From: Candidatus Zambryskibacteria bacterium RIFCSPLOWO2_01_FULL_35_19
GTDB taxonomy: Bacteria; Patescibacteriota; Minisyncoccia; Phycocordibacterales; WO2-35-19
Reading direction: 5' to 3'
Assembly: GCA_001825335.1 (NCBI GenBank)
Contig: MHWA01000004.1
Coordinates: forward strand, 35,341 to 99,340
Length of the DNA stretch: 64,000 nucleotides
Shown here one piece after another: positions 1-64,000 of the stretch (positions are counted from its first letter, which is position 1; each line of letters starts with the position of its first letter). The notes under the pieces were generated by a model. The model was not told the origin of the DNA, did not search any database, and saw only the letters and a program-made list of their open reading frames with translations. Both the position numbers and the translations under genes were made by a program.

Positions 1-324
1 GTCTATGGCGATTGGAGTATCTGTTGCTTTACCAGTACCGACACCAACCTTCCCTTTTTTGTCACCTATAACCATAGAAACACTAAAACTAAATCTACGG
101 CCACCGGAAACCACTCTAGTTACTCTTCTGATACTTATTATTTTATTATCAAATTCTTGCTTCACTCTTTCTGGTCTTCTAGACGGTCTGCGTTCATTTT
201 TTCTTTTATCTCTACTAGTAAAACCACTGTCGCTAGGCGCTACTTTTATAGTTACAGTATTAATTTCACTATCTTCATTTATTACTTCGTTTATTATTTC
301 TTTTTTTTCTTCTTTGTCTATCAT
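1..324 (-). CDS. rpsE: 30S ribosomal protein S5 (partial; C-terminal end lies beyond window start)
   Basis: Reverse-strand translation from the ATG at 322-324 reads [11 protein letters not shown]...[42 protein letters not shown], an S5 signature; it follows L18 in the usual operon order. It is absent from the ORF track because it runs off the window edge. Confidence 0.8.
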
Positions 325-333
325 ATTTTTTTA

Positions 334-681
334 TTAAAATTTTAGTCCAGCTTCTCTAGCTCCTAGAGCCACAGCGGCGACAGCTCCTGTATATATATAA
401 CCACCTCTATCAAAAACCACTTTACTTATTTTTTTGGCTAAAGCTTGTTCCGCAATCTTTATCCCAACTGTTTTAGCTTTGACCAAAACTCCTTTACCGA
501 CCACATCTTTACTGCTAGCAGCTGCCAAAGTGGTCCCTGTAAAATCATCAATAAGTTGAGCTGAAATATATTTGTTTGATTTAAATACAGATAATCTTGG
601 TTTATCTTTAACGCCAAAAACCTTCGCTTTGATTCGTTTTCTTCTTCTATCTCTTTGTATTTTTTTAATTTTTGTATTCAT
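334..681 (-). CDS. rplR: 50S ribosomal protein L18
   Basis: 115 aa; DKPRLSVFKSNKYISAQLIDD...FDRGGYIYTGAVAAVALGAREAGLKF is typical L18; sits between L6 and S5. Confidence 0.9.
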   Translation of the reverse strand: MNTKIKKIQRDRRRKRIKAKVFGVKDKPRLSVFKSNKYISAQLIDDFTGTTLAAASSKDVVGKGVLVKAKTVGIKIAEQALAKKISKVVFDRGGYIYTGAVAAVALGAREAGLKF

Positions 682-708
682 AATTTTCTAGATACTAACT
701 ACTGACTT

Positions 709-1242
709 TTATACACTTTTCTTGCCCTGCTTTCTTCTTACAATTTCATCGTGATAATGAAAACCTTTACCTTTATAAGGTTCTGGTTTCTTTAAATCTC
801 TCACTTTAGCAGCAAAACTTCCTACCAATTCTTTATCAACTCCCGCTATTGTTATGTTATTTTTTTCTGATTTAACTTCAAGTCCTGTTGGGATTTCTAT
901 TTCAACAGGATGAGAAAATCCTAAAGCCAAAACAAGCTTATTACCATTTACTTGAGATTTAAATCCAACACCTTCCAAAATAAGTTTTTTCTCAAAACCT
1001 TCAGTTACTCCTTGGATCATATTTTTTATATGAGAAGCGTAAGTGCCCCATAGAGCTTTGGTTAAACCATTTTCTTTAACGACAGCCAAAGTTATTTCTT
1101 TGTCTAAAATAGTAATAGATATTTCAGGAAGAAAATTCCTTTCTAAAGAACCTTTAGGGCCTTTAACTTTAAAAAGACCGCCAGTTATGACTGCTTCTGT
1201 TTTTTCTGGTATTTGTATTCCTTTTTTACCTATTCTTGACAT
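709..1242 (-). CDS. rplF: 50S ribosomal protein L6
   Basis: 177 aa; MSRIGKKGIQIP...two-domain L6 pattern; operon position after S8. Confidence 0.9.
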   Translation of the reverse strand: MSRIGKKGIQIPEKTEAVITGGLFKVKGPKGSLERNFLPEISITILDKEITLAVVKENGLTKALWGTYASHIKNMIQGVTEGFEKKLILEGVGFKSQVNGNKLVLALGFSHPVEIEIPTGLEVKSEKNNITIAGVDKELVGSFAAKVRDLKKPEPYKGKGFHYHDEIVRRKQGKKSV

Positions 1243-1273
1243 ATTATTGTTATTTATAGTGAGCGTAGTTGAA

Positions 1274-1666
1274 TTACCATATATTAAATAAAAATTCTCC
1301 TCCTAAATTACTTTTTTTAGCATCTGTATCAGCCATAATGCCTTTAGGAGTAGAAAAAATTGACAATCCAAACCCTTTTCTAAATTTTTTGATATTTTTA
1401 GCGCCTTCGTATATACGTCTTGAAGGTTTTGACATCCTTTTCACCCCTCTCACTTTTGGACTTCCGTCTTCCATATAAAGTAGTTCTATATTTAAATATC
1501 TAGCGTTTCCTTTGTTCTTTTTAGTAACAACACCAAGATAACCTTTAGCCGAAAGAAGTTCGGCTATAGCCAATTTTACTTTTGAAAAAGGCACCGTAAA
1601 GCTAGCCTTACGCACGCTTCCAGCATTTTTTATTCTTATTATAAAGTCTCCTATTGGGTCATTCAT
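1274..1666 (-). CDS. rpsH: 30S ribosomal protein S8
   Basis: 130 aa; MNDPIGDFIIRIKNAG... S8 N-terminal signature. Confidence 0.9.
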   Translation of the reverse strand: MNDPIGDFIIRIKNAGSVRKASFTVPFSKVKLAIAELLSAKGYLGVVTKKNKGNARYLNIELLYMEDGSPKVRGVKRMSKPSRRIYEGAKNIKKFRKGFGLSIFSTPKGIMADTDAKKSNLGGEFLFNIW

Positions 1667-1744
1667 TCTGTTAAAGGTAGGAAATTATACAATTTAATAT
1701 ATTTTTCCTATCTGGTTAATCTGCTAATTTAATTTCTCATAATT

Positions 1745-1930
1745 TTACCAAGATGATTTCTTTACTCCTGGAATTTTACCTTCATTGGCAAGTTCTCTAA
1801 AACAAATCCTGCAAAGAGCAAAATCCCCCATATAAGCTCTAGCTCTACCGCATTTAAAACAACGGTTAACAGACCGAGAACTAAATTTCGGTTTCTTTAG
1901 AGCCCTTGCTTTTACTGAAGCTTTTGCCAT
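1745..1930 (-). CDS. rpsZ: 30S ribosomal protein S14 type Z (zinc-ribbon form)
   Basis: Listed ORF 1745..1999 trimmed to the internal ATG (rc of 1928-1930): [61 protein letters not shown], 61 aa with the CxxC..CxxC motif of S14 type Z. Confidence 0.85.
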
Positions 1931-2040
1931 ATATATTCTTTCTAATAAAAAACCCTCTCGGGCTTCTTTAAAGCTAACAAATATAGTTAAAATAGTCAAA
2001 TCTATTAAATCTTTGATAAAAGACCTGTTTCGTGCAAGAA

Positions 2041-2188
2041 TATTTAAGTTGGAGAGTTGGCTGAGTGGATGAAAAGCAAACTGCTTTGCTTTTCATCCGG
2101 TCTGCGAACAAAGTGAGCAGAATTGTCGTTGTGAGCAAATGCGAACAGACAATAGGTGGACGAAAGAAACTTTCGACCACCACCAATC
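2041..2188 (+). other. tRNA-Ser-like 5' fragment (truncated duplicate or pseudo-tRNA)
   Basis: Its first 18 nt (GGAGAGTTGGCTGAGTGG) match the 5' end of the adjacent tRNA-Ser exactly, followed by a 14-bp hairpin (GGATGAAAAGCAAA CTGC TTTGCTTTTCATCC). There is no T-arm and no 3' acceptor strand before position 2189. Confidence 0.3.
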
Positions 2189-2275
2189 GGAGAGTTGGCT
2201 GAGTGGTCGAAAGCGCCTCACTGCTAACGAGGTGTCCCCTTACCGGGACCGTGGGTTCGAATCCCACACTCTCCG
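2189..2275 (+). tRNA. tRNA-Ser (anticodon GCU), class II with long variable arm
   Basis: GGAGAGT acceptor pairs with ACTCTCC + discriminator G; anticodon loop CTGCTAA; variable arm GTCCCCTTACCGGGAC; T-arm TGGGTTCGAATCCCA; no encoded CCA. Confidence 0.85.
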
Positions 2276-2416
2276 CATTGACAATTTAGTATCGGCGTGT
2301 TCCTATTACTTGAGGCAAGTTAGCGGCCCGAGAGCTTCTGCAATCCACTAAAAAATATGCTAAAATACGTCTATGGTGATTGGATCTCAAAGCTTAAATC
2401 ACCCAAACATCATCAT

Positions 2417-2779
2417 ATGAACAATAGAATTTTTATTATAATATTTGTAATCGTAGTCTTTATTCTTGGAGGCCTGCTTTATATTTATAATCCAAATCCA
2501 GTAAAATACGAAAATCCAAATGAAAAAGATCCTATAGTCTGCACAACAGATGCCAAACTTTGCCCTGACGGAAGTTATGTTGGTCGAACCGGACCAAATT
2601 GTGAATTTGTTTGCCCAGAAACCCCAAACAATAACATTCCACCTGGTGCAATATTTGAAGATGGCACCATAATAGAAGAAGATGAACCAATATTTTGCAC
2701 AGCAGATGCCAAGCTTTGCCCTGATGGAAGTTATGTTGGTAGAGTAGGTCCTAATTGTGAATTTGCACAATGTCCTTAA
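2417..2779 (+). CDS. hypothetical membrane-anchored protein with tandem Cys-rich repeat
   Basis: ORF 2357..2779; likely start at MNNRIF (2417). One TM helix, then two copies of C(T/A)(T/A)DAKLCPDGSYVGR(T/V)GPNCEF. The stop overlaps the recG start. Confidence 0.5.
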   Translation: MNNRIFIIIFVIVVFILGGLLYIYNPNPVKYENPNEKDPIVCTTDAKLCPDGSYVGRTGPNCEFVCPETPNNNIPPGAIFEDGTIIEEDEPIFCTADAKLCPDGSYVGRVGPNCEFAQCP

Positions 2780-5058
2780 ATATAATCAAAGCAGACACCA
2801 TCATTGAACAGATACAAAGACTTTCGCCTTTCCAAAAAAAAGCGTTAGTGAAAATGCGTCTTACCAAAGTTTCTGATATTTTAAGACATTTTCCTGTCAG
2901 ATACGGAGAGTCGGGTTTAGTTAAAGCCATCGAATTTTTGAATGAAGGCGATAATGCTGTGGTTTTTGGCAAGATATCCAAATTAAAAACAACTAAAACT
3001 TTTAAATCTAAAATAGCAATTTCAACAGCCGAAGTAGAGGACTCTACCGGAAAAGTAAAAATTGTATGGTTTAGTCAACCTTACATCGCTAAAATGTTTT
3101 TTGAAGGAAGTTTGGTGAGGATTGAAGGTCGAGTTTCTGCCAAAAAAAATAAACTAACAAAAACGAAGACGATAAGCGATAGCGAGGCGCGAGTTTCAGA
3201 AGAACTCAATTTTACAAACCCTAAAATAGAAAAGGTTACTCAAATACCCGAAGGCACTAGTGGCTCACTCTTTGCGGGATCCGAAGGAGACAGTCACAAC
3301 CTCTTCCCTGTTTATCCAGAAAGCAGAGGTATTTCTTCAAATTGGATTTATCATACTATCCAAAAAATTATATCAAGGAACGTCCTTGACACTTTAAAAG
3401 ATCCAATCCCTCAAGAAATTTTAAAAAAATATAATTTACCTTCTTTAAAAACAGCTTTGATCTGGATTCATGCTCCGCGTAAAAAAGAAAATGCTGAAAT
3501 AGCCAGAAAAAGATTTGCTTTTGAAGAAATATTTTTTATTCAAATTGATAGGCAAAAAGAAAAATTTATTGCCCAGAGAGAAAATTCTTTCACTATAGAA
3601 AAAGAAGCTGAAGTCAAAGATTTTGTAAAAAGTTTTCCTTTTCCATTAACTTCAGCTCAAGATAAATCTATCAAAGCCATCCTCAACGATTTTAAAACTG
3701 GCCATCCTATGTCTCGCTTGCTTGAAGGAGATGTCGGCTCTGGAAAGACCGCAGTAGCCACAGCAGCCAGCTTCGCGGCTGTCTCAACACTTCCTCCAGA
3801 TAGAAAATTTGGTAATTTGCAAGTTGCTTATATGGCTCCCACAGAAATTTTGGCAGAACAGCACTTTGAATCTTTTATTGAATATTTTTCTAAATACAAA
3901 ATACCAATAGGTCTTATTACTGGAAGCGGAGCCAAAAAATTCCCCTCCAAAACAAGCCAAGGACAGTCCTTAAAATGCCCCGACCCCAAAGGACTGTCCT
4001 TGGCTTGGACTAAAATATCTAAACCCCAACTCCTCAAATGGGTAGCAAATGGTGAAATACCTATCCTTATCGGCACTCACTCTCTCATCCAGAAAACAGT
4101 AAAGTTTAAAAACCTCGCTTTTATTATCATAGATGAACAACACCGCTTCGGAGTTAAACAAAGGATGAGTCTCCGCCGTAAACACGACATTGCTCCACAC
4201 CTCCTTTCAATGACTGCCACCCCCATCCCTCGCACTTTAGCTTTAACAATATTTGGAGACTTAGATTTATCTTTACTTGACGAATTACCTCCCGGACGAC
4301 AAATTCCCGAGACAAAAATAATTTTGCCCCACCAAAGAGAAGAGGTTTATAAACAAGTGAGAGAAGAATTAAAATCCGGTCGACAAGCTTTTGTTATTTG
4401 CGCCCGAGTAAACGACCCAGACCCAGACAAAGAAAATACTCTAAACGCCAAATCGGTCAAATCAGAAACCAAAAGGTTGCAAGAGAAAATATTTCCCGAG
4501 TTTAATGTTGGCTCCATCACCGGCAAGATGAAGCCGTCAGAAAAAGCAGATGTAATGAGAAGATTTTCCGCCAGAGGCGGATCCGCCTCTGGCGGAAAAG
4601 ATAAAAAGATTGATATTTTAGTGGCGACATCAGTTATAGAAGTAGGTATCAATGTTCCAAACGCCACCATCATTATTATTGAAAATGCCGAGCGTTTTGG
4701 TTTAGCTCAACTGCACCAACTCCGTGGAAGAGTCTTGCGAAGCTCTTTCAAACCACATTGTTTTGTTTTTGCTGATTCCAAAAACCAAAAAACAATATCT
4801 AGATTAAAATCATTTACTATCGCCAAAAACGGCTTTGAATTAGCCGAGGCAGACTTACAACAAAGAGGTGCGGGAGATTTAGCTGGTGCCAAACAGTGGG
4901 GTGTCTCTGACCTCGCTATGGAAGCTCTTAAAAATATAAAAATGGTAGAAGCGGCTAGAGAAGAAGCCAAAAATTTGATTGAAAAAGATTTTGAATTAAA
5001 AAAGTATCCTATTTTAGCCAAATATTTAGCAGAAAAAAATATAGTGCATATGGAGTAA
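2770..5058 (+). CDS. recG: ATP-dependent DNA helicase RecG
   Basis: 762 aa; Walker A GDVGSGKTAVA, DEQHRFG, TATPIPRTL, and a C-terminal helicase domain. It carries an in-frame insertion (see repeat at 3957-4003). Confidence 0.9.
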   Translation: MSLNIIKADTIIEQIQRLSPFQKKALVKMRLTKVSDILRHFPVRYGESGLVKAIEFLNEGDNAVVFGKISKLKTTKTFKSKIAISTAEVEDSTGKVKIVWFSQPYIAKMFFEGSLVRIEGRVSAKKNKLTKTKTISDSEARVSEELNFTNPKIEKVTQIPEGTSGSLFAGSEGDSHNLFPVYPESRGISSNWIYHTIQKIISRNVLDTLKDPIPQEILKKYNLPSLKTALIWIHAPRKKENAEIARKRFAFEEIFFIQIDRQKEKFIAQRENSFTIEKEAEVKDFVKSFPFPLTSAQDKSIKAILNDFKTGHPMSRLLEGDVGSGKTAVATAASFAAVSTLPPDRKFGNLQVAYMAPTEILAEQHFESFIEYFSKYKIPIGLITGSGAKKFPSKTSQGQSLKCPDPKGLSLAWTKISKPQLLKWVANGEIPILIGTHSLIQKTVKFKNLAFIIIDEQHRFGVKQRMSLRRKHDIAPHLLSMTATPIPRTLALTIFGDLDLSLLDELPPGRQIPETKIILPHQREEVYKQVREELKSGRQAFVICARVNDPDPDKENTLNAKSVKSETKRLQEKIFPEFNVGSITGKMKPSEKADVMRRFSARGGSASGGKDKKIDILVATSVIEVGINVPNATIIIIENAERFGLAQLHQLRGRVLRSSFKPHCFVFADSKNQKTISRLKSFTIAKNGFELAEADLQQRGAGDLAGAKQWGVSDLAMEALKNIKMVEAAREEAKNLIEKDFELKKYPILAKYLAEKNIVHME
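3957..4003. repeat. GC-rich palindromic element inserted in frame inside recG
   Basis: CCAAGGACAGTCCTT...(17 nt)...AAGGACTGTCCTTGG, a perfect 15-bp inverted repeat; it encodes SQGQSLKCPDPKGLSLAW, which looks like extra loop sequence relative to RecG as I recall it. Confidence 0.55.
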
Positions 5059-5071
5059 TTTATTTTAAAAA

Positions 5072-5098
5072 ATACAAGGAGAGTCCTTGTATTTTTTA
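5072..5098 (+). terminator. intrinsic terminator after recG
   Basis: ATACAAGGA GAG TCCTTGTAT, a 9-bp stem followed by TTTTTT. The stem shares the CAAGGA..TCCTTG motif with the in-frame recG element. Confidence 0.6.
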
Positions 5099-5238
5099 GG
5101 TGTGGTATAATCATAAAATACTGTTGGTTTTTATCTTTTTAAAATTGTATAATTTAAAGAGTATTTATATTAATAATCTAATGAGAAAAAAGTCGTGTTT
5201 TAACAAACATAACGCACGACACAATTTCACAAAAACAA

Positions 5239-6444
5239 ATGAAAAAAATTAAATTCATAATAACTTCAAGCATTGCCCTTTCAATGTTTTTAGTTGGAGC
5301 GACTGTCTATGGAGCAAGCTCTGCTGATAGTATAGCCCAAAAATATGGCTATCCTACAGTAACCAGTCTTTTAGCAGTAGAAGCAATGCAGTTTACTCCA
5401 CAATGGGAACAAAATGTTAAAGGTTATAATTCCAACGATGGTACTTATACTACTTATAATTCCACTTATTTTGCCACTCCATCTACTGCCAGCAAATTGG
5501 CTGGTTGGTTTGGAGGAACAGTTATTCCTCAAAGTTCTTATAATACTGGAGGTCCATTTACCATTCCTACTGGTGCCGCTATAAAGATTGGTGACACTTA
5601 TTTAAATGCCGGCTCGGTAGCTGAAAAATTAAGAAGACTTCAAATTACTTATACTGAAGCAGTTAAAAACTATGAAAGAAATTTATTAGAAAATGAAAAC
5701 ATAGTAAGTTCTGGCAATTTATCCATACCTACAGATCCATTAGTAAGTTTAAAAGCATCTTATGGTATAAGTGGTGGCTCTAGTGGTAGTAGCAATACAG
5801 GTACCAATCGCACAATAGGTGATTGCGTAGGAAGAGGTTGTCCTTCTGGTGGAACAACTACTAGCGGTTCTACTGGTGGTACTACTGGTACCAATGTGGT
5901 AAATAGCTCAACTTTTCAATCAAACACAGCTACGGCAAATTATGTTAGAGCTTTAACTCAATTAGTAAACAAATTAATCGTTGAAGCTAAAGCTAAATTA
6001 GAACTCTCTACTTCTGGCGTTTCTACTTCTGAACAATACAATCCAAACAACATCACTGACGCTCCTTCAAAAAATACCACGACATCTAATGCCACCACTG
6101 GTTCTACTCCAGCCCAAAACAACATTAACACCACTACCGCAGCTACTTTAGCCAATCAAAAATGCACAGGAGATATTTATAGAGATTTGGAAGCAGCCAA
6201 AACTTGTGCCGCTCTAGCCCAAAGTCAAGGTGCTGCATTAGGCTACAACATAAGTTGTGGCGCTTCAAAAGTAACTTTACCTGGCAGTACCCCAGGAGCT
6301 GATTACTATATTTCATCAATTTGCACCGTAAACGGGAGCGCTGGACATGGCGCTTATATGTTGGCAGGTTTTGACCCCGGAACTAGCGGTTATGTCGGAG
6401 TTAATTCTGGATGGAAAATCCTTGAAACCGAGCTCGGCAATTAA
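5239..6444 (+). CDS. secreted Ser/Thr/Gly-rich protein with Cys-containing C-terminal domain (hypothetical)
   Basis: 401 aa; N-terminal signal peptide MKKIKFIITSSIALSMFLVGATVYGA; low-complexity S/T/G/N tracts; no motif I recognise. Confidence 0.55.
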   Translation: MKKIKFIITSSIALSMFLVGATVYGASSADSIAQKYGYPTVTSLLAVEAMQFTPQWEQNVKGYNSNDGTYTTYNSTYFATPSTASKLAGWFGGTVIPQSSYNTGGPFTIPTGAAIKIGDTYLNAGSVAEKLRRLQITYTEAVKNYERNLLENENIVSSGNLSIPTDPLVSLKASYGISGGSSGSSNTGTNRTIGDCVGRGCPSGGTTTSGSTGGTTGTNVVNSSTFQSNTATANYVRALTQLVNKLIVEAKAKLELSTSGVSTSEQYNPNNITDAPSKNTTTSNATTGSTPAQNNINTTTAATLANQKCTGDIYRDLEAAKTCAALAQSQGAALGYNISCGASKVTLPGSTPGADYYISSICTVNGSAGHGAYMLAGFDPGTSGYVGVNSGWKILETELGN

Positions 6445-8366
6445 ACCAAATGCTCTTCCCTTTTGGGTTGAATACCGTTAGCGACTAGTATTGATTCAAA
6501 CTCATCGCGTTCTATAGTCTCTGTCTCTATCAGTCTTTTAGCAATAATATCAAGTAGAGGTCTGCGTTCAATGATTATTTGTTCTGCTTTTTGATGCGCC
6601 TCTTTCATTATTTTAGAAACTTCTTTGTCAATCATAGCCCCCACTTCTTCTGAATATTCTTTTTCATTAACCCCCCTACCAAAAAGAGTCTTCCCTTCTG
6701 CTCCTTCAAGAGCGATCGGCCCTAGATTATCTGACATACCATATTTGGTGACCATATCTCGAGCCAAAGCAGTAGAAACTTGCAAATCGTTTGATGGTCC
6801 AGTAGTCAAATCTCCAAAAACAATTTTTTCTGCCACATAACCACCAAGAGACATCGCAATATCGTCTAAAAATTCTTTTTTGGACTGAAGTTTTTTGTCT
6901 TCTACGGGAAGTTTTAGAGTATAACCAGCCGCGCGTCCGCGACTAATGATAGAAATTTTGTGAATAGGGTCGGCATTTGGTAAAGCGCTAGCCACCAAAG
7001 CGTGCCCAGCTTCATGATAAGCAGTAACCTCTTTACCTTTCTTTGAAAGAATATGACTTTTGCGTTCAGGTCCAAGCATCACCTTTTCAATTGAACGTAT
7101 CAAATCAAATTGAGAAATTTTATTTCTATTTTCTCTAGCAGCTAAAATCGCCCCTTCATTCATCAATGAATACAAATCAGCTCCAGAAAAACCGGGAGTG
7201 CGTTCAGCAACAACCTTTAAATTAACATCTTCACCAAAAGGTTTAGTTTTTGAATGAATTTCAAGTATAGCTTCCCTGTCCCCCCTGTCGGGCAAATCAA
7301 TAGTCACTCGGCGATCAAAACGTCCCGGCCTAAGTAAAGCGGGGTCCAGCACATCTGGCCTGTTGGTAGCAGCCATCACTACCACTTTTTCATTTGGTTC
7401 AAAGCCATCCATCTCCACTAAAATTTGGTTTAAAGTTTGCTCTCTTTCGTCATTGCCACCACCCATACCACCACCACGCACCCTGCCAACAGCGTCTATC
7501 TCATCCATAAAAATAATAGCCGGAGCCATCTTCTTGGCCATTTGAAAAAGATCTCTCACACGACTTGCGCCGACACCAACAAACATCTCTACAAATTCCG
7601 AACCAGAAATAGAAAAGAAGGCTACACTCGCTTCTCCAGCTACCGCTCTAGCCAAAAGAGTCTTGCCGGTACCGGGCGCGCCCATAAGAAGTATTCCTTT
7701 AGGAATCCTAGCTCCAATTTCTAAAAACTTTTTAGGATTTTTAAGGAAATCAACTATCTCTCCGAGTTCTTCCTTAGCTTCTTTACAGCCAGCCACATCT
7801 TTGAAGGTCACTCTTTGTTTTTGGTCATCAGGTTCGGTCAGTCTAGCTCGTGATTGTCCAAAAGAAAAAGCTTGCATTCCAGACCCTTTCATCTGACGAG
7901 TCATAAGCCAAATAAAAACAGCAATAAACAAAACAGGGAATAAAATAGGAGAAAGATTTAAAAGCCAATAGAAAAAACCACTATCTTGAGTAACGCTAAT
8001 TTTTATATTAGCCAACTCTGATGAAGTTATTCCATAAGCAGCTAAAGTTTCAGTGATATTTGAACTTTCTTCTTTTTTTGAGGTCTTAATAACATCGTTT
8101 TGAAAAATGGCCTCAATATCTCCACTCTTAACTGAAATTTCTTTCACTTCACCAAATTTTACAGCCATAGCTAATTCAGAAATACTTATATCTTCTTTAG
8201 CTTTATTTTCATTGATTAAAGAGTAGGCAGAAACAACAAAAAATATAATCAAAACACTAATTATAAAATTGCCAGAAAAAGAGTTTTTTGGTCCCCCTTT
8301 TTGGATTTTATTAAAAAAATTATTTTTATTATTGTCTTTTTTTATTTTTTTATTTTTTTTTGTCAT
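6441..8366 (-). CDS. ftsH: ATP-dependent zinc metalloprotease FtsH
   Basis: 641 aa; N-terminal TM, AAA Walker [19 protein letters not shown], second region of homology, zinc motif HEAGHAL. Confidence 0.9.
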
Positions 8367-8471
8367 AATATTTTAATAAAGCAATAATAACACAAAAATA
8401 GTAAATAATCTCGTCAGTTCGCGCAAAACGTACCTACAATATATTTCTCATTTTTATAGTATTATAAAGAT

Positions 8472-8915
8472 ATGACCTTAATTCAAAACAAAAAAGCATA
8501 CTTCAATTATGAAATCCTTGAAAAAACCGAGGCCGGTATTGAATTGCTAGGTTTTGAAGTCAAATCTTTAAAAAAGGGACAGGGTTCTCTGGAAGGTTCA
8601 CATATTACAATCAGAGGCAATGAAGCTTTCATTATAAATATGCAAATTCCACCTTACCAGCCGGCTAACACACCTAAAGATTACGACCCACTACGTAATC
8701 GTCGCCTCCTTTTGACTAAAAAAGAAATTTCTAGTCTATTAGAAGAAGAAAAACAAAAAGGATTGACAATTATACCCCTTTCGGTGTATAATAAGGGTAG
8801 AAAGCTGAAATTAGAGATAGCCGTAGTGCGTGGTAAGAAAAAATACGACAAACGCGAGACTATTAAAAAACGTGATACTGACCGCGAGATAAGGCGAACC
8901 TTGAAAAATGAATAA
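8472..8915 (+). CDS. smpB: SsrA-binding protein SmpB
   Basis: 147 aa; NKKAYFNYEILEK...GFEVKSLK... a typical SmpB core with a basic C-terminal tail. Confidence 0.9.
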   Translation: MTLIQNKKAYFNYEILEKTEAGIELLGFEVKSLKKGQGSLEGSHITIRGNEAFIINMQIPPYQPANTPKDYDPLRNRRLLLTKKEISSLLEEEKQKGLTIIPLSVYNKGRKLKLEIAVVRGKKKYDKRETIKKRDTDREIRRTLKNE

Positions 8916-8956
8916 TTGTCAGTCCAAAAATTCCCGAAAAACGGTTGTGAGTGAAT

Positions 8957-9028
8957 CAAAACAAATTTTTCAAAAGTCTGGCTGAAGCGAAGCCAGGATC
9001 CGAAGACTTTTGCAAAAATTTTGTTTTG
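8957..9028. repeat. 72-bp near-perfect palindrome between smpB and tmRNA
   Basis: CAAAACAAATTTTTCAAAAGTCT...GGCTGAAGCGAAGCC...AGACTTTTGCAAAAATTTTGTTTTG; ~23-bp arms with an inner hairpin. Confidence 0.5.
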
Positions 9029-9045
9029 ATGAACGACCTTTTTTC

Positions 9046-9460
9046 GGGGATGATCGGCCTAGACAATAAGATACATTTGTAAAATGCGAGAGAGAGCTAC
9101 AGTACACTCTTAAAACTGCTATAAAAGATAACTGCAAACAAAGTTGTCGCAAAAGCAAAAACCGTTGTTTCTCCATATTTTGGAGTGGGTGATTTTGCTT
9201 TCGCTTACGTTAGGGCTTAATTTTAAGTCTCGCTAAGCGACGTCAGATTCTTTGATGTCTCATAAAAGAAATCTGGTGTAATAAATTTGAGACTTTGAAA
9301 AATAGTTGCTTCGCTATTTTTTCTAAATGTTGAAGCTCGATATTTTAAGATCTTGTTTGTTCCATACTTAAAATATTTAAACAAACTGCAACAAACTAAC
9401 TCTTGTAGAAATTTTCCAAATCTCTTATTGCATGGCGGTTCGATTCCGCCCATCTCCACA
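9046..9460 (+). ncRNA. ssrA: tmRNA (SsrA) candidate
   Basis: Immediately downstream of smpB. 5' GGGGATG pairs with 3' CATCTCC including a G3:U70 wobble (the alanine identity element); T-arm GGCGGTTCGATTCCGCC; ends ...CATCTCCACA. The tag-peptide frame is not resolved. Listed ORFs 8970..9176 and 9223..9459 overlap it and are treated as spurious. Confidence 0.6.
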
Positions 9461-9477
9461 AAAATAAGGAACGTAGT

Positions 9478-9555
9478 GACTATATTTTTGTAGGACTCCG
9501 CGAAGCTTTAGCGAAGCGGAGTAACACAAAATGTTATTAGACTATATTTTTGTAG
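9478..9555 (+). repeat. pair of 16-bp direct repeats (GACTATATTTTTGTAG) flanking a hairpin, just 3' of tmRNA
   Basis: Copies at 9478-9493 and 9540-9555; between them GACTCCGCGAAGC TTTA GCGAAGCGGAGT. Confidence 0.5.
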
Positions 9556-9655
9556 CCCTTCCTTCGTCAGGATCTTCGAGACCCTAAGTTTGACTAAGGG
9601 TTATTTTGTTTTATATAAAAACCACTTTATTAAATAAAATTTTTTCATTTTTATT

Positions 9656-10630
9656 TTACAAAAACCCAATGATAGCCACTATAAATAAAAAGTATAAACC
9701 CAAAAGCATAAATGCTTCTTTTTTGCTTATAGTGCTATGAGTCCTTACAAATATCAAAAAGAATAGAGTGGCAGCTATCATAAACAAACGACTAATTAAA
9801 AGAAAGGAGGCGTTACTAATTACAACAGGGTGAATTAAAGCCACCACTCCCAACACTACAGTAGCTGGAATAACAATAGAGCCCAAAAGATTGCCGAGAA
9901 TCATAAAGGTCTCTCCCTTTCTAGCTGAAGCGATAGAAAAGTATACTTCCGGCAAAGCATTACCAAAGCCGACAATCAAAAGACCAACCAAACTAATGGA
10001 TATTTTAAAACTTGAAGCAAAAAAAGAAGCTGACCCCACAACGCCTTGAGTGGCGATAAACAATAAAATAATTCCGAGCAAAACTTTTCCAATATTTTTA
10101 AGAGATTCATTCAAAATTTTCTTCCAATTTTTAGGTTCCTCCTCCCTGTATTTTTTGGTAAACCGCTCTTTCTTGGAAAAAAGCCATCCTAAATAGATTA
10201 TAAAAAGAAACAACAAAATAAACCCGTCAGCTCTTGATAAAACACCATCTATCAAAAGAATGATAGGTAAAATAGCCACGCAAATAGTGAAAATCAAAGA
10301 ACTTTTTACAGTTTGGCTTTCTATTTGTATTTCTTTTTTTGGAGAAAAGAGGACAGCCACAGCCACCGCCAAAGTTAAAGCGGTAAAATTATTACCAAAG
10401 ACATCACCCAAAGATAGTTGGGGTATGCCCTCCATTGCTGAAGTAATACCAACAAAAAAATTAGGCAAAGAAGAGGCAAAAGCCATTACAAAAAAGGCAA
10501 CCACAAACTCTTTCAATCCTAAAAAGTGAGAAAGTTTTACCAAACTAGTAACAACAAGTTCACCTGAAATATATAAAATTCCACAAGAAGCTAAAAATAT
10601 AGCAATGTTTACAAACCAATCCATTATCAA
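9656..10630 (-). CDS. Ca2+/cation antiporter, CaCA family (YrbG-like)
   Basis: 324 aa, about 10 TM segments; two alpha-repeat motifs (AFASSLPNFFVG and GFGNALPEVYFS) characteristic of Na+/Ca2+ exchanger family proteins. Confidence 0.7.
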   Translation of the reverse strand: MIMDWFVNIAIFLASCGILYISGELVVTSLVKLSHFLGLKEFVVAFFVMAFASSLPNFFVGITSAMEGIPQLSLGDVFGNNFTALTLAVAVAVLFSPKKEIQIESQTVKSSLIFTICVAILPIILLIDGVLSRADGFILLFLFIIYLGWLFSKKERFTKKYREEEPKNWKKILNESLKNIGKVLLGIILLFIATQGVVGSASFFASSFKISISLVGLLIVGFGNALPEVYFSIASARKGETFMILGNLLGSIVIPATVVLGVVALIHPVVISNASFLLISRLFMIAATLFFLIFVRTHSTISKKEAFMLLGLYFLFIVAIIGFL

Positions 10631-10952
10631 TTATTATACACAATTTTAACAGCAACTAACTTTATTGATTAAATACAAACAAAAAATCCCCACAAAGCCA
10701 CAGACAAACGAAATCTAAATGATACGAACGAGAAAATAGTGTTTAGAGGAGAGATATTTGTACTTCTTTTCACTTGCGCAAATAGAAGCAATATTACTCA
10801 CACCGTTTCCTTGCTCGCCCGCCATAGCTTTTTAAGCGAAGGAGAGTCGATTAGATTCCATAGTCTGCAGCTCTGTGGGGATTTTTCAAAATTTTATCTG
10901 CACCACGCCAATTTCTTCACAAACCTGCCCCATTAGATATTTCATCTAATGA

Positions 10953-11134
10953 GGTCTTCCAAACACACGACAGTGTCAAGGTTCAACCTTGACACTCTGA
11001 TTCGCGAACTTGGAAAATGAGGTGATGATCGGGGTCACCTCGTATAAACAACCGAAAGAACAATTCCTCGCCGATCGCGAGGATAAAACCGTGGGAGCTT
11101 TTATTAGGTCTGGGTAAAAGCTCCACAAAAACCC
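10953..11134 (+). ncRNA. GC-rich structured repeat unit A (candidate ncRNA, one of three paralogous copies)
   Basis: GGTCTTCCAAACACACGACAG...GGGAGCTTTTATTAGGTCTGGGTAAAAGCTCC..AAAAACCC; four hairpins conserved with copies B and C. Confidence 0.45.
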
Positions 11135-11154
11135 TTAAATCGGGGATAATGGGG

Positions 11155-11373
11155 TCAAAGTGTTCGATTCTCAAACGCAGACTTAACCGCGTTCATAGCG
11201 TCCGCGAGAGAATCAAACACACCTTCAGCCCCCCACGCTCCAGAGAGACGGTATCTATTATCAAACGACCGCTGTGCTGTCGCCATGATACCTCCGTCTA
11301 AAATGCAACGGTAATGGGTGGTGCTTTCTACCACCCACAACAATATACCGTCGGACCAATGTTCCTTTTTCAT
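11155..11373 (-). CDS. hypothetical small protein (72 aa) with conserved GC-rich leader
   Basis: MKKEHWSDGILLWVVESTTHYRCILDGG...; strong SD-like AGGAG/GGGAG upstream; GC-rich codons in an AT-rich genome. Confidence 0.35.
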   Translation of the reverse strand: MKKEHWSDGILLWVVESTTHYRCILDGGIMATAQRSFDNRYRLSGAWGAEGVFDSLADAMNAVKSAFENRTL

Positions 11374-11504
11374 CTCAAATCTCCCTCTAACTCCTCACTT
11401 GGCACATGCCGGCGCATTGGTTTGCGTGATCCGGTCAGGGCTGTGAGAAGTTTGGCAAGGCCATTCGCTTCACCAGCGGGAACCTTGCAGAAACCTAAAC
11501 CGTC
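11374..11504 (-). promoter_or_regulatory. conserved GC-rich 5' leader element, copy 1 (candidate cis-regulatory RNA)
   Basis: About 95 nt are nearly identical to 12588-12690, just upstream of an unrelated ORF: ...CACAGCCCTGACCGGATCACGCAAACCAATGCGCCGGCATGTGCCAAGTGAGGAG... ending in the RBS. Confidence 0.4.
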
Positions 11505-11533
11505 CGTTTTTTCAAAATTTTTTCAAAACAGGC

Positions 11534-11736
11534 GGTCTTCCAAACACACGACAGTGTCAAGGTTCAACCTTGACACTCTGATTCGCGAACTTGGAAAATG
11601 AGGTGATGATCGGGGTCACCTCGTATAAACCAAATGAACAACCCTTCAATTTCTCTCAGGGCAAGCCTCGCCGATCGCGAGGATAAAACCGTGGGAGCTT
11701 TTATTAGGTCTGGGTAAAAGCTCTGGGGAAAAACCC
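11534..11736 (+). ncRNA. GC-rich structured repeat unit B (candidate ncRNA)
   Basis: Same architecture as unit A, with a 19-nt indel (not a multiple of 3) in the central region; directly followed by two intrinsic terminators. Confidence 0.5.
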
Positions 11737-11746
11737 ATGAAGCGAT

Positions 11747-11770
11747 AAGACTCTATTAGAGTCTTTTTTT
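11747..11770 (+). terminator. intrinsic terminator 1 after repeat unit B
   Basis: AAGACTCTA T TAGAGTCTT + TTTTTTT. Confidence 0.55.
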
Positions 11771-11938
11771 CAACTCCCCCAAAAACTGGGGGAGTGTTTT
11801 TTTGGTGGGCGGAAGAAGAAGATTATCCTTCCACCCGTAGCCATTGGCTCTAAATCCGAGCCAAATAGCTACCCCCATAGCCCCGAAGACGACCGCAAGG
11901 GTCGTCAATACAAAAAAAATGGACTCTACTATTCCCAT
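11756..11938 (-). CDS. hypothetical small membrane peptide (60 aa)
   Basis: MGIVESIFFVLTTLAVVFGAMGVAIWLGFRANGYGWKDNLLLPPTKKTLPQFLGELKKRL; a single TM helix; RBS GAAGGAG upstream. The listed ORF 11756..12142 is trimmed because its N-terminal part is a translation of repeat unit C. The peptide's 3' end overlaps the plus-strand terminators convergently. Confidence 0.3.
   Translation of the reverse strand: MGIVESIFFVLTTLAVVFGAMGVAIWLGFRANGYGWKDNLLLPPTKKTLPQFLGELKKRL
11774..11803 (+). terminator. intrinsic terminator 2 after repeat unit B
   Basis: CTCCCCCAAAAACTGGGGGAG + TGTTTTTTT. Confidence 0.55.
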
Positions 11939-12034
11939 TTTTATTTTTCTCCTTCTCTCTCCCCCGCTTTTCCCCGAGGGTGGGAAAATTCTAAACCAAA
12001 CGATTTCTAAAATTAAAAAAATCAGAAATCGCGT

Positions 12035-12235
12035 GGTCTTCCAAACACACGACAGTGTCAAAGACGGTCTTTGACATCCTGATTCACGAACTTGGAAAAT
12101 GAGGTGATGATCGGTATCACCTCGTATAAACTGAATGAACAACCCTTCAATTTCTCTCAGGGCAAGCCTCGCCGATCACGAGGATGAAACCATGGGAGCT
12201 TTTTAGGTCTGGGTAAAAGCTCCGGAAAAAAACCC
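12035..12235 (+). ncRNA. GC-rich structured repeat unit C (candidate ncRNA)
   Basis: A diverged copy; the hairpins are kept by compensatory changes (GTGTCAAGGTTCAACCTTGACAC becomes GTGTCAAAGACGGTCTTTGACAT; GGTGATGATCGGGGTCACC becomes GGTGATGATCGGTATCACC). Confidence 0.45.
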
Positions 12236-12242
12236 AGAAGAT

Positions 12243-12587
12243 CTAGCTCTTCGCTAACTTGCGGATACCAATGCGTCCACGCCCTTCTTCTGCATTTTCT
12301 AGGCCGTTGGAGCGCATTATTTCCGGCCATTGGGCCAGGCCGGACCTGAAAAGCTTACCGGTGTTGTTTCCGGTTATCCAGTACCCCGGGAAGGGCGTCT
12401 TCGCGTTTACTCTTTTTACCAATTCCTCGTATTTGAGGAATTCCCCTTCTTCCATCGACCGGGAAACAACCATCCCGATCCACATCTTAATCTGATTAAT
12501 ACTGAAAGCCGGCTCTATACCGGCCTCCTCTCTTTTTGGATTCCTGTTATATTTGTGTGTCACAGGGAACGGACTTACGTTCGTCAT
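12243..12587 (-). CDS. hypothetical protein (114 aa) with conserved GC-rich leader
   Basis: MTNVSPFPVTHKYNRNPKREEAGIEPAF...; protein-like composition; preceded by leader copy 2. Confidence 0.35.
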   Translation of the reverse strand: MTNVSPFPVTHKYNRNPKREEAGIEPAFSINQIKMWIGMVVSRSMEEGEFLKYEELVKRVNAKTPFPGYWITGNNTGKLFRSGLAQWPEIMRSNGLENAEEGRGRIGIRKLAKS

Positions 12588-12735
12588 TTCAAATCTCCTC
12601 CCAACTCCTCACTTGGCACATGCCGGCGCATTGGTTTGCGTGATCCGGTCAGGGCTGTGAGAAGTTTAGCAAGGTCATTCGCTTCGATTCGACCACTCTT
12701 GCAAGTGGAAGCAGCGGACCTTGCAGAAATTTAGG
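12588..12735 (-). promoter_or_regulatory. conserved GC-rich 5' leader element, copy 2
   Basis: Nearly identical to 11374-11475, plus a 31-nt insertion near its 5' end. Confidence 0.4.
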
Positions 12736-12932
12736 AATTGTCTTCCACCTCATCGGTGGATAAATTCACAACCCCTCTTGCCACACCAAATTTAGATTAC
12801 ATCCGCACTGCCTAAGCAGATTGGGACCATCATTTAGTTTGGCGAAGAGGAACTACGATAGTGTTCTGGCAAAACCAGAATTTTTCACATTTCATTCCCA
12901 ATCGCTATGATATTGTCAATGACCTTCAAAGA

Positions 12933-12973
12933 AAAAGACGACTAACTCTCCTAGAAGAATCAGTCGTCTTTTT
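12933..12973 (+). terminator. intrinsic terminator closing the GC-rich locus
   Basis: AAAGACGACT (18-nt loop) AGTCGTCTTT + TTT. Confidence 0.5.
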
Positions 12974-13206
12974 CCAAAGCTTTCTGCTTTGTAGAGCTTA
13001 CGCATAATTCATGATTTTTGATTCATGATTATGCTCCGCTCGTGACTCTCTCCTCTAAAAGATTGCCTTTCTTAACTGTCTAAAGTATAGCATAGTTCAC
13101 TTTTTTTGTCAAGGAAAATTTCTTTTTTCTTACCGAGATTGTCAAAATATGGCTTAAAATAAGGCGATTATCAAAATACTTTTCAGCATCTAACTACCCG
13201 TCAAAC

Positions 13207-13235
13207 CCGCCAATCGATTGGCAGGTTTGTTTTTA
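13207..13235. terminator. palindromic (bidirectional) terminator after the capA-like gene
   Basis: CCGCCAATCGATTGGCAGG followed by TTTGTTTTTAT. Confidence 0.45.
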
Positions 13236-14033
13236 TAAATCTACAAGGCAAGTTCTACCATCTCTGTTTAAAGAAACTTTGTGTTCAATGATATTAATTT
13301 CTCCCCTTTTAATCACCACTTCCAAAACCAAACCAGTAGAAACATTTTTGTTCCAATATTGGTCAAAGATAAAGTTGCCGAGAGAATAATAAATTATCGT
13401 CTCTCCTATTTTTTCAGAAGGGAGGATAACGTGCGGGTGTGAACCAATGACAAGGTCAGCTCCAGCTTGAGCAAACATTTTTGCATAATTTTTTACTCTC
13501 ACTGGAGGCAAGATATATTCATCACCCCAGTGAGTATAGACAAAGACCATTTGTCCTTTTGATTTTTCGTCATCTATTTTTTGAACCACTTTTGAAGCAG
13601 AGTCGCCATCAAACTCGTTATAAGATATGAAAGATACTTTTATCCCCGCTATTTTAGCCCTATAAACAGATTCATCTCCAGCCGCTCCTCCAAAATAATC
13701 CACTCCTGCCTCGTCTAAATATTTTTTAGTTGAAGATATACCTTCTTTGCCAAAATTATTTATATGATTGTTTCCTAAATTTACCATCTTTATATTGTTT
13801 TTGGCTAAAAGTTTGGCAACATTGGTAGGAAAAGTAAATACATAATTGTTATCACTACCGGATGTAGTAAACAAACTAACTGATGCATTTTCAGTAATTG
13901 GTCCTTCTAAATTACCTACTATTAAATCAGCTTCTTTTAAAAAACCAGAAATACAAGAAAATACATAATCTTCTCCATTCTCATACATCATCTTTCTTAT
14001 TTGCCTATCAAAAAAAATATCACCCACAAACAA
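13233..14033 (-). CDS. CapA/PGA-capsule family metallophosphoesterase
   Basis: 266 aa; motifs GNLEGP, NLGNNH, HWGDEY, GSHPHV. The start is uncertain: the listed start is TTG, and an upstream ATG (14114-14116) opens a signal/TM segment in another frame. Confidence 0.6.
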   Translation of the reverse strand: MFVGDIFFDRQIRKMMYENGEDYVFSCISGFLKEADLIVGNLEGPITENASVSLFTTSGSDNNYVFTFPTNVAKLLAKNNIKMVNLGNNHINNFGKEGISSTKKYLDEAGVDYFGGAAGDESVYRAKIAGIKVSFISYNEFDGDSASKVVQKIDDEKSKGQMVFVYTHWGDEYILPPVRVKNYAKMFAQAGADLVIGSHPHVILPSEKIGETIIYYSLGNFIFDQYWNKNVSTGLVLEVVIKRGEINIIEHKVSLNRDGRTCLVDL

Positions 14034-14215
14034 AACTTTGGTTTCTTCTTTTTCATATAAAAAAAGCTGACAAACAAAATAATTAAAACAAAAATAATAA
14101 TATAAAGTTTTTTCATAAAATCTAATTATAATATAACCTCAATTGTAAACCACTCTTTTTAGGATTTGATTTTATAGTGCTAAACATATAATCTAAGGAC
14201 CAGAGAGAACTCAAT

Positions 14216-14428
14216 ATGAAACTAATAGAAAAATCACGTACGAAAGCAATCGGTTTAATTGTAAAAGAAGGGACTGCGACAAAACCCCATCTCTGCAAAG
14301 AATGCCGCTCTGTGATTAATGTGGGGGGTGAGTACAGAAGTATTAAGGGTCCCGGTCAAAATGGTCAGACCTTTTGGTATCATCTTCTAGGGTGTCCACC
14401 ACACAAAAAAAGGAATAGAAAGAGTTGA
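14216..14428 (+). CDS. hypothetical small Cys-containing protein (70 aa)
   Basis: CKECRSV...GCPPHKK, a possible zinc ribbon; followed by a clean intrinsic terminator. Confidence 0.4.
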   Translation: MKLIEKSRTKAIGLIVKEGTATKPHLCKECRSVINVGGEYRSIKGPGQNGQTFWYHLLGCPPHKKRNRKS

Positions 14429-14450
14429 CCAAACCGAACACTATTCCAAG

Positions 14451-14482
14451 AGGGGTTCTCATTGAGAACCCCTATATTTTTT
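14451..14482 (+). terminator. intrinsic terminator
   Basis: AGGGGTTCTCA TTGAGAACCCCT + ATATTTTTT. Confidence 0.6.
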
Positions 14483-14501
14483 ATAAAACAAAAAAGCAAT
14501 T

Positions 14502-15121
14502 TTAATACTGGCTCTGTTTTGGGCGATAGGAGATGGCTTCAAGGATGTGGGAGGGAGTGATTTCAAAAGATGAATCTAGGTCAGCGATGGTGCGGGCCAA
14601 TTTTATTATCTTATGATAAGAGCGAGCAGAAAGATCTAGAGTTTTGGCTGATTTATTCAAAATTTCCTTAACCTCATCTGATATTTTTAAAATAAGAGTG
14701 ATATCTCTAGCGCTCATTTCGGAATTAGTAGCTATTTTTCTATTAGCATCTTTAAATCTTTTTTCTTGAATGTTTCTAGCTTTGACTATCCTATCTCTCA
14801 TCGGGATACTTTCGCTTCTTTCTGCTTTTTCGGTCAGTTTTTCATGGTCTACTTTTGAAACTTCTGTCCATATATCTATACGATCTATTATAGGTCCAGA
14901 AATTTTCCTTTTGTATCTTTCAATTTGCAAAGGCGCACAGGTGCAAGGTTTGCCTTTGATACCGTAGTTGCCACAAGGGCACGGATTCATAGCCGCTATT
15001 AATATAAAATGAGCTGGAAATTTAACGGTACCTTTAGCTCTAGATATAGAGACCACTTTTTCTTCCAATGGCTCTCTTAAAGATTCAATGGCTTTGTTTT
15101 CAAATTCAGGAAATTCATCAA
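14502..15121 (-). pseudogene. comM: 3' fragment (C-terminal half) of a comM/yifB-family gene split by the integrative element
   Basis: Encodes ...LDEFPEFENKAIESLREPLEEKVVSISRAKGTVKFPAHFILIAAMNPCPCG...ISYRPKQSQY, about 90% identical to the C-terminal half of the intact copy at 31416..32951. Homology stops at 15121; the listed ORF (14502..15167) gains a fortuitous Met from element DNA. Confidence 0.7.
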
Positions 15122-15432
15122 GGATGTTCGGTTTGCAAATGGACTTTTTTATGAAGCTGCGCAACACTTTTTTATTTTAAAGAGCCAACTCTTACTCCAC
15201 TTCTATAAGTTTAACAAGTTCTGCAAATTTTGCATAAGTTTTCTACGAACAAGAAATCTTCTACTCTTAAGGAAGCAGTTTTTATTCTGTCATTATGTAT
15301 GCTCGTGCGCGTGAATTAACGTTCAACGTTGCACAGCAGTCATAAAATCCTAACTGTAAACAAGCTGTTAAAACCTAAAAAAGCTTTATTTTAAGGTCTA
15401 TAATATGAATCTAGTGTAAAATAGCGTAAATA

Positions 15433-16938
15433 CTAGAACAAGGTAGACTGCTCTTTGTGTGGATTTGTGGATAACTTTTCTTCCTTTGCAGATAAATTTT
15501 TATGGGGTATATAACTATTGTTTGGATCATTTTTTGATGAAGATGACGACTGCAAAATTCCCCAAGAAATAAGCTCATTTAATTTTCTTAGTGCGTAGGG
15601 TTTAGATTTACCCAATATTTCCTGACATTTTGTTGAGTTTATTTCTTTTTCTTTCTCAACCACTTTTAAAATCTTTTTGTGTTCTGTGTCTAATTTAATA
15701 TTTTTTAAAATTGAATCTGGTATGATAATTTTTTCTCCCCCGTCAACTATAGATTTATCGCCCCCATTAAAGATGACCTGGAACCTGTCTGGAAATTCGC
15801 CAAATTCCGGCTCTTTAAGACCAGCTTCTCCGCAAAGATGTATCATTCTTTTTAATCCCGTTCCCCTTTTATCCATATATCCAAGTTGAACTAACAGGTC
15901 AGCAATAATAGGATTTCTAGTTTTTGGTATAAAATCTCCGGACAAAATAGTTTCTACAGTAAGAGGAGCTATCAGACCTCCAGGATTTTGGATCATAACT
16001 TTTTTACCATGAATCTTCAGCTGAATTTCTGATCCGCTATCACTATAATCTCTATGCGTGATCGCATTGATTACGGCTTCCCTGATTGCCTCAATAGGTA
16101 TATCCGGTATTTCTGTCCTTTCGAAACCTACAACTTTTGCCGAAACTTTTATATTTCTTCTAACAAAACTTTCAAAATCTTTTATTTGTTCGAATATATT
16201 TCCGCTAAATTCAGCTATATCATCCCAATCAGTTGAATCCGGATCAGATTTTGCTTCTGCTCTTATTCTTGAGTTCGGCAAAAAATCCTGAGGTGTTTTT
16301 CCAAATAACAACAATCCGGCTATCGTCGGCTTAGATTCTCCGTTGGTGTTTGTCAAAATTTTCATTCTGCAAAGAAGTTTTATCAAATCATCCCCTATTA
16401 TTTGAGAGCGCTCCCTCTTTTCCAGAGTTACTTTAATGAATTCCAAATCAAGATCTTCAATTGTAGAATTTGTGACTGGTCTATTATCGCACACCTGACT
16501 ATTTCTTCTATATAATTCGGCGATTTCTTCTTCGTTCGCTTCAACATTATTTGAACCTCTGCGTATATAAACTTTCCCGTTTGCCTTATAGGGCGGACTA
16601 TCTCCTCGTTCACAATGAACGATCACGATATGGTGTCCACCATCTTTGAAAAATTCAATCTTTGGAAATGGGTTTGGTTCCGGATTGCATCTGCCTCTTA
16701 TTTTATTAACCAGATTAGATTCTAACGTCTGGGGCAACATTTCACCAAGACCTACAACTTTTCTCTCGTGACCATCCTCTTGTACCCCAAAAATAATTTT
16801 TCCGCCTCTGGTATTATAAAAGGCAACTATAGTTTTTATATCTCTGTCTTTGTCTTCATTCATTCCTAAAGCTGCCCTGAATTCCAGATCATCGTTTTCA
16901 AAATCGTCTAGCAAACTATTAAATTCATCCAAATTCAT
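15433..16938 (-). CDS. COG2865-type ATP-dependent DNA-binding regulator (Schlafen AlbA_2-like N-domain, HATPase_c_4-like C-domain)
   Basis: 501 aa; IVAFYNTRGGKIIFGV...; C-terminal AITHRDYSDSGSEIQLKIHGKKVMIQNPGG. Confidence 0.5.
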   Translation of the reverse strand: MNLDEFNSLLDDFENDDLEFRAALGMNEDKDRDIKTIVAFYNTRGGKIIFGVQEDGHERKVVGLGEMLPQTLESNLVNKIRGRCNPEPNPFPKIEFFKDGGHHIVIVHCERGDSPPYKANGKVYIRRGSNNVEANEEEIAELYRRNSQVCDNRPVTNSTIEDLDLEFIKVTLEKRERSQIIGDDLIKLLCRMKILTNTNGESKPTIAGLLLFGKTPQDFLPNSRIRAEAKSDPDSTDWDDIAEFSGNIFEQIKDFESFVRRNIKVSAKVVGFERTEIPDIPIEAIREAVINAITHRDYSDSGSEIQLKIHGKKVMIQNPGGLIAPLTVETILSGDFIPKTRNPIIADLLVQLGYMDKRGTGLKRMIHLCGEAGLKEPEFGEFPDRFQVIFNGGDKSIVDGGEKIIIPDSILKNIKLDTEHKKILKVVEKEKEINSTKCQEILGKSKPYALRKLNELISWGILQSSSSSKNDPNNSYIPHKNLSAKEEKLSTNPHKEQSTLF

Positions 16939-16992
16939 TAATCAGAGAATACTACTTTTCAGATTCTATTACAATAATTTATGCCATCTGAA

Positions 16993-17295
16993 TCAACAGA
17001 GTTTATTATTTTCAAACATCCAGACGAATTCTTTCAGATTCTTACCCAAAATATAGTATCTAACGCCAGATTTTGTACCCATTCGTATTGGTTTTAGAAT
17101 ATGGCCATAGTAGTTTATGTATTTTATTGTAGTCTTGTAGCTCTTTCTCCAGTAAAAAATTTCTTTTTCGCATATCTGCCTTGCTGAATAGTATTCCGTA
17201 TCTACAGGATCAAACCTGTGCATTGGCTTGTAGGCCTCGCGCGTGCTCCCACGATCCTCGCTGGACTCATTATTTGTGTTTGTAATGGTATTCAT
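16993..17295 (-). CDS. hypothetical protein (100 aa)
   Basis: ORF immediately downstream of the recombinase; no recognisable motif. Confidence 0.3.
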   Translation of the reverse strand: MNTITNTNNESSEDRGSTREAYKPMHRFDPVDTEYYSARQICEKEIFYWRKSYKTTIKYINYYGHILKPIRMGTKSGVRYYILGKNLKEFVWMFENNKLC

Positions 17296-17300
17296 TATCT

Positions 17301-19061
17301 TTAAACTAAAGTTCTGGGGAAATACATTAGGGGGTTGGCTCGGAGTATTTCCGCCTGCCTTGCGGCTAAAGTCATCGTTTTGATGTTTAAGACAAGCGGG
17401 AAACCTTCTTTTTCTTCCGAAACTTTGGAACCAAGCTTAATTGTTGCCGTCTCGGTTGAACTCGGGAAGCGAAAAACAACCGAAGCGTAATCCTCTTTTG
17501 CATAAAGAGTGATCCTTTCAACAAAAAGTCTGACTATTTCCATTTTTTCTTCGTAAGATACATCGTCCAGTCTCACTTTTACTTTTTCGTAAGCTTTTCC
17601 GATAGCCACTTCCCTTTCTGCTTTCTCTTTTTTAGTGAGCAGAGATTGCCTCAATCTGTTCGCTTCGTCATTAAGCTTCTTTTCTTCGGCCCCATTTGAA
17701 TTACTATGCTCACTGTATTTTTCTTTGTCTATTTGACCGTTGATGTAGAGGTCGTCTACTCGGCTTTGTCTAATCTGAACAGACGATAGCTCTACAGCTA
17801 TTTGCTCGAGCCTCTCTTTGACATTCTCCGGGCTTTCTTCCCTATAGATGTATTTCTCCAAAGGGTCAAACATATTCTTTGGATTCTTAAGGATTTCTTT
17901 GAGACATTCCCAGATTGGTTCTAGTCTGGATTCGGCATAAACCGGACACCACTTACAACGCTTTGAAGTACCGATCGGTTTGTCATTGTGATAAGTACCA
18001 TGGTAGTACCTGCCTCCGGCCATAGGCCACTTTTTTGTTGGCGGTTGGTAGCCAGAAAACATTTTGTATCCACACACTCCGCAATATATGAGTTTTGCAT
18101 ACATGTAATCTCTCTTTTGATTTCGCCTTGCAAGTTCTCTGTTTTTTAGAAGTTGTGTTTTTGCCGCTTCAAACATTTCTCTGGTGATTATGGGTTGTGT
18201 CTCCATTGGTATCCAATCCTCTTTCGGTCTAAGCATTCTTTTATCGGTAATGCTTGTGAGATTATTGAATGGTCTTTTGTATTTTCTGTAGAAAAAATTT
18301 CCAGTGTAGGTTTCGTTGGTCAAAATGCGACCGATAGTTCGTTTGTGCCAGTAGTCTAAGGTCTTTCGTTTTTTATACTTAGCAACATACGGAGCTGAAA
18401 CTTTAAGTTGATTCATTCTCTTTTCAATTTCTCGTAAGGGAAGTTTTTCGTCGACTGCCCAATGAAAAAGTTTTTTGACGATTTTGGCTTGTTCCGGTTC
18501 AATAACGAGTCTCTTTGTGGTTTTATCTACTCGGTAGCCGTAAGTCGCAACACCAGTCACAAAGTTTCCTTGTTTAGCGGCCTGAAGTTTGCCACCCAGA
18601 GTTCTCTCGCGAATCATTCCCCTTTCAAACTGAGCAAACATGGCTAGTATTTGCATGACCATTTGTCCAACGGGAGTTGAAGTGTCAATCGGCTCTGTCA
18701 CGGATCGGAAAATAACTTTCAGCGCTTCAAAATGTTCAATGATTCCCAAGAACACTTTTAAGTTTCTGGCCAGACGGTCAATTTTATAAACTAAAACCAC
18801 ATCAAACTCTTTTTGCTCAGCGTCTTTAAGAAGCTGTGTCAGTCCAGTTCTTTTTTCGGGATGGGTGCTACCGGATATAGTGTCTTTGTAGATGTGAGAT
18901 TCTTCAAGTTCAAATCCTTGTGATTTACAGTAGTTTTGTCCTCTTTCAAGTTGTACTTCTGGACCAAAATGTTCTTCATCATCTTGGCCTGTTGTCGAAA
19001 CGCGAATATACAAAGCCGCTTTTAATTTTTTATCCTCTTCTTTTTTAGTTGTCTCTATCAT
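17301..19061 (-). CDS. large serine recombinase (resolvase N-domain, recombinase domain, zinc ribbon, coiled coil)
   Basis: 586 aa; catalytic region ALYIRVSTTGQ; DRLARN; zinc ribbon CGVCGYKM...CKWC; long C-terminal coiled coil. Confidence 0.9.
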   Translation of the reverse strand: MIETTKKEEDKKLKAALYIRVSTTGQDDEEHFGPEVQLERGQNYCKSQGFELEESHIYKDTISGSTHPEKRTGLTQLLKDAEQKEFDVVLVYKIDRLARNLKVFLGIIEHFEALKVIFRSVTEPIDTSTPVGQMVMQILAMFAQFERGMIRERTLGGKLQAAKQGNFVTGVATYGYRVDKTTKRLVIEPEQAKIVKKLFHWAVDEKLPLREIEKRMNQLKVSAPYVAKYKKRKTLDYWHKRTIGRILTNETYTGNFFYRKYKRPFNNLTSITDKRMLRPKEDWIPMETQPIITREMFEAAKTQLLKNRELARRNQKRDYMYAKLIYCGVCGYKMFSGYQPPTKKWPMAGGRYYHGTYHNDKPIGTSKRCKWCPVYAESRLEPIWECLKEILKNPKNMFDPLEKYIYREESPENVKERLEQIAVELSSVQIRQSRVDDLYINGQIDKEKYSEHSNSNGAEEKKLNDEANRLRQSLLTKKEKAEREVAIGKAYEKVKVRLDDVSYEEKMEIVRLFVERITLYAKEDYASVVFRFPSSTETATIKLGSKVSEEKEGFPLVLNIKTMTLAARQAEILRANPLMYFPRTLV

Positions 19062-19650
19062 GATTTTTTTGCTGACAAATTTTCAGTATCTTTTCTGGAG
19101 TTGCAAACTCAATTTCTTTTGATTTTATTTTTATTAACTGCCTTATGAGATCTTCTTTGTTTAGAGATTCAATCTCTTTGATTAAATCCGCTAGTAAATA
19201 ATCTCGTAAATCTTCAATACTATTCATAGTTTCAGGAAGCCCTTATTTGTTATTTCTAAAATATGCTTTTAAATAAAGGTTTCCTAAATACTATTGTTAT
19301 AGGTGTGTATATATAAGTACATATACTTACACATTTCTTTTGTTAACAACTGATGCGGGCATTGGTGCGCTTTACAGAATCTAAGGCCTTTTTGAGTCGA
19401 AAAGAAAAAGCCCACTATATTTTGAATTTTCTTTGATTACGACGCTTCAGAGAGTCTTTTTCCATCTCAGCAAATACCCCTAACATTAGCAGAATATCCC
19501 TTCCAAAAAGTTTCTCTCGTTCAGCAGTGTCACTGTTTCTATCATTTAACACACGTGGATACATTGCCACGTTTTTGATATTTTTTGATTTCATAAATTT
19601 AGATTTTTTAAGTTTGTAAATTTTCAAAGTTTAATTTCACTGATTTTCTC

Positions 19651-20403
19651 CTATGATTCTGAATTCTTACTCCATTCGTAAGGCCCCAAAGCCAAAAATT
19701 GGGCAACTCGCTCCTCACTGGAGAAAAACCAAGCGACAGTTTGAGTTTCAGCAATTCCCTTCCAGTACTCGTTTTCCCTCACATTTTTGAGAGCACAGAC
19801 AAGCTCCTCTGGCCAATACTCGTTAAATCTTGCTTTGATATTTTCTTTAGCTTCTCTGGTCAATCTTTGTCCAGAACGGATTATGTTTGAATAAAGTGTA
19901 TACATTTTTTCTATTTTCTTTTCTATTGCTTTACTATCTATTGTGCTTGCATTTTGTTCATTACTTAACGCTTGCACTTCGTTCAAGGGGGTGGAGCCAC
20001 TTTTTTCTCCACCCGCCTGAACTTGTTGCAAGACTAGAGTATATTCGCTTGTCCACCCCTTGCGTTTCCTAATCGTGATGAACCCCTTATCTTCTAACTT
20101 ATGAAGTGACGTAACGACTTGTCTGTAGCTGAGACCTGTTCCAGTCCCGATCTTGCCACCGCCATTTGCTATTTGTTCTATGCTCATTGTGTCCGAGTTT
20201 TTCTGGAAGCCCCAGGTTCTGCGTAAGATAAACAAAAGCACTCGTGTTTCAGAGCCATTAAGCAGGTGCATGTATGAATCCAGGAGACGAGGAAACATCC
20301 AGAAATTTTTCTTCATTTCTGGAGGAAAGCCAGGAAATTGTTTGGGGTTGTCTTGCATATTTATTAATCTTCGTCCTTCCCATCCTCTTCTTCTGCGAGC
20401 CAA
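19651..20403 (-). CDS. winged-helix DNA-binding protein, phage replisome-organiser/initiator-like
   Basis: 250 aa; RVLLFILRRTWGF...MSIEQIANGGGKIGTGTGLSYRQVVTSLHKLEDKGFITIRK, which resembles the N-terminal domain of phage replication initiation proteins. Confidence 0.4.
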   Translation of the reverse strand: MARRRRGWEGRRLINMQDNPKQFPGFPPEMKKNFWMFPRLLDSYMHLLNGSETRVLLFILRRTWGFQKNSDTMSIEQIANGGGKIGTGTGLSYRQVVTSLHKLEDKGFITIRKRKGWTSEYTLVLQQVQAGGEKSGSTPLNEVQALSNEQNASTIDSKAIEKKIEKMYTLYSNIIRSGQRLTREAKENIKARFNEYWPEELVCALKNVRENEYWKGIAETQTVAWFFSSEERVAQFLALGPYEWSKNSES

Positions 20404-20693
20404 TCTCCAATTGTCATTATCTCTTCGTAGGAGTATGTGAATTTTAGATCAATCTCTCTGCCCTGAATGCGAAATACAATATTTGGACTACCCATATTTG
20501 TTAGAGAATCGTCCAAAAAAGATGGATAGAACGAAATATCAAGCCTTATGGGTTCAGTCATATGTTTGTCGTTGGTGGTATCCCATAGAATTTTGTTAAC
20601 AGCTACTACTACTTTTTCAGCAATTTCTTTAAACGAACTTTTATTAAATTCTTGTGACATTTTTTTGCCACCTTTCTTATTTGTTGTTGACAT
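20364..20693 (-). CDS. hypothetical protein (109 aa)
   Basis: Acidic C-terminus; overlaps the next gene's start by 40 nt, consistent with an operon. Confidence 0.3.
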   Translation of the reverse strand: MSTTNKKGGKKMSQEFNKSSFKEIAEKVVVAVNKILWDTTNDKHMTEPIRLDISFYPSFLDDSLTNMGSPNIVFRIQGREIDLKFTYSYEEIMTIGDWLAEEEDGKDED

Positions 20694-20763
20694 AATTTTA
20701 AATAATTCTTAAGAAGGAGTGTGGGAGCGGACTGACTATTGACCACCCCCAGTTCCTTTACGA

Positions 20764-21195
20764 TTACACTTTTCTATCTCTTGGGGGAACAGGAATGTTT
20801 TGAACTGATTTGTATGTGTTCTTGGTTTTCTTTTTTATCTGCTTTTTTGTCAAATAGCTTGTGTCATCTCTCATTGCCCAATATTCGTCTGGGTCATTGA
20901 AGTACATACTCGGTGTTCCCGCCTCAAACGCACCACTGGAATATTCCAAAGTGTATTTTGGATCATACGCCTTGCCGAAGCTGATTTGTCTGTTAAGCAC
21001 AAGTGGAAGTTTTTTCTTGGAAGGCAACAGTCTTATCCTCAGGATGATATCCCTGGGTATAATCTTGTCTCCTCCACTGAAAAACCCTCTTTTCTCCAAT
21101 TCTGTCGTAATCAACCATTCGGCATCATCTAACAAGTACCAGAGATATTTTTGGTCTTCTGGAAACTCTTTAATTTTTTTAATTTTGTAATTCAT
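20764..21195 (-). CDS. hypothetical protein (143 aa)
   Basis: ORF with plausible composition; no motif. Confidence 0.3.
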   Translation of the reverse strand: MNYKIKKIKEFPEDQKYLWYLLDDAEWLITTELEKRGFFSGGDKIIPRDIILRIRLLPSKKKLPLVLNRQISFGKAYDPKYTLEYSSGAFEAGTPSMYFNDPDEYWAMRDDTSYLTKKQIKKKTKNTYKSVQNIPVPPRDRKV

Positions 21196-21274
21196 AGATT
21201 TTATGCGGTCGGAACGCGGAGCACTTCTACAAAGTACTCCGCTCCTGCCACCGCAATTTATTTACTAACTCAAA

Positions 21275-21589
21275 CTACTCCAGTGGAATCTGGAACTGCG
21301 CCGTCTTTGTATGCTTGCGATAGTATCTAGAGGCCAACTCCATGATAGGAGTCTTGCCTCTAAGGTCCAGTTTGATCTGAGCTTCTTTGAGCTTCGCTGG
21401 TATTTTGCCGAATGCTTTCACTAGACTTGTGGCTATCTGGTTTGCTCCGTCTTCCAGTATGGCCGGCACTATTCCGTAACCTCTGGGCGGCATTGAGTTT
21501 TTGAATTGATATTTCATAACAATTCTTGTTTCTTGTTGGATTATTTTGTTCGCTTTGGAGAAGTATGCTAAACAAACGAGTAAAAGCAC
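21275..21589 (-). CDS. hypothetical protein (possible frameshift with overlapping ORF 21360..21653)
   Basis: Two overlapping reverse-strand ORFs in different frames; the downstream frame has the more protein-like sequence. Confidence 0.25.
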   Translation of the reverse strand: MLLLVCLAYFSKANKIIQQETRIVMKYQFKNSMPPRGYGIVPAILEDGANQIATSLVKAFGKIPAKLKEAQIKLDLRGKTPIMELASRYYRKHTKTAQFQIPLE

Positions 21590-22092
21590 CCGACAAAGAG
21601 TTGCCGGAACCGACCTCTTGCTTTTTTTGTTTGTTGCTCATTTTGACGAACAAAAAATCCGCTTATAATTTGCGGATGCAAGTGGTCAGCATTACGAGAT
21701 TCTGAAGCTGATGCAAACGCATCCTGTCTGAATCCCGTTGGGGCTGAGTCCTTAGTTGTAAGTTTACACTACCATAACCTCTAATTTTTACTTTATGGAA
21801 CCTGTGGATAACGATAAAATACAACACGAAACTTTTAATCTGCAAGACACCCAGATTGCCCGTTAAAAATAAAGCCATATAAAACCATTACTTATACCCC
21901 AAAATTCAGCAGCCGTGAACGCGCAGCCCGACGAAATGATGCTAGCCACCTACTCCTAGTCAGTGCCCAGAAAGGATGTGGCAGAGCAAAGCAGTGCCCA
22001 TTTTCTTAACTTTTCACTTTGAAAGTTGTAAACGAGTGAGGTTCGCACGGAAGCCATAATAAATGAGATTGATTGTCTCTCGCATCTTTTAT

Positions 22093-22614
22093 CTACTCAA
22101 ATTTATCAACAATTTTGTCCAGTTTGTCTGACGCTTCCAGTATCATATTCATAGACTGGTCATAGAGTTTAGAGTCATGTTTGTCTATTGCTCTTCTGTA
22201 AATCGGCATGGAATCTCTAAATAATTCAAAAGCTTGTAAAACTTCTTGATGTATAAGAATCAAGTCTTCAGGCGGAACAATGGCTTTAACTCTTTCGTAA
22301 GATTTTTCTATGATTAGTGTGTGTTTTGCCAACTCCGTCACATCCTTATTTGTCCAGTATTGTTGATACGATTGTAAAAGATTTCGTGCCTCCATTGAAT
22401 TAGTCACATCTTCATAAACACCAATCACTTGGTTGAAGTAAACGGAGGTGCTGTATTTGTTTGCTACATATTTATTATCAGATGGTAGAGACGAAGAAGG
22501 ATTTGATCCACCAGAAAAAGCTACATAAGCCCACAACATTAGAAGCACAAAAAATAAAATAGTCAAAAATCTTTGTGTCTTCTTTGTTTTCACCTCACCA
22601 TTTGTAGAATCCAT
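22093..22614 (-). CDS. hypothetical membrane-anchored protein (173 aa)
   Basis: N-terminal TM LTILFFVLLMLWAYVAF, then a soluble domain. Confidence 0.35.
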   Translation of the reverse strand: MDSTNGEVKTKKTQRFLTILFFVLLMLWAYVAFSGGSNPSSSLPSDNKYVANKYSTSVYFNQVIGVYEDVTNSMEARNLLQSYQQYWTNKDVTELAKHTLIIEKSYERVKAIVPPEDLILIHQEVLQAFELFRDSMPIYRRAIDKHDSKLYDQSMNMILEASDKLDKIVDKFE

Positions 22615-22968
22615 AAAATTTGAATTAAAAAAAACCTGCTACTAATGCAGGCGGCAAGACTCCGACAAAAAGCCCGCCACCAGGAAGGTCCGAAGACCTC
22701 TATAAGAGTTTCCCCTTATAACGTTGAGAACGCCCTGAATGACGGGTTGTTTGTTCTCAACGATTTTCGACCATGCCAGAGTTTGAAGCTACTGGTTTAG
22801 GTCTTTCGGACTATTTAGTTGTATTTATATAGTAATACTTGCCTCTCGTTAAGTAAACAAGTAATTTGAAAAGGCCTTATTATAAATTTATACAAAAAGG
22901 TATAATGACCTTACAAATCCATAGCCTAAACCGTTTTAGCGGCATGGCAAAAACCAACCACGAAATCC

Positions 22969-23994
22969 TCATTGAGGCCTAATTTGCGGTTGGGCGGTCG
23001 ATGAGGATTTTATATTATTCGCTTTTCCTTTAGTCCATTTTTTCGGCACTCTCCGATTCAGTTTTTGCAAGAGTTTAATCTTCAGATTTCTGGATCGGCA
23101 ATGAGAAAGGATTCCGTTATAAGAAGAAAAATTCTTATCTGTCGCTTTCCTTAGTATTCTCTTTTTGGTTTTGGTTCTCAAAATTCTGTAGCTAGGAAAA
23201 CAAACATAGCCAAGGTAATCAATGCCGCTTGAATAAGTTTTCAAGACTATCTTATCTGGATGGATTCTTAATTTTAAATTTTGCTCAGTGAAGTTTTGAA
23301 TTTTGGAAAGGCACAATTCCAAAAAACTTTTGTCTGTGTGCATAAGGATAAAATCATCAGCATATCTGATATATCCCTTGACTTTCAGTTCATGTTTCAC
23401 AAATTGATCAAGTTTATCCATGTAAATATTGGCAAAAATTTGAGAAGTGAGGTTACCAAGCGGTATGCCGGAACCAAAACTTTCCGTTATATCTTCAAAA
23501 AGTTTGATCAGTCTGCAATCAAAAGTCTCTTTTCTTAATATTTTAAGAAGTATTTCGTGGTCAACGGAATCAAAAAATTTCCTGATATCCAGCTTCAATA
23601 CCCACAATGTCCTGCTGTTATTACGAGAAAGCTTAAGTCCCATTTTATAAAGACGCTTAATGGCCCAGTGAGTGCCTTTGTATTTTCTGGAAGACCAAGA
23701 GTCAAAGATAAACTTCTTATCCCACATCTGCTCTATAACTCTGATTATTGCATGATGCAAAAGCCTGTCCCTGACGCTTGCCTTGTGAATATGCCTCTTT
23801 TTTGGATCATTAATGAAAAAGGAAAAATAACCGCCATGTTTATATACCCCATTTACCAAATCTTCATGCAATTTAAAAATATTGTCTTCAAGGTTAAGCT
23901 CAAATTCGGCGACATCCTTCTTTCTCCTTTTGTCCCTGCGAAACTCGGTCCATGCGTCGAACAAATTTTTTAGTGAAATAATTTTTTCAAACAT
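22969..23994 (-). CDS. DGR reverse transcriptase
   Basis: 341 aa; the N-terminus matches the DGR RT pattern (ELNLEDNIFKLHEDLVNGVYKHGGYFSFFINDPKKRHIHKASVRDRLLHHAI); IPLGNLTSQIFANIYM; catalytic IRYADDFILMH. Confidence 0.85.
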   Translation of the reverse strand: MFEKIISLKNLFDAWTEFRRDKRRKKDVAEFELNLEDNIFKLHEDLVNGVYKHGGYFSFFINDPKKRHIHKASVRDRLLHHAIIRVIEQMWDKKFIFDSWSSRKYKGTHWAIKRLYKMGLKLSRNNSRTLWVLKLDIRKFFDSVDHEILLKILRKETFDCRLIKLFEDITESFGSGIPLGNLTSQIFANIYMDKLDQFVKHELKVKGYIRYADDFILMHTDKSFLELCLSKIQNFTEQNLKLRIHPDKIVLKTYSSGIDYLGYVCFPSYRILRTKTKKRILRKATDKNFSSYNGILSHCRSRNLKIKLLQKLNRRVPKKWTKGKANNIKSSSTAQPQIRPQ

Positions 23995-23995
23995 A

Positions 23996-24376
23996 ATGAA
24001 TACAAAAAATGATATTAAAACCGCCGAACAAACTCCTCTGTTCCAAGCAGTCTATAAGCTGTATCTATCATGGTATGTCAGATGCAGCCAAATTCCAAAG
24101 AAAGATAGATTCACTATAGGCCAAAAGACAGAAAATCTGCTTTTGGAAATTCTAATTTTGGTAGTTACCGCCTACCATACGAACAATCCGGAATATAAAA
24201 GGCAATCTCTATCTAAAGCAAATACTCTGCTTGAATGCGTCAAAGTCACTATCCGGTTGGCCAAAGATGTTAAAGCTTTGGAACAGCGCTGGTATATTGA
24301 TTACCAAACCAGAATCCAGGAAATGGGTAAAATGCTCGGCGGGTGGATCTCTAGTACATGCAAAACGAACGGATAA
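23996..24376 (+). CDS. avd: Avd-like accessory variability determinant (four-helix-bundle family)
   Basis: 127 aa from the internal ATG of ORF 23882..24376. YLSWYVRCSQIPKKDRFTIGQKTENLL...EMGKMLGGWISS parallels phage BPP-1 Avd as I recall it (YLYPIAQSIPRKHGV...EVGRILGSWIAR). It is oriented divergently from the RT; its stop overlaps a hairpin plus T-run. Confidence 0.6.
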   Translation: MNTKNDIKTAEQTPLFQAVYKLYLSWYVRCSQIPKKDRFTIGQKTENLLLEILILVVTAYHTNNPEYKRQSLSKANTLLECVKVTIRLAKDVKALEQRWYIDYQTRIQEMGKMLGGWISSTCKTNG

Positions 24377-24410
24377 ATGTCCGTCCGTTTTTTCTTTACG
24401 AGAGTGACTT

Positions 24411-24528
24411 CGGAGGGAAACAACACCCAAATTGTCGTTGCGTTGCCCTGGGTTATTGTTGTTGACGTTGACGCCGTTGCGGTCAGCGTTGCCGAGATTC
24501 ACAAGCTTGCCGTTAGAGGAAAGGGTTG
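24411..24528 (-). repeat. DGR template repeat (TR)
   Basis: ~118 nt matching both VRs. All ~13-14 mismatches to each VR fall where the TR has T on the plus strand, which is A on the transcribed minus strand. It translates as ...NLGNADRNGVNVNNNNPGQRNDNLGVVSL, rich in AAC codons. A hairpin follows its 3' end at 24362-24391. Confidence 0.8.
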
Positions 24529-24825
24529 TTTTTGCGTCTCTCCATCCAGATCAGAGGCCTTAACCGGGCAGGCGCATCTTATAGGATGTAAGTAGCGCCT
24601 GTTGTGTAAAAATGTGGTGGCTGATTTAATCCGTCACCTAAGTGAATTTACATAAATCACCACTCCAGAGCGACGCAAGCAGTTCTTCTCTCATAATTCA
24701 ATGTTGGCGAGAATCATGACATGCACGATCCTTCATTAGCCATAAACATTATAGCACCTCAAAAAAATTGCGGCGAAGAAACCAAAGATTCAAAGAATAA
24801 ATATCAAAGTATCAAGAGAGAAAAA

Positions 24826-25809
24826 TCAGCGGAGGGAAACAACACCCAAATTGCCGTCGCGATGCCCTGGGTCATCGTCGTTGACGTCGACGCCGCTGCG
24901 GCCAGCGTCGCCGAGATCCACAAGCCTGCCGTCAGAGGAAAGGGTGTTAGACCAGTCATAGTTTGCTTCCAAAATGCCCCTTTCTTTCCTATTTCTAAAC
25001 TGCAAAACCCAGTCATACAATATTTCCGCCGGAATACGCCTATGGTTTTTATTTATCAAAAGTTCCGAAAGTTTCCTTGCCACTTCTTTCCAATTTTTAT
25101 CATAATCTTCGTCAAGCATTTTTTGGAGTCCTTCAAGAAGTTCGTCGGTACATTCTTCTTGTTCTTCCTTTGAAACGGAATCCAAACCCATAAGATAATC
25201 GCGTAACACCTTGGTTTGTTCTATATAATTTTTACTGGTGGAATCGGGCACAAAATTTTTGCCAACCAGTTTCCATTCGGTCCTTAAAGAAGCGTTTTTG
25301 AAAAAATCTTCAGTTTGATACCAGCCTATGTCGTAAAGCAATTTTTCCTGTTCTTCTTCGCTATCTTCCTCTAAAATTGCTTGCATGAGTCCATTCATTC
25401 TCTCCATAGTCATAGGAGATCCTTCTCCATCGCTTTCTACCCGTAGCACAAGCATTTCTCCGTTCCCCTTAGCTTTTTCAAGTATTTCAGGACTATATGG
25501 AATGGCTGGCACTTTTTCTTGAGGGAATTCAAATCTAAAAGTACTCTTTATTTCTTCAACTCCATAAAAACTATCGCTCATGATCTCTTGGGCTTGTTCA
25601 TAAGAAGTTTCAATTCCTTCACTTGTTTTTTTATTACCAACACCAAGTTCTTGTTTAAGTTTTATATATTTTTCTTTTATAGCCTTGAGTTCCTGGACGC
25701 TTAAAGAGTTAAGCTCTCGGCCTTTTTGGATGACAGTTATTTCTTCAACAATTTTAGAGCCGAGCTCGCTCTCTTTTTCGGGATTTGTGGTTTTAGGTGC
25801 ACCTTCCAT
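24826..25809 (-). CDS. DGR target protein 1 (short paralog, C-terminal variable module)
   Basis: 327 aa; the C-terminal ~150 aa are paralogous to target 2; ends ...DLGDAGRSGVDVNDDDPGHRDGNLGVVSLR. Confidence 0.7.
   Translation of the reverse strand: MEGAPKTTNPEKESELGSKIVEEITVIQKGRELNSLSVQELKAIKEKYIKLKQELGVGNKKTSEGIETSYEQAQEIMSDSFYGVEEIKSTFRFEFPQEKVPAIPYSPEILEKAKGNGEMLVLRVESDGEGSPMTMERMNGLMQAILEEDSEEEQEKLLYDIGWYQTEDFFKNASLRTEWKLVGKNFVPDSTSKNYIEQTKVLRDYLMGLDSVSKEEQEECTDELLEGLQKMLDEDYDKNWKEVARKLSELLINKNHRRIPAEILYDWVLQFRNRKERGILEANYDWSNTLSSDGRLVDLGDAGRSGVDVNDDDPGHRDGNLGVVSLR
24829..24946 (-). repeat. DGR variable repeat VR1
   Basis: Begins immediately 5' of the stop codon; differs from the TR only at TR adenines (Asn AAC becomes Asp, Ser or Gly). 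Confidence 0.8.
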
Positions 25810-25905
25810 ATTTTTGCTTATTTAAAGCCAGTATATCATAAAAATTTTCGCGGAAAAACCAAAGGAACAAAGGGAAAAGATCAAAGGTTCAATATGAGAA
25901 AAGAA

Positions 25906-28290
25906 CTAGCGGAGGGAAACAACACCCAAATAGTCGTAGCGTAGCCCTGGGTAATCGTTGTTGACGTCGACGCCGTCGCGGTCAGCGAGGCCGAGATCCA
26001 CAAGCTCGCCGTAAGAGGAAAGGGCTGCTGTCCAATCATAGGTCTTCTCCAAAATTCGCTCATTATTGCCCTTTATGGAGAGCAAGATGTCATAAAGGAC
26101 TTCTGGCGGCAGTCTCCTGTGATTTTTGTTCACGGTAAGCTCAGAGAGTCTTCTAGCCGCCTCCTGCCAGTCTGATTTCATAATTTCGTTAATTTCTTCA
26201 AGAACTTTATCGGAACATTCTTTGGCCTCATCTTCAGTCAGAGATCCCAGTGATATTAAATATTCGCGCAATATTTTTGTTTGCTCTATATAATTTGTGG
26301 ATCCTTCAGCTTTACCGCCATAAGAAGTAGTCACCGACTCAGGAAGAGGAGCTTTGGTTGTAAGCCTCCATTTCAAGCGAGGATGAGTATTTGGAATTGG
26401 CGTGCCATCTTTATTGATTCCGGTGTAAAACGGCTCATCTTTATACCAACAACTACTTTCTAACTTTGCTGCACCAGATTTATCTTGTCCATACAAAACC
26501 TTAATTTTTTCTCCAGTAGCAGGATCGATCAATTCAGGAATCATTTCAAGCATATGAGATATGGTAAGGAACTTACCTTCTGAGTCTTTATCAACTCCGA
26601 GTACAAGCATTTCTCCATTCTCCTTGGCCTTTTCAAGATCATCCGGCGAATATGGCATATCTGGAATATCTTCAAGAGCCACTTTGATACCAAAAGTCTT
26701 TTCAATTTTTTCAGGTCCCATATAGTCTTTGCCCAACATTTCTTTTGCTAATTCCATTTTTTTAAGCAAAGTATCAGGTGAAGTTCTTCTCTCCGGCTTT
26801 GATAGTTTACCACTGGCCTCAACTTCTGCTTTCAGTTTTTCAATATCTTTAATGAGCCCAGCCTTTTCTGGAGATATACCGGCAGTTTCTAAGCTTTTTC
26901 TTTTTGATTCTCCCGGCTTAGGTTTGTATTCCACTAATCTTATAAGCTCCCCGAGCTTTTTTCTGTCAGCGTCACTCTCCAATTTATTGGCGTAATAATA
27001 ACGGAGAGCTTGTTGCATGGTTTCGTTAATATCTCCATTATAAAATCTCAAAATAAAATCTCTGACTCTACGAGGTTCCATACGATCATCGTAAGTGAAA
27101 GGTTGAGGCTGATCTTCAGCAATTTTTCTATTTTTCAAAAGCTCTTTGGCCGCTTTATGAAATTCTTTAAATTTTTCCAAAACTTCAGGCAGTCCTTGAA
27201 TATCTTGGAGTTGCTCTGTTGTTAAACCTTCACCTCTGGCTCTGAGGAACATGTCAGGAGTTATATTTTGCGTTCCAGCTCCTATTCCAAAAAGGGCGTC
27301 TGTTGAAAATGAGAACGTGCCTTCTGGAAGTTCGGTTGGCAGTTTTTTGTAAACCCATCTTCGGAGTTGGGCAGGATCTAGTGGTTCACGACCAAAATAT
27401 CCTTTGCCTGGAGGGTTCATCAGGGCAATAATTTTGGTCTTCTCTTTATTCACAGCTACAGCTTCTGAAGCATCTTCAGACAATACGACATCTCCACCCC
27501 TTTCAAGAGAATCTAAAACTTCATGGAGACGAATGAGAATGTTTGGGGCTGAAGCGTTGAATTCGTCCAATATAATTATTTTTGTCTTGCCTTCTTCTTG
27601 CCTCAAACCGCTTGTTACTTTGCCGTCTGCAAAAATATATTCAGGATCTTCAGGTTTATTTTTGTGAGGATTGGGAATGTATCTCCCCATCAAATCTTCA
27701 ACATCAGTTGCCCCGTTGAGGTTCGCATAATGAATCTCCCAACCAAGTTCAGCTGCCATCTTTTTAACCGTTGTGGTTTTGCCTAGAGATGTTCCACCAT
27801 CAACAAGCAGAGGCTCACCGCTTACAAACGCCACAGCGATATCTCTTTGCAAAGGCAAAGCCACTTCTTTGTCATTTATAAAATCTTGGTATTGCTCTCT
27901 TCTTGGTATAAATTGACCATTACCATTTTTTGCTTTCTCCAAACCAACTCCAAGATAAGAAACGCTGCTTTCAGTTTCTTCAATAGAATTTTCAGTTATG
28001 GGAATAATCTCTACAAATAATTTACCGCTCATGGGATCCTCCGGATTGGTGTCTTCCACAACTCTAACCTTATACGGATATCCAGGCTCCGGTACTGGAG
28101 AAGATTTTGCCAAAATAATAATTTTCCTGCTTGGAGAACTGCTTTTATATTCCTTTTCGCCACTCTTTTTTTGCTGTTCTTCAAATATGACATCATCAAT
28201 AAAATTGCCCCCTTCTTGTGTCCCCACATTTTCTATTTTAGCCTTATTTTTAGGGTCAAAATTGATATTTTCCATTTCAGTGCTTGACAT
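25906..28290 (-). CDS. DGR target protein 2: MoxR/AAA_5-family ATPase fused to a DGR-diversified C-terminal module
   Basis: 794 aa; Walker A GGTSLGKTT; Walker B KIIILDEFNASAPNILIRLHEVLD (the DEFN matches MoxR DEINRA); sensor region IIALMNPPGKG...DPAQLRRW; the C-terminus ...DLGLADRDGVDVNNDYPGLRYDYLGVVSLR carries VR2. Confidence 0.75.
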   Translation of the reverse strand: MSSTEMENINFDPKNKAKIENVGTQEGGNFIDDVIFEEQQKKSGEKEYKSSSPSRKIIILAKSSPVPEPGYPYKVRVVEDTNPEDPMSGKLFVEIIPITENSIEETESSVSYLGVGLEKAKNGNGQFIPRREQYQDFINDKEVALPLQRDIAVAFVSGEPLLVDGGTSLGKTTTVKKMAAELGWEIHYANLNGATDVEDLMGRYIPNPHKNKPEDPEYIFADGKVTSGLRQEEGKTKIIILDEFNASAPNILIRLHEVLDSLERGGDVVLSEDASEAVAVNKEKTKIIALMNPPGKGYFGREPLDPAQLRRWVYKKLPTELPEGTFSFSTDALFGIGAGTQNITPDMFLRARGEGLTTEQLQDIQGLPEVLEKFKEFHKAAKELLKNRKIAEDQPQPFTYDDRMEPRRVRDFILRFYNGDINETMQQALRYYYANKLESDADRKKLGELIRLVEYKPKPGESKRKSLETAGISPEKAGLIKDIEKLKAEVEASGKLSKPERRTSPDTLLKKMELAKEMLGKDYMGPEKIEKTFGIKVALEDIPDMPYSPDDLEKAKENGEMLVLGVDKDSEGKFLTISHMLEMIPELIDPATGEKIKVLYGQDKSGAAKLESSCWYKDEPFYTGINKDGTPIPNTHPRLKWRLTTKAPLPESVTTSYGGKAEGSTNYIEQTKILREYLISLGSLTEDEAKECSDKVLEEINEIMKSDWQEAARRLSELTVNKNHRRLPPEVLYDILLSIKGNNERILEKTYDWTAALSSYGELVDLGLADRDGVDVNNDYPGLRYDYLGVVSLR
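25909..26026 (-). repeat. DGR variable repeat VR2
   Basis: Same structure as VR1; about 14 adenine-specific differences from the TR. Confidence 0.8.
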
Positions 28291-28494
28291 TATAACTCAT
28301 ATTTGCTATAATATACCCAGAATAGTTCTTTAAATTGTCTGGAAGGTTTTGAAAGAAGTACGACGGGACGCTGGCTAGCCATGCCAAACTCCCCCAAACA
28401 AAACGCGCCAGACCTAGCCACGGTCCGGGACGCACCCCAGCCTCTTTAAAAAGAAGGGGCTTTTTTTTATTTAAAAATGAAAATTTTTGAGTAT

Positions 28495-28902
28495 TCATGA
28501 TTGATATGCCGGACCGCAATTGGCTAATATATTCCAGCCTTTGTCTTGAAGTTTATTCAAATCTTCTTTCAAAACAAGAAAAATCACACAGCCATTGGTA
28601 TAGTCTGGAGAAAACGTTTTTGATTCCATCACGTTATTATCAAAAATTTCCACTTGGCCTGTAGGATACTGAATCAGGAAATCATAAAAATCTTTGCTCA
28701 TATTTTCGCCTGCAACAAGATATGTTTTGGCAGAATTAAATAGATCTGAAATATTATCTGATCGTTTGAATCCTTCGCTCTCCATTGCTCCCGAAAAATC
28801 GCTCAATTGATCTCTGTCTTGGGCTATAATTAGCCCCACTTCTTTTTGGCCAAAAGTTGCCTTAAGAAAATCGGTAAATTCTTTGTTTTCAGTTTCTTTC
28901 AT
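28495..28902 (-). CDS. hypothetical protein (135 aa) between the VWA and MoxR genes
   Basis: Plausible composition; no motif. Confidence 0.3.
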   Translation of the reverse strand: MKETENKEFTDFLKATFGQKEVGLIIAQDRDQLSDFSGAMESEGFKRSDNISDLFNSAKTYLVAGENMSKDFYDFLIQYPTGQVEIFDNNVMESKTFSPDYTNGCVIFLVLKEDLNKLQDKGWNILANCGPAYQS

Positions 28903-28916
28903 ACAGCTTATTTATA

Positions 28917-31202
28917 CTAAAAATTCTGATAATTGGCAATCACTTCTTTTATAAGGTCAGCCAACTTCTCAGCCATTTCTTCCACTTTAACATTTGCAAT
29001 GCTATTTGGATAATATCTGCCAACATGATCGGTCCCCCCACCTATACCCAAACCTATCAAACGAATATCGCTTTCTTCAAGCACTTGTTTGATCATTTTC
29101 CCAAGTTCATATTTTGTCCTCGGATGCATTGAGGATTCCTCAGGTGTGCCATCAGACATGACAATCAAAAATTTCTGATCGGCTTTTTGTTTCTCTAATC
29201 TTTTTGAGGCTTGCTCCAATGCCCAGCCGTCATCATTCCATCTGGCCTTCCCTGTATCGCTAGTATCGTTTACCTCTTGAAGCATGCCTCCCATATGCTC
29301 TCTTATAATTTTGGACATCTGCTCTCCAAAATCTTGATACTCATACATGCGATCATTAAATCCAAGTATTTCAAGATTTATAGATAAGCGGTTTAAAACT
29401 TCCGACAAAACAATAACGGCTTTGAAAGTTTCTTCTATTTTATTTCCGTTGGACATAGAACCGGAAAGATCAACCAATATGGAAATAGCGTAATCTTTTT
29501 CTTTTGGAAGTTCTCTTTTTTGCCAAGCTTTGCTCTCCATAGCCGGAACAGATTTGGCTTTCTCTTGAATCCTTCTTTTAATATCAATCCGCTTGCCGGT
29601 AGTGAAGCCGCTTTTCCAGCCTCTGGCTCTACGCTCGACGAATATCTCTCTCAAATCATTTTCAAGTTTGTCTATGAGCGGAAGGACTTCTTTTCTCATT
29701 CGTTCATAAACATTTTCGTCCTTTTTTAATTCTTTAGCTACTCTGTCTTTGTATTTTTTTAATTCTTCCTCATCAACTTCTTGTGTTTCTCTTCCGGTTT
29801 TTGTTTCTTGCTCAACTTCTTGTTTTGGCTTAACTTCGGCATCTCGTTCCGCCTTCTTTTCCGGATTATCAGAAAGTTTGCCTTGCAACTCTTCATTAAG
29901 AGCCTCCTCAAATTCTTTCATGGCTTTTTCAGCCTTATCTTTTATTTCTTTTTGCTCTCCTTCCGGGAGAGACTGGATATACTCTTTTATCTTTTGTTTT
30001 AAATCTTCAGAAAGAGAGTCTAAATCTATAGGTTTGGTTCCCGGGGATTGTTGTCCTTCCGTATCCTGTGGTTCACCTTCTCCAGCTGATTCGGAAGACT
30101 CTTCAGATTTTTCTCCTTTCTCTCCTTCAGCTTGTTGCTTTTCTTTCTCTGCTTTTTCTTTAGCCTCCTGTTGCTCCTTTTTGGCCTGTTCAATGGCTTT
30201 CTTTATGGCCTCCTCTAAAGCTTGCTGCTCTTCCGGAGTTAATTTATCTTTCAGTTCTTGTGGCATTCCTTTTTCTCCTTTTTCTTCGCCTCCGTCTTTT
30301 TCTTTCTGCATATCCTTTAACAATTCTTCCATTTTTTGATCTTCCATATCAGCTTCAACCAATTTTTTAAACTCTGGCCATATTTGATCTCGATTTATTT
30401 GATACGAAAGCTCGGCATATTTTCTGATCAACCCTTCGCTTTTGTCAGCCTCTTGTCTAGAAGGATATCTGAGCCAGGAATCTTGGGCCGATAACAGAGT
30501 CGCTTCAACTGCAGTTTTAACTTCCTCCGGCAAATCTGGAGACAATTCAAAATCTTGCTCTTTAGTTTCTCTAAACCATTGTTTAATATATTCAAATCCG
30601 GCCTGCATAAAGCGGGGCTTATATCCAAGTTTTTGCTCGGCTTTTTCTTTGGCCTTGGCTTCAAAATCCAAATCTTGTTCATAGGCCAAACCCATTTGTT
30701 CTCCAAATTTAGGATAACTTTCAGCCACAAAGTTATTGTCTCTTGGGTCTTCTATAGAATTCATCATGAAAGAAAACCCCGGTTGCTTCCATTCTTCCAA
30801 AGGAATAAAATCAGTCCGGCTGATTCTTCTGTGGCCGCCTTCATGAGAAATGACAAATCTTAAATAATCCATCGGTTTTTCCAAAAGATCTTTAGGATCA
30901 ATTCGTATTATGTTATTTTTAAAATCCCAATACCAACCGCCACCAGATTCATTAAGCTCAATTGGAATACGAAAATCTTTGCCTATGAAATACGCAAGAG
31001 AAGAGAGGGTCTGTTGTTTTTGTTTTATTTCTTCCTGCTGTTCAGGAGTAAACTCCGCAAGAATTTGTTTTTCTCTTTCTGGTTTCAGAGCTTTATATAT
31101 CTGCTCCGGCATTTCCGCAGTTTCGTTTTCAGGTATTTTGCCGTCTAATTTAATGCCCTCCATAAAATTGATTATAACTATATTGTGTCGCAAATTGGAC
31201 AA
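28917..31202 (-). CDS. DUF2201-like protein: N-terminal HExxH metallopeptidase-like domain, long K/E-rich coiled region, C-terminal VWA domain with MIDAS motif
   Basis: 761 aa; VISHEGGHRRISR (HExxH); VWA ISILVDLSGSM (DxSxS) ... LIVMSDGTPEE; this is the classic partner type of MoxR ATPases. Confidence 0.65.
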   Translation of the reverse strand: MSNLRHNIVIINFMEGIKLDGKIPENETAEMPEQIYKALKPEREKQILAEFTPEQQEEIKQKQQTLSSLAYFIGKDFRIPIELNESGGGWYWDFKNNIIRIDPKDLLEKPMDYLRFVISHEGGHRRISRTDFIPLEEWKQPGFSFMMNSIEDPRDNNFVAESYPKFGEQMGLAYEQDLDFEAKAKEKAEQKLGYKPRFMQAGFEYIKQWFRETKEQDFELSPDLPEEVKTAVEATLLSAQDSWLRYPSRQEADKSEGLIRKYAELSYQINRDQIWPEFKKLVEADMEDQKMEELLKDMQKEKDGGEEKGEKGMPQELKDKLTPEEQQALEEAIKKAIEQAKKEQQEAKEKAEKEKQQAEGEKGEKSEESSESAGEGEPQDTEGQQSPGTKPIDLDSLSEDLKQKIKEYIQSLPEGEQKEIKDKAEKAMKEFEEALNEELQGKLSDNPEKKAERDAEVKPKQEVEQETKTGRETQEVDEEELKKYKDRVAKELKKDENVYERMRKEVLPLIDKLENDLREIFVERRARGWKSGFTTGKRIDIKRRIQEKAKSVPAMESKAWQKRELPKEKDYAISILVDLSGSMSNGNKIEETFKAVIVLSEVLNRLSINLEILGFNDRMYEYQDFGEQMSKIIREHMGGMLQEVNDTSDTGKARWNDDGWALEQASKRLEKQKADQKFLIVMSDGTPEESSMHPRTKYELGKMIKQVLEESDIRLIGLGIGGGTDHVGRYYPNSIANVKVEEMAEKLADLIKEVIANYQNF

Positions 31203-31415
31203 TAAGACAAATATGGACTGATGCGGATTTAAGCGGTATTATTTATAGATAATTGAATAAGCCTAAACTTGCCAAGCCAAATTAGCAAGCATGGCGCAAA
31301 CCCAACCACGGCAGAGAACTCCTCGTTCAGGAGCACCGTGGTTGGTCCCATCCGGAAACGGGTGGTGGGTGGCGTAAGCCATCGCCTGGCGGGGAGTTTT
31401 CTGCCATCCCAAAAC

Positions 31416-32951
31416 TTAATATTGTTGTTTTGGTCTGTAAGAAATAGCTTCTAAAATATGGGAAGAAGAAATCTCAATGGAAGATTCTAGATCCGCAATG
31501 GTACGAGCCAACTTAATGATTTTGTGATAACTCCTAGCAGAAAGATCTAAAGTTTTTGCCGATCTGTTTAAAATCTCTTTTACTTCGTCTGATATTTTTA
31601 AAATGAGAGTAATATCTCTAGCATTCATTTCAGAGTTAGTAGATATTTTTCTACCAGCATTTTTGAATCTTTTTTCTTGAATATCTCTCGCCTTCATTAT
31701 TCTTTCCCTTGCTGGGATACTCTCACTCTTTTCGGCTTTCTCTGTTAATTTTTCATGATCTACCTTTGAAACTTCTGTCCATATATCTATACGATCTATT
31801 ATGGGTCCAGATATTTTTCTCTTGTATCTTTCAATTTGAAGCGGTGCGCAAGTACACGGTTTACCTTTTATTCCAAAATTTCCACACGGACAAGGATTCA
31901 TAGCGGCTACGAGTATGAAGTGCGCAGGAAACTTTACGGTGCCTTTGGCTCTTGAAACCGAAACAACCCTTTCTTCTAACGGCTCTCTCAAAGCTTCGAT
32001 TGCTTTATTTTCAAATTCTGGAAATTCGTCAACAAATAATATTCCCTTGTGGGCTAAAGTGACTTCCCCCGGCCTCGGATTAGTACCACCACCAATCAAA
32101 GCAACATAAGAGGCTGTGTGGTGAGGAGATCTAAAAGGTCTCTCTGCTACTAAACTATCATTCAAGGCGCCAGTCATAGAATGTATTTCTGTCACCTCTA
32201 AAGCTTCTTCAAATGAAAGTGGTGGTAGAATACCAGGCAGAGCTTTGGCGAGCATAGTTTTTCCTGTTCCAGGAGGTCCATAAAGAGCGATGTTGTGTCC
32301 GCCAGCCGCGGCTATCTCCAAAGCCCGTTTAGCTGATTCTTGACCTTTAATATCGGCAAGATCAAGAGAAATGTTATGCAAATTTTTTATCTCTTTTTTC
32401 TTTTCTTGTTTTAGCTTTTGGTTTATATCAGTATCATGGGCAACATGATTTATAATTTCCACCAAAGTTTCTGCTCCAAAAACAGCAATGCCGTCAACAA
32501 GAGCTGCTTCTGGAGCGTTTTCCACTGGTAGATATATTTCTCTGAAACCTTTTTCTTTTGCCTTACGAGCAAATGCTAAAGCTCCTTTTACGGATCGCAA
32601 ACCTCCGTCAAGTGAGAGCTCTCCAAGAAAAATTTTGTCTTTAGAATCAAACAGAATATCTCCGCTTGCTAACAAATATGACAAAGCAATAGCAACGTCT
32701 AAACCAGATCCTTCTTTTCTGACTTCAGCTGGTGCTAAAGATATAACAACTTTATGATTTTTTGACTTTGGGGATTCAAAACCAGAATTCTTAACAGCAG
32801 CGCTTATTCTATCTTTAGCTTCTTCAACGGCCTTATCACCTAGTCCAACTATTGAGAAAGAATTCAATCCTCTGGAAAGATCAGCCTCCACATCAACAAT
32901 ATATGGTTTGAGAAGTGAAGCTTGAGCACTGTGAACTTTAGCATATGACAT
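31416..32951 (-). CDS. comM: Mg-chelatase-like AAA+ ATPase ComM/YifB (intact copy, inside the element)
   Basis: 511 aa; N-terminal Lon-like domain; Walker A YGPPGTGKTMLAKAL; ILFVDEFPEF; Cys cluster MNPCPCGNFGIKGKPCTCA. Confidence 0.85.
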   Translation of the reverse strand: MSYAKVHSAQASLLKPYIVDVEADLSRGLNSFSIVGLGDKAVEEAKDRISAAVKNSGFESPKSKNHKVVISLAPAEVRKEGSGLDVAIALSYLLASGDILFDSKDKIFLGELSLDGGLRSVKGALAFARKAKEKGFREIYLPVENAPEAALVDGIAVFGAETLVEIINHVAHDTDINQKLKQEKKKEIKNLHNISLDLADIKGQESAKRALEIAAAGGHNIALYGPPGTGKTMLAKALPGILPPLSFEEALEVTEIHSMTGALNDSLVAERPFRSPHHTASYVALIGGGTNPRPGEVTLAHKGILFVDEFPEFENKAIEALREPLEERVVSVSRAKGTVKFPAHFILVAAMNPCPCGNFGIKGKPCTCAPLQIERYKRKISGPIIDRIDIWTEVSKVDHEKLTEKAEKSESIPARERIMKARDIQEKRFKNAGRKISTNSEMNARDITLILKISDEVKEILNRSAKTLDLSARSYHKIIKLARTIADLESSIEISSSHILEAISYRPKQQY

Positions 32952-33127
32952 ATTGTACTTTTATAATAACAAATTTTCTGAACACTTTTTCGCGAAGAAG
33001 CGGAGGCCTTCCTATACAGGCCATATACTGCCTCTTTTTTTTATTGCTTTTACAAACCGACCATCAATTTGTTCGTACCGCTAAACAGCATATACCCCTC
33101 TTTCCAAGCCGACTATTAGAAAGAGCA

Positions 33128-34037
33128 CTCCTTTGTGAGCTAAAGTAACTTCGCCCGGCTTTATATTGCTCCCCCCTCCGATGATAGCTACATGAGAAGC
33201 AGTGTGATGCGGAGAACGAAAAGGTCTCTCAAAAACCAATATGTCATTTAAAAATCCAGACATAGAATGAATCTCTGTCACTTCTAAAATTTCATCAAAT
33301 GAAAGCGGAGGCAAAATACCAGAAAGAGCTTTGGCCAACATTGTTTTACCTGTCCCCGGTGGTCCATAAAGAGCGATATTGTGTCCACCAGCAGCTGCTA
33401 TTTCCAAAGCTCGTTTAGCTGATTCTTGACCTTTAATATCTGCCAAATCAAGCGAAATATTTCTCAAATTTTTAATCTCTCTTTTCTTTTCTTGTTTTAT
33501 TTTTTGATTTATATCAGTATCGTGAGCAATATGATTTATTATTTCCTGTAAAGTTTCTGCCCCGAAAACAGCAATACCCTCTACCAAAACGGCTTCTGGA
33601 GCATTTTCAATTGGCAAATATATTTCCCTGAAGCCCTTTTCTTTAGCTTTACGAGCAAAAGCCAAAGCTCCCTTGACTCTCCGCAATCTACCATCAAGTG
33701 AAAGTTCTCCCAAAAAAATCTTGTCTTTAGAATCAAAAATAATATCACCACTGGCTAATAGATATGAAAGAGCAATAGCCACATCCAGACCAGAGCCCTC
33801 CTTTTTAACCTCGGCAGGAGCAAGGGAGATCACCACTTTGTGATTTTTTGATTTTGGAGATTCAAAACCGGAGTTTTTAACGGCTGCACTAATCCTATCT
33901 TTGGCTTCATCTACCGCCTTGTCTCATAAGCCAACAATAGAAAAAGAATTCAGACCGCGAGAGAGATCTGCTTCTACGTCAACAATATAAGGTTTTAAAA
34001 GTGATGCTTGAGCGCTGTGAACTTTGGCGTAAGACAT
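33128..34037 (-). pseudogene. comM: 5' fragment (N-terminal portion) of the disrupted comM, decayed
   Basis: MSYAKVHSAQ...IVGL*DKAV... has an in-frame TGA at 33924-33926; ~88% aa identity to the intact copy up to LAHKGVLF, then diverges into element-border sequence. Confidence 0.7.
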
Positions 34038-34054
34038 AATTTTCAATCTTTCAA

Positions 34055-34423
34055 TCAACTCTCCATATGAGCTTTGCAAGTGCGAGCAGCGGGGTTAGCG
34101 ATAAGACGCTCTTCTTCTATTTCTTCGCCCGAGACTTCACACATACCATATTCATTTTTTTCAATCTTAGTTAAAGCATCTTTGACATCATTGTATCTGA
34201 TTTCTAGTTCTTTTAAGACCGCAGTATTACTTTCAAATTCTTCAATATTGTCAGCCACTTCATTTGAGTCGGCGCTATCAACATTCATATCAGAGGGTTC
34301 AGCTTCCCAATCTTTTTTGTTAGATGGATTTTTTCGTCCAATAGAATTCAACTCATTCTCAACTAAGATGAGTTCTTCTTCTAATTTGGTCTTAAAATAT
34401 TCTATGTCTATATCATTTCTCAT
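34055..34423 (-). CDS. DksA/TraR-family zinc-finger protein (YteA-like)
   Basis: 122 aa; coiled-coil N-terminus; C-terminal YGMCEVSGEEIEEERLIANPAARTCKAH. Confidence 0.55.
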   Translation of the reverse strand: MRNDIDIEYFKTKLEEELILVENELNSIGRKNPSNKKDWEAEPSDMNVDSADSNEVADNIEEFESNTAVLKELEIRYNDVKDALTKIEKNEYGMCEVSGEEIEEERLIANPAARTCKAHMES

Positions 34424-34447
34424 AATGCATATTATATCACAAATTAT

Positions 34448-35455
34448 TTATCTAACAATTGAACGAGAAGCGTAAACAGAGGATACTTCTCCTATAGCTG
34501 TCAAATCTCCAGTAATCAAAATAGTATTTTTATCAAGAAAAGTGTAAGCCATCTTGGCTTGATTTTTAGAATTAATCAATCCTCTAGTGTCCTTGTTTTT
34601 AATAATAATATCTTTCCAAGCAAAAATTTCTGGCTTTAAAGGTATCGTAGTTTCTGTGGTGCTAGCCGTCTGTTTTAAATCTATTGGAGAATCAACACTT
34701 TGCGTTTTTGGATTCAAAAAAGCCAAATCTTCTATCATATTATTTTCCCATTCAAGCATACCCGAAAAAGCTCTTCCAAAATCGTTCACCGTCAATATAA
34801 TAAAGGGGAAAGTTTTTTCGTTTTGAGAAATAGCGCCAACTAGATATTCATCTTTAAGAGTTCTCTCTAAAATAGACGGCAAAGAAACTCCCAAAAAATC
34901 AAACAAGTCCTCTGGCTTTTTAAACAGTTCTCCATCAGTCCCTGATATTTGAAAAGCACTAACTCCATTTTCCAAATGTAATCCCGAAAGTTCAGACCCA
35001 AAATTTGTTTTGGTAACATTGGCGAGAGTAACCAGATTATTGTAAGGAAGGATATCTTGCTCAAGTGTCACTTCAACTACTGGTGATATTTTTAATGTCT
35101 TGATGATATAAAAAATAACAGTGCCTGCACTAATAATTAAAAACAAACTCAAGATTATTATTGTAAAATTTATTTGAAGACCACTATATTTTGATTTTTC
35201 TTTTGACTTTGGAAACATTACTGGATTTTCTACTTCTTTTTTTTCTTTTATCTGTTCTGTTTGTCTTTTTTCTTTCTCTCTTTCTTCTTTTTCTTTTTCT
35301 TTCACCACAATAGAGACGATTGATTCGTCTTTATTTTTTATAAATTCAGCCATATCTCCTTGATAGGTGCGCAATGAGGGTAGTTTGGTTTTATTGTGCA
35401 AAAGATCAATCACTTTACCAAACTTATTAACTTCTTCCTTTTTTTCAGGATCCAT
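34448..35455 (-). CDS. hypothetical membrane protein (335 aa, single TM, K/E-rich N-terminus)
   Basis: TM INFTIIILSLFLIISAGTVIFYII; no motif. Confidence 0.4.
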   Translation of the reverse strand: MDPEKKEEVNKFGKVIDLLHNKTKLPSLRTYQGDMAEFIKNKDESIVSIVVKEKEKEEREKEKRQTEQIKEKKEVENPVMFPKSKEKSKYSGLQINFTIIILSLFLIISAGTVIFYIIKTLKISPVVEVTLEQDILPYNNLVTLANVTKTNFGSELSGLHLENGVSAFQISGTDGELFKKPEDLFDFLGVSLPSILERTLKDEYLVGAISQNEKTFPFIILTVNDFGRAFSGMLEWENNMIEDLAFLNPKTQSVDSPIDLKQTASTTETTIPLKPEIFAWKDIIIKNKDTRGLINSKNQAKMAYTFLDKNTILITGDLTAIGEVSSVYASRSIVR

Positions 35456-35510
35456 AATTATAATATTAGCACAAATAAAATAGGATTTTTAAATTCCCCA
35501 AATTTTAGCC

Positions 35511-35915
35511 CTAGTGCTTCTCTCTATTTTTTATTTCAATTTCTTCTTTTAATAAATCAAATTTGACTATAAAATTCTCAAAAAAACCTTTCTGACCAAC
35601 CAAACCATAGGGCATTGCTTTTCCAGCCACGCTTGGCATAAAACCAGCGTTTATTTCAAAAGGCCAGCCTCCCACTTCTATAATTATTGGATGTATATAA
35701 AAAACTGAACACTTACCGCCAACTCCAAAAACCTCTCTGGGTTTTCCCTTTCTTACATCAATTCCAAGATAACTTCCAATTTCTTCATCAAAAATACAGA
35801 GATCGGCTCCAGAATCTACAAGAACTTCATAACGAACCGATTTACCTTGATTTTTAAGTATTATCTCTATAACAGGTCTTAATATTGATCCATATTGTTT
35901 ATATTTGAATTTCAT
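35511..35915 (-). CDS. retropepsin-like (clan AA) aspartic protease
   Basis: 134 aa; LVDSGADLCIF (D-S-G-A). Confidence 0.5.
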   Translation of the reverse strand: MKFKYKQYGSILRPVIEIILKNQGKSVRYEVLVDSGADLCIFDEEIGSYLGIDVRKGKPREVFGVGGKCSVFYIHPIIIEVGGWPFEINAGFMPSVAGKAMPYGLVGQKGFFENFIVKFDLLKEEIEIKNREKH

Positions 35916-36100
35916 AGAGAACCAACATATGTGGTTATATTTTCAGGCACTCGCATAACAATAGGATTGTTATTGTTTTTCTTTTTAGCAACAGAAATAG
36001 CCTCTTTTAAAGTTTTACCAAACCCAAGCACAGTAGTCTCGTCATCTGCCAACGCTACCCAAAGTCCTTTATATTTTTTGTATATTTTGGTCCAATCCAT
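35912..36100 (-). CDS. hypothetical small protein (62 aa) whose stop overlaps the protease start
   Basis: ATGA start/stop overlap at 35912-35915. Confidence 0.3.
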   Translation of the reverse strand: MDWTKIYKKYKGLWVALADDETTVLGFGKTLKEAISVAKKKNNNNPIVMRVPENITTYVGSL

Positions 36101-36129
36101 AATAAGAATATATTATCATAAAAAGTTTT

Positions 36130-38226
36130 TTATTTCTTTTGAATGAAATTTGGATCTACATCTTTGATAGAAAGTTTCATCCTTCCTTTATCATCTATCC
36201 CTTTAACGATAACCGGCACTTTCATACCAACTTTCATATAATCTTCTACTCTTTCAATTCGGAAAGAAGCAATTTCAGATACATGAACTAATCCATCATT
36301 TCTAGAATCAAGTTTTACTATTACTCCAAAATCAGCCACCCTAACTACTTCTCCCATAAGCTTATCTCCTGTTTTGTATTCTTTGACAATTTCTTCGATT
36401 AGAATCTTGGCTTTTTCAACTCCAGCCATTTCTCCTGTTATATAAATTATACCATCTTCTTCTATATCAATCTCTACCCCAGTCTTATCTTTGATTTCAT
36501 TTATAACTTTACCGCCTCCACCAATAACCATACCAATCTGATCTGGACGAATCTTGATAGAAATAATCCTAGGAACTCTGACGGACAACTCTTTTCTAGG
36601 GGTTTTTATTTCCGCCTCTATCACATCCAAAATTTGGAGTCTCGCCATTTTGGCTTTTTCAAAAGCTTCTTTCAAAATAGGAAGAGAGATACCAGAAACC
36701 TTGACATCCATTTGCACTGCCGTTACCCCATCTCTTGTGCCAGCCACTTTAAAATCCATATCTCCGTGTTCATCTTCCGGGCCTTGGATATCCGTAAGCA
36801 ATTTATATTTGTCACCAATCATCATAAGTCCCGAAGCAATACCCGCTACCGGTTTTTTGATTGGCACACCTGCGTCCATCAGAGCCAAAGTAGAACCGCA
36901 AACCGAACCCATTGAACTTGAGCCGTTGGAAGCCAAGACTTCAGAAACAATCCGAATAGTGTAAGGAAATTCTTCTTTAGAAGGCAAAATCGGCATCAAA
37001 GCTTTTTCAGCTAAAGCTCCGTGACCTATCATCCTTCTATTGGTGCCACCCACTCGACCAATTTCTCCAACAGAAAAAGGAGGAAAATTGTAATGGTGCA
37101 TAAACCTTTTATCAGCTTGAGTTTCCATACCACCCATTATTTGCGAATCACTAGGAGAACCCAAGGTTATAGCTGAAAAGATATGAGTCCCTCCGCGATA
37201 GAAAATGCCAGTTCCATGAAGCACCGGAGAGATGCCTCCAGCTTTAGCATATAAATTTCTCAACTCATCAAAGTCCCTATTGTCTATACGTTTACCATCT
37301 TCAATGGCAAGTTTGTGAATAAAATCATCAATAGCTTGGTGGAAAAGTTTTTTAGCAATCCGCTGGTCAGCTTCTGGCATATTTTCTTTTAAATATGCAA
37401 ACCATTCATCTTCTAAGAAATATATTTTTTCTTTACCCGGCTCTCCTATCAAATCTTTTATTTTAGTGAGAACTTCTATCTCAAAAGCTTTCTGCAAATC
37501 TGCCGGTATTGCTGTTTTTTTGATTTCTATTTTCTGATGACCAATTTCTTCAATTATTTTTTCTTGAAATTTTTGGATTTTATTAAGCTCTTCTTTAGCT
37601 TTTTCTAATGCTTGTATCAACACTTCTTCAGAAGTCTCGTTTGACCCAACCTCTATCATATTTATTTCTTCGTCCCGACCACAAGCTATCAAATCAAGTT
37701 CATAATCTGCGTTATCTCTTATTTCATAAGAAGGATTAACCAAAAATTCTTCTTTATTTTTTAATTTACCGACTCTTACCGCTCCAACCGGCCCATCCCA
37801 AGGAATAGAGGAAGTAGCCAAAGCAAGAGAAGTAGCTATCACTCCCAAAACATCAGGGTCATAGTTGCCCAATGAGAGGACAGTCACTATCACTTGGATT
37901 TCGTTTCTTAAATCATTATCAAAAAGTGGCCTAATAGTCCGGTCTATGATTCTTCCAGAAAGTATCGCCTCATCACTTGGTCTACCCTCTCTTCTCACAA
38001 ACCTTGAGCCCAAAATCTGTCCCGAAGCATAAAATCTTTCTTCGTATTCAACAGAAAGAGGAAAATACTCTATATCTTTTTCTCCTTTAGATATAACAGC
38101 TGTGGCCAAAACTGTTGTCTCTCCCAAACTCAAAAGGACCGAACCATGAGCATTTTCTGCTAAATCAGTAAATTCAGCAGTCAATTTCTCCCCCCCAATT
38201 TCCATCTCGTATTTTTTTGATTTCAT
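36130..38226 (-). CDS. pnp: polyribonucleotide nucleotidyltransferase (PNPase)
   Basis: 698 aa; two RNase PH domains, then KH and S1 domains at the C-terminus. Confidence 0.9.
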   Translation of the reverse strand: MKSKKYEMEIGGEKLTAEFTDLAENAHGSVLLSLGETTVLATAVISKGEKDIEYFPLSVEYEERFYASGQILGSRFVRREGRPSDEAILSGRIIDRTIRPLFDNDLRNEIQVIVTVLSLGNYDPDVLGVIATSLALATSSIPWDGPVGAVRVGKLKNKEEFLVNPSYEIRDNADYELDLIACGRDEEINMIEVGSNETSEEVLIQALEKAKEELNKIQKFQEKIIEEIGHQKIEIKKTAIPADLQKAFEIEVLTKIKDLIGEPGKEKIYFLEDEWFAYLKENMPEADQRIAKKLFHQAIDDFIHKLAIEDGKRIDNRDFDELRNLYAKAGGISPVLHGTGIFYRGGTHIFSAITLGSPSDSQIMGGMETQADKRFMHHYNFPPFSVGEIGRVGGTNRRMIGHGALAEKALMPILPSKEEFPYTIRIVSEVLASNGSSSMGSVCGSTLALMDAGVPIKKPVAGIASGLMMIGDKYKLLTDIQGPEDEHGDMDFKVAGTRDGVTAVQMDVKVSGISLPILKEAFEKAKMARLQILDVIEAEIKTPRKELSVRVPRIISIKIRPDQIGMVIGGGGKVINEIKDKTGVEIDIEEDGIIYITGEMAGVEKAKILIEEIVKEYKTGDKLMGEVVRVADFGVIVKLDSRNDGLVHVSEIASFRIERVEDYMKVGMKVPVIVKGIDDKGRMKLSIKDVDPNFIQKK

Positions 38227-38422
38227 CTATTTATAGCGAGATCATTCTTGAATGTTTTTACTCCCAAATTTTGGGCCCAAAAATATTCAAAAATAAAAGT
38301 CCCGCATTATTTTTAATATTTTCAATATATCACAAGTATTACATTAAATAAAACTCCCTCAAAATAAAAGTTGTTACGTCAAACACAACGGTTTTCAGCT
38401 AAATTTTTTATTTTTTTATAAT

Positions 38423-40018
38423 TTATTGACGGGTCACACCAAAATTACTTTTAGGAATCTCGTATTTTTTGATTATTTCAGCGTTTTGAGTGTTACGTTT
38501 CAAAAAAATTATATTATACTCATCGGCAAAGACTGGTGCCCAAGCAAAGTCAGACACTTCTTGGATAAGGAAATTCTGACCCCAAGGAGTAAGGTCCAGA
38601 TGAGAGAAAAATATGCTGTTAAAATTGTATTTTTGGTCAAGCTTTAGCCATTCTTCTCTTTTTTCTTGAGCCGGCACATAAATTTTTTGGAAAAAATCAA
38701 CACTATATGCCTCCGGCCTATTATCTACAAAAACTTTTTCTTCGGGAAACAGGTGAAAGATAAGATAACCACCAATGTCATAATTATTAAATATCGGCCC
38801 TTTTATGTTTTGATATTTATAAAATTCCACTGCCGCATTTACTTTAGGCATTAGACCGATGCCAAAGGAGCTTTCTTTTTCTTTTATTCGGGAAAAAGAA
38901 GTGAGAGAAAACCAAACCAGAGTGATAACTAAAAAAGTAATGGATAGATTTTTGCCGATATTGTTTTCATTTTTAGAAAAAAAGAAGCCGATGTTGTATG
39001 CGACAATGGGCAAAAAAAGCAAAGAGAAAATCGGGAAATCGCGCACAGCAAAATACGACCAAACGGAAGTGGCCACAAAAATGATAAGATTTTGGATGGG
39101 AAATTTTCTTAAATCTTTTTTGACAAACAAAGGCAGGGCAAAGCTTAAAAGAGCAAGCGTGTATAAAAATTTTATAAGCCCAAAATGCAAACCGTTAGTG
39201 ATGTTTAAATTTTCCAAAAAACTGATTGACTGATTTTCCAATACTAAATAGCCATAATTTTCAAATATCCTAAAAGGATAGAAAAGTCCCTTTATAAAAA
39301 ACGGGTTTATGAGAGATAGTATGGCCGAGAACAAAGAAATGAGAGTGAGCCATTTGATTCTTTTTATCTTTTTAGTCTTGCAAAAATTTACAAACTCCGA
39401 TATCCAAAAAGAACCAAGCAAAAGAAAACCGAATATGAATCCGACATGCAAGTTTATCCAAAGGAGCATTAAAATCGGTAAAAGGAAAAGATATTTTTTA
39501 TCTCTCAATTTACTTTCTTCTGTAATTTCTTCTTTTGTCCATTTCCAAAGAATATAAAAGAAGCTTGCCAAAAAAAGATATGTAAATACTTCCGGTCTTA
39601 TTTCCGCTCTTTGGGTAATAATGGGCAAAACAAGTATGGACAAAATAGAAGCAACCTCAAGCCCAGCTTCATTTTTTGCAATCCTAAACAAAATATAGAA
39701 AGAGAGACAGCTCAAAAAAATATAAAAAAAAGAGAGACCTTTAAAACCGCCTAAAATAAAGATGAAATAAAATACTACCCCCGAAAGCCAGTGATGATTT
39801 ACAAACGGAAAATTATTTTCTGTAAAAGAATAAAAATTGGTGTTCAAAACCTCCATTTTTTCAGACCAAGAAGTATCAACCATTATTTCTCCATTTTTTA
39901 TATGCCGACCAATGTCAGCTCTAGACAAATTCACCTTCTGCACCAAAAGCAGAGCGCACCATAGCACCAAAATACCTGTCACCACCACTCCAAAAGTTTT
40001 ATAGCTTTTACTTTCCAA
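38423..40018 (-). CDS. polytopic membrane protein, possibly ArnT/PMT-like glycosyltransferase
   Basis: 531 aa, more than 10 TM helices; assignment by architecture only. Confidence 0.35.
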   Translation of the reverse strand: MESKSYKTFGVVVTGILVLWCALLLVQKVNLSRADIGRHIKNGEIMVDTSWSEKMEVLNTNFYSFTENNFPFVNHHWLSGVVFYFIFILGGFKGLSFFYIFLSCLSFYILFRIAKNEAGLEVASILSILVLPIITQRAEIRPEVFTYLFLASFFYILWKWTKEEITEESKLRDKKYLFLLPILMLLWINLHVGFIFGFLLLGSFWISEFVNFCKTKKIKRIKWLTLISLFSAILSLINPFFIKGLFYPFRIFENYGYLVLENQSISFLENLNITNGLHFGLIKFLYTLALLSFALPLFVKKDLRKFPIQNLIIFVATSVWSYFAVRDFPIFSLLFLPIVAYNIGFFFSKNENNIGKNLSITFLVITLVWFSLTSFSRIKEKESSFGIGLMPKVNAAVEFYKYQNIKGPIFNNYDIGGYLIFHLFPEEKVFVDNRPEAYSVDFFQKIYVPAQEKREEWLKLDQKYNFNSIFFSHLDLTPWGQNFLIQEVSDFAWAPVFADEYNIIFLKRNTQNAEIIKKYEIPKSNFGVTRQ

Positions 40019-40104
40019 GTTATAAAAAATTGTAACATAAGTGATTCAATAATGAATTACTTAATTTCCTTTTTAAGGTAAAAAGGGTTAGAAGATTAGA
40101 AAAA

Positions 40105-42258
40105 TTATTTTCGTGCTTCAACAATAGCCAAAGCAACATTGGCAGGCACAATAGCATAATGATCAAATTCTATGTTGGCAGAACCACGGCCTTCGGTCAT
40201 TGAACGGAGGGTAGTAACATAACCAAAAAGTTCTGATAGAGGCACTTTGGCTCGCACCACTTTTAATCCTGCCCTATCGTCCATACCTTCAATCAGACCG
40301 CGTTTAGAAGAAAGATTGCCAGTGATATCACCCATAAACTGCTCCGGCACCACCACTTCCAATTTCATAATTGGCTCAAGGATAACGGGTCTAGCTTTTT
40401 TAGCGGCTTCTTGAAAAGCTTGAGAAGCGGCTATTTTATAAGCGATTTCAGATGAATCAACATCATGATAAGAGCCAAAAGTAAGTTCACAAGAAATATC
40501 GGTCAATCTATAACCAGCCACAATACCTCTCTCCATCGCCTCTTTCACTCCTTTTTCAACTGCAGGGATAAATTCAGAAGGAATAACACCACCTTTGATA
40601 GAATCAATAAATTCAAACCCTTCACTACGATGAACATTTTTTTGTTTCTTTTTACTTTCATCTTCTGGCTCTAATGGTTTGATATTTAGTTTGACATGAC
40701 CATATTGACCCTTACCTCCAGTTTGTTTTATATATTTTGTTTCAGCTTCAGCTGTGCCGGTAATAGTCTCTTTATAAGAAACTTGCGGAGCTCCTACATT
40801 GGCCTCAACATTAAACTCTCTTTTCATTCGGTCAACAATAATATCTAGATGCAATTCACCCATACCAGAAATCACGGTTTCTCCAGTATCAATATCAGAT
40901 TTGATTCTAAAAGTCGGGTCTTCATCTGAAAGTCTTTTCAAAGCCATACCCATTTTTTCTTGGTCAGCTTTTGTTTTTGGTTCTATACGAAGAGAAATAA
41001 CTGGTTCAGGAAAAACAATTTCTTCTAAGATTATAGGATTGTTTTCATCACAAAAAGTATGGGAAGTTTTTGCATTTTTAAGTCCCACCGCTGCAGCAAT
41101 TTCTCCTGTAAAGACTTTTTTGACTTCTTCTCTTTGGTCGGCTTGCAAACGGACGATACGTCCAAGTCTTTCTTTTTCTCCAGTAGTAGCATTATAAATG
41201 TAAGAGCCAGATTCAATAGTCCCAGAATAAACTCTAAAAAATGTAAGTTGTCCCACAAATGGATCTACTTGAAGTTTAAAAGCAAGAGCCGCAAAAGGTT
41301 CATCGTCACTAGGATGGCGCTCTATTTCTTCTTCAGTTTTTGGGTCAATCCCCTTGATGGCTGGCATATCCAAAGGAGAGGGCAAAAAATCAACTACCGC
41401 ATCTAAAATTAACTGCACTCCTTTGTTTTTCAAAGCAGAACCGCAGAAAACCGGGAAAATTTTGTTAGCTATGACCGCCTCACGAAGGATTTTGATTAAA
41501 TCTTCTGGAGCAATTTCTTCTCCAGCAAGATATTTATTCATCATTTCCTCATCATTTTCTACAATTTTTTCTATCAGTTCACCTCTATATTTTTCCGCCT
41601 CTGCCTTTAAATGCTCTGGAATGTCTATTTCAATAACATCACTACCGAGTTGGCCTTCATATTTATATGCTTTCATTTTAAGCAAATCAATTTGTCCTTC
41701 GTGTTTATCTTCTTCCCCTATTGGAATTTGCATCCTAACAGCTTTTTTAGAAAGTCTATCTAAAATTGATTTAAATGATTTTTCAAAATTGGCTCCGGTT
41801 CTGTCTAATTTATTTATAAAACAAAGACGAGGCACAAGAGCTTCTTCGGCATATCGCCAATTAGTCTCTGATTGAGGTTCTACTCCAGCCACCCCATCAA
41901 ATACACAGACAGCCCCATCAAGAACGCGCATAGACCTTTTTACTTCCACTGTAAAATCAATGTGCCCCGGAGTATCTATAATATTGAAACGATATTTTTT
42001 ATCTTTATTTTTCTTATCTTCATTTGAAAAATATGTTGGAGCCCAAAAACAAGTAACCGCAGCCGCGGTGATGGTAATACCTCTCTCTCTTTCTTGTTCC
42101 ATCCAGTCAGTAGTGGTCTCTCCCTCGTGCACTTCACCTATTTTGTGCTGACTACCAGTGTAAAACAAAATACGCTCGGAGACAGTAGTCTTGCCGGCAT
42201 CAATGTGGGCTATGATTCCAAAGTTTCTTACTTTATCTAATGGATAGTCTCTTTGCAT
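40105..42258 (-). CDS. fusA: elongation factor G
   Basis: 717 aa; NFGIIAHIDAGKTT, DTPGHIDF, and the EF-G domain IV/V pattern. Confidence 0.9.
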   Translation of the reverse strand: MQRDYPLDKVRNFGIIAHIDAGKTTVSERILFYTGSQHKIGEVHEGETTTDWMEQERERGITITAAAVTCFWAPTYFSNEDKKNKDKKYRFNIIDTPGHIDFTVEVKRSMRVLDGAVCVFDGVAGVEPQSETNWRYAEEALVPRLCFINKLDRTGANFEKSFKSILDRLSKKAVRMQIPIGEEDKHEGQIDLLKMKAYKYEGQLGSDVIEIDIPEHLKAEAEKYRGELIEKIVENDEEMMNKYLAGEEIAPEDLIKILREAVIANKIFPVFCGSALKNKGVQLILDAVVDFLPSPLDMPAIKGIDPKTEEEIERHPSDDEPFAALAFKLQVDPFVGQLTFFRVYSGTIESGSYIYNATTGEKERLGRIVRLQADQREEVKKVFTGEIAAAVGLKNAKTSHTFCDENNPIILEEIVFPEPVISLRIEPKTKADQEKMGMALKRLSDEDPTFRIKSDIDTGETVISGMGELHLDIIVDRMKREFNVEANVGAPQVSYKETITGTAEAETKYIKQTGGKGQYGHVKLNIKPLEPEDESKKKQKNVHRSEGFEFIDSIKGGVIPSEFIPAVEKGVKEAMERGIVAGYRLTDISCELTFGSYHDVDSSEIAYKIAASQAFQEAAKKARPVILEPIMKLEVVVPEQFMGDITGNLSSKRGLIEGMDDRAGLKVVRAKVPLSELFGYVTTLRSMTEGRGSANIEFDHYAIVPANVALAIVEARK

Positions 42259-42342
42259 AAAAAAAATTAATCAAATAAAAATTCCGTCAGGAACAGTAAA
42301 AATATACACTAGAAGCTATAAAATTGCAAAACTAAATAAAGC

Positions 42343-42373
42343 TTGACAAAAAATGAGGAATAAGTAGTATAAA
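42343..42373 (+). promoter_or_regulatory. sigma70-like promoter (TTGACA, then 17-19 nt, then TAGTAT/TATAAA) for the candidate sRNA
   Basis: GCTTGACAAAAAATGAGGAATAAGTAGTATAAAAATG. Confidence 0.35.
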
Positions 42374-42379
42374 AATGTT

Positions 42380-42562
42380 CCTTGAGGGAAATTGGTAGGA
42401 TGTGTCTTCCGGGATAACGACACGCAAAATCATGAGCTAAGAGTTTCCCCTATAAGGGAGAAGAAAATCCTGACTCATCTCATGACAAGACCGAGACCTC
42501 GTCGATAGGAACACCCGCCGTAGTCTACTCCAAACGAGGGGCTACGGCGGTTTATTTTTTTT
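42380..42562 (+). ncRNA. candidate ~180-nt sRNA with its own promoter and intrinsic terminator, antisense to flanking genes
   Basis: No ORF longer than 8 codons; internal hairpins (TCCCCTATAAGGGAGA; CATGAG...CTCATG); terminator CCGCCGTAG (18-nt loop) CTACGGCGG + TTTATTTTTTTT at 42515-42562. Confidence 0.4.
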
Positions 42563-42617
42563 CGATCTCTCAAATACACAAAATATATACGATCATGAAT
42601 ATATTGTGTATCTAATA

Positions 42618-43181
42618 TTATTTTTTATTAAGCCCAAAATATTTTTTAACTTCTTCATCATTTTCGAGTGCCTCTACAATCATATATAAAAGGTTTCCCT
42701 CTACTTCAGTTTCAGCTTTTAAAAGAGCTATTATTTTTTCACAATCATAGGGATAAACCCAGACACTATCTTGTAATCTCATAAATCCAATCGAAATAAG
42801 GGCTCGTCGGATATTATCCCTATCAAATCTTCTATTCTCTGGTATATCAAATATCAAAGCCCGCCATTTACCATCCCATTTTTTATTTTTGTTTAATTCT
42901 TTATTGTCCCCCAAAGATAAGCACTTAAACAAATATCTTTTTCCTTCTTGTGTTATTTTTAATTGATCATTTTTATTCTCAAGTAATCCTTTCTTAATTA
43001 AATTGTCTCTAGACCTTTTGATTGACTCGATTTGTCTAGGATGTGTAATAAAACCCATTCTCTTCATCGTTTGTAAAACGTTTGGAGCAAAGGTAGCAAC
43101 TCCAATAAGGCCTGCTAATTTGACAGATTCCAAAATAATTTTCTGAATATTTGCTTTTTTAACTTTTCTCTCCAGACTCAT
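42618..43181 (-). CDS. PaaX-family-like regulator (C-terminal-domain-like), inserted between rpsG and fusA
   Basis: 187 aa; WDGKWRALIFDIPENRRFDRDNIRRALISIGFMRLQDSVWVYPYD. Confidence 0.4.
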   Translation of the reverse strand: MSLERKVKKANIQKIILESVKLAGLIGVATFAPNVLQTMKRMGFITHPRQIESIKRSRDNLIKKGLLENKNDQLKITQEGKRYLFKCLSLGDNKELNKNKKWDGKWRALIFDIPENRRFDRDNIRRALISIGFMRLQDSVWVYPYDCEKIIALLKAETEVEGNLLYMIVEALENDEEVKKYFGLNKK

Positions 43182-43297
43182 TGTCTATATTATAATACAC
43201 ACATTACTCACGGTCGTATATAATCTGTGTATTACTCAGAAATAAAAAACTACTTTTAAAGTAGGTTTTTATTTAAATTTTGGTATCTTATGTAAAA

Positions 43298-43768
43298 CTA
43301 CCAAGCAAAGTGAGCAAAGGCTTTGTTGGCTTCGGCCATCTTGTGGACGTTTTCACGTTTTTTGACAGCATCACCTTCATTTTTGGAAGCGAGAATAATT
43401 TCCTCTGAAAGTTTTTCAGCCATTGGTTTACCTTTTTTAGCTTTAGCTGAACCAATAATCCACTTCATAGAAAGATAAATCCTTCTATCTGGCCTAACTT
43501 CTACTGGCACCTGATAGTTGGCACCACCAACTCTACGAGAACGAACCTCCATAGTTGGGCCGGTGTTTTTAAGAGCTGTATCAAATATTTCCATTGGACT
43601 CTCTACTTTGGCTTTTTCTTTTATCAAATCAAAAGCAGTATAAACTATTTTTCTAGCCGTATTTTTTTTGCCTTCATTCATCACATAATTAATAAACTTC
43701 TCTACTTTTTGAGAATTAAAGATTATGTCTGGTTTAGGTATATTTCTATTTTTAACACTGCCTCTCAT
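43298..43768 (-). CDS. rpsG: 30S ribosomal protein S7
   Basis: 156 aa; typical S7. Confidence 0.9.
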
Positions 43769-43776
43769 AATATATT

Positions 43777-44193
43777 TTATTTATTATTTTTAGGTTTTTT
43801 AACACCATAACTTGATCTAGAAGACATTCTTTTTTCTACTCCGCTAGCATCAAGTCTTCCTCTGACTATGGTATAACGTACCCCAATATCTTTTACTCTA
43901 CCACCACGAATCATAACTACAGAGTGCTCTTGCAAATTGTGTCCCATACCTGGGATATAAGCTGTCTCTTCTTTACCGTTGGTTAGACGAACTCTAGCAA
44001 TCTTTCTAATAGCAGAGTTTGGTTTTCTTGGGGTTTTAGTTGTCACTTTGACACAAACACCTCGCTTAAAAGGAGATGGGTAATAAACTGGCTTGTTTTT
44101 AATAGTATTAAAACCACGTGCCAAAGCCACCGTCTTGGATTTTCGGTGAACCACTTTCCTTTTTTTCTTTATTAACTGATTGATAGTGGACAT
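43777..44193 (-). CDS. rpsL: 30S ribosomal protein S12
   Basis: 138 aa; PKKPNSALRK motif. Confidence 0.9.
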
Positions 44194-44247
44194 TTTCGTA
44201 ATTAAAAACCGCTAAAGCGGACGTATACTAATCTAATATAAAACAGA

Positions 44248-44859
44248 TTAAAAAGCAATGCCTGTAAGAAGAGTAAATATGAAGCCGATAATATGACTCA
44301 TAATCTGCCAAATAAATAAGATAAAGATAAAAACTAAAATAAGTCCGAATCTCTCAAAAGACTGACGCAGAGTTTGCCATTTATAAGGTAAAAAGGCAAA
44401 AAGTATTTTAGAGCCATCAAGAGGTGGTATAGGGATAAGATTAAATATAGCTAAAATAATATTAATAAGCACTACAGAACTAGCAAGATTCAAAAAAGAT
44501 TGACTGATATTTATATATTCAGGCAAAAATCTTATAGTCAAACCAAATAAAATAGCTAAAGCAATATTTGAAATGGGTCCAGCTACCGCAACCAAAGCTT
44601 CTCCCCATCTTTGATTACGCAGATTGTAAGGATTAAAAGGAACCGGTTTAGCCCAACCAACAATAAAACCTCCTGCAAAATAACCAATCAAAGGCACAAA
44701 AAAAGAACCAATCGGATCAAGGTGAGATATCGGATTTAGAGTCAACCTTCCTTGATATTTAGCAGTAGGGTCTCCTAGAGCCAAAGCAGCATACCCGTGA
44801 GAAACCTCGTGTATCACGACCGACATTATTAAAATGATAATTATAAATATAAAATCCAT
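44248..44859 (-). CDS. M50-family (site-2 protease-like) membrane zinc metalloprotease
   Basis: 203 aa; HEVSHGYAA (HExxH) inside a TM; polytopic. Confidence 0.7.
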   Translation of the reverse strand: MDFIFIIIILIMSVVIHEVSHGYAALALGDPTAKYQGRLTLNPISHLDPIGSFFVPLIGYFAGGFIVGWAKPVPFNPYNLRNQRWGEALVAVAGPISNIALAILFGLTIRFLPEYINISQSFLNLASSVVLINIILAIFNLIPIPPLDGSKILFAFLPYKWQTLRQSFERFGLILVFIFILFIWQIMSHIIGFIFTLLTGIAF

Positions 44860-44937
44860 TTCACTATTTTAACATATTTATGATGGATACATAAGACTAT
44901 TTGCTTAATAATTTTAATATGATAACATTTAAAACCT

Positions 44938-45180
44938 ATGGCAAAAGAATGCGCAATAACAGGAAAATCATCACAAATGGGCGGTTCCTATTCAAACAGG
45001 ACTCGTGCTACTCAATTCAACCCTTGTGGCAATACAAGGAAATTTGCCAATTTACAGAAAAAGAAGATTTTTGTGCCAGAATTAGACAAAACTTTCACCC
45101 TTACTCTTTCCACTAAAGCTATCAAAACCATCCAAAAAAACGGCGCCTACGCCACTTTAAAAAAAGCCGGTTTGATTTAA
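44938..45180 (+). CDS. rpmB: 50S ribosomal protein L28
   Basis: 80 aa; MAKECAITGKSSQMGGSYSNRTRATQFNPCGNTRKFANLQKKK. Chosen over the overlapping ORF 44901..45116. Confidence 0.8.
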   Translation: MAKECAITGKSSQMGGSYSNRTRATQFNPCGNTRKFANLQKKKIFVPELDKTFTLTLSTKAIKTIQKNGAYATLKKAGLI

Positions 45181-45236
45181 AAAACCTAAAATAGTTCTTG
45201 AGTGAGATTCCGAAACAATCTATTTTAGGTTTTTTA
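45181..45236 (+). terminator. intrinsic terminator after rpmB
   Basis: AAAACCTAAAATAG (26-nt loop) CTATTTTAGGTTTT + TTATT. It shares CCTAAAATAGTTCTTGAG with the terminator after the HIT gene at about 51721. Confidence 0.5.
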
Positions 45237-46121
45237 TTATTTAATTTTCAAACTTTCCCCATCACTCTCAAACACAATTCTTCCATCTTTATCAGTCCTC
45301 AATATTTCAGCTCCAAAATTGTTTAAAATATCCAAAACTTCTTGGCTTGGATGGCCATAGCGATTATCTTTACCCGCTGAAATAACTACATATTCAGGAG
45401 AAACTGCCGTGACAAAATCCGGACTGGTGGAAGTTTTGGAACCATGGTGCCCAGCTTTTAAGACATCACTTTCTAATCCACCCAAAGAAATAAGATAATT
45501 TTCGATTGATTTTGGTGAATCACCAGTAAATAAAAATTCATTTTCCCCATAAACTAACCTCGCTATAATAGAAGAGGTATTAGTTTCCATTCCTGCTGGA
45601 TCTCGGTCTGGAAAAAGAATTTGCAAAACAACCCCATCGCCTAAATCAACTACCATTCCTCTCCTAACCAATATTTTTTTCAAGGGTTCCCCTTTAAAAT
45701 TTCCTAAGGGGACCCCTTGGGATTTTTCTTCAACAATTTTTTCAAGTTCCTTATAAGAAGATGACTCACCAGAAACTCCTGTCTCCATAAAAATATCTAC
45801 TTTATATTTTTGCAAAACATCAGGTATTCCGCCGATATGATCTTGGTCAGCGTGAGTTGCTAAAACCACATCAATAGAACGGTCATAAAAAGGCATTACT
45901 TTACTAAGTTCTCTAAGAACTGATTTGTTTGGGCCACCATCTATAAGTATTTGGCTACCAGAGGGGGCTTCAATAAAAATAGCGTCGCCTTGACCGATAT
46001 TTAAAAAAGCGACAGTCAAAATACCTCTCCTTTCTTCTTTAAAAGCAACATAAATAGAGAAAATGGTTATAAAAAATAAAGTCAGAAAAATAATAAGTTT
46101 AAAAATTGATTTTCTTTCCAT
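45237..46121 (-). CDS. MBL-fold hydrolase, ComEC C-terminal-domain-like (stand-alone)
   Basis: 294 aa; N-terminal TM; GQGDAIFIE...HADQDHIGG. Confidence 0.7.
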   Translation of the reverse strand: MERKSIFKLIIFLTLFFITIFSIYVAFKEERRGILTVAFLNIGQGDAIFIEAPSGSQILIDGGPNKSVLRELSKVMPFYDRSIDVVLATHADQDHIGGIPDVLQKYKVDIFMETGVSGESSSYKELEKIVEEKSQGVPLGNFKGEPLKKILVRRGMVVDLGDGVVLQILFPDRDPAGMETNTSSIIARLVYGENEFLFTGDSPKSIENYLISLGGLESDVLKAGHHGSKTSTSPDFVTAVSPEYVVISAGKDNRYGHPSQEVLDILNNFGAEILRTDKDGRIVFESDGESLKIK

Positions 46122-46198
46122 CCTTTAATGCTAACATTTTTAAAAAAGAGAAGCCCCGCCTCGGCTTAACCGGGCGGGGAGTGAATCGGGTTTTTACT

Positions 46199-46396
46199 TT
46201 AGGAAGACAGAGTCTTTTCAATTTCAACATCCCGCCTAAGAATATGAGCGACATCTTCCAGTAGGGCCGCAATCCTCAGTCTGGTTGTGTTGTGTTCTCC
46301 AGTAAAAAGCTTCAACACTATTTTTCTGGCTTCTTCTGCCTTCTTGTTTTCTTCGCTAAAAGCCTCTTCCGTCAATCTGTAAGGCGATACACACAT
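46199..46396 (-). CDS. hypothetical small protein (65 aa)
   Basis: Followed on the minus strand by a GC-rich hairpin (46152-46185) plus T-run. Confidence 0.3.
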   Translation of the reverse strand: MCVSPYRLTEEAFSEENKKAEEARKIVLKLFTGEHNTTRLRIAALLEDVAHILRRDVEIEKTLSS

Positions 46397-46410
46397 AAAG
46401 ATCTCCTTCT

Positions 46411-47046
46411 ATGCTAAAATTATCTTTATTATCTAATAAAGTCAATATGCAAAAATTTGAAATAAAAGAGTTTAATATTCCAAAATTAAAGGGTATCTCC
46501 GATAAAAACATTGAAGAGCATTTGAAGCTTTATCAAGGTTACGCAAAAAACGCAAATTTAATCTTAGAACACATAGAAGAATTTGCTAAAGATACAGAAA
46601 AATATGCCTATGAGCTCGGCGAAATCCAGAGAAGATTTTCTTTTGAGTTTAATGGTATGAGAAATCATGAGTATTATTTTGCAAGTTTTGAAGATGGCCC
46701 AAAAAATTTAGAGGAAGGAAGTAAATTCAAAAAAGCTATTACAGAAGAGTTTGGTGATTTTGATAAATGGCTTCAAAGATTTAAAGCTATCGCTCTGACT
46801 CGCGGTATTGGCTGGGCAATGCTTTATTGGGATCCAATAACAAAAACTTTGCTAACTCAATGGGTAGACGAACAACATTTGGGACAACTCAATGGTTGCC
46901 AAACTATTTTATCCTTAGATATGTGGGAACATGCTTTCGTCGCAGACTATGAACCCTCCGGTAAAAAACAATACATTGAAGACTTTTTTGAAAATCTAAA
47001 TTGGAAAAAAATTGAGAACAATTTTTTGGTAGCTAGTAGTCAGTAG
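46411..47046 (+). CDS. sodA: Fe/Mn superoxide dismutase
   Basis: Motifs HLKLY, NHEYYF, DMWEHAF; the true start is probably the ATG at 46447 (MQKFEIKEF). Confidence 0.85.
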   Translation: MLKLSLLSNKVNMQKFEIKEFNIPKLKGISDKNIEEHLKLYQGYAKNANLILEHIEEFAKDTEKYAYELGEIQRRFSFEFNGMRNHEYYFASFEDGPKNLEEGSKFKKAITEEFGDFDKWLQRFKAIALTRGIGWAMLYWDPITKTLLTQWVDEQHLGQLNGCQTILSLDMWEHAFVADYEPSGKKQYIEDFFENLNWKKIENNFLVASSQ

Positions 47047-47083
47047 CCAGCATCTAGGAAAAATTAAAAATATCAAATCAAAA

Positions 47084-47103
47084 TGTAGCGATGCATCGCT
47101 ACA
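47084..47103. terminator. perfect 20-nt palindrome between convergent sodA and comEC (bidirectional terminator)
   Basis: TGTAGCGATGCATCGCTACA. Confidence 0.5.
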
Positions 47104-47115
47104 AATATAAAATTA

Positions 47116-48735
47116 TTATGAAAATTTCCTCTCTTTTAATTTTCTATACAAAACTCCATAACCCAAATACCAAACAAGAATAAACCAAAATGAAATAGAA
47201 CCAGTTTGTAAAATAGCAAAAGGAAGATTTGCTCCAAACTCGGTGACACCGATTATTATTTGAGAAATAAAATAAGAAAGCACTCCAACCGGCCAAGAAA
47301 CAATTTGTCCAACGAAAGGCAAGATGCCCAAAGCACCAGTGAGAGCACCAAATGCCATCGCCCAAGGAACTAAAGGTAAGACCAACGGATTGGCTATAAA
47401 AGAAACTATAGAAACAAAGCCAGACATCCTAATAAGTAGTGGTAATACAAAAAACTGGACAGCAATAGTAGCAGAGACTATCTCTCGCAAACCAAATTTT
47501 TCGGGAACAAAATTTAATTTTGAAAAAACAAAAGGTGAAAATAAAATAAGACCAAAAGTTGCCATAAAAGAAAGCTGAAAAGACGGATCATAAAAAAGTA
47601 AAAGAGGATTCCAAAGTAACATCAAAAACCCAGCAATAAAAAGAAATCGTAAAGCATCACTTGGCCGACCTAAAAATCTAGCGAGGATAGCAATGAGAGC
47701 CATAATACTTGCTCTTATAACTGTAGCTCCCAAACCAACCATAATAGAAAACAAAATAATAAAAATGGCGCTTAATATAAAACTAAGATTTCTCTTACCT
47801 AAAAAAGAGGTCAGATAAAAAATACCAATAGCGATGATGGTAATATTGTATCCAGACAAAACAACAATGTGAATGAGCCCCACTTTTCTAAAATCATCTA
47901 AAAGCTCTGCACCTAAAGATTGCTTCACTCCAAAAATAAGTCCACCTAAAAGCGACGAGTTTGGTTCAGGTACTACAGCGCTAATTTTTTCTATAAAAAT
48001 TTTTTTTAGCAAGTAGAGTGTCGCGACTATTTTTCTTGCCCCGCGAAGTTCTGTGGAACTGGACGAAGTGGGGTATAATTCTGGCCGATAAATAATAAAA
48101 TGTATTTTGTCTTTTGATAAATATGAAATGTAATCAAATTCTGTTCCACTCTCACTTAAAAAATTTTTAGGCAACTCTAATTTTCCAGAAACGCTTATCT
48201 TATCTCCATACTCAAGCTCGGGGAAGCGATCCGCGACCAACAAAATGAGTGAATTTGAATTCTTATTCGGGAGATCCTCTGTAATGCACGGATAAAATTC
48301 TGCTGAATTTTTCCTCGTGCTCGCTCCGTCGAGCCTCGCAAGGCATTCCAGAGAATCTCCACTCAACGAATTCAAATTAACTGAAACGATGTAACGGGTA
48401 GAGGCATCTCGAATATCAGCTTCTTCAGATACGACAGCTTCAAAAGAAATTTTTTGTCCAACATGCTCGAGCAGATTAGAGTCTGGAGAAATATCTACCA
48501 CCGCCATTCTCAAAGTTCCCAAACAAAAAGCCAGACCGATTATTAAAAATAATCTTGAGATATTTAAGGGCAACCCTTCCGAAACAATCCTCAAGGGTTG
48601 CCCTTGAGAACGAAAAGAAAAAACAAACAAAACCAAAGAAACTACAAAAACCAAAACTCCCGCGCTCCAACCCAAACCAAAAATTTCTTCAAAGGCGATC
48701 CCTAATGCAAATGAAACGACTGATGGATATATCAT
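47116..48735 (-). CDS. comEC: ComEC/Rec2 competence-channel membrane domain protein (no MBL domain)
   Basis: 539 aa; Competence-domain motif GLIHIVVLSGYNITIIAIG; polytopic. Confidence 0.75.
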   Translation of the reverse strand: MIYPSVVSFALGIAFEEIFGLGWSAGVLVFVVSLVLFVFSFRSQGQPLRIVSEGLPLNISRLFLIIGLAFCLGTLRMAVVDISPDSNLLEHVGQKISFEAVVSEEADIRDASTRYIVSVNLNSLSGDSLECLARLDGASTRKNSAEFYPCITEDLPNKNSNSLILLVADRFPELEYGDKISVSGKLELPKNFLSESGTEFDYISYLSKDKIHFIIYRPELYPTSSSSTELRGARKIVATLYLLKKIFIEKISAVVPEPNSSLLGGLIFGVKQSLGAELLDDFRKVGLIHIVVLSGYNITIIAIGIFYLTSFLGKRNLSFILSAIFIILFSIMVGLGATVIRASIMALIAILARFLGRPSDALRFLFIAGFLMLLWNPLLLFYDPSFQLSFMATFGLILFSPFVFSKLNFVPEKFGLREIVSATIAVQFFVLPLLIRMSGFVSIVSFIANPLVLPLVPWAMAFGALTGALGILPFVGQIVSWPVGVLSYFISQIIIGVTEFGANLPFAILQTGSISFWFILVWYLGYGVLYRKLKERKFS

Positions 48736-48746
48736 AAATAAAAAAG

Positions 48747-48806
48747 AAATAATATTGTTTTGGAGAGCATTGACCCTTATGACCTAACGAGAAAACAGTA
48801 TTATTT
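48747..48806 (+). repeat. hairpin element with conserved loop (family copy 1)
   Basis: Stem AAATAATATTGTTTT/AAAACAGTATTATTT; loop GGAGAGCATTGACCCTTATGACCTAACGAG. Confidence 0.55.
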
Positions 48807-48811
48807 CTTTT

Positions 48812-49297
48812 TTATTCTTGGTGAAACGCTTTATAATCTAACAGATTTCCTTCAAACAGTTTCATCTGCTTTCCGTTAGCAAGACTTTGAGCTATCTCAT
48901 CACATCTCTCATTTAAAGTATGACCAGAATGTCCCAAGACTTTTTTCCATTCTACTTTTCTTTTTTCTGTTTCTCGCCAAAGCTCTTGCCACAAATCTTT
49001 ATTCAAAACTTCTTTTTTATCTTTAGTGCGCCAATTATTTTTCTGCCAACCTAAAATCCAAATAGTAATACCCTTCATCAAATATTCTGAATCAGTGTGT
49101 AATTTTGCTTCTGCTCCTTCCGGCAAAATTTTTAGAGCTTCAATAGCAGCTCTCATTTCCATCCGATTGTTGGTAGTATTTTCTTCATTACCTCCAATCT
49201 CTAAAACTTTTTCTTCATCAAAAATAATCGCGCCCCACCCTCCCTGTCCCGGATTTCCTTTTGATGACCCATCTGTATAAATTTCTACAAAACTCAT
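48812..49297 (-). CDS. rnhA: ribonuclease HI
   Basis: 161 aa; IYTDGSSKGNPG...HTDSEY. Confidence 0.85.
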   Translation of the reverse strand: MSFVEIYTDGSSKGNPGQGGWGAIIFDEEKVLEIGGNEENTTNNRMEMRAAIEALKILPEGAEAKLHTDSEYLMKGITIWILGWQKNNWRTKDKKEVLNKDLWQELWRETEKRKVEWKKVLGHSGHTLNERCDEIAQSLANGKQMKLFEGNLLDYKAFHQE

Positions 49298-49331
49298 AAA
49301 ATAATTTTAGCATAAATAATTCATCTTAAAT

Positions 49332-49403
49332 AAAAACAAAAATTACTATTCCAAGAGCATTATCCTTGCTGGCCTAACGCAGGAATAGTAATTTTTTGTT
49401 TTT
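49332..49403 (+). repeat. hairpin element with conserved loop (family copy 2)
   Basis: 21-bp stem AAAAACAAAAATTACTATTCC/GGAATAGTAATTTTTTGTTTTT; loop AAGAGCATTATCCTTGCTGGCCTAACGCA. Confidence 0.6.
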
Positions 49404-49407
49404 ATTT

Positions 49408-51135
49408 CTAAAAAAAATCCACAATCCTTAAACGGATTTCGGAGGAGCCATTGAAGAAAGATTTTTCAATATTGGCTACCAAGTTTGTTTTGATACCTTC
49501 TTTCAAAAAATCTCCAAACTGATCAGGTGAAGCAAAAAAAGAAATGCCTCTGACTTTGTTTGTGCCATCTACAAAATTAATAGAGAGGTGTTCCTTCGCT
49601 TTGCCAAACCTATTTATTTTCTCTGGTATGATATCTTTAAAAATAAAAATTGGTTTTTCATTACCTATCCCAAAAGGCGCCAAACCATTTATCTCTGCCA
49701 CAGATTTTTCTGAAATATCTTTTAAATTTAATTCTGCGTCAACTTCTATTTCTTCTTCTTTTTTTATCACATAAGTACAAGCTTCAACTAAAGCATCTTC
49801 AAGGGTGTGGATTTTTTCAAAATCAACTTCAAAACCACCAGACATTTTGTGCCCTCCAAATGAAGTAAAGGCACCGTCTACTCTTTCCATCAATGCCACC
49901 AAATCTGTCACCCCTTCCGAACGGCAAGAACCTTTTATCACTCCCTCCCCTTCTCTACCCCACAAAAAAACTGGTAAATTATATTCTTTCACTATTGAAT
50001 TGGCCACCAAGCCCAAAAGAGCCGGTCGCCAATCTGGATCACCCAAGACAATAACAGATTTTGCCCCCAAGTTTTCAAATTTTTCTTTTACTTTTTTCTT
50101 AGCCTCTTTGACAATGTTAGTCACTGCCACTTTTCTATCTTTATTTATGTTGTCTAAATGTTTAGCATAAATCCCCGCTTCTTCTTCATTATTGGCGGTC
50201 AAAAGTTTAAAAGCATCAAGAGGCAAGCCCATCCGACTAGCCGCATTGATACGAGGAGTAATCATAAAAGTAACATCATCTTCAGTCAGATTATTTTTAT
50301 TTATTCGCAAAATAGAAAGAAGTTTAGAAAAACCCGGACGCTTCCCTTTTCGTAAAACAGAAAGTCCAAAATGAGCCAAAGCCCTATTTTCTCCAGTAAG
50401 TGGCACCATATCAGAAAGAGTAGCCAATCCCACAAGATCTAGAAGCCATTTCTCCTGACCCTCTTTCAATAAATCTCTTTTTGTTTGAAGGATACCTTCA
50501 ATTATTTTCCAAACAACTCCAGTACCGCAAAGTATTTGCTCTGGATATTTATTATCTTTTCTTTTTGGATTTACAATAGCAAAAGCTTTTGGTAACTCAT
50601 CAGATGGTTCATGATGGTCGGTTATAACAACTTCCATTCCAAGTTTATTCGCTTCTTCAACATACTGATTGTCTCTGATACCACAATCAATAGTAATCAA
50701 AAGTTTAGTTTTTTTGTCGGCAATCTCTTTGATACCTTCCAAATTCAAACCATATCCTTCTATTCGCCTATTTGGAATATAATTTTCAAAATTGTTAAAA
50801 CCAATTAGTTTAAAGAAATCATGAAGGAGAGCTCCGCCAGGAATACCGTCAGCATCATAGTCGCTCCAGATGGTTATCTTTTCATCATTTTCAATAGCTT
50901 TTAAAATCCTCTCTACCACTTTTTTCATATCAGGTAAAAGGAAGGGGTCGTGCAAATGTTTTTCAAAATCTGGTTTCAAAAACCTCTCTGCTTCCTTTTT
51001 TGTTTTAATATCTCTGTTATATAAAAGTTGAGTAATTAGAGGACTAAAATCTTTAAGTTCTTCCTCCGCCTCTTTGCTCACTTTTCCCTTCAGATTGTAT
51101 TTAGTAGACATACCAGACATCATAACACACCTCAC
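49408..51135 (-). CDS. recJ: single-stranded-DNA-specific exonuclease RecJ
   Basis: 575 aa; DHH motifs (ITIWSDYDADGI, ITDHHEP), DHHA1 domain. Confidence 0.85.
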   Translation of the reverse strand: MRCVMMSGMSTKYNLKGKVSKEAEEELKDFSPLITQLLYNRDIKTKKEAERFLKPDFEKHLHDPFLLPDMKKVVERILKAIENDEKITIWSDYDADGIPGGALLHDFFKLIGFNNFENYIPNRRIEGYGLNLEGIKEIADKKTKLLITIDCGIRDNQYVEEANKLGMEVVITDHHEPSDELPKAFAIVNPKRKDNKYPEQILCGTGVVWKIIEGILQTKRDLLKEGQEKWLLDLVGLATLSDMVPLTGENRALAHFGLSVLRKGKRPGFSKLLSILRINKNNLTEDDVTFMITPRINAASRMGLPLDAFKLLTANNEEEAGIYAKHLDNINKDRKVAVTNIVKEAKKKVKEKFENLGAKSVIVLGDPDWRPALLGLVANSIVKEYNLPVFLWGREGEGVIKGSCRSEGVTDLVALMERVDGAFTSFGGHKMSGGFEVDFEKIHTLEDALVEACTYVIKKEEEIEVDAELNLKDISEKSVAEINGLAPFGIGNEKPIFIFKDIIPEKINRFGKAKEHLSINFVDGTNKVRGISFFASPDQFGDFLKEGIKTNLVANIEKSFFNGSSEIRLRIVDFF

Positions 51136-51177
51136 CCCTCACTTTGTGTAGCCCTCTCCTTACTAAGGAGAGGGAAG

Positions 51178-51250
51178 AAAAAATAAAAACTACTGTTCCA
51201 AGAGCCTTACCCTTATGACTTAACGCAGGAACAGTATGTTTTTGTTTTTT
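51178..51250 (+). repeat. hairpin element with conserved loop (family copy 3)
   Basis: Stem ...ACTACTGTTCC/GGAACAGTA...; loop AAGAGCCTTACCCTTATGACTTAACGCA. An 11-bp GC hairpin (51153-51175) precedes it. Confidence 0.55.
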
Positions 51251-51273
51251 CTTTTAGCGGTTATAATAAGATT

Positions 51274-51720
51274 ATGCATAACTGTATTTTTTGTAAAATA
51301 GTAAAAAAAGAAATACCGGCTCATATTGTTTATGAGGATGATGATTTTATGGCTTTCCTCGATATAAACCCCCTTTCTCCCGGACATTGTATGATTATTC
51401 CCAAAAAACACTACCGATGGGTTTGGGATGTGCCGTCCCGCTTCCGAAATTGTCCTAATGTTGAAAGCAATCTCCAAAACACTGGTCCCAATATTTCAGA
51501 CTATTTTGAAGTTGCTAGAAAAGTGGCCAAGGCCCAAATGAAAGCCTTTGATACAGATTGGATACTTTCAAAAATAGTAGGTGAGGATGTCCCTCACGCT
51601 CACATTTGGATTTACCCCAACAATAAAACAAAAGGTGACCCCCCTTCGCAAGGCTTCGGCGGGGCAAGCAAAAAGGATTTTGAAGGAAATACAGAGAAAA
51701 TAAAAACAAACCTAAAATAG
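51274..51720 (+). CDS. HIT-family (histidine triad) hydrolase
   Basis: 148 aa; CIFCKI...HAHIWIYP. Confidence 0.8.
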   Translation: MHNCIFCKIVKKEIPAHIVYEDDDFMAFLDINPLSPGHCMIIPKKHYRWVWDVPSRFRNCPNVESNLQNTGPNISDYFEVARKVAKAQMKAFDTDWILSKIVGEDVPHAHIWIYPNNKTKGDPPSQGFGGASKKDFEGNTEKIKTNLK

Positions 51721-51818
51721 TTCTTGAGCGTGCCTTGCGCAGGCTGACGAGTCGAGCAGAGCAATTTTCTAACAAGAAAATTGTGTGCTAAGCGAAAGAA
51801 GCTATTTTAGTTTTGTTT

Positions 51819-52844
51819 TTATGAATTTAACACTTCAATTCCCGGCAAAGTACCATTAGCTAGAAAATCGAGCATAGCTCCACCAGCAGTAGAAATAAAA
51901 CCATGTGTGATAATTTCATTTTTAACATCTCTATTGACAGTAGCTAAGGTGTCTCCCCCGCCAACTATCACTTTAGCTTTTGATTCGGACAATACCCTAG
52001 CCAAAGCAGTCGTGCCAGCGATAAAACCTTTTTCATAATTACCTAAAGGTCCATTCCATAAAATAAATCTGGCATCCACTATTTTTTCTTTCAAAACTTC
52101 TAAAGTTTCTGGATTAGCATCTAACGCATTTATGTCCCCTTCCGGTAAAATAATTTTAGGATTTTCTGATGCTAAAGATGTGGCATAAGGAGCCATAGCC
52201 CCACCAATAAAAATATGGTCGGCAATATTCAAAAACTTTTCTACCAAAGGAAGTTTGGTTTCAAATTTGGCTCCACCTAATATAACCAAAAATGGATGTT
52301 CCGGATCAAAAGATTCTGATAAATTTTGATATTCTTCTAAAAATCTAAATCCAGCAAAAGAAGGTATTAGTTTTGGCACTCCAACAATAGAAGTGTGTTT
52401 GCGGTGTGAAGCCGAAAAAGCTTCATTAACATAAATATCAGCAAAATTTGCAAGTTGTCTTGCGAAAGTCGGGTCATTTTCTTTTTCCATCCAAAATCTC
52501 AAGTTTTCTAAAACAGCTATTTCACCACTTCTCAAATCTTCCAAAGCGGTCTTACCATCCACCGCCGATTTGTTCCAAGGATCTTTAACAAACCTCATCC
52601 TCCTATTTGGGAAAAACTTTTCTGCCTGCTTAAACACTTTTTCAAGAGAATTAGTCCCATCACCCAAATGGCTCATTATTATTACCTTAGCTCCTTTCTC
52701 TAAACAAAAATTAATTGTCTTAACACTAGCTTCAATCCGAGAAGTGTCCAAAACCTCCCCTTCTTTATCTAAAGGCAAATTCCAATCTGTCCTTATTAAG
52801 ACTATCGTTCCTTCTATTATTTCTGCCTGTTCTATTGATTTCAT
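51819..52844 (-). CDS. pgk: phosphoglycerate kinase (short form)
   Basis: 341 aa; RTDWNLPLD N-domain and the GGGDTLA C-domain pattern. Confidence 0.8.
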   Translation of the reverse strand: MKSIEQAEIIEGTIVLIRTDWNLPLDKEGEVLDTSRIEASVKTINFCLEKGAKVIIMSHLGDGTNSLEKVFKQAEKFFPNRRMRFVKDPWNKSAVDGKTALEDLRSGEIAVLENLRFWMEKENDPTFARQLANFADIYVNEAFSASHRKHTSIVGVPKLIPSFAGFRFLEEYQNLSESFDPEHPFLVILGGAKFETKLPLVEKFLNIADHIFIGGAMAPYATSLASENPKIILPEGDINALDANPETLEVLKEKIVDARFILWNGPLGNYEKGFIAGTTALARVLSESKAKVIVGGGDTLATVNRDVKNEIITHGFISTAGGAMLDFLANGTLPGIEVLNS

Positions 52845-52847
52845 ATT

Positions 52848-53618
52848 TTATTTTTTCACATCCGCTGTTTGTAGAATCTCTTTAAATTCTTCAGGTTTGA
52901 GAGAGGCATGACCAACAAGAAAACCTTCAACATTGCCTATTTCTAATATTTCTAAAGCATTTTGAGATTCTACCGAACCACCGTAAAGAATTTTAGCAGA
53001 ATTAGCGATATCTCTTCCACATATTTCAGCCAATACTTTCCTTATATATAAAACAATAACGTGAATATCGGTCGGACTCATTGCTTCTTTGTATGATTTA
53101 CCGATCGCCCAAATTGGCTCGTAAGCAATAATGATGCCGACTAAATATTTTTTGTGTAAATCAGCCAAACATTCTTTTATTTGATTTTTTATAAAAGCAA
53201 GATGAGTGCCCTCTTTATCTCTTTCTTTTTCTCCTATACATAAAATTGGCGTAAGACCAGTATTAAATGTGATTTGAAGCTTTTTTCTTACTATTTCATT
53301 ACTCTCGCCCATCGCTCTTCTTTCTGAATGACCAACGATAACAAACTTAGCACTCAAATTTTTTATCATTTCCACACTAATTTCACCCGTAAAAGCTCCT
53401 TTAATTTCAGTGGAAGCATTTTGAGCTCCCAAAAACATATTTTTAGGATAAATCACTTTTGAAAGAGGAAAAATAAAGGAAAAAGGTGGGCAAACGACGA
53501 CATCAGTATTTTTAAGACCTTTGGCTGCTAATCTGGCTCCATTAAAGACTTTTTTAGCTTCCTCCAATGTCTCTGGATTCATTTTCCAGTTTGCTACTAC
53601 TATGTTACGTTTTTTCAT
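52848..53618 (-). CDS. tpiA: triosephosphate isomerase
   Basis: 256 aa; VVANWKMN, IILAYEPIWAIG. Confidence 0.85.
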   Translation of the reverse strand: MKKRNIVVANWKMNPETLEEAKKVFNGARLAAKGLKNTDVVVCPPFSFIFPLSKVIYPKNMFLGAQNASTEIKGAFTGEISVEMIKNLSAKFVIVGHSERRAMGESNEIVRKKLQITFNTGLTPILCIGEKERDKEGTHLAFIKNQIKECLADLHKKYLVGIIIAYEPIWAIGKSYKEAMSPTDIHVIVLYIRKVLAEICGRDIANSAKILYGGSVESQNALEILEIGNVEGFLVGHASLKPEEFKEILQTADVKK

Positions 53619-53632
53619 ATTTAAATTATAGC

Positions 53633-53710
53633 AAAAAATTACTGAAACATCATTTCAAGAGCATTATCCTTTTGACCTAACACAGAAATGATGTTTCAGT
53701 AATTTTTATT
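53633..53710 (+). repeat. hairpin element with conserved loop (family copy 4)
   Basis: Stem AAAAAATTACTGAAACATCATTTC/GAAATGATGTTTCAGTAATTTTT; loop AAGAGCATTATCCTTTTGACCTAACACA. Confidence 0.55.
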
Positions 53711-54948
53711 TATATTTCCCTCCAACCAACAATATCAAAACCTCCCCCCGGACCACTGATGAAATTAACATTAACTAAACCAATATCATAATCAATAGTA
53801 GCCCCATTATCCAATTCTACACTCTTAGCTGATACTGATTTAGCCCCAGCATTATTTGAAAATTTTACTTTACCTTTTTGAGCATTCAAAATGACTGCCC
53901 CAGCATTATTATCAATTTCTATAGCATTACCAGTATAAGTTGATACAAGCATCACATAACTACCAGCCGTCCCTGATCCTTGAAAAACAGAATTATTTGA
54001 TACTTTTATCTCATTATCTGAAATAAGTATTCCGCTACCACTACCATAAGAACTAGAAAGTTTAATCAGAGAACCGTTAGAGGTATCTATTTTCCCAGTG
54101 ACCCACACCGTTCCATTTATGGTAAGTCGGTAATTATTAGTCATTGTTAAATTACCTACTATTTTAACAGGACCAAGAGAAGAGCTTGAACTACTCAAAG
54201 AAACATTGCCGTTTATCACTCCTCCAGCTTCGGCTATCGCCTTCCAATTATCTATATCTTCATCTGAAACTGGAAAATCTTGAACAGGAGGATCGGGCAA
54301 AGAAGTATCACACGATTTGTTGTTACCACTACCAGTCTGGCAATATAAATTACCTGTAATATTACTGTTTGTAACTCTATTTGCATAAGCATCTCCTCCA
54401 GAAGTGCCTATATCTACATTATCTATAAAACCAAAATTAGAAACATAAGCAGAGCCGGTTATTCTAGATCCATTTGAACCTTCAATTTTATTATTTGAAT
54501 AAACATTTCCATTAACCCTAGAATTATTAGACATCTCTATGCCCCCAGTACCAACCTGAAGACCATAATGAAAGGAAACTCCTTCACCCAAAATAACAGT
54601 AGTTTTGATTTTCCTAAAATAATCATTGGCTTCTCCAATAGAAGTGATGGTTTTACCTCCAGACTCATCTACAACGGTCGTGGTCACACTATGGTTTCCA
54701 ACATTTAAAATTTGAGAAGTGGCTACTGGTAAACCCGCTTTCAAACGATAAACAACATCTTCAATTCCAGCTTCAGCCGCATAAAAACTTTCCTTTGAAA
54801 CAGCGATAGACGTGGCCATAGAAATATGACTGATTATCGGATTAGTTAATCCTAATATGATAATAGTGGTAATAGAAATAAAAAATATAACCATAGTGAC
54901 CATCACTTGGCCTTTTTCTTTTATTTGTTTATTTAAAAATAAAAACAT
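53710..54948 (-). CDS. hypothetical pilus-associated protein (412 aa, N-terminal TM)
   Basis: First gene of the pilin cluster; a Gly/Ser/Asn-rich beta-like repeat region. Confidence 0.35.
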   Translation of the reverse strand: MFLFLNKQIKEKGQVMVTMVIFFISITTIIILGLTNPIISHISMATSIAVSKESFYAAEAGIEDVVYRLKAGLPVATSQILNVGNHSVTTTVVDESGGKTITSIGEANDYFRKIKTTVILGEGVSFHYGLQVGTGGIEMSNNSRVNGNVYSNNKIEGSNGSRITGSAYVSNFGFIDNVDIGTSGGDAYANRVTNSNITGNLYCQTGSGNNKSCDTSLPDPPVQDFPVSDEDIDNWKAIAEAGGVINGNVSLSSSSSSLGPVKIVGNLTMTNNYRLTINGTVWVTGKIDTSNGSLIKLSSSYGSGSGILISDNEIKVSNNSVFQGSGTAGSYVMLVSTYTGNAIEIDNNAGAVILNAQKGKVKFSNNAGAKSVSAKSVELDNGATIDYDIGLVNVNFISGPGGGFDIVGWREI

Positions 54949-54958
54949 AAATTATTTT

Positions 54959-55492
54959 TTAATATGACCCACGAAGCACAGCAAATCCATAAAAATGTTT
55001 ACTTTTTGAAACAGCTCCAATAGTGCCAGAAACTTCTAATTCAATCCGCACCCCTTCAGAATTAGCATTTGAAACATACGTAAAAATTAAATTACTAACC
55101 TCCACAGAAGAAGTAAGAGCTGTCGGAGTAGCACTATTTTTAGAAATTAAAATACTACCAGAAGTTCCGTCATAAATAACATCATAAACATTAAGGAATT
55201 CATCAATACCGGACAATTTTAAAACACCAGGACTCGTCCCCAAAACACTGCTACCGACAACCACACTTTTTGCATTGCGAATATCTCTAAGCATACTCTC
55301 CATTGCAATAGCTCCAGAACTTTCAAGCTCACGAGTCAGTTTAATATTTTTATAAACTCCACCCATAGAAACAAGAGTCTGAACAACCACCCCCATTATT
55401 AATATGAGTAATGTTATATATAAAACAGTCTCTATCAAAGAGATACCACGATTATTTATATGCTTTTTAATTGTCAAAAATATTGCTAACAT
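54959..55492 (-). CDS. type IV pilin / pseudopilin
   Basis: The prepilin leader ends NRG|ISLIETVLYITLLIL. Confidence 0.55.
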   Translation of the reverse strand: MLAIFLTIKKHINNRGISLIETVLYITLLILIMGVVVQTLVSMGGVYKNIKLTRELESSGAIAMESMLRDIRNAKSVVVGSSVLGTSPGVLKLSGIDEFLNVYDVIYDGTSGSILISKNSATPTALTSSVEVSNLIFTYVSNANSEGVRIELEVSGTIGAVSKSKHFYGFAVLRGSY

Positions 55493-56012
55493 ATGTTGTT
55501 ATTTCACGAGTAGTAGTGCCAGTATCTTTCCGCCACGACACTGTAATAGTAACTTTCTTGGTATTTAAATCAGGTGAACCAGATATTGCTATATCTCCAG
55601 CTCCGTCTCTATTTACATCCTCAAAAACGACACGTCTATCAAACTGATTATCTATAAGGGTTAAAGTGGTAGTCGCTTCCCAAGCCACATTATCAAAAGC
55701 CAATATATAAGAAGCACCAGAAGAAAGAGGGGCGATGTTGGAAGTCCAGCTATCATCTCTCATAAATTTAACCGCTTCAATACCTTCTTCGGCCAAAAAA
55801 GAGGCCTGAAAAAGTGAAGGATTTGATACAGAAACTTTGATAAAAGCAGTATAAATTTTCCATATAATCAATATAGAAAAAGTAGCGACAGAAATCATTA
55901 TCACCATTTCAACCAAACTAAACCCACATTTTGTATCTCGCTTTGCTCGAACTTCACAGGGCAAGCTTTTTTTATTGAGATATTTTTGGTAAAAATAAAA
56001 TGAACTTTCCAT
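55467..56012 (-). CDS. type IV pilin-like protein
   Basis: KCG|FSLVEMVIMISV. Confidence 0.55.
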   Translation of the reverse strand: MESSFYFYQKYLNKKSLPCEVRAKRDTKCGFSLVEMVIMISVATFSILIIWKIYTAFIKVSVSNPSLFQASFLAEEGIEAVKFMRDDSWTSNIAPLSSGASYILAFDNVAWEATTTLTLIDNQFDRRVVFEDVNRDGAGDIAISGSPDLNTKKVTITVSWRKDTGTTTREITTYVSNIFDN

Positions 56013-56017
56013 ATAAA

Positions 56018-56491
56018 TTATTGTATCACTCCAGTCCCCAATATAGTAATGGTAGTTGAAGCACTATCATCTTTTAAAGAAAAAGTGACAGTGCCATAAT
56101 TTGAAGTATGACCAATTAATCTAGAAAAAACAACATCTGGACTACCAAGATTTAATAAATAGTTAGACATATAAACATCTTTAGAAAGTGTAACGATTTT
56201 TTCATTATCATTTCCAGCTACGTAAGCGCTACCTTCAAACAAAACAACTTTATTATTTTCAAAATGAATTCCAAAAGGTGAAGTGTTTTTTGAAGCGACA
56301 GAAAGAACTCTGGCATTACGAATAAGAGCCACCACGGAAGAGACATCTTTTTCAAGAACTTCTTTTTTATTTAATTTTGGAAAAAAATAAAAAGTTATAG
56401 ACAAAACCACTACCAAAATACTTATAACCACCACCACTTCCATCAAAGAAAACCCTTTATTAATTTTCATATTATTCAAATTTTGAATCAA
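56018..56491 (-). CDS. type IV pilin-like protein
   Basis: MIQNLNNMKINKG|FSLMEVVVVISILVV. Confidence 0.55.
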   Translation of the reverse strand: MIQNLNNMKINKGFSLMEVVVVISILVVVLSITFYFFPKLNKKEVLEKDVSSVVALIRNARVLSVASKNTSPFGIHFENNKVVLFEGSAYVAGNDNEKIVTLSKDVYMSNYLLNLGSPDVVFSRLIGHTSNYGTVTFSLKDDSASTTITILGTGVIQ

Positions 56492-56494
56492 AAC

Positions 56495-57709
56495 TTATTG
56501 TATCGCATCAACCAAAGAGTAAGTTGGCAACATCATAGCGATAGCAAAGATACCAACAGCAATACCGATAAAGACCATAAGAACGGGTTCTATAATAGTA
56601 GATAAATCTTTTGTCTTTTGATCTACTTCATTTTCATAATAAGTAGCGACATTATCCATCATATCGGTCATCTTGCCAGTCTCTTCACCTACAGCAAGCA
56701 TTTCAGCCACAAAAATTGGAAAAAGATCCCCTTTTGAATTAGAAAGTGACGAGGATAAGAGCTCTCCTACTTCCACTTGTTTGGCGGCATCATCTAATAA
56801 ATTTTTAAAATAATGATTTTGAATAACAGTGCTAGTGATACCAATAGCGGCCACAATATCAACTCCAGAAGAAATAAGAGAAGAGAGAGTTCTCGTTGTT
56901 CTAGCGGCATTGACCTCTTTAACCATAGTTTTAATCATAGGAAAATGAAGAATAAAAAAATCTAACACATCTTTACCTTTCTTTGTTTTGAGTCCAGAAA
57001 GAAATCCAAAAATAGCCCCAGCTGTTATTATCATTACCAAAATAATATTAGCTCTCAAAAAATCACTGATAGCAATAATAATCCTAGTTGGCAAAGGAAG
57101 CTCTATCTCAAGACCTTTAAAGGTTTCTGTTAACGTCGGCACCATATAAACCATAAGGACTACTCCGATGACCGCCATCACCGATACAATCACAGCGGGA
57201 TAAATCATGGCTCCTTTTATTTTTTTTGAAAGATTGTAAGCTTTTTCAAGTTGATCAGCCACAATTTTTAAAGAATTTGATAACTTCCCCGATTCTTCAC
57301 CCGCTTTAACCATAGCTACAAACAAATCAGAAAAAGTCTTTGGATGCTTTGCTAAAGAATTTGACAAAGTTTCGCCTCCATTAACCGAAACACCAACACT
57401 TTTAAGAATCTCTATAAATTTTTTATTTTTTAATTGCTTTTCTAATATGTTTAAAGCTCTAGAAACAGAAAGCCCTGCATCCACCATAACCGAGAGATTT
57501 TTGGCAAACATTATAACTTCTTGAGTCTTTACTTTTTTTGTAAAGGAAAACAATTTAATGTTCACTTTTTTGCCCCCTATCTCTTCAACAGAAAGAATAG
57601 AGCCCTCATTTAATCGAACGGCACTATAAAGACTAGCTTTGTCAGCAAATTCTTTTGTCTCTTCTTTTTCTTCTCCCTCTTTTACGTATTTGTATTTATA
57701 AAATGGCAT
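56495..57709 (-). CDS. pilC: type IV pilus / T2SS platform protein PilC/GspF
   Basis: 404 aa; two GspF repeats and three TM helices. Confidence 0.8.
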   Translation of the reverse strand: MPFYKYKYVKEGEEKEETKEFADKASLYSAVRLNEGSILSVEEIGGKKVNIKLFSFTKKVKTQEVIMFAKNLSVMVDAGLSVSRALNILEKQLKNKKFIEILKSVGVSVNGGETLSNSLAKHPKTFSDLFVAMVKAGEESGKLSNSLKIVADQLEKAYNLSKKIKGAMIYPAVIVSVMAVIGVVLMVYMVPTLTETFKGLEIELPLPTRIIIAISDFLRANIILVMIITAGAIFGFLSGLKTKKGKDVLDFFILHFPMIKTMVKEVNAARTTRTLSSLISSGVDIVAAIGITSTVIQNHYFKNLLDDAAKQVEVGELLSSSLSNSKGDLFPIFVAEMLAVGEETGKMTDMMDNVATYYENEVDQKTKDLSTIIEPVLMVFIGIAVGIFAIAMMLPTYSLVDAIQ

Positions 57710-57727
57710 TATATTTAAATTTTATTT

Positions 57728-59557
57728 TTATTCCGACACTACCCGCAAAACTTCTTCAATAGTAGTCAAACCTTGAGCCGCTTTAAAGATACCGTCTTCA
57801 AGCATAGTGAGCATTCCCTCTTTTTTGGCCTGCAATTCAATATCTTCGGTAGTAGATCCTTTTATGATTAAGTCTTTAATGGCAGTAGAAACATTAAGCA
57901 CTTCATAAATACCAATACGACTTTTAAATCCTCCATCTTTTGCTCCTTTTTTAGGTTTGTAAAAATGTATTTTATCCCAATTATCTCCTTTGCCCACGAT
58001 CTTTTCTTCTCTTAAAGCCTTCAAAACAATATCTAGATTAACCACTTTAGAAATAGACTCAATCTCTAATTTAGAGAGAGTATATTTTTCTTTTTCATCA
58101 GAAAGTTTTCTGACCAATCTTTGAGCGATAATAGCGTCAATAGTAGAGATGATAAGAAAAGGTTCAACTTTCATATCAATCAATCTAGGAACTGACCCAG
58201 CAGCCGAGTTGGTGTGAAGAGTTGAAAGAACCAAATGTCCAGTAAGCGAAGCATTGATGGCTAAAGAAGCTGTTTCGTTATCGCGAATTTCTCCGACCAT
58301 TATAATATCTGGATCTTGACGCACCAAAGTCCTCAATCCAGAAGCAAAAGTAAGGCCTATTTCAGATTTTACTTGAGTTTGATTAATTCTTGGCATCTGA
58401 TATTCAACTGGATCTTCAATAGTAGAAATATTGACATTGGGAGTATTTAAAATATCTAACATAGTATAAAGAGTGGTTGATTTACCGCTTCCAGTCGGTC
58501 CGGTAGTCAAAATCATACCAGTTGTGTGTTGTAGAGATTTATGTAACAGCTCTAAAGCTTCTCCATGAAAACCTAAAGACTCCAAAGTAAAACCAGAGAC
58601 ATTTTCTCTCAAAAGACGCATCACTGTTTTTTCACCATAATAAACTGGCAAAGTGGAAACACGAAAAGAAACTTTTTCACCATTCATATCAATTTTAAAT
58701 CTACCATCTTGAGGCAATCTTTTTTCGTCAAGTTTCAAACTAGAAAGCACTTTTATACGAGCCACCAAAGAGTTTCCTATATGTTTTGGTAAAATCATCG
58801 CGTCATGCAAGATACCATCAATACGATATCTGACTAAAACCTGATCCTCCAAAGGTTCTATATGAATATCAGAAGCGTTTTGGATGATGGCATGTTTGAG
58901 CAAAGTATCAACAATCCGCACTACTGGCAATTCTTCAGCTAATTTTTTTAAATCCCCTTCTGAAGCATCATCTACTGGTAATTTTTCAGAGATAGTTTTT
59001 ATCTCATCTGCATCAGCTTTTATAATATCTCCAAATTCATCTTTAAGATTTTTTTGATATTGAACCAAAGCACTACGCATAGATTCAGAATCAGTCAGAC
59101 GAGACAATATCTTCAAGCCCACTTTTTTCTTAATTGAATTTAAGGCCTGCAGATCGTCAGTATCAAGCATAGCCACTTCAAGAGCGTCTTCTTTTTTTTC
59201 AAAAGCTACTATATTGTGCTTTCTGGCAATAGGTTCAGGAATAAGATTTAAAATATCCCTATTTAAAACTTGACCTTTTAAATTTATAAAAGGGATACCT
59301 AAAATATAGGCCTGTATTCGTCTTAAATCATCATCAGAAAACTTACCTCTAGATATTAAGACATCATTTAAAGGTTTTTTCTTGGACTTGACTTCTTTTT
59401 CAATTTCTTCAATTTCAGATTTAGAAACAAGTCCAGCATCAATAATAAAATCTTTTATTTGTGAATCTTTTACATGCATACGATTTAGCGAAATCGTGTC
59501 GTGCGATACGTCCTTTGGAGCACGACCCTTTTCTATTAAGGGCTGACTAGAGCACAA
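57728..59557 (-). CDS. pilB: type IV pilus assembly ATPase PilB/GspE
   Basis: 609 aa; Walker A GPTGSGKSTT, the Asp box, and the His box. Confidence 0.85.
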   Translation of the reverse strand: MCSSQPLIEKGRAPKDVSHDTISLNRMHVKDSQIKDFIIDAGLVSKSEIEEIEKEVKSKKKPLNDVLISRGKFSDDDLRRIQAYILGIPFINLKGQVLNRDILNLIPEPIARKHNIVAFEKKEDALEVAMLDTDDLQALNSIKKKVGLKILSRLTDSESMRSALVQYQKNLKDEFGDIIKADADEIKTISEKLPVDDASEGDLKKLAEELPVVRIVDTLLKHAIIQNASDIHIEPLEDQVLVRYRIDGILHDAMILPKHIGNSLVARIKVLSSLKLDEKRLPQDGRFKIDMNGEKVSFRVSTLPVYYGEKTVMRLLRENVSGFTLESLGFHGEALELLHKSLQHTTGMILTTGPTGSGKSTTLYTMLDILNTPNVNISTIEDPVEYQMPRINQTQVKSEIGLTFASGLRTLVRQDPDIIMVGEIRDNETASLAINASLTGHLVLSTLHTNSAAGSVPRLIDMKVEPFLIISTIDAIIAQRLVRKLSDEKEKYTLSKLEIESISKVVNLDIVLKALREEKIVGKGDNWDKIHFYKPKKGAKDGGFKSRIGIYEVLNVSTAIKDLIIKGSTTEDIELQAKKEGMLTMLEDGIFKAAQGLTTIEEVLRVVSE

Positions 59558-59617
59558 CTTTATTTCTTTTTTATTATATCAGAAATAATTATATTTTAGA
59601 AAAGAAATATGTATATA

Positions 59618-60145
59618 TTAACTTCTAACTTTGTTTCTCATTTTAGAAATCAAATATTTTCTTGGATTTTTATCTAAGTCAATAAAATCATCAGCCACTT
59701 CTATGAGCCGAGCCGAACTAGATTTTCCAAAAGAAGCCACTTCAACCTGACAACCAACATTTTTTAGAAATTCTACTAGTGGAACAAAATCGCCATCACC
59801 AGTTATTAAGACAACGGCGTCTAATTTAGGAGCCAACTTAATAGCATCTACTGCCAAACCAACATCCCAATCCCCTTTTTTAGCGCCACCAGCAAAGACT
59901 TGCAAGTTTTTTGTTTTAGTTTCAATACCCATCTTTTCCAATGCCTCAAAAAAGTTTTTCTCTTCACCTGACTCGGTAGTAATAACATAAGCCACAGCTC
60001 TAGTAAGAAATCTGCCAGCCAAACTTTCTTTGACCACTTGGTCAAAGTTTACTTTTGCTCCATAAATGTTTTTGGCGCTATGATATAAATTTTGAGTATC
60101 TATAAAAATTCCCACCCGCTGATTTTTGTGTTTTATAACAGACAT
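59618..60145 (-). CDS. NYN-domain (LabA-like) protein
   Basis: 175 aa; VGIFIDTQNL...VLITGDGDFVPLV. Confidence 0.7.
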   Translation of the reverse strand: MSVIKHKNQRVGIFIDTQNLYHSAKNIYGAKVNFDQVVKESLAGRFLTRAVAYVITTESGEEKNFFEALEKMGIETKTKNLQVFAGGAKKGDWDVGLAVDAIKLAPKLDAVVLITGDGDFVPLVEFLKNVGCQVEVASFGKSSSARLIEVADDFIDLDKNPRKYLISKMRNKVRS

Positions 60146-60275
60146 ATTATTAAAATTAATCTAATTAGTAATTAACCTAATTATCCTAAACAATGACTAA
60201 TATTACAAACCCCAATTGGTTATTAGATAATTGGGATTTATTTAGAAAATTAGAATAATTAGGGCAATTAGAAAT

Positions 60276-60548
60276 TTATGCAGATTTTTTCAAACCAAGT
60301 TTTTTAACTAAAGAATTGTATCTTTTTGTATCTTTTTTCTCCAAATATTTCATATGAGATTTGCGATCTGCTACCAGACCCAAAAGACCTCTACGAGAAT
60401 GTTTATCTTTTTTGTTCTTTTTGAGATGTGTTGCCAAGTCATCTATCCTACGTGAAAGAATGGCGATCTGTGCTTCCGGACTACCGGTGTCAGTTTCGTG
60501 CATTTTTACCTCCTTTATAACTCGTTGTTTTTTATTTTTTGTTAACAT
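60276..60548 (-). CDS. rpsO: 30S ribosomal protein S15
   Basis: 90 aa; TGSPEAQIAILSRRI...LATHLK..KKD.HSRRGL; its terminator is CCCAATT...AATTGGG at about 60210-60240. Confidence 0.85.
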   Translation of the reverse strand: MLTKNKKQRVIKEVKMHETDTGSPEAQIAILSRRIDDLATHLKKNKKDKHSRRGLLGLVADRKSHMKYLEKKDTKRYNSLVKKLGLKKSA

Positions 60549-60661
60549 ATATATGAAAATTGTCTAAAAACGACCTTTTAAGAGTAGCATAAAACCAATT
60601 TTTATGCAACTTTTTAGTTTTTAAATATTGTGCGACGTTAAAAGGTGATAGAATAATATAT

Positions 60662-61615
60662 ATGGCACAAGACTTAGAACAATTAAAAAGGCAATTTTTA
60701 GAATACGTTGAAATAGAAAAGGGGCGGGCTTTAAATACGGTTGAAAATTACAACCATTACCTTTCAGTTTTTCTGAAACAAACCAAAGCTCAAAAACCAT
60801 CTGATATAAACGACACTATGATGCGGGAATTTAGATTGTGGCTCAACAGACAAGTTACCGGAAAAAATGTAAAAACCGGAGACACTATGTCAAAAAAGAC
60901 CCAAAATTATTACTTGATTGCCATAAGAGCTTTTTTAAAATATCTAGCAAGACAAGAAATCAAATCTATGCCATCTGAAAGAATAGAACTGGCCAAAACT
61001 TCAGAACGCTCTCTTGATTTAATTACAAACGCTGAATTACACAGATTACTTGAAGCTCCAAAATCTTTCGACTCTACTCAAGATAAAGATAATCATCTTA
61101 AGTATTTACGCGATAAAGCCATTTTAGAGCTCCTTTTTTCAACAGGACTTCGTGTATCCGAGCTCTGTTCCCTTACTCGTGATATTGACCTTACCACCGA
61201 CGAACTTTCAATAAGAGGAAAAGGAAGCAAGGTGAGAGTAGTCTTTATATCTGATTATGCCAAAAAGATTTTAAAAGAATATTTATCAAAAAGAAAAGAT
61301 ATGGATGATGCCCTTTTTGTTCAACTTTCACAAAACGGCAAAGTAACTAAAGAGAGGAAAGGAAGTCTGGCACTGACAAAAAGATCAGTAGAGAGGATAG
61401 TAAAACAGTGCGCAGTCAAAGCTGGTATTTCCAAAAAAGTCACTCCTCACACTATGCGTCACCTTTTTGCCACCGACCTACTTTCAAATGGCGCTGACTT
61501 GCGCTCTGTCCAAGCCCTCTTGGGCCACGCCAACATCGGCACTACCCAAATCTACACCCATGTCACCGACCGCCACCTCCGCGACATCCATAAAAAATTT
61601 CATAACAGAAAATAA
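60662..61615 (+). CDS. tyrosine recombinase, XerC/XerD family
   Basis: 317 aa; R...HTMRHLFATDLLSNGADLRSVQALLGHANIGTTQIYTHV (the catalytic Y). Confidence 0.8.
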   Translation: MAQDLEQLKRQFLEYVEIEKGRALNTVENYNHYLSVFLKQTKAQKPSDINDTMMREFRLWLNRQVTGKNVKTGDTMSKKTQNYYLIAIRAFLKYLARQEIKSMPSERIELAKTSERSLDLITNAELHRLLEAPKSFDSTQDKDNHLKYLRDKAILELLFSTGLRVSELCSLTRDIDLTTDELSIRGKGSKVRVVFISDYAKKILKEYLSKRKDMDDALFVQLSQNGKVTKERKGSLALTKRSVERIVKQCAVKAGISKKVTPHTMRHLFATDLLSNGADLRSVQALLGHANIGTTQIYTHVTDRHLRDIHKKFHNRK

Positions 61616-61686
61616 CAAAACTACTTTTCCAAGAGCCTTATCCTATTGACCTAACGCAGGAAAAGTATGTTTTGTTATTTTCTGTT
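61604..61686 (+). repeat. hairpin element with conserved loop (family copy 5)
   Basis: 27-bp stem AACAGAAAATAACAAAACTACTTTTCC/GGAAAAGTATGTTTTGTTATTTTCTGTT; loop AAGAGCCTTATCCTATTGACCTAACGCA. It spans the Xer stop and the xth start region. Confidence 0.6.
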
Positions 61687-62526
61687 AAAATGAAATTTAT
61701 GAAAATCACATCTTGGAACATAAATGGCATACGGGCGGTGCATAAAAAAGGACTGTTTTTACCTTTTGTAGATAAATACAAGCCGGATATTATTTGTTTG
61801 CAAGAAACTAAAGCCAAGCAGGATCAAAGTGAGATAGACTTGCCAGAATATGAGGAGTATTGGAACAGTGCAGAAAAAGCTGGTTATAGCGGAGTGACTA
61901 TTTTTTCTAAAATAAAACCACTTAGTGTGCAGACTGGCTTTCCGAAAGAGATAGTTAAAAAATATAAATTAGAACAAGACAGCTATGGCGACCCAAACAA
62001 AGAAGGGAGAGTTTTAACGGCCGAATTTAAAGATTTTTTTGTGGTTAATGTCTATACTCCCAATTCTAAAGGTGATTTAAGTAGGCTGGATTTAAGATTT
62101 AAGAGTTGGGACCCAGCGTTTTTAGAGTATGTTACAGAATTAAGGAGAAAGCCCGCCCAAGGCGGGTCCGCCTTGGGCGGAAAAAATGTAATATTCTGCG
62201 GTGATTTGAATGTGGCCCACACAGAAAATGACTTGGCTAATCCCAAACAAAATGAAGGCGAGCATGGTTTTACAAAAGAAGAACGCAAAGGAATTAACAA
62301 CATTATTGCCGCCGGATTTGTAGATACCTTTCGCCATTTTACTCCAGAAGGAAAAGGTTACTACACTTGGTGGAGTCATTTCGCTAATGCTAGAACCAGA
62401 AATGTTGGCTGGCGCATAGACTATTTTTTTGCCAACAAAGAATTAATATCAAATATAAAAAGTTCAAAAATCATTCCAGATGTATTTGGTTCTGACCACT
62501 GCCCTATTATGTTAGAAACAAAATAA
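61672..62526 (+). CDS. xth: exodeoxyribonuclease III (AP endonuclease)
   Basis: ITSWNINGIRA, LQETK, CGDLNVAH, SDHCP; the start is more likely the ATG at 61690 (MKFMKITSW). It contains an in-frame GC-rich palindrome. Confidence 0.8.
   Translation: MLFSVKMKFMKITSWNINGIRAVHKKGLFLPFVDKYKPDIICLQETKAKQDQSEIDLPEYEEYWNSAEKAGYSGVTIFSKIKPLSVQTGFPKEIVKKYKLEQDSYGDPNKEGRVLTAEFKDFFVVNVYTPNSKGDLSRLDLRFKSWDPAFLEYVTELRRKPAQGGSALGGKNVIFCGDLNVAHTENDLANPKQNEGEHGFTKEERKGINNIIAAGFVDTFRHFTPEGKGYYTWWSHFANARTRNVGWRIDYFFANKELISNIKSSKIIPDVFGSDHCPIMLETK
62151..62180. repeat. GC-rich nested palindrome inserted in frame inside xth
   Basis: GCCCGCCCAAGGCGGGTCCGCCTTGGGCGG encodes KPAQGGSALGG between ELRRK and NVIFCGDLNVAH. 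It shares the CCAAGG/CCTTGG core with the recG element. Confidence 0.5.
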
Positions 62527-62951
62527 ATATTTTTTATATACAACAAAACGCCTAGATGCGGTGGAGGATTTTCGCACGACAAGGCGTTTTTGATTAACCT
62601 TTCATAAATGAAAGTATAAAGAACATTTACTCAGCCCTGATTTTGTTTCTGATTTCTTTAGATATATTAATATCAGACTCAAAATCAGAGCTGAGGCAAA
62701 AGATAAATTTCGTCAAGAAGCGCATTCACAAAAAACCTTATGATATCTCATTTTAAAAATTATATGAGTGAAGATATATATAAATTGTTTTTTGAGCTTA
62801 ACCAAACTTTCTTTCAACTTCATGGCCATGAAGTTATAAAGAACTAATGCTGACTACTATAGATATACTCGTCTTTTAAAAAATGTCAGTTATGTCTGAT
62901 ATAAAGTTTATGTCTTTTATAAATAATGTAAAGGACATTATGTGGATAACT

Positions 62952-64000
62952 TTACTCTACATAATGTTTGCCTCTTATTTTTTTTATTTCCATTTGGTCA
63001 TCTTCTTCTTTTTTTACCTTACCTTTATCCCCCATCATTCTCAATTCTTTATCGGACATTTTTGACAACTCTAATATCTTTTTATTTAAATATTCTTCAG
63101 TATTCAAAGTTGGATCCTCCAATACTTCTTCTAGTAAAGCGTTTAGCATTTGACCTATTTTTGGTCCGGGAGGAATTTTTAGAATTTCCATAATCTTCTG
63201 ACCATCAATTTTAAGCATTTTCACTGATATAGGGTCTCTCATCACCTCTTCTATCATTGATTTATATTTTCTTAATCTATAAGGATTTTCTTTAGGTCTG
63301 CCAGTGCCAATCCTATCACAACCTCTCATATTGATAAGATCCCATATATTTTCCTTACCAACATTAGCTACCAATCTTCTGACAGCTGAATGAGTTATTT
63401 TTTCAGTATCAGAGAAAAACATATGCCAACGAACCAAATTAACAACCTTATCTATTGTTTCACGTGAAAATCTTAAATCCTCCATTATTTTCTTAGTTAC
63501 ACGTGAACCCACTACTTCGTGACCATAAAAAGTCCATATTTTAGATTTATTGTCCCACCTTCTAGCTCTAGGTTTAGCCACATCATGCAAAAGAGCCGAA
63601 AGTCTCACATGTAACGGATATTGTTTATCAGCTGAATGTTGAGCTGTTTTTAATAGATGAGTCCAAACATCATAAGAGTGCGCCTTATTTTGCTCTACAC
63701 CAATACTTTCTTCCAATTCTGGTATTATATAAGTCAATAAACCAAGTTTCTTAAGTAACAAAAGTCCATCCATAGGAGAAGGGGACATTATTATCTTAAC
63801 AAATTCATCTCTAATTCTTTCTTTAGAAACCTCTTTTAAAATATGATTATTTTCAAATATTGATTTTTCAGTTTCTTGGTCTAGAGGAAAACCTAGTTCC
63901 ACGTGGAACCTGACCGCCCTTAAGATTCTCAAACCATCTTCAAAAAATCTCTCTTTAGCTTCACCGACTGTTTTTATGATTCCTTTAGATAAATCAGCCA
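62952..64000 (-). CDS. cca: CCA-adding tRNA nucleotidyltransferase (partial; N-terminus beyond window end)
   Basis: HD domain LLHDVAKP, HEVVGS; the upstream in-frame sequence to 64000 reads ...GEAKERFFEDGLRILRAVRF (the head-domain signature). The listed ORF start is internal. Confidence 0.7.
   Translation of the reverse strand, partial: ADLSKGIIKTVGEAKERFFEDGLRILRAVRFHVELGFPLDQETEKSIFENNHILKEVSKERIRDEFVKIIMSPSPMDGLLLLKKLGLLTYIIPELEESIGVEQNKAHSYDVWTHLLKTAQHSADKQYPLHVRLSALLHDVAKPRARRWDNKSKIWTFYGHEVVGSRVTKKIMEDLRFSRETIDKVVNLVRWHMFFSDTEKITHSAVRRLVANVGKENIWDLINMRGCDRIGTGRPKENPYRLRKYKSMIEEVMRDPISVKMLKIDGQKIMEILKIPPGPKIGQMLNALLEEVLEDPTLNTEEYLNKKILELSKMSDKELRMMGDKGKVKKEEDDQMEIKKIRGKHYVE

What the first reader, a model, noticed from the sequence alone, without database searches (positions are those of the whole stretch)
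14502..34037. ~18-kb serine-recombinase element integrated inside comM, with attL/attR-like junctions sharing a CT dinucleotide
The ORF at 14502..15167 is the C-terminal half of a ComM/YifB ATPase, starting at ...LDEFPEFENKAIE. The region 33128..34037 is the matching N-terminal portion, from MSYAKVHSAQ to LAHKGVLF, with an in-frame TGA. Joined, they reconstruct one gene (...LAHKGVLF-L-DEFPEF...). It is ~88-90% identical, not 100%, to the intact comM at 31416..32951, so this is an insertion rather than a recent assembly duplication.

Homology to comM stops at 15121 and resumes at 33128. On the minus strand both junctions carry CT, from Leu codons CTA and CTT. The element-side arms form an imperfect inverted repeat (TCGG.TTG.AAA). 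Together these are what a large-serine-recombinase attP x attB product should look like.

The element encodes the LSR (17301..19061), a COG2865 regulator, a winged-helix initiator-like protein, the DGR and the MoxR-VWA module. comM is a known hotspot for island integration in other bacteria. Here the competence gene of a presumed naturally transformable CPR cell is interrupted.
Basis: partly seen in the sequence, partly recalled or inferred. Interest (0 to 1): 0.8.

Follow-up and report, generated by a model that had tools for sequence, protein, structure and literature searches.

The report
Serine-recombinase island splitting comM, with spare
An 18-kb mobile element has inserted itself into the middle of a DNA-recombination gene (comM) of a tiny groundwater bacterium, but it brings its own working copy of that gene and carries two alternative docking sites, tuned to the two spellings of the target codon, which has not been described for this kind of integrase.

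Summary
Window 14502-15120 and 33120-34037 are the two halves of one comM. Joined at a shared CT they give 1539 nt in frame. Five related species have a single uninterrupted comM at the same locus, which is the empty site.

The 17,997-bp insert carries a complete large serine recombinase (LSR). LSR insertion into comM is already known: about 12% of predicted site-specific LSRs target it. That core is a new member of a known kind.

1. About 35 of 57 loci encoding relatives of this LSR (37-93% identity) in Parcubacteria metagenomes break comM at this same Walker-B codon.
2. The element keeps a second intact attP with a TT core (33042-33091), 52 bp inside attL. A sister element in another species entered a TTG-codon comM through that site and kept the CT site intact. 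Arrays with CT, TT and AT cores recur in the family and track the host codon.
3. The intact comM (31416-32951) lies inside the insert. It belongs to a clade of element-borne copies under strong purifying selection. Its target codon is GTT (Val), which matches neither attP core.

So comM function is probably replaced, not lost. The host copy already carries a fixed TGA. Everything here is in silico.

The parts
14502..15120 (-). C-terminal fragment of the host comM (from the third base of the Leu codon, then DEFPEF..., to the stop)
   Evidence: Translation. Pfam Mg_chelatase 111-206/207 plus Mg_chelatase_C. blastn to the intact copy, 78.6%.
15097..15146 (-). attR: P1 arm AAGTCCATTTGCAAACCGAACATC (15146-15123), core CT (15122-15121), B' arm TGATGAATTTCC... 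(15120-15097)
   Evidence: The P arm fits the family half-site consensus. The same P1-CT-P1' site is intact in the sister element L091.
15433..16938 (-). Cargo: Schlafen AlbA_2 plus HATPase_c_4 protein (COG2865-like)
   Evidence: Pfam. PADLOC partial matches to pAgo-associated Aga_SIR2-PNTD models. Among 57 related loci it is found only in L109, so it is variable cargo.
16993..17295 (-). Conserved 100-aa ORF immediately downstream of the LSR; candidate accessory or directionality factor (not tested)
   Evidence: No Pfam or PHROG hit. Homologues sit next to the LSR in 19 of 57 related loci.
17301..19061 (-). Large serine recombinase, 586 aa
   Evidence: Pfam Resolvase 3.6e-38 and Recombinase 4.3e-18. 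PHROG integrase 2.9e-104. Invariant Y18-R20-S22 and four Cys (C327, C330, C369, C372) in the 27-sequence alignment. PDB sequence matches to SPbeta integrase over residues 59-515 and to TP901-1 integrase.
19651..20403 (-). Replication-initiator-like winged-helix protein (RepO-like); part of the conserved backbone
   Evidence: Pfam Phage_rep_O 1.2e-5, below the curated cut-off. PHROG replication initiation O-like 3.7e-12. Homologues in 16 of 57 related loci.
22969..26055 (-). DGR cargo: RT 22969-23994 (-), bAvd 23882-24376 (+), TR 24397-24556, VR1 24816-24975 (3' end of ORF 24826-25809), VR2 25896-26055 (3' end of ORF 25906-28290)
   Evidence: Pfam RVT_1 and bAvd. Three-copy 160-nt repeat. Inside the conserved core of the repeat the TR/VR differences fall at TR adenines (read from the printed sequences).
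25906..31202 (-). Cargo: AAA_5 (MoxR-like) ATPase 25906-28290, small ORFs, VWA/CobT_C protein 28917-31202
   Evidence: Pfam. The same comM-VWA-AAA_5 order is present in the related element L151.
31416..32951 (-). Element-borne full-length comM. The codon at the crossover position is GTT (Val, 32033-32031) instead of Leu.
   Evidence: It is 97% and 95% aa identical to the comM carried at the same position by elements L148 and L151. dS is about 1.1 and dN/dS 0.025-0.04 within this group; against host copies dS is 2.1 or more, or too saturated to estimate.
32952..33041 (-). Leader between the attP array and the first cargo gene; its first ~60 nt (A-run, GGCC...GGCC hairpin, ...CGAAAAA) are conserved in the family
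   Evidence: Alignment A2 of seven elements, including ones without comM. Function unknown. No Rfam match.
33042..33091 (-). Second, intact attP (attP2): ATGCTGTTTAGCGGTACGAACAAA - TT - GATGGTCGGTTTGTAAAAGCAATA, core 33067-33066
   Evidence: It is the only full site found by the half-site matrix in the whole 64-kb window. Its P2 arm forms attR and its P2' arm forms attL of the sister element in the Hainich contig. TT-core sites lie 51-52 bp inside attL in L099, L102, L103 and L110.
33094..33143 (-). attL: B arm TTAGCTCACAAAGGAGTGCTCTTT (33143-33120), core CT (33119-33118), P1' arm AATAGTCGGCTTGGAAAGAGGGGT (33117-33094)
33120..34037 (-). N-terminal fragment of the host comM (306 codons), with a nonsense codon TGA at 33926-33924 (Gly38 position)
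   Evidence: The TGA is present in all ten independent contigs: each shows one mismatch in 307 residues against a query in which I had replaced the stop by Gly.

Best explanation
Window 15121-33119 is a 17,997-bp integrative element. It has no recognisable virion or conjugation genes. Its backbone is a RepO-like protein, the LSR and a 100-aa ORF. Its large serine recombinase inserted it into the host comM at the Leu codon of the Walker-B segment (...HKGVLF-L-DEFPEF...), by a 2-bp staggered exchange at CT between attP1 and attB. The insertion is shown by the junctions and by the empty site in related species.

The element has a tandem attP array: attP1 with a CT core and attP2 with a TT core, 52 bp apart. 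LSRs need identical core dinucleotides in attP and attB. I infer that the two sites let the same element enter comM genes that spell this Leu as CTN or as TTR. It is shown that a sister element used the TT site in a TTG host and kept the CT site intact.

The element also carries its own full-length comM just inside attL. Its codon at the crossover is GTT (Val) and its B arm is altered. I infer that this copy replaces the function of the split host gene. I also infer that it is not a substrate for the element's own attP sites, which would otherwise delete part of the element.

In this species the insertion is fixed and the split host copy has begun to decay (TGA). The element-borne comM is probably now the only functional one.
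For: Junctions and in-frame rejoining.

Empty site: L011, L012, L013, L014 and L059 have S12-S7-EF-G-PNPase-(335 aa)-DksA-like followed by one intact comM. Where the locus extends that far (L012, L013, L059), PGA_cap follows downstream. None of these loci has any element gene.

LSR: domains and catalytic motif.

Family-wide target: of 57 metagenome loci with LSR relatives (37-93% identity), about 35 show a comM C-fragment that starts exactly at this codon, or an N-fragment that ends there.

Dual attP, direct test: I predicted from L091 that the Hainich contig would have an attL of the form B-TT-P2'. L148 shows GGGGTTTTGTTT-TT-GATGGTCGG.

Dual attP, statistics: 9 of 13 TT-type attR have a second P arm of at least 15.9 bits 45-72 nt upstream (null P<0.008). 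It is followed by CT in 8 and AT in 1. None of 18 CT-type attR has one. TT-core sites lie 51-52 nt inside five CT-type attL (WIN, L099, L102, L103, L110), with P-arm scores of 6.4-12.3 bits. L116 has AT at +52 and TT at +109. No second site scoring 6 bits or more follows any of 5 distinct TT-type attL.

Unintegrated arrays with both sites intact: L095, L136, L147.

Host codon at the site in 74 related species: CTN 37, TTR 27, ATG 10.

Element-borne comM is present in three elements with partly different cargo. These copies are monophyletic and under purifying selection. Their codons are GTT, GTT and GCT, whereas 110 of 120 closest homologues have Leu.
Against: Everything is sequence inference; no recombination was observed.

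No empty site or circular junction was found for this species itself. All contigs examined carry the integrated state.

The TT crossover is ambiguous by one base, because TTG is shared between attP2 and attB.

Val and Ala alleles also occur in chromosomal comM at the native locus of other organisms (P0150, P0169, P0145, P0123). The recoded codon is therefore not specific to elements and could simply be inherited from the donor.

Some family members show only one recognisable attP (L122, L127, L141).

Expression of the element-borne comM is not shown. The simple scan found no sigma-70-like site on the comM strand in the leader.
Confidence: 0.8

Rival explanations
1. Reversible regulatory switch ('active lysogeny', as with Listeria phi10403S in comK, or B. 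subtilis SPbeta in spsM and skin in sigK). The element would excise under particular conditions and rebuild a functional host comM.
For: The LSR reading frame, attL and attR are intact. A conserved small ORF next to the LSR could be a directionality factor. Unintegrated arrays exist for other family members.
Against: The N-terminal fragment has an in-frame TGA in all independent contigs, so excision would not restore a working gene. The element supplies its own comM under purifying selection, which makes restoration unnecessary. No excised form or empty site of this element appeared in the 23 contigs read on either side.
Confidence: 0.07
2. The intact comM is a host paralogue from a tandem duplication, not element cargo. 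An unrelated element then hit one of the two copies, or a rearrangement produced the present order.
For: The two copies are adjacent, in the same orientation and 90.6% identical in protein.
Against: The intact copy lies between attL and attR. Related species have one comM at this locus. The same comM lineage sits at the same position, about 100-170 bp from the att array, in the Hainich element and in L151. Those elements have different hosts, partly different cargo, and in the Hainich case a different attP was used. Synonymous sites between the two window copies are saturated (dS about 2.2), whereas dS is about 1.1 among element-borne copies.
Confidence: 0.04
3. The second palindromic site (33042-33091) is not an alternative attP. 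It would be a regulatory or architectural LSR-binding site, or a relic of an earlier tandem insertion.
For: Its arms score lower against the half-site matrix (9 and 12 bits) than many sites in the family. No recombination at it has been seen in this genome.
Against: Its two arms are the element-side arms of attR and attL of the sister element in the Hainich contig. The presence or absence of the extra site next to attL or attR follows the host codon class across the family. Cores of 42 intact sites are CT 19, TT 13, AT 5, GC 2, GT 1 and TG 1, although the core is not part of the scoring matrix.
Confidence: 0.08

Closest known systems
LSR-carrying mobile elements that target Mg-chelatase/comM homologues (Durrant et al. 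2022, PMC10083194)
   Same: A large serine recombinase, a conserved site inside the comM (YifB/Mg-chelatase-like) coding sequence, and a 2-bp core. That paper reports this gene family as the target of 12.4% of predicted site-specific LSRs and reports enrichment of competence genes among targets.
   Different: The parts of that paper I read do not mention several attP sites per element, cores that follow the target codon, or an element-borne copy of the target gene. Whether its data set includes Parcubacteria elements was not checked.
Listeria A118/phi10403S in comK; B. subtilis SPbeta (SprA) in spsM and skin (SpoIVCA) in sigK
   Same: LSR-mediated insertion in the middle of a coding sequence of a competence or differentiation gene. 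attL and attR flank a split gene that can be rejoined in frame (PMC3556126 and PMC5499854, abstracts; the rest is my own knowledge).
   Different: Those elements restore the gene by excision and do not carry a replacement copy. Here the split gene has a fixed nonsense codon and the element carries a complete substitute. No phage structural genes were recognised, and there are no relatives in IMG/VR.
AbaR/AbGRI and other islands in Acinetobacter comM (PMC11472951)
   Same: comM as an insertion hotspot, interrupted in the Mg-chelatase domain. That paper proposes that blocking ComM protects elements from being cured by transformation.
   Different: Those islands are mostly Tn7-like transposons, not LSR elements, and they inactivate comM. 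The window's element brings a functional-looking comM, which does not fit a simple 'block transformation' rationale.
Engineered orthogonal attP/attB pairs with altered central dinucleotides (phiC31, Bxb1; PMC3936721, PMC10083194)
   Same: One LSR and several att sites that differ only in the core dinucleotide. Core identity decides which attP pairs with which attB.
   Different: Those are laboratory constructs. Here arrays of two or three attP sites with different cores occur naturally on one element and correlate with the codon of the natural target.
Integrating elements that rebuild their target (tRNA-gene integrating phages and islands; SXT in prfC) - from my own knowledge
   Same: The element compensates for the damage caused by its own insertion.
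   Different: Those elements duplicate only the displaced gene end within attP. Here a whole xenologous gene is carried, with the recombination site recoded.

Membership tests
Large serine recombinase (serine integrase) | N-terminal resolvase-type catalytic domain with the Ser nucleophile | tested here: met
   PF00239, E 3.6e-38, residues 15-166. Y18, R20 and S22 are invariant in 27 homologues.
Large serine recombinase (serine integrase) | Large C-terminal part: recombinase domain plus zinc-ribbon domain | tested here: met
   PF07508, E 4.3e-18. Four invariant Cys: C327, C330, C369, C372. phmmer match to SPbeta integrase over residues 59-515. The coiled-coil was not examined separately.
Large serine recombinase (serine integrase) | attP and attB of about 40-50 bp with imperfect inverted-repeat arms, unrelated to each other except for a 2-bp non-palindromic core; no other target duplication | tested here: met
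   The shared sequence at the two junctions is exactly CT. attP1 arms match 16/30 and attB arms 11/30. The half-site consensus is conserved across the family.
Large serine recombinase (serine integrase) | A recombination directionality factor for excision | not tested
   The only candidate is the conserved 100-aa ORF 16993-17295. It has no family hit.
Large serine recombinase (serine integrase) | Catalytic activity on the proposed sites | not testable with these tools
   Needs a recombination assay.
comM-targeting LSR elements (as in PMC10083194) | Insertion inside a Mg-chelatase/YifB/ComM coding sequence, with an uninterrupted homologue in related genomes | tested here: met
Excision-dependent gene switch (active lysogeny / phage regulatory switch) | Excision rebuilds an intact, functional target gene | tested here: not met
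   The rejoined ORF contains TGA at codon 38 in all contigs.
Excision-dependent gene switch (active lysogeny / phage regulatory switch) | Excised and empty-site forms coexist with the integrated form in populations | tested here: not met
   Only the integrated form appears among the contigs read on either side. Assemblies are an insensitive test; raw reads were not available.
Prophage | Virion, packaging or lysis genes | tested here: not met
   Pfam and PHROGs give only an integrase, a RepO-like protein and a 'helicase' label for the Schlafen protein. The LSR family is absent from IMG/VR. Several small ORFs have no hits, so absence is not proven.
Diversity-generating retroelement (cargo) | RT, Avd, and a TR/VR pair whose differences fall at TR adenines | tested here: met
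   There are two VRs. The adenine pattern was read by eye from the printed repeat copies; mismatches over the full 160 nt include the diverged flanks.

The most novel reading that the evidence does not exclude
The attP arrays (CT, TT, AT, and in some elements GC or GT cores) and the host's choice of codon at the Walker-B hydrophobic position (Leu CTN, Leu TTR, Met, Val, Ala) are two sides of an arms race. Hosts would escape by respelling or replacing one codon. Elements would answer by adding attP sites with matching cores. One element lineage would go further by carrying a recoded comM, which makes the host dependent on the element once the split copy decays.

If so, this would be a natural multi-specificity design for serine integrases. 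It would also be a new way for an element to become indispensable, by replacing the gene it destroys.
Probability: 0.45. Interest if true: 0.85.

Novelty: new variant of a known kind. Interest (0 to 1): 0.72.

Why it matters
LSR insertion into comM is the commonest predicted LSR target, so that part alone is ordinary.

Two features are not described in the papers I could search. One is a natural tandem attP array whose cores follow the synonymous and near-synonymous spellings of one target codon. The other is an element-borne, recoded full copy of the target gene.

If confirmed, they would show three things.
- How a strictly site-specific integrase widens its host range without loosening its specificity.
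- That nature already uses the 'orthogonal core dinucleotide' trick used in genome engineering. This family would supply ready-made sets of sites for one enzyme.
- A route by which an element replaces a host gene and becomes hard to lose.

The finding also documents a widespread family of integrative elements in Parcubacteria (CPR), whose mobile elements are poorly known. It bears on the debate over why mobile elements target competence genes.

Tried and rejected
1. Simple palindrome scoring of the regions next to attL and attR barely exceeded the null distribution (null mean 10.3/20) and missed asymmetric sites. I replaced it with a half-site weight matrix built from the arms actually used.

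2. I predicted that all Val/Ala comM alleles would be element-borne. This was refuted: P0150, P0169, P0145 and P0123 are at the native chromosomal locus.

3. I searched for the free or empty form of this very element through exact-protein look-ups of the DksA-like neighbour and the COG2865 protein. Only integrated copies were found. The look-up with the PGA_cap ORF found nothing, probably because the called start codon differs.

4. Circularity of short element contigs: no terminal repeats.

5. IMG/VR scan with the LSR alignment: no relatives.

6. The leader has no Rfam match, and the simple scan found no promoter or terminator on the comM strand in the leader.

7. The ~3.8-kb extra segment beside the tmRNA is not an integrase-bearing island. 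It has a Na/Ca exchanger gene and ORFs without hits.

8. Literature searches for comM with Patescibacteria, natural multi-attP arrays, or serine integrase with Walker B returned nothing relevant. 'Two attP sites' returned engineered systems or papers unrelated to natural elements. The library is incomplete, so prior description cannot be excluded.
Full report
**1. What is in the window**

On the minus strand the order is as follows.
- A DksA-type zinc-finger gene (34423-34055).
- A comM N-terminal fragment (34037-33120).
- An 18-kb insert.
- A comM C-terminal fragment (15120-14502).
- A PGA_cap gene (14033-13233).

The N-fragment ends ...GCTCACAAAGGAGTGCTCTTT-CT-AATAGTCGG. The C-fragment begins ...CCGAACATC-CT-TGATGAATTTCC. 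Joining them at the shared CT gives 1539 nt in one frame, 512 codons. The product is 90.6% identical in protein and 79% in DNA to the intact comM at 32951-31416. The bases on either side of CT differ between the two junctions, so the common core is exactly 2 bp. The N-fragment has an in-frame TGA at 33926-33924.

The window is contig LBPL01000003.1 of assembly GCA_000990165.1. One source names the LSR's organism as Parcubacteria group bacterium GW2011_GWC1_34_10. The same arrangement appears in ten contigs shown from independent metagenomes on the attL side (23 contigs read). It also appears in all six places shown on the attR side (23 read). An assembly artefact is therefore excluded, and the insertion, including the TGA, looks fixed in this species.

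**2. Empty site**

A scan of one genome per species with the rejoined ComM found five close relatives: L011, L012, L013, L014 and L059, at 74-90% identity. All five show the same upstream synteny (EF-G and the 335-aa protein in most, then the DksA-like gene) followed by one uninterrupted comM. Where the locus extends far enough (L012, L013, L059), PGA_cap follows downstream. None of the five has any gene of the insert. The site encodes the Walker-B strand of the AAA+ domain (VLF-L-DEF).

**3. The recombinase and the element**

ORF 19061-17301 is a 586-aa large serine recombinase.
- It has the Resolvase and Recombinase Pfam domains.
- It matches a PHROG integrase family at 2.9e-104.
- Y18/R20/S22 and four Cys are invariant in 27 homologues.
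- It matches solved SPbeta and TP901-1 integrases by sequence.

The remaining genes of the insert are listed here.
- A Schlafen-AlbA_2/HATPase_c_4 protein.
- A conserved 100-aa ORF.
- A RepO-like protein.
- Several small ORFs without hits.
- A DGR: RT, Avd, TR and two VRs. Inside the conserved core of the repeat the differences fall at TR adenines.
- An AAA_5 ATPase and a VWA protein.
- A full-length comM.

No virion or transfer genes were recognised, and the LSR family has no relatives in IMG/VR. G+C is 0.387 in the insert, 0.348 in the flank beyond 34038 and 0.375 in the flank below 14502.

**4. The whole LSR family targets this codon**

An alignment of LSR homologues retrieved 57 metagenome loci at 37-93% identity. 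In about 35 of them a comM C-fragment starts exactly at the codon before DEFPEF, 0.1-3 kb downstream of the LSR. Where the contig is long enough, an N-fragment ends at ...HxGxLF. Element sizes range from about 8 to 25 kb.

The shared backbone is the RepO-like protein (16 loci), the LSR (57) and the 100-aa ORF (19). The DGR, the MoxR-VWA pair and the Schlafen gene are variable cargo.

The element-side arms share a half-site, consensus TTTGTGGGAC-N7-core. In the window's subgroup it reads TTTGCAAACCG-N-core.

Published work already reports Mg-chelatase/comM homologues as the commonest LSR target: 12.4% of predicted site-specific LSRs, with competence genes enriched among targets (PMC10083194). 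comM is also a known insertion hotspot in Acinetobacter and other bacteria (PMC11472951). The bare finding is thus a new member of a known kind.

**5. A second attP**

*The lead.* The closest relative is in a Hainich groundwater contig of 121,749 bp, held as L091 and L148, with an LSR 93% identical. Upstream of its comM C-fragment the sequence reads P1(GTTCATTTGCAAACCGAACGTC)-CT-P1'(AAAAGTCGGCTTGGAAAGAGGGGTA)...P2(GCTGTTTAGCGGTACGAACAAA)-TT-GGATGAATTTCC. This is an intact copy of the window's attP1, followed 52 bp later by a junction with comM at a TTG Leu codon. The same 55 bp follow attL in the window (33119-33065, 92.7% identical). There they continue as ...ACGAACAAA-TT-GATGGTCGGTTTGTAAAAGC.

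*Prediction and result.* I predicted that the other end of the Hainich element would read N-fragment-TT-GATGGTCGG. It reads GGGGTTTTGTTT-TT-GATGGTCGGTTCATAAATG. The window's element and its sister therefore carry the same tandem array, attP1 with a CT core and attP2 with a TT core. The window's element entered a CTT host through attP1. The sister entered a TTG host through attP2.

*The pattern holds across the family.* I used a weight matrix built from the arms actually used; the core is not part of it.
- 9 of 13 TT-type attR have a second strong P arm (at least 15.9 bits, null P<0.008) 45-72 nt upstream. It is followed by CT in 8 and AT in 1. None of 18 CT-type attR has one.
- Five CT-type attL (WIN, L099, L102, L103, L110) have a TT-core site 51-52 nt downstream, with P-arm scores of 6.4-12.3 bits. 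L116 has AT at +52 and TT at +109. None of five distinct TT-type attL has a second site scoring 6 bits or more.
- L132 has intact CT and TT sites and used an AT site in a host with ATG.
- L096 sits in a GCC (Ala) codon through a GC core.
- L092 and L093 have an intact GC-core site, and L094 an intact GT-core site.
- Three contigs (L095, L136, L147) carry both sites intact with no comM fragment. These are unintegrated copies.

Among 42 intact full sites the cores are CT 19, TT 13, AT 5, GC 2, GT 1 and TG 1. The matrix finds only one full site in the whole 64-kb window, which is attP2.

Among 74 uninterrupted comM genes of related species the codon at the crossover is CTN in 37, TTR in 27 and ATG in 10. 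LSRs require identical cores in attP and attB (established knowledge; PMC3936721, PMC10083194). A CT plus TT array would therefore cover about 86% of potential hosts, against 50% for CT alone. This functional reading is inference.

**6. The intact comM is cargo**

It lies between attL and attR, 166 bp from the attL core. The Hainich element carries a 97%-identical comM at the same place, although its cargo is copper-resistance genes instead of the DGR and MoxR-VWA genes. L151 carries a 95%-identical one followed by VWA-like and AAA_5 genes.

The three element-borne copies are each other's closest relatives: 83-85% nt identity, dS about 1.1, dN/dS 0.025-0.04. Against any host copy dS is 2.1 or more, or too saturated to estimate. 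This includes the split copy in the same genome (dS about 2.2). The two split host copies differ from each other by dS 1.69. This points to a long-standing, selected component of one element lineage, not a recent duplication.

At the crossover the codons are GTT, GTT and GCT. By contrast 110 of the 120 closest homologues have Leu. The B arm is also changed (GGAATATTATTT against GGAGTGCTCTTT). A comM with a cognate core sitting next to attP would be a substrate for intramolecular attP x attB recombination. A recoded codon therefore looks like a precondition for carrying the gene (inference).

The recoded codon is not exclusive to elements. P0150, P0169, P0145 (Val) and P0123 (Ala, 94% identical to the element copy) are at the native chromosomal locus. 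The element may have taken its comM from such a host, or such hosts may have acquired the allele from an element by homologous recombination. I cannot tell which.

**7. Consequences**

The competence/recombination gene is interrupted only formally. A complete ComM with intact Walker A and a conservative Walker-B change is supplied by the element. The split copy has a fixed nonsense codon. Excision would therefore leave the cell without a functional comM, which argues against a reversible switch and for dependence on the element.

This also sits awkwardly with the idea that elements hit comM in order to block curing by transformation. That idea may still hold for the many family members that carry no comM.

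**8. Limits**

- No experiment and no raw reads were available.
- The TT crossover position is ambiguous by one base.
- Some family members show a single site.
- Expression of the element-borne comM and the role of the conserved leader (32952-33041) are unknown.
- The literature library is incomplete, so the novelty of points 5 and 6 rests on negative searches.

Noticed in passing
window 22969-28290: The DGR has two variable repeats. VR2 (25896-26055) forms the 3' end of the 794-aa AAA_5 (MoxR-like) ORF and VR1 forms the 3' end of a 327-aa ORF without hits. The bAvd gene (23882-24376) lies on the opposite strand to the RT, TR and both targets. A diversified C-terminus on an AAA+ ATPase is unusual.
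   Followed up: partly
window 33924-33926: The only defect in the split comM is a TGA at a position where the other copies have Gly (GGN). It is fixed in all ten independent contigs. It is most simply a GGA-to-TGA nonsense mutation. TGA is read as Gly in some CPR lineages (code 25), but I saw no sign of that here and did not test it.
   Followed up: partly
window 9046-13232: There is a tmRNA gene at 9046-9461 (+). The ~3.8 kb between it and PGA_cap is absent from related species, where PGA_cap lies close to the tmRNA-side genes. The segment holds a Na/Ca-exchanger gene (9656-10630). It also holds a stretch of 46-48% G+C (11-13 kb) whose ORFs have no family hits. No integrase and no other Rfam match were found.
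   Followed up: partly
window 32952-33041; L095, L099, L102, L103, L148, L151: A leader after the attP array is conserved (A8-GAGGC...GGCC...GGCCTC...TTCGCGAAAAA, with a hairpin). It is present even in elements that do not carry comM. No Rfam match was found and its function is unknown.
   Followed up: partly
window 16993-17295; 19 related loci: A 100-aa ORF without any family hit sits directly after the LSR gene in a third of the family. It is a candidate recombination directionality factor.
   Followed up: no
L092 12620, L093 2757, L094 2949, L096 2386: Well-formed palindromic attP-like sites with GC or GT cores occur in elements whose LSR is 65-71% identical to the window's. One element (L096) is integrated at a GCC (Ala) codon. 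These cores would match the Val/Ala comM alleles that escape CT and TT sites.
   Followed up: partly
L102, L116 (also L110, L099): Whole contigs begin and end about 100-190 nt inside the comM fragments; for L102, L116 and the right end of L110 the overhang is about 125 nt. That is about the length of an assembler k-mer. It suggests graph forks where occupied and empty comM alleles coexist in the same sample, which would mean insertion polymorphism.
   Followed up: no
L148 11680-21456 (Hainich contig Hain_H43_01um_R1_38): The sister element (~24.8 kb) carries copper and metal resistance cargo: a CsoR-like repressor, YHS proteins, an HMBD P-type ATPase, a multicopper oxidase, Zip and YibE_F. This replaces the DGR and MoxR-VWA genes, on the same backbone and with the same element-borne comM.
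   Followed up: partly
window 15433-16938: The Schlafen-AlbA_2/HATPase_c_4 protein gives partial PADLOC matches to pAgo-associated Aga_SIR2-PNTD models (E 1e-26) and weak CARF matches. It may be a defence-related cargo gene rather than a regulator.
   Followed up: no
L152, L153-L155, L156, P0123 contig: Chromosomal comM genes at the native locus of other Parcubacteria have Val or Ala instead of Leu at the crossover codon. These are possible integration-resistant host alleles. P0123 is the third-closest known relative of the element-borne copy.
   Followed up: partly

What the first reader, a model, noticed from the sequence alone, without database searches (positions are those of the whole stretch)
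22969..26026. Complete diversity-generating retroelement with two variable repeats and a divergently oriented avd
Three ~118-nt copies of one sequence lie at 24411-24528, 24829-24946 and 25909-26026. The copy nearest the RT has T on the plus strand (A on the coding minus strand) at every position where the other two differ. There are ~13-14 differences per copy and none at other bases. This adenine-only asymmetry marks the first copy as the DGR template repeat.

The other two copies are variable repeats ending the C-termini of two paralogous genes. The TR translation is AAC-rich (NVNNNNPGQRNDN). The VRs read VDVNDDDPGHRDGN and VDVNNDYPGLRYDY, and both end with the invariant GVVSLR, typical of a DGR target's variable C-terminus.

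The RT has the DGR-type N-terminus and a GNLTSQ motif. An Avd-like four-helix-bundle ORF sits between TR and RT but on the opposite strand. Its start is only 2 nt from the RT start, an unusual divergent arrangement. A hairpin abuts the TR 3' end and doubles as the avd terminator. This could correspond to the structured spacer used for cDNA priming.
Basis: partly seen in the sequence, partly recalled or inferred. Interest (0 to 1): 0.85.

Follow-up and report, generated by a model that had tools for sequence, protein, structure and literature searches.

The report
Active CPR-type diversity-generating retroelement
This is a real, recently active diversity-generating retroelement of the kind already known to be common in ultra-small "CPR" bacteria; its opposite-strand avd gene is normal for that group, and the new lead is that its template RNA appears to carry its priming structure upstream of the template instead of downstream.

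Summary
TR (24411-24526), VR1 (24830-24945) and VR2 (25910-26025) are 116-nt copies on the minus strand. All 13+13 TR/VR differences fall on TR adenines (P about 2e-9 each).

The RT is closest to the Bordetella phage DGR RT. Avd matches DGR Avd models. The VR-bearing domain folds like the DGR variable protein TvpA (C-type lectin/FGE fold).

Independent metagenome assemblies of the same locus are identical over 12-21 kb apart from 13 (VR1) and 2 (VR2) substitutions, all at TR-adenine positions, plus 0-2 other differences each. The element is therefore active in nature.

The "unusual" reverse-strand avd is the published norm for CPR DGRs (architecture B3, 90% of that set). AAA-ATPase-fused targets are also published. 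One target protein is identical to one from Parcubacteria GW2011_GWC1_34_10. The locus is an ordinary member of a known class.

Three things are new:
- A conserved, covarying ~230-nt structured leader lies directly 5' of TR, with its own promoter and terminator. Its pairings mirror the phage "primer" and "stop" duplexes in permuted order.
- CTTTG motif arrays follow each VR.
- The cassette sits on an ~18-kb serine-integrase island that splits comM.

The parts
22969..23994 (-). DGR reverse transcriptase (341 aa)
   Evidence: RVT_1 at 9e-26. PLGNLTSQ and YADD are invariant in 29 relatives. The best solved relative is the Bordetella phage bRT 8ub7 at E 1.7e-39; group II RTs score about 1e-15. All named homologues are Patescibacteria.
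23996..24376 (+). avd accessory gene (126 aa), divergent from the RT with 1 nt between the start codons
   Evidence: bAvd PF22296 at 2.7e-17. NF033474 DivGenRetAVD at 9e-20, 70.9 bits, just under the curated cut-off of 80. Relatives have the same orientation with 0-4 nt between start codons.
24362..24391 (.). 12-bp hairpin (AAAACGGACGGA / UCCGUUCGUUUU) holding the avd stop codon. It is the avd terminator on the plus strand, and a putative terminator and Avd-binding stem-loop of the TR RNA on the minus strand
   Evidence: Terminator-like site on the plus strand at 24367-24390. The fold gives -17.9 kcal/mol. A hairpin plus T-rich tail lies within 75 nt after TR in 50 of 55 related loci. The position matches the Avd-binding stem-loop of the phage DGR RNA. 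Its role on the minus strand is inferred.
24396..24410 (-). 3' flank of TR, the proposed primer-binding site (AGU ... CUCUCGUAA)
   Evidence: Complementary to leader positions 24696-24688 and 24683-24681. It begins 1 nt after the TR/VR homology ends. Compensatory changes occur in L019 and in other type B loci and in type A loci. Inferred.
24411..24526 (-). Template repeat (TR), 116 nt, non-coding, 30 adenines
24527..24745 (-). Structured 5' leader of the TR RNA (type B). It has stem-loop 24732-24710, a proposed primer strand 24696-24681, long-range helix P2 (24678-24667 with 24541-24532), long hairpin P3 (24663-24614), hairpin P4 (24599-24571) and a conserved GGAUGG at 24547-24542
   Evidence: Covariance model R2, built without the window or L007, matches 24516-24745 (minus) at 67.9 bits, E 4e-12 in 1.3 Mb. 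This is the only match in the window. Covariation: 92.6% of cells paired against 69.9% in shuffles, and 20 of 23 pairs have changes on both sides. The single-sequence MFE fold gives the same helices. No Rfam family matches.
24748..24756 (-). Extended -10 promoter-like box TGCTATAAT for the TR RNA
   Evidence: TGnTAnAAT-like boxes lie 75-120 nt after the VR end in about 25 of 56 related loci. This is a sequence match only.
24757..24825 (-). Array of CTTTG / YTTGR motifs downstream of VR1
   Evidence: The 5-mers CCCTT, CCTTT and CTTTG are enriched 10-16-fold in the 80 nt after the VR across the clade. Three or more copies occur in 72% of loci against 5% of random windows. The window has 5 copies after VR1.
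24826..25809 (-). Target gene 1 (327 aa): N-terminal helices plus a C-type lectin/FGE-like domain. VR1 is 24830-24945
25830..25905 (-). CTTTG motif array downstream of VR2
   Evidence: 3 copies. The segment is 74% identical to the one after VR1 (repeat family D3).
25906..28290 (-). Target gene 2 (794 aa): AAA_5 (CobS/MoxR-like) ATPase with intact Walker A (GKTT) and Walker B (ILDEF), plus a C-terminal paralogue of target 1. VR2 is 25910-26025
   Evidence: AAA_5 at 4.4e-12, residues 166-311. PHROG 'porphyrin biosynthesis'/ATPase families. The C-terminal 315 aa align with target 1 at 45% identity. Two VR2 alleles occur between samples.
28495..28902 (-). Conserved 135-aa protein of unknown function, always between the VWA and AAA_5 genes
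   Evidence: Syntenic in L007, L012, L016 and L019. No Pfam, NCBIfam, PADLOC or PHROG match.
28917..31202 (-). VWA / CobT-like protein (761 aa) with a MIDAS motif DLSGS, the likely partner of the AAA_5 target
   Evidence: CobT_C at 5e-18 and VWA at 2.7e-7. PHROG CobT. The VWA-135aa-AAA_5 order is conserved in the closest relatives and in L027.

Best explanation
This is a complete, currently active DGR of the CPR/Patescibacteria-specific lineage (architecture B3: targets - TR - reversed avd - RT). Target 1 is identical to a protein of Parcubacteria group bacterium GW2011_GWC1_34_10.

Mechanism, shown or standard: TR RNA is reverse-transcribed by the RT with Avd. Adenines are miscopied. The cDNA replaces the 116-nt VR at the 3' end of two paralogous genes, rewriting about 19 codon positions on the surface of a C-type-lectin-fold domain.

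One target is a CobS/MoxR-like AAA_5 ATPase encoded next to a CobT-like VWA protein and a conserved 135-aa protein. The other is a free-standing copy of the variable domain. No signal peptide or membrane segment is evident by eye, so the products are probably cytoplasmic. I infer, by analogy only, that they act as hypervariable binders or sensors coupled to an ATPase-VWA machine.

RNA model, inferred from covariation: the TR RNA is a self-contained transcript of about 380 nt, made up of an extended -10 promoter, a structured leader, TR, a short flank and a terminator hairpin.
- A leader strand pairs with the flank just 3' of TR. This would be the counterpart of the phage TR:Sp template-primer duplex.
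- Two to six nt later, the next leader strand pairs with the 10-12 nt just 5' of TR. This would be the counterpart of the phage avd:Sp 'stop' duplex.
- Stem-loops and an A-rich single strand lie between these strands.

The functional core of the phage spacer (Sp) is thus placed 5' of TR, a permuted DGR RNA. Only the Avd-binding-like hairpin stays 3' of TR, where it also terminates the convergent avd gene.
For: DGR identity:
- A-only TR/VR differences.
- RT closest to bRT 8ub7, with the DGR motif.
- Avd models match.
- Target domain has the CLec/FGE fold.

Activity:
- L004/L005 differ from the window by 13 substitutions in VR1, and L002/L003 by 2 in VR2. Only 0-2 differences occur elsewhere in 12-21 kb.
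- All 15 variant positions lie at TR adenines.
- Three VR1 protein alleles are seen.

Lineage and architecture:
- 598 relatives in the GTDB genome scan, and the 80 loci kept are almost all labelled CPR/Patescibacteria.
- Reversed avd in 68 of 80 loci.
- A-biased TR/VR pairs in 60 of 91 loci.
- Wu et al. 2018 describe B3 and the Midasin/P-loop targets. Dore et al. 2024, citing Paul 2017, say CLec fused to an AAA ATPase is the commonest CPR target.

RNA model:
- R2 match in the window at E 4e-12, with covariation.
- Type A leader found in 56 loci, always abutting TR: 97% of cells paired against 68% in shuffles, and 36 of 40 pairs with compensatory changes.
- Leader/TR-flank complementarity with compensatory changes. 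Cognate pairs exceed non-cognate pairs at permutation p<0.0005 for type A. Type B examples sit exactly at the TR/VR homology end.
- Terminator-like hairpin after TR in 50 of 55 loci.
- The topology matches the cryo-EM description of the phage RNA.
Against: - There are no expression or cDNA data, so the promoter, the terminator and the priming site are all inferred.
- In the window itself the duplex next to P2 is only 3 bp (ACU:AGU), extended by a 9-bp segment across an internal loop.
- The type B permutation test is weak (p=0.08, 13 sequences).
- The type A model does not detect the window's leader (1.4 bits), so homology between the two leader types rests on shared layout and weak cross-hits.
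- On the minus strand the window's hairpin has its U-run inside the stem, and the terminator scan did not call it on that strand. Read-through into antisense avd and the RT gene therefore cannot be excluded.
- How RT and avd are each transcribed from start codons 1 nt apart is unexplained.
- The function of the targets is unknown, and PADLOC gives no defence-system match for the module.
Confidence: 0.9

Rival explanations
1. The DGR is real, but its RNA works in the canonical order. TR is co-transcribed with the RT through antisense avd, and the priming and stop elements lie 3' of TR as in the Bordetella phage. The conserved leader would then be something else, such as a 3' UTR or stability element of the target mRNA, a regulator of TR transcription, or a protein-binding platform unrelated to priming.
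For: Handa et al. report putative Avd-binding stem-loops and upstream:downstream 'stop' duplexes in 207 of 278 Avd-containing DGRs, CPR members included. They used 40 nt upstream and 100 nt downstream of TR. The window's hairpin is a weak terminator on the minus strand. No separate RT promoter was identified.
Against: The 10-12 nt immediately 5' of TR covary with a leader strand about 130 nt further upstream, not with downstream sequence. Terminator-like hairpins with T-tails follow TR in 50 of 55 loci. Sequence 3' of the hairpin is avd coding sequence read backwards. The leader strand next to P2 is complementary to the TR 3' flank, with compensatory changes.
Confidence: 0.25
2. The element is a decayed or inactive DGR remnant, and the VR differences are old.
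For: Wu et al. caution that many DGRs in genomes may be non-functional. No cDNA or expression data exist.
Against: All ORFs are intact. Assemblies from different samples are identical over 12-21 kb except inside VR1 or VR2, and only at TR-adenine positions. There are at least 3 VR1 and 2 VR2 alleles.
Confidence: 0.03
3. The repeats result from gene duplication or gene conversion between paralogues, next to an unrelated group II intron or retron RT.
For: NCBIfam's best-scoring model for the RT is the group II RT/maturase (126 bits), and some database records call relatives 'group II intron' or 'retron-type' RT.
Against: That score is far below the model's cut-off of 300, and the NCBIfam scan returned no DGR RT family. 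The RT matches the phage DGR RT about 24 orders of magnitude better than it matches group II RTs. No group II intron or retron RNA is found by Rfam. Strictly adenine-directed asymmetry, with a non-coding donor copy, is not produced by conversion.
Confidence: 0.01

Closest known systems
CPR/Patescibacteria DGRs (Paul et al. 2017; 'CPR set', architecture B3 and UVR4/Midasin targets of Wu et al. 2018; DGR clade 2 of Roux et al. 2021)
   Same: The gene order targets-TR-(avd reversed)-RT is the same. The host lineage is the same. Targets lack membrane or secretion signals. One target is fused to a dynein/midasin-type AAA ATPase. The source is a Rifle groundwater genome.
   Different: Nothing essential differs; this is a member of the class. 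What I add here:
- The fold of the VR domain, left open for UVR4 by Wu et al., comes out as CLec/FGE-like.
- The AAA target has a conserved VWA/CobT-like partner and a 135-aa partner.
- VR alleles differ between samples.
- A structured leader lies 5' of TR.
I could not read Paul et al. 2017 (not held), so some of this may already be described there.
Bordetella phage BPP-1 DGR (mtd-avd-TR-brt) and its DGR RNA (Handa et al.)
   Same: The RT is homologous (E 1.7e-39). Avd is present, mutagenesis is adenine-specific, and the target has a CLec fold with a C-terminal VR. A stem-loop lies immediately 3' of TR. A primer-type duplex pairs with the TR 3' flank and is followed within a few nt by a duplex that pairs with the sequence just 5' of TR.
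   Different: Here avd is on the opposite strand between TR and RT. There is no Sp region 3' of TR. The strands equivalent to Sp 50-70, and the following stem-loops, lie 5' of TR in a leader of about 230 nt. There is no GC-rich inverted repeat after the VR; CTTTG motif arrays are found instead. There are two targets, and neither is a phage tail protein.
DGR-diversified vWA-MoxR 'ternary' conflict systems of multicellular bacteria (Kaur et al. 2020; Dore et al. 2024)
   Same: A MoxR-clade AAA+ ATPase and a VWA protein are encoded together with a DGR that diversifies a CLec/FGS domain. The products are cytoplasmic and proposed to act as sensors.
   Different: In those systems the variable domain is usually fused to the vWA protein, and a third VMAP/effector component (peptidase, TIR and others) is present. 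Here the variable domain is fused to the ATPase. No effector domain or VMAP was detected. The RT belongs to the separate CPR clade. The hosts are ultra-small, probably episymbiotic bacteria.
Treponema denticola TvpA
   Different: Sequence identity is 15%. TvpA is a surface lipoprotein, and its DGR uses an HRDC accessory gene (architecture C in Wu et al.).

Membership tests
Diversity-generating retroelement (DGR) | A TR/VR repeat pair whose differences fall almost only at TR adenines | tested here: met
   13 of 13 and 13 of 13 mismatches at TR adenines; P about 2e-9 each.
Diversity-generating retroelement (DGR) | An RT of the DGR clade ([I/L/V]GxxxSQ motif; closer to known DGR RTs than to group II or retron RTs) | tested here: met
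   LGNLTSQ is invariant. bRT 8ub7 scores E 1.7e-39, against 1.8e-15 for group II and about 1e-5 for retron RTs. No full phylogeny was made.
Diversity-generating retroelement (DGR) | An accessory protein (Avd, HRDC or other) | tested here: met
   bAvd PF22296 at 2.7e-17. NF033474 scores 70.9 bits against a cut-off of 80, slightly below.
Diversity-generating retroelement (DGR) | The VR lies in a ligand-binding fold that tolerates variation (CLec or Ig), usually C-terminal | tested here: met
Diversity-generating retroelement (DGR) | An IMH-type invariant segment at the VR 3' end, marking the 3' limit of mutagenesis | tested here: met
   The last 21 nt (UUUGGGUGUUGUUUCCCUCCG) contain no adenine and are identical in TR, VR1 and VR2. 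Homology ends there. IMH and IMH* are identical, a case noted by Wu et al..
Diversity-generating retroelement (DGR) | Ongoing mutagenic retrohoming (VR variation within a population) | tested here: met
   Differences between samples are confined to the VRs, at TR-adenine positions. This comes from assembled contigs, not from reads.
Diversity-generating retroelement (DGR) | Cis-acting RNA elements flanking TR that prime and bound cDNA synthesis | tested here: inconclusive
   Covarying leader and leader:flank duplexes have the phage topology in permuted order. There is no biochemical test.
CPR DGR architecture B3 (Wu et al. 2018) | Core order TR-(avd on reverse strand)-RT | tested here: met
   Window coordinates. 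Definition. Found in 68 of 80 relatives.
vWA-MoxR (VMAP) ternary conflict system | [quoted passage not shown] | tested here: not met
   The ATPase and VWA protein are present. The third gene is a 135-aa protein with no detectable domain. There is no peptidase, TIR or VMAP match in Pfam or PADLOC. The VMAP profile itself was not available.
Group II intron | Ribozyme domains flanking an RT/maturase ORF | tested here: not met
   No group II intron RNA is found by Rfam, even at E<=1. The NCBIfam group II model scores 126 bits against a cut-off of 300.
Retron | An msr/msd ncRNA adjacent to a retron-clade RT | tested here: not met
   No retron RNA family is found by Rfam. Retron RT models score far below their cut-offs (54 against 235).
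LOOT RNA (Rfam RF03000), flanking elements and not part of the DGR | A score above Rfam's gathering threshold for the covariance model | tested here: met
   22685-22803 (minus) scores 73.4 bits and 31260-31383 (plus) scores 76.9 bits, against a gathering score of 46.4. It is absent from related DGR loci.

The most novel reading that the evidence does not exclude
DGRs of the CPR lineage, this one included, use a circularly permuted DGR RNA. This would be an autonomous ncRNA of about 380-400 nt. The Sp-like functional core (primer strand, stop-duplex strand, stem-loops, A-rich single strand) lies 5' of TR, and only the Avd-binding hairpin, which doubles as the terminator, lies 3'. cDNA would be primed from a leader nucleotide at the exact TR/VR homology boundary. 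A companion feature, the CTTTG motif arrays after each VR, may replace the phage's GC-rich cruciform as the target-site marker. I found no description of either feature in Rfam 15 or in the papers I could search.
Probability: 0.5. Interest if true: 0.7.

Novelty: new member of a known kind. Interest (0 to 1): 0.5.

Why it matters
As a locus it is a textbook example of a DGR class that was surveyed years ago, so the find itself adds little. Its value lies in three things.

1. It gives direct natural evidence of activity in a CPR DGR. Otherwise identical 12-21-kb haplotypes carry different VRs. The organisms cannot be cultured and the role of their cytoplasmic ATPase-fused targets is unknown.

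2. Following it outward exposed a large, strongly covarying RNA domain upstream of TR in about 70 related loci. This domain reproduces the pairing logic of the only structurally solved DGR RNA, but in permuted order. If confirmed, it shows how the most numerous DGR lineage primes and bounds cDNA synthesis. It would also explain why avd can sit backwards between TR and RT. And it would give a compact, self-contained RNA design for DGR-based mutagenesis tools.

3. The cassette rides on a serine-integrase island, showing how such modules move between CPR genomes.

Tried and rejected
- LOOT RNAs as DGR parts. Two strong Rfam LOOT matches flank the VWA-to-RT module in inverted orientation. However, LOOT is absent from 11 related DGR loci scanned with Rfam. 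A sequence profile of the two copies finds nothing in any other fetched locus. The two copies are divergent and are not part of longer inverted repeats. I rejected LOOT as a general DGR component.
- Known RNA family for the leader. None is found in Rfam 15, either in the window at E<=1 or in 12 related loci at gathering thresholds.
- Leader as a protein-coding gene. Open frames in the gap resemble each other in several frames and on both strands, which points to nucleotide-level rather than protein conservation.
- One RNA family for all leaders. The type A model does not detect the window's leader, so a separate type B model was needed.
- Defence-system assignment of the target module. PADLOC gave nothing for the VWA protein, the 135-aa protein or target 1, and only a marginal mad8 hit for the ATPase.
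- Prophage. PHROGs gave an integrase, an O-like replication initiator and a helicase-like protein, but no structural genes among the island ORFs tested. I call it an integrative element, not a prophage.
- Avd against solved structures by sequence: no hit.
- Papers I could not obtain: Paul et al. 2017, the supplements of Wu et al. 2018 and Weinberg et al. 2017, and a 2026 preprint on ncRNA mining that mentions DGRs. Prior description of the leader therefore cannot be excluded.
- Remote targets. BLAST of TR against the whole 64-kb window finds only VR1 and VR2.

Full report
**1. The observation**

Three in-register copies of one sequence lie on the minus (coding) strand: TR 24411-24526, VR1 24830-24945 and VR2 25910-26025. 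TR differs from VR1 at 13 positions and from VR2 at 13 positions. Every one of these is an adenine in TR. TR has 30 A in 116 nt, so the chance of this pattern is about 2e-9 per VR.

The adenines sit at codon positions 1 and 2 (28 of 30), and TR has 8 AAC and 3 AAT codons. The last 21 nt contain no adenine and are identical in all three copies. Homology stops there. Both VRs end ORFs with ...LGVVSLR*. BLAST of TR against the whole window finds no further copy.

**2. The proteins**

- *RT (22969-23994, minus).* It matches RVT_1 and has the DGR motif LGNLTSQ and YADD, both invariant in 29 relatives. Its best solved relative is the Bordetella phage DGR RT (8ub7, E 1.7e-39). Group II RTs score about 1e-15 and retron RTs about 1e-5. 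The NCBIfam scan returned no DGR RT family, so its best hit, the group II model, is far below its cut-off.
- *Avd (23996-24376, plus).* It matches bAvd and the DGR Avd equivalog, the latter just under its curated cut-off.
- *Target 2 (794 aa).* It has an AAA_5 ATPase domain with intact Walker motifs, followed by a paralogue of target 1.
- *Upstream genes.* These are a conserved 135-aa protein and a CobT-like VWA protein with a MIDAS motif.

**3. Activity in nature**

The exact RT sequence occurs on contigs from many samples. L001 is identical to the window over 21 kb.

- L002 and L003 differ from the window at 2 and 3 positions. Two of these lie in VR2.
- L004 and L005 differ at 14 and 15 positions. 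Thirteen of these lie in VR1.
- All 15 VR variant positions correspond to TR adenines.
- At the protein level, three VR1 alleles exist on otherwise near-identical 327-aa proteins.

This is what repeated mutagenic retrohoming predicts, and point mutation or recombination does not explain it. One allele is identical to a protein of Parcubacteria group bacterium GW2011_GWC1_34_10. That is a Rifle groundwater genome, the dataset that underlies the published CPR DGR surveys.

**4. How ordinary it is**

A scan of one genome per GTDB species found 598 relatives, and the 80 loci kept are almost all labelled as CPR/Patescibacteria MAGs.

- In 68 of 80 fetched loci an avd homologue lies on the reverse strand directly before the RT.
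- A-biased TR/VR pairs were found in 60 of 91 loci.
- Wu et al. 2018 define this layout as architecture B3, TR-(avd)-RT. They report that it accounts for 90% of their CPR set, and they describe CPR targets with Midasin/P-loop ATPase motifs.
- Dore et al. 2024, citing Paul et al. [quoted passage not shown]
- Roux et al. 2021 place such RTs in a CPR-restricted clade whose targets lack membrane domains.

Within my sample, the VWA-135aa-AAA_5 module is confined to the window's closest relatives and L027. More distant relatives mostly have small targets of 185-236 aa.

**5. The RNA: a new lead**

In 56 loci the VR stop codon and TR are separated by a non-coding gap of 221-497 nt, with a median of about 330. 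The gap contains an extended -10 box (TGnTAnAAT) in about 25 loci. In the window this is TGCTATAAT at 24756-24748. Downstream of it lies a conserved sequence running up to TR.

RNAalifold predicts a multi-helix structure in which 30 of 34 pairs have compensatory changes.

*Type A leader.* A covariance model of the common form (R1, 238 positions) finds it in about 60 loci. It is always on the TR strand and abuts TR, including at a second DGR in L060. On 56 sequences, 97.0% of cells pair, against 68% in shuffles and 40-50% when partners are slid. Thirty-six of 40 pairs show changes on both sides.

*Type B leader.* R1 does not detect the window. The window and 14 other loci carry a variant with the same layout. 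A model built without the window or its closest relative (R2) matches 24516-24745 (minus) at 67.9 bits, E 4e-12 in 1.3 Mb. This is the only match in the window. Its covariation is significant: 92.6% paired against 69.9% in shuffles, with 20 of 23 pairs changed on both sides. The window's own minimum-energy fold gives the same helices.

No Rfam 15 family matches either type.

**6. Reading the RNA against the phage structure**

In the Bordetella phage:
- Sp, located 3' of TR, supplies a strand that pairs with the TR 3' end, and priming starts from A56.
- Two nt later, another Sp strand pairs with the 11 nt just 5' of TR. This is the "cPRT Stop" duplex.
- A stem-loop, A-rich single strands and an RT-binding stem-loop follow.
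- An Avd-binding stem-loop sits immediately 3' of TR.

In the CPR leaders:
- The long-range helix P2 pairs a leader strand with the 10-12 nt just 5' of TR. In the window this is 24678-24667 with 24541-24532.
- The leader segment 2-6 nt upstream of that strand is complementary to the flank just 3' of TR, with compensatory changes.
  - Type A examples: AAAUGAAGA:UCUUCAUUU, AAAAUAAAGC:GCUUUAUUUU, AAAAUGAAAA:UUUUCAUUUU, CAUACGA:UCGUAUG.
  - Cognate pairs beat non-cognate pairs at permutation p<0.0005.
- In type B the duplex (AAGACU:AGUCUU, AACACU:AGUGUU, UAGAAACU:AGUUUCUA) sits exactly where TR/VR homology ends. It is followed by "GC" and then P2.
- In the window this duplex is ACU:AGU (24683-24681 with 24410-24408). 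It is extended across an internal loop by UUAUGAGAG:CUCUCGUAA (24696-24688 with 24404-24396). L019 shows compensatory changes (CAUGAGAG:CUCUCAUG).
- Between the two P2 strands lie two hairpins and a conserved A/U-rich single strand.

After TR, 50 of 55 loci have a hairpin with a T-rich tail. In the window this is 24362-24391. It contains the avd stop codon and terminates avd on the other strand.

The simplest reading is an autonomous TR RNA (promoter, leader, TR, flank, terminator) whose Sp-like core is permuted to the 5' side. This would explain how avd can occupy the TR-RT interval on the opposite strand.

None of this has been tested biochemically. For the window specifically the evidence is weaker than for the clade: the adjacent duplex is short, the type B permutation p is 0.08, and the minus-strand terminator is modest.

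**7. Function of the targets (inferred)**

The hypervariable CLec domain is attached to a CobS/MoxR-type ATPase that has a CobT-type VWA partner. A free copy of the variable domain is diversified from the same TR. No signal peptides are apparent by eye.

The closest functional analogy is the DGR-diversified vWA-MoxR systems proposed as antigen sensors in multicellular bacteria. Membership fails, however. There is no VMAP or effector component, the variable domain is on the ATPase rather than on the vWA protein, and the RT clade is different. I regard a [quoted passage not shown] as likely. Its ligand, whether phage, host-cell or self, is unknown.

**8. Context**

A comM-like gene is split at codon 306/307. 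The N-terminal piece is 33081-33836 and the C-terminal piece is 14502-15167, each 89% identical to the intact copy. The insertion is about 18 kb and carries:
- an intact comM paralogue (31416-32951),
- the DGR module,
- an O-like replication initiator,
- a large serine integrase (17301-19061, PHROG integrase at 3e-104),
- a Schlafen/AlbA-type ATPase.

Relatives of the cassette also lie next to serine recombinases (L007, L017) or in unrelated chromosomal contexts, consistent with a mobile module.

**9. Verdict**

The locus is a new member of a known kind, and quite possibly already catalogued. The permuted-RNA model, the CTTTG arrays after the VRs and the population-level VR switching are the parts worth following up.

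Noticed in passing
window 22685-22803 (-) and 31260-31383 (+); weak third match 22923-23019 (+): Two strong matches to the Rfam LOOT RNA (73 and 77 bits; gathering score 46) flank the VWA-to-RT module in inverted, outward-facing orientation. The left copy lies 165 nt after the RT stop and is followed by a strong terminator (22652-22634). A third, sub-threshold LOOT-like match (25 bits, E 0.19) overlaps the RT 3' end. The copies are divergent in sequence, are not part of longer inverted repeats, and are absent from related DGR loci. Their function is unknown.
   Followed up: partly
window about 15150-33100; fragments 14502-15167 (-) and 33081-33836 (-); intact copy 31416-32951 (-): An island of about 18 kb is inserted into a comM/Mg-chelatase-like gene at codon 306/307, in the Walker B region. 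The island carries its own intact comM paralogue (89% aa identity to the split copy), a large serine integrase (17301-19061), an O-like replication initiator (19651-20403), and the whole DGR/VWA/AAA module.
   Followed up: partly
window 24757-24825 and 25830-25905 (-); the same position in about 40 related loci: Short CTTTG / CCTTTG(A/G) motifs repeat every 8-12 nt in the 80 nt after each VR stop codon. The 5-mers are enriched 10-16-fold, and three or more copies occur in 72% of loci against 5% of random windows. This may be a target-site marker for retrohoming in this lineage, which lacks the GC-rich inverted repeat of the phage DGR.
   Followed up: partly
window 15433-16938 (-): A 501-aa SLFN_AlbA_2 / HATPase_c_4 protein on the island matches PADLOC models of Argonaute-associated proteins (Aga SIR2-PNTD, E 1e-26) and a PHROG 'DNA helicase' family (1e-63). 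It may be a defence or cargo gene of the island.
   Followed up: no
window 23992-23998: The RT and avd start codons are on opposite strands and only 1 nt apart (0-4 nt in relatives). Each gene's promoter must therefore lie inside the other's coding sequence, or the mRNAs are leaderless. CATAAT at 23992-23997 spans both start codons. No promoter could be assigned.
   Followed up: no
window 9046-9461 (+) and 2189-2276 (+): A tmRNA (97 bits) and a tRNA-Ser(GCT) lie outside the island, consistent with the window being chromosomal DNA of a cellular (CPR) genome rather than a phage.
   Followed up: no
L060 16667-17261 (-) and L027 11832-12168: L060 carries a second complete TR/VR pair with its own leader on the opposite strand, so there are two DGR RNA units in one locus. 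L027 has a second VR downstream of the RT, followed by a weak leader-like match (E 0.0014).
   Followed up: no
L014 / L015 (RT P0058, 66% identical): A close RT homologue sits with an overlapping HTH gene in place of avd, and no TR/VR pair lies within 10 kb. It may be a degenerate or repurposed DGR RT.
   Followed up: no

What the first reader, a model, noticed from the sequence alone, without database searches (positions are those of the whole stretch)
25906..31202. DGR-diversified MoxR-family AAA+ ATPase paired with a zincin-VWA (DUF2201-like) protein: a candidate programmable sensing or conflict module
The larger DGR target (794 aa) is a fusion. Its N-terminal half has a MoxR/AAA_5 Walker A (GGTSLGKTT), a Walker B DEFN that matches the MoxR DEINRA, and a sensor region. 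Its C-terminal module carries VR2.

The next gene but one (28917..31202) encodes an HExxH metallopeptidase-like N-domain, a long K/E-rich linker, and a C-terminal VWA domain with an intact DxSxS MIDAS motif. MoxR ATPases classically work with VWA partners. Here the ATPase itself appears to carry a hypervariable ligand-binding domain that the DGR rewrites.

A second, shorter paralog (24826..25809) has only the variable module with VR1. A 135-aa protein of unknown function sits between the ATPase and the VWA gene.

I know of no described system in which a MoxR ATPase is the direct DGR target. This could be a diversifying receptor-ATPase-VWA-protease machine, such as an NTP-dependent conflict or sensing system, carried on a mobile element.
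Basis: inference. Interest (0 to 1): 0.9.

Follow-up and report, generated by a model that had tools for sequence, protein, structure and literature searches.

The report
DGR-diversified AAA ATPase with VWA-peptidase partner
A candidate-phyla (Zambryskibacteria) mobile island carries a mutagenic retroelement that rewrites the ligand-binding tip of a MoxR/midasin-type ATPase, which is always encoded next to a metallopeptidase-VWA partner; the ATPase-as-target design was already published for these bacteria, and what this analysis adds is the conserved three-gene machine around it.

Summary
ORF 25906-28290 (794 aa) has a Pfam AAA_5 domain with intact Walker A/B and a C-terminal C-type-lectin/FGE-fold module ending in VR2. 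ORF 28917-31202 has an invariant HExxH gluzincin-like N-domain, an E/K-rich linker and a CobT/midasin-type VWA with DxSxS. A 135-aa orphan lies between them, and a 327-aa lectin-only paralogue carries VR1.

RT, bAvd and TR are present. All 12-13 TR/VR differences per VR fall on TR adenines (P about 1e-9).

The order VWA, 135-aa gene, AAA is adjacent in 56 of 66 species-level Patescibacteria loci. An RT lies in cis in 26 of 39 loci with enough flank. The pairing is therefore not incidental.

The cassette sits on an ~18-kb serine-recombinase island inserted into comM.

The novelty claim fails. AAA(midasin-like)-fused targets are reported as the commonest CPR DGR target architecture (Paul 2017, via PMC10907252; Wu 2018, PMC5758913). 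MoxR plus metallopeptidase-VWA pairs and DGR-linked MoxR-VWA conflict systems are also described.

Most likely it is a cytoplasmic MoxR-VWA remodelling or protease machine with a DGR-reprogrammable recognition head. Its biological role (conflict or host interaction) is inferred, not shown.

The parts
28917..31202 (-). Zincin-linker-VWA partner gene. The maximal ORF is 761 aa; the public gene call is 748 aa starting at 31163.
   Evidence: Pfam CobT_C 5e-18 and VWA 2.7e-7. PDB profile hits to CobT VWA (1.7e-13) and to midasin D/E-linker plus MIDAS (4e-8). At least 594 homologue clusters of about 700-770 aa.
30303..31163 (-). N-terminal gluzincin-like domain. HEGGH lies at 30831-30845, followed by an invariant E-D (IEDPRDNNF).
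29703..30332 (-). E/K-rich low-complexity linker (residues 291-500).
   Evidence: 58% K/E/Q/D. Length is variable among homologues. It aligns to the midasin D/E-rich region.
28941..29486 (-). VWA domain with MIDAS DLSGS (29457-29471) and SDG.
   Evidence: The strict DxSxS pattern is present in 55/62 partner genes.
28495..28902 (-). p135, a 135-aa orphan protein and third conserved member of the operon.
   Evidence: Present in 64/67 loci between the VWA and AAA genes. No Pfam, PHROG, NCBIfam, PADLOC or PDB match. About 250 clusters at 50% identity among 1.84 billion proteins; the listed best 150 are stand-alone, mostly ~115-157 aa with a few shorter fragments. Invariant YDF..QYP motif.
25906..28290 (-). 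AAA_5 ATPase fused to a C-terminal CLec variable module (794 aa); the main DGR target.
   Evidence: 100% identical to OHB02342.1 from Candidatus Zambryskibacteria. At least 415 homologue clusters, with PF07728 precomputed for all 120 listed.
27358..27795 (-). AAA_5 core. Walker A is at 27772-27798 and Walker B at 27556-27573.
   Evidence: Pfam AAA_5 46.6 bits. PDB profile hits to midasin AAA modules (1e-22), NorQ and CobS. Motifs are invariant.
26881..27333 (-). Highly conserved helical region after the AAA core (DQPQPFTYDDRMEPRRV ... YYYANKLES).
   Evidence: Many invariant columns between residues 376 and 438. Its function is unknown; a lid or partner-docking surface is inference.
25909..26748 (-). 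C-terminal C-type-lectin/FGE-fold variable module (residues 515-794).
25910..26023 (-). VR2.
   Evidence: 12/12 differences from TR fall at TR adenines. Near-identical proteins from other samples differ only at residue 768 inside VR2.
24826..25809 (-). Second target: a 327-aa CLec-only paralogue.
   Evidence: 49% identical to the C-terminal module of the ATPase. Extra CLec-only targets occur in many related loci.
24830..24943 (-). VR1.
   Evidence: 13/13 differences from TR fall at TR adenines.
24411..24524 (-). Template repeat (TR), rich in AAC/AAT codons.
23882..24376 (+). bAvd accessory gene, with a probable start at 23996, divergent from the RT.
   Evidence: Pfam bAvd 5.3e-17.
22969..23994 (-). 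DGR reverse transcriptase (341 aa).
   Evidence: RVT_1 9e-26. The translation shows LGNLTSQIFANIY and YADD motifs. PADLOC RT 3e-46.
15126..33116 (.). An ~18-kb integrative island inserted into the resident comM. It carries its own intact comM (31416-32951), the whole cassette, a large serine recombinase (17301-19061), a RepO-like gene (19651-20403) and a Schlafen AlbA_2/HATPase_c_4 gene (15433-16938).
   Evidence: A second comM is split: residues 1-307 at 34037-33117 and residues 306-511 at 15125-14505.

Best explanation
This is a CPR-type diversity-generating retroelement (RT, inverted bAvd, TR). Its main target is a cytoplasmic MoxR-clade AAA_5 ATPase, closest to midasin, NorQ and CobS, that carries a C-terminal C-type-lectin/FGE-fold domain. 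The ligand-binding surface of that domain is rewritten by adenine mutagenesis.

The ATPase is one subunit of a conserved three-gene machine. The other two are a partner protein (gluzincin-like HExxH domain, long E/K-rich tether, MIDAS-containing VWA domain) and a 135-aa orphan protein.

By analogy with midasin, CbbQ-CbbO, NorQ-NorD and CobS-CobT, I propose the following. The ATPase forms a ring. The VWA/MIDAS partner docks on it. The variable lectin heads capture a ligand that can be re-specified by the DGR. ATP hydrolysis then remodels the captured protein, or the partner, so that the tethered metallopeptidase acts on it. A free lectin-only paralogue is diversified from the same TR.

Shown: the domains, the conserved catalytic motifs, the synteny, the A-specific mutagenesis and the island context.

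Inferred: ring formation, AAA-VWA docking, peptidase activity, and the biological role. I think the role is most likely recognition of changing foreign or host proteins, that is, conflict or sensing.
For: - Domain and fold assignments.
- Catalytic motifs are conserved across the family: Walker A/B, sensor and Arg; HExxH in 61/62 partners and MIDAS in 55/62.
- The operon VWA > p135 > AAA is adjacent in 56/66 species-representative loci, and 7 more loci have all three genes with one inserted gene or a changed order.
- An RT is in cis in 26/39 loci with at least 5 kb downstream.
- The lectin tail appears interchangeable. At least three C-terminal types (LGVVSLR, GFRVAVVL, GCRLSR) occur on the same AAA scaffold, and a few loci lack it altogether (L016, L065). 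This suggests the AAA-VWA-p135 core is the machine and the lectin is its specificity module.
- TR/VR differences occur only at adenines, and near-identical strains differ only inside VR2.
- No TM segment or signal peptide in any of the four proteins.
- The literature already proposes the ATPase as a transducer for CPR AAA-CLec targets (PMC10907252) and describes MoxR plus metallopeptidase-vWA pairs (PMC7824862).
Against: - No experiment or complex model links the three proteins; co-operonic conservation is the only evidence of interaction.
- 13/39 informative loci have no RT in cis, so the machine does not strictly need a neighbouring DGR.
- No defence-system HMM fits.
- p135 is entirely uncharacterised.
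- The crude hydropathy test cannot exclude non-classical export, which the host-attachment hypothesis would need.
Confidence: 0.6

Rival explanations
1. Host-attachment or episymbiosis tool. The diversified lectin proteins are exported or displayed to bind changing host-cell surface molecules. The MoxR-VWA-zincin genes act as an assembly or maturation chaperone for them, as MoxR-vWA does for the ATV virus tail.
For: - CPR and DPANN DGRs have been proposed to mediate interactions with the host cell (PMC10907252, citing Paul 2017).
- MoxR-vWA pairs are known assembly chaperones (PMC7824862; PMC7159879).
- A free lectin-only paralogue exists.
Against: - No signal peptide or TM segment in any of the four proteins.
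- The lectin domain is covalently fused to the ATPase in hundreds of homologues, which is odd for a chaperone-client relationship.
Confidence: 0.15
2. Mobile-element or phage-derived module that serves the element itself, for example virion or particle assembly with proteolytic processing, or anti-defence, rather than the cell.
For: - It sits on an integrative island with a serine recombinase and a RepO-like gene.
- Serine recombinases lie near the module in 8/67 loci.
- The partner's N-domain and VWA resemble phage CobT-like proteins.
- Jumbo phages carry MoxR plus metallopeptidase-vWA pairs.
Against: - Only 3 relatives among 2.9 million IMG/VR contigs, against 66 in species-representative genomes.
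- No close relative in 50,697 cultured-phage records.
- No virion structural genes were recognised on the 18-kb island.
- Apart from the cassette genes, no neighbouring gene family recurs in more than 8 loci.
Confidence: 0.12
3. Housekeeping CobS/CobT-type chelatase or cofactor-insertion chaperone that merely lies beside a DGR.
For: Pfam CobT_C, a weak NCBIfam CobS hit, and PDB CobT/CobS hits.
Against: - VR2 lies inside the ATPase gene itself.
- The CobS equivalog scores 16.7 bits against a cut-off of 558.
- The partner has a peptidase-like N-domain that Pfam CobT_C does not cover (best stretch 650-754 only).
- The genes lie on a mobile island.
Confidence: 0.03

Closest known systems
CPR DGR targets with an N-terminal AAA/midasin-like ATPase (Paul et al. 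2017 as cited in PMC10907252; 'UVR4' and category g1 of Wu et al. 2018, PMC5758913)
   Same: Same lineage (Parcubacteria/Zambryskibacteria). Same architecture, with an AAA_5 N-terminus and the VR at the extreme C-terminus. Same inverted-avd cassette. Near-identical proteins have been in GenBank since 2015.
   Different: Wu et al. could not tell which fold holds the VR. Here it is a TvpA/FGE-type CLec fold. I found no accessible description of the conserved zincin-VWA and 135-aa partners. Paul 2017 could not be read, so this may already be in print.
VMAP-type MoxR-vWA ternary conflict systems coupled to DGRs (Kaur et al. 2020, PMC7159879; Dore et al. 2024, PMC10907252)
   Same: A MoxR-clade ATPase, a vWA/MIDAS protein and a third component. 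A DGR-diversified CLec/FGS domain acts as the proposed sensor or effector. Peptidase domains are sometimes fused to the vWA protein.
   Different: In those systems the lectin is fused to the vWA protein; here it is fused to the ATPase. No VMAP domain is present, and p135 has no match. Those systems come from multicellular cyanobacteria and proteobacteria with clade-5 RTs; this one is from CPR.
Phage MoxR plus metallopeptidase-vWA pairs and phage 'CobS/CobT-like' genes (Iyer et al. 2021, PMC7824862; phrog_249, phrog_17276, phrog_1576)
   Same: A two-gene AAA_5 plus (N-domain)-linker-VWA architecture. The N-domain fold matches phage CobT-like proteins.
   Different: Sequence similarity outside the VWA is negligible. 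The phage pairs have no lectin domain, no DGR and no p135.
Midasin/Rea1, CbbQ-CbbO, NorQ-NorD, CobS-CobT (MoxR-VWA remodelling machines)
   Same: These are the best PDB sequence matches for both proteins. They include the midasin D/E-rich linker plus MIDAS.
   Different: Those machines act on fixed clients such as pre-60S factors, Rubisco, NO reductase and CobN. Here the client-binding head is hypervariable and a peptidase-like domain is attached.

Membership tests
Diversity-generating retroelement (DGR) | Reverse transcriptase of the DGR type | tested here: met
   RVT_1 9e-26. The translation shows LGNLTSQIFANIY and YADD.
Diversity-generating retroelement (DGR) | TR/VR repeat pair whose differences fall on TR adenines | tested here: met
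   13/13 and 12/12 mismatches at adenines over 114 nt, P about 1e-9.
Diversity-generating retroelement (DGR) | Avd-type accessory protein | tested here: met
   Pfam bAvd 62.7 bits against a cut-off of 40.
Diversity-generating retroelement (DGR) | VR located in a C-type-lectin (or Ig) fold at the C-terminus of the target | tested here: met
Diversity-generating retroelement (DGR) | Ongoing diversification in populations | tested here: inconclusive
   Otherwise identical proteins from other samples differ only at residue 768 in VR2, and 95%-identical ones have mismatches concentrated in the VR. No read-level data were available.
MoxR-clade AAA+ (AAA_5: midasin/CbbQ-NorQ/CobS group) | AAA_5 profile match above the curated cut-off, with Walker A, Walker B, sensor 1 and Arg finger | tested here: met
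   46.6 bits against a cut-off of 22. Motifs are invariant. PDB hits to midasin, NorQ and CobS.
MoxR-clade AAA+ (AAA_5: midasin/CbbQ-NorQ/CobS group) | Helix-2 insert and pre-sensor-1 hairpin; hexameric ring | not tested
No model of the AAA core was made.
MoxR-clade AAA+ (AAA_5: midasin/CbbQ-NorQ/CobS group) | Genetically linked VWA/MIDAS partner | tested here: met
   A VWA gene lies two genes upstream, and the arrangement is adjacent in 56/66 loci.
MoxR proper (Pfam AAA_3) / bpMoxR | Match to AAA_3 or bpMoxR profiles | tested here: not met
   Neither family was listed for the 794-aa protein at E <= 0.01.
VMAP ternary conflict system | A VMAP (vWA-MoxR-associated) protein with its conserved domains | tested here: not met
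   The third gene, p135, has no Pfam match even at E <= 10. No other conserved neighbour was found.
VMAP ternary conflict system | DGR-diversified lectin/FGS fused to the vWA component | tested here: not met
   The lectin is fused to the ATPase. The VWA protein has no VR.
DUF2201 (zincin plus VWA-like) family | Match to the DUF2201 family profiles (accessions from memory: PF13203 and PF09967) | tested here: not met
   No such hit was listed, even when matches up to E = 10 were requested for the N-domain and up to 0.01 for the whole protein.
Zincin/gluzincin metallopeptidase | HExxH on an active-site helix after a mixed beta-sheet, with a downstream Glu/Asp third ligand | tested here: inconclusive
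Aerobic cobaltochelatase CobS/CobT | Equivalog-level match to CobS/CobT | tested here: not met
   TIGR01650 scores 16.7 bits against a cut-off of 558.55, and there is no NCBIfam hit for the VWA protein.

The most novel reading that the evidence does not exclude
The operon encodes an intracellular, re-programmable degradation or remodelling machine. The DGR-diversified lectin head on each ATPase subunit would act as an evolvable substrate adaptor. It would capture new protein targets, such as phage, host or rival-element proteins, and present them to a MoxR ring and a tethered metallopeptidase. That would be an antibody-like, anticipatory proteolytic immunity in genome-reduced CPR bacteria. The 135-aa orphan would be an obligatory regulator, and the whole unit would spread on comM-targeting islands.
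Probability: 0.18. Interest if true: 0.8.

Novelty: new member of a known kind. Interest (0 to 1): 0.4.

Why it matters
What the very abundant DGRs of CPR bacteria are for is an open question, and their commonest target class has no assigned function.

This analysis shows that the class is one subunit of a conserved MoxR-VWA-zincin-p135 operon with intact catalytic motifs. That turns a 'hypothetical variable protein' into a concrete, testable machine:
- Does the ATPase bind the VWA partner?
- Is the HExxH domain a peptidase?
- What do the variable lectin heads bind?

It also links the CPR systems mechanistically to the DGR-coupled MoxR-vWA conflict systems of multicellular bacteria, although the sensor sits on the other subunit.

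It does not overturn anything.

Tried and rejected
- Paul et al. 2017 could not be read. Whether it already reports the VWA neighbour is unknown.
- The Wu 2018 supplements are not held.
- The afdb50 fold library was unavailable.
- PADLOC gave only a weak AAA-level hit (mad8, 8.7e-5) and nothing for the VWA protein or p135.
- NCBIfam gave nothing usable.
- p135 had no Pfam, PHROG or PDB-profile match. The best was a de novo 'Rossmann 2x3' design at E = 0.13. No fused relatives appeared in a 1.84-billion-protein scan.
- Cultured phages matched only on the VWA and AAA cores at 23-31% identity.
- I looked for hairpin or cruciform elements downstream of the VRs. The folds are no better than shuffles, with z of -1.05 and -0.40.
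- ComM adjacency as a functional link is rejected. ComM is absent from all 66 related loci and is here the integration target.
- Chance or duplication as the origin of the TR/VR similarity is rejected by the adenine-only pattern.
Full report
**Observation**

The 794-aa ORF (25906-28290):
- It matches Pfam AAA_5 at 46.6 bits against a cut-off of 22, over residues 166-311.
- Walker A GGTSLGKTT is at residue 165 and Walker B ILDEFN at 240. The NPPGKG sensor and DPAQLRRW arginines follow.
- These motifs are invariant in an alignment of 24 homologues and are retained in most of the 57 related ATPase ORFs that carry the Walker A motif: Walker B in 53, the sensor motif in 48, DPAQLRR in 50.
- A profile of the family finds the AAA modules of midasin as the closest solved relatives (E = 1e-22), then NorQ and CobS.
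- It is therefore a MoxR-clade AAA_5 ATPase in the broad sense. It is not MoxR proper (no AAA_3 hit) and not a CobS equivalog (16.7 bits against 558).

The 761-aa ORF (28917-31202; public calls start at 31163 and give 748 aa):
- Its C-terminal VWA domain matches CobT_C (5e-18) and VWA. It has DLSGS at residue 578 and SDG.
- The linker, residues 291-500, is 58% K/E/Q/D.
- Its N-domain has an invariant HEGGH and a downstream invariant E-D.
- Its profile matches the CobT VWA (1.7e-13) and the D/E-rich linker plus MIDAS of midasin (4e-8) among solved structures.

**The DGR**

- RT (RVT_1, 9e-26) lies at 22969-23994. An inverted bAvd (62.7 bits) lies at 23882-24376.
- A three-copy repeat is present.
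- Over a 114-nt core, TR is 24411-24524, VR1 is 24830-24943 and VR2 is 25910-26023. VR1 differs from TR at 13 positions and VR2 at 12.
- Every one of those positions is an adenine in TR, which has 29 A in 114 nt. P = 1.6e-9 and 9.4e-9.
- TR is full of AAC/AAT codons.
- Proteins from other samples that are otherwise identical over 789-794 residues differ only at residue 768, inside VR2. Relatives about 95% identical concentrate their differences in the last 35 residues. This fits recent DGR activity, although I have no read-level data.

**Folds**

C-terminal module of the ATPase (residues 515-794):
- With a 24-sequence alignment it modelled at pLDDT 94.6.
- The VR module is therefore a CLec/FGE fold. 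Wu et al. 2018 left this open for this class.

N-domain of the VWA protein:
- It modelled at pLDDT 80. Its order of elements is backing helix, three short strands, HExxH helix, then a helix ending at the invariant E-D. That is the zincin topology.
- Against viral models, the best matches are the N-terminal parts of phage 'CobT/VWFA' proteins of 580-810 aa (E 3.8e-4, TM 0.51). Weaker hits go to 'metallopeptidase domain', 'lethal factor' and SprT-like proteins.
- I call the zincin assignment probable, not proven.
- No Pfam family, DUF2201 included, matches this domain.

**Is the pairing incidental?**

No.
- The ATPase family has at least 415 clusters at 90% identity; all 120 listed carry AAA_5, are 453-789 aa (mostly ~640-790), and every source name that gives a taxon is Patescibacteria/CPR.
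- A scan of one genome per species returned 66 loci.
- tblastn with the window's proteins shows the order VWA-zincin, p135, AAA, co-directional and adjacent, in 56 of the 66 loci.
- Seven more loci have all three genes with one inserted gene or a changed order; in four of them the insert is an extra lectin-only target.
- Three loci lack a component: one is cut by a contig end and two lack p135.
- All-against-all clustering of every ORF in these loci found no other gene family shared by more than 8 loci. The cassette genes were the exceptions: RT in 35 loci and Avd in 30.
- Among the 39 loci with a complete ATPase gene and at least 5 kb downstream, 26 have an RT and 28 have an RT or Avd.
Even there the ATPase usually keeps a lectin-type tail ending in GFRxxVV or LGVxxSR.
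- The lectin tail comes in at least three sequence types on the same ATPase scaffold. A few ATPases lack it (L016, 453 aa; L065, 484 aa) or carry something else (L032, 1159 aa).
- My reading is that AAA-VWA-p135 is the core machine and the lectin is an exchangeable specificity module that the DGR tunes.

**p135**

- It has no match in Pfam, PHROGs, NCBIfam, PADLOC or the PDB.
- Its relatives number about 250 clusters at 50% identity among 1.84 billion proteins. The best 150 listed are stand-alone proteins, mostly ~115-157 aa with a few shorter fragments.
- It has a conserved YDF..QYPTGQ motif.
- Its role is unknown. It takes the place that a VMAP protein has in the ternary systems, but it is not one.

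**Location**

- None of the four proteins has a hydrophobic stretch that could be a signal peptide or TM helix. The maximum Kyte-Doolittle 19-residue mean is 1.41.
- The cassette is on a mobile island. A second comM gene, 90% identical in protein to the intact copy at 31416-32951, is split exactly in two: residues 1-307 at 34037-33117 and residues 306-511 at 15125-14505. The junction is at the Walker B codons.
- The ~18 kb in between carries the intact comM copy, the whole cassette, a large serine recombinase (17301-19061), a RepO-like initiator (19651-20403) and a Schlafen AlbA_2/HATPase_c_4 protein (15433-16938).
- ComM is absent from all 66 related loci, so its adjacency here is positional and not functional.
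- Relatives of the cassette are rare in viral collections: 3 loci in IMG/VR. Cultured-phage records match only at 23-31% identity on the VWA or AAA cores.

**Mechanism (inference)**

Both proteins' nearest characterised relatives are MoxR-VWA remodelling machines: midasin, CbbQ-CbbO, NorQ-NorD and CobS-CobT.
- In these, a ring ATPase works with a MIDAS-bearing partner that grips an acidic residue of the client. This is established knowledge of those families and is summarised in PMC7159879.
- The pair here looks like a split mini-midasin. It has an AAA_5 ring subunit, and a partner with an acidic/basic tether and MIDAS.
- It has two additions: a hypervariable lectin head on the ATPase and a zincin-like domain on the partner.
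- I propose that the lectin heads capture a ligand whose identity the DGR can change. The ring would then remodel it, or the partner, so that the tethered peptidase acts.
- The biological role is open. It could be recognition of phage or host proteins, that is, conflict, sensing or host interaction.
- The island context and the neighbouring Schlafen-type gene lean weakly towards conflict.

**Comparison with the literature**

- Dore et al. 2024 state, citing Paul et al. [quoted passage not shown] They suggest the ATPase transduces signals detected by the C-terminal region.
- Wu et al. 2018 report that CPR 'UVR4' targets match the Midasin AAA-ATPase domain.
- Kaur et al. 2020 and Dore et al. 2024 describe DGR-coupled MoxR-vWA-VMAP systems, in which the lectin sits on the vWA protein.
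- Iyer et al. 2021 describe MoxR plus metallopeptidase-vWA pairs in jumbo phages.
- I did not find in accessible text the conserved triad around the CPR AAA-CLec targets, the fold assignment of their VR module, or the comM-island context. I could not read Paul et al. 2017, so even these points may be published.

**Verdict**

It is a new member of a known kind with a useful, modestly new system-level description. Interest 0.4.

Noticed in passing
window 14505-15125, 31416-32951, 33117-34037: comM (Mg-chelatase-like YifB) is present three times. There is one intact copy, plus the two halves of a second copy (90% aa, 79% nt identity) split at codon 306/307 by ~18 kb. This indicates an integrative island that targets comM and brings its own replacement comM.
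   Followed up: yes
window 31260-31383 (+) and 22685-22803 (-); also L007 7158-7281, L020 1-108, L048 16170-16289, L063 1837-1956 and 15359-15479: Two copies of the Rfam LOOT RNA motif (RF03000, 77 and 73 bits) bracket the VWA-to-RT cassette in inverted orientation. One is about 60 nt upstream of the VWA gene and the other about 170 nt downstream of the RT. The two window copies differ at many aligned positions within regions that the RNAalifold consensus later used for model R1 pairs as stems. A covariance model found LOOT close to a DGR RT (within ~100 nt to ~1.3 kb) or flanking the cassette in only 4 of the other 69 sources, and orientation relative to the RT varies.
   Followed up: partly
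window 15433-16938 (-): A 501-aa protein with Schlafen AlbA_2 and HATPase_c_4 domains sits at the other end of the island. It may be a second accessory or defence-type cargo gene.
   Followed up: no
window 24759-24815 and 25836-25892: A 57-nt stretch just downstream of both VRs is conserved (74%) between the two targets. It does not fold better than shuffled sequence, so it is not an obvious DGR cruciform element.
   Followed up: partly
L001-L066 (e.g. L046 9947-11890, L038 9950-11977, L016 9974-11335, L032 9998-13477): The same AAA_5 scaffold carries at least three different lectin-type C-termini (LGVVSLR, GFRVAVVL, GCRLSRSF). In some loci it carries none, or an unrelated 500-aa extension. 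This implies domain swapping at the ATPase C-terminus.
   Followed up: partly
L004 10001-14667; L057 8489-13298: Some genomes have two tandem p135 plus AAA-CLec units behind a single VWA-zincin gene.
   Followed up: no
window 9046-9459 (+) and 2189-2276 (+): A tmRNA gene (tag ANKVVAKAKTVVSPYFGVGDFAFAYVRA) and a tRNA-Ser(GCT) lie outside the island. They are ordinary chromosomal markers.
   Followed up: no
window 22923-23011 (+): A weak third LOOT-like match (22 bits, E 0.003) overlaps the 3' end of the RT gene on the opposite strand. It is probably chance.
   Followed up: no
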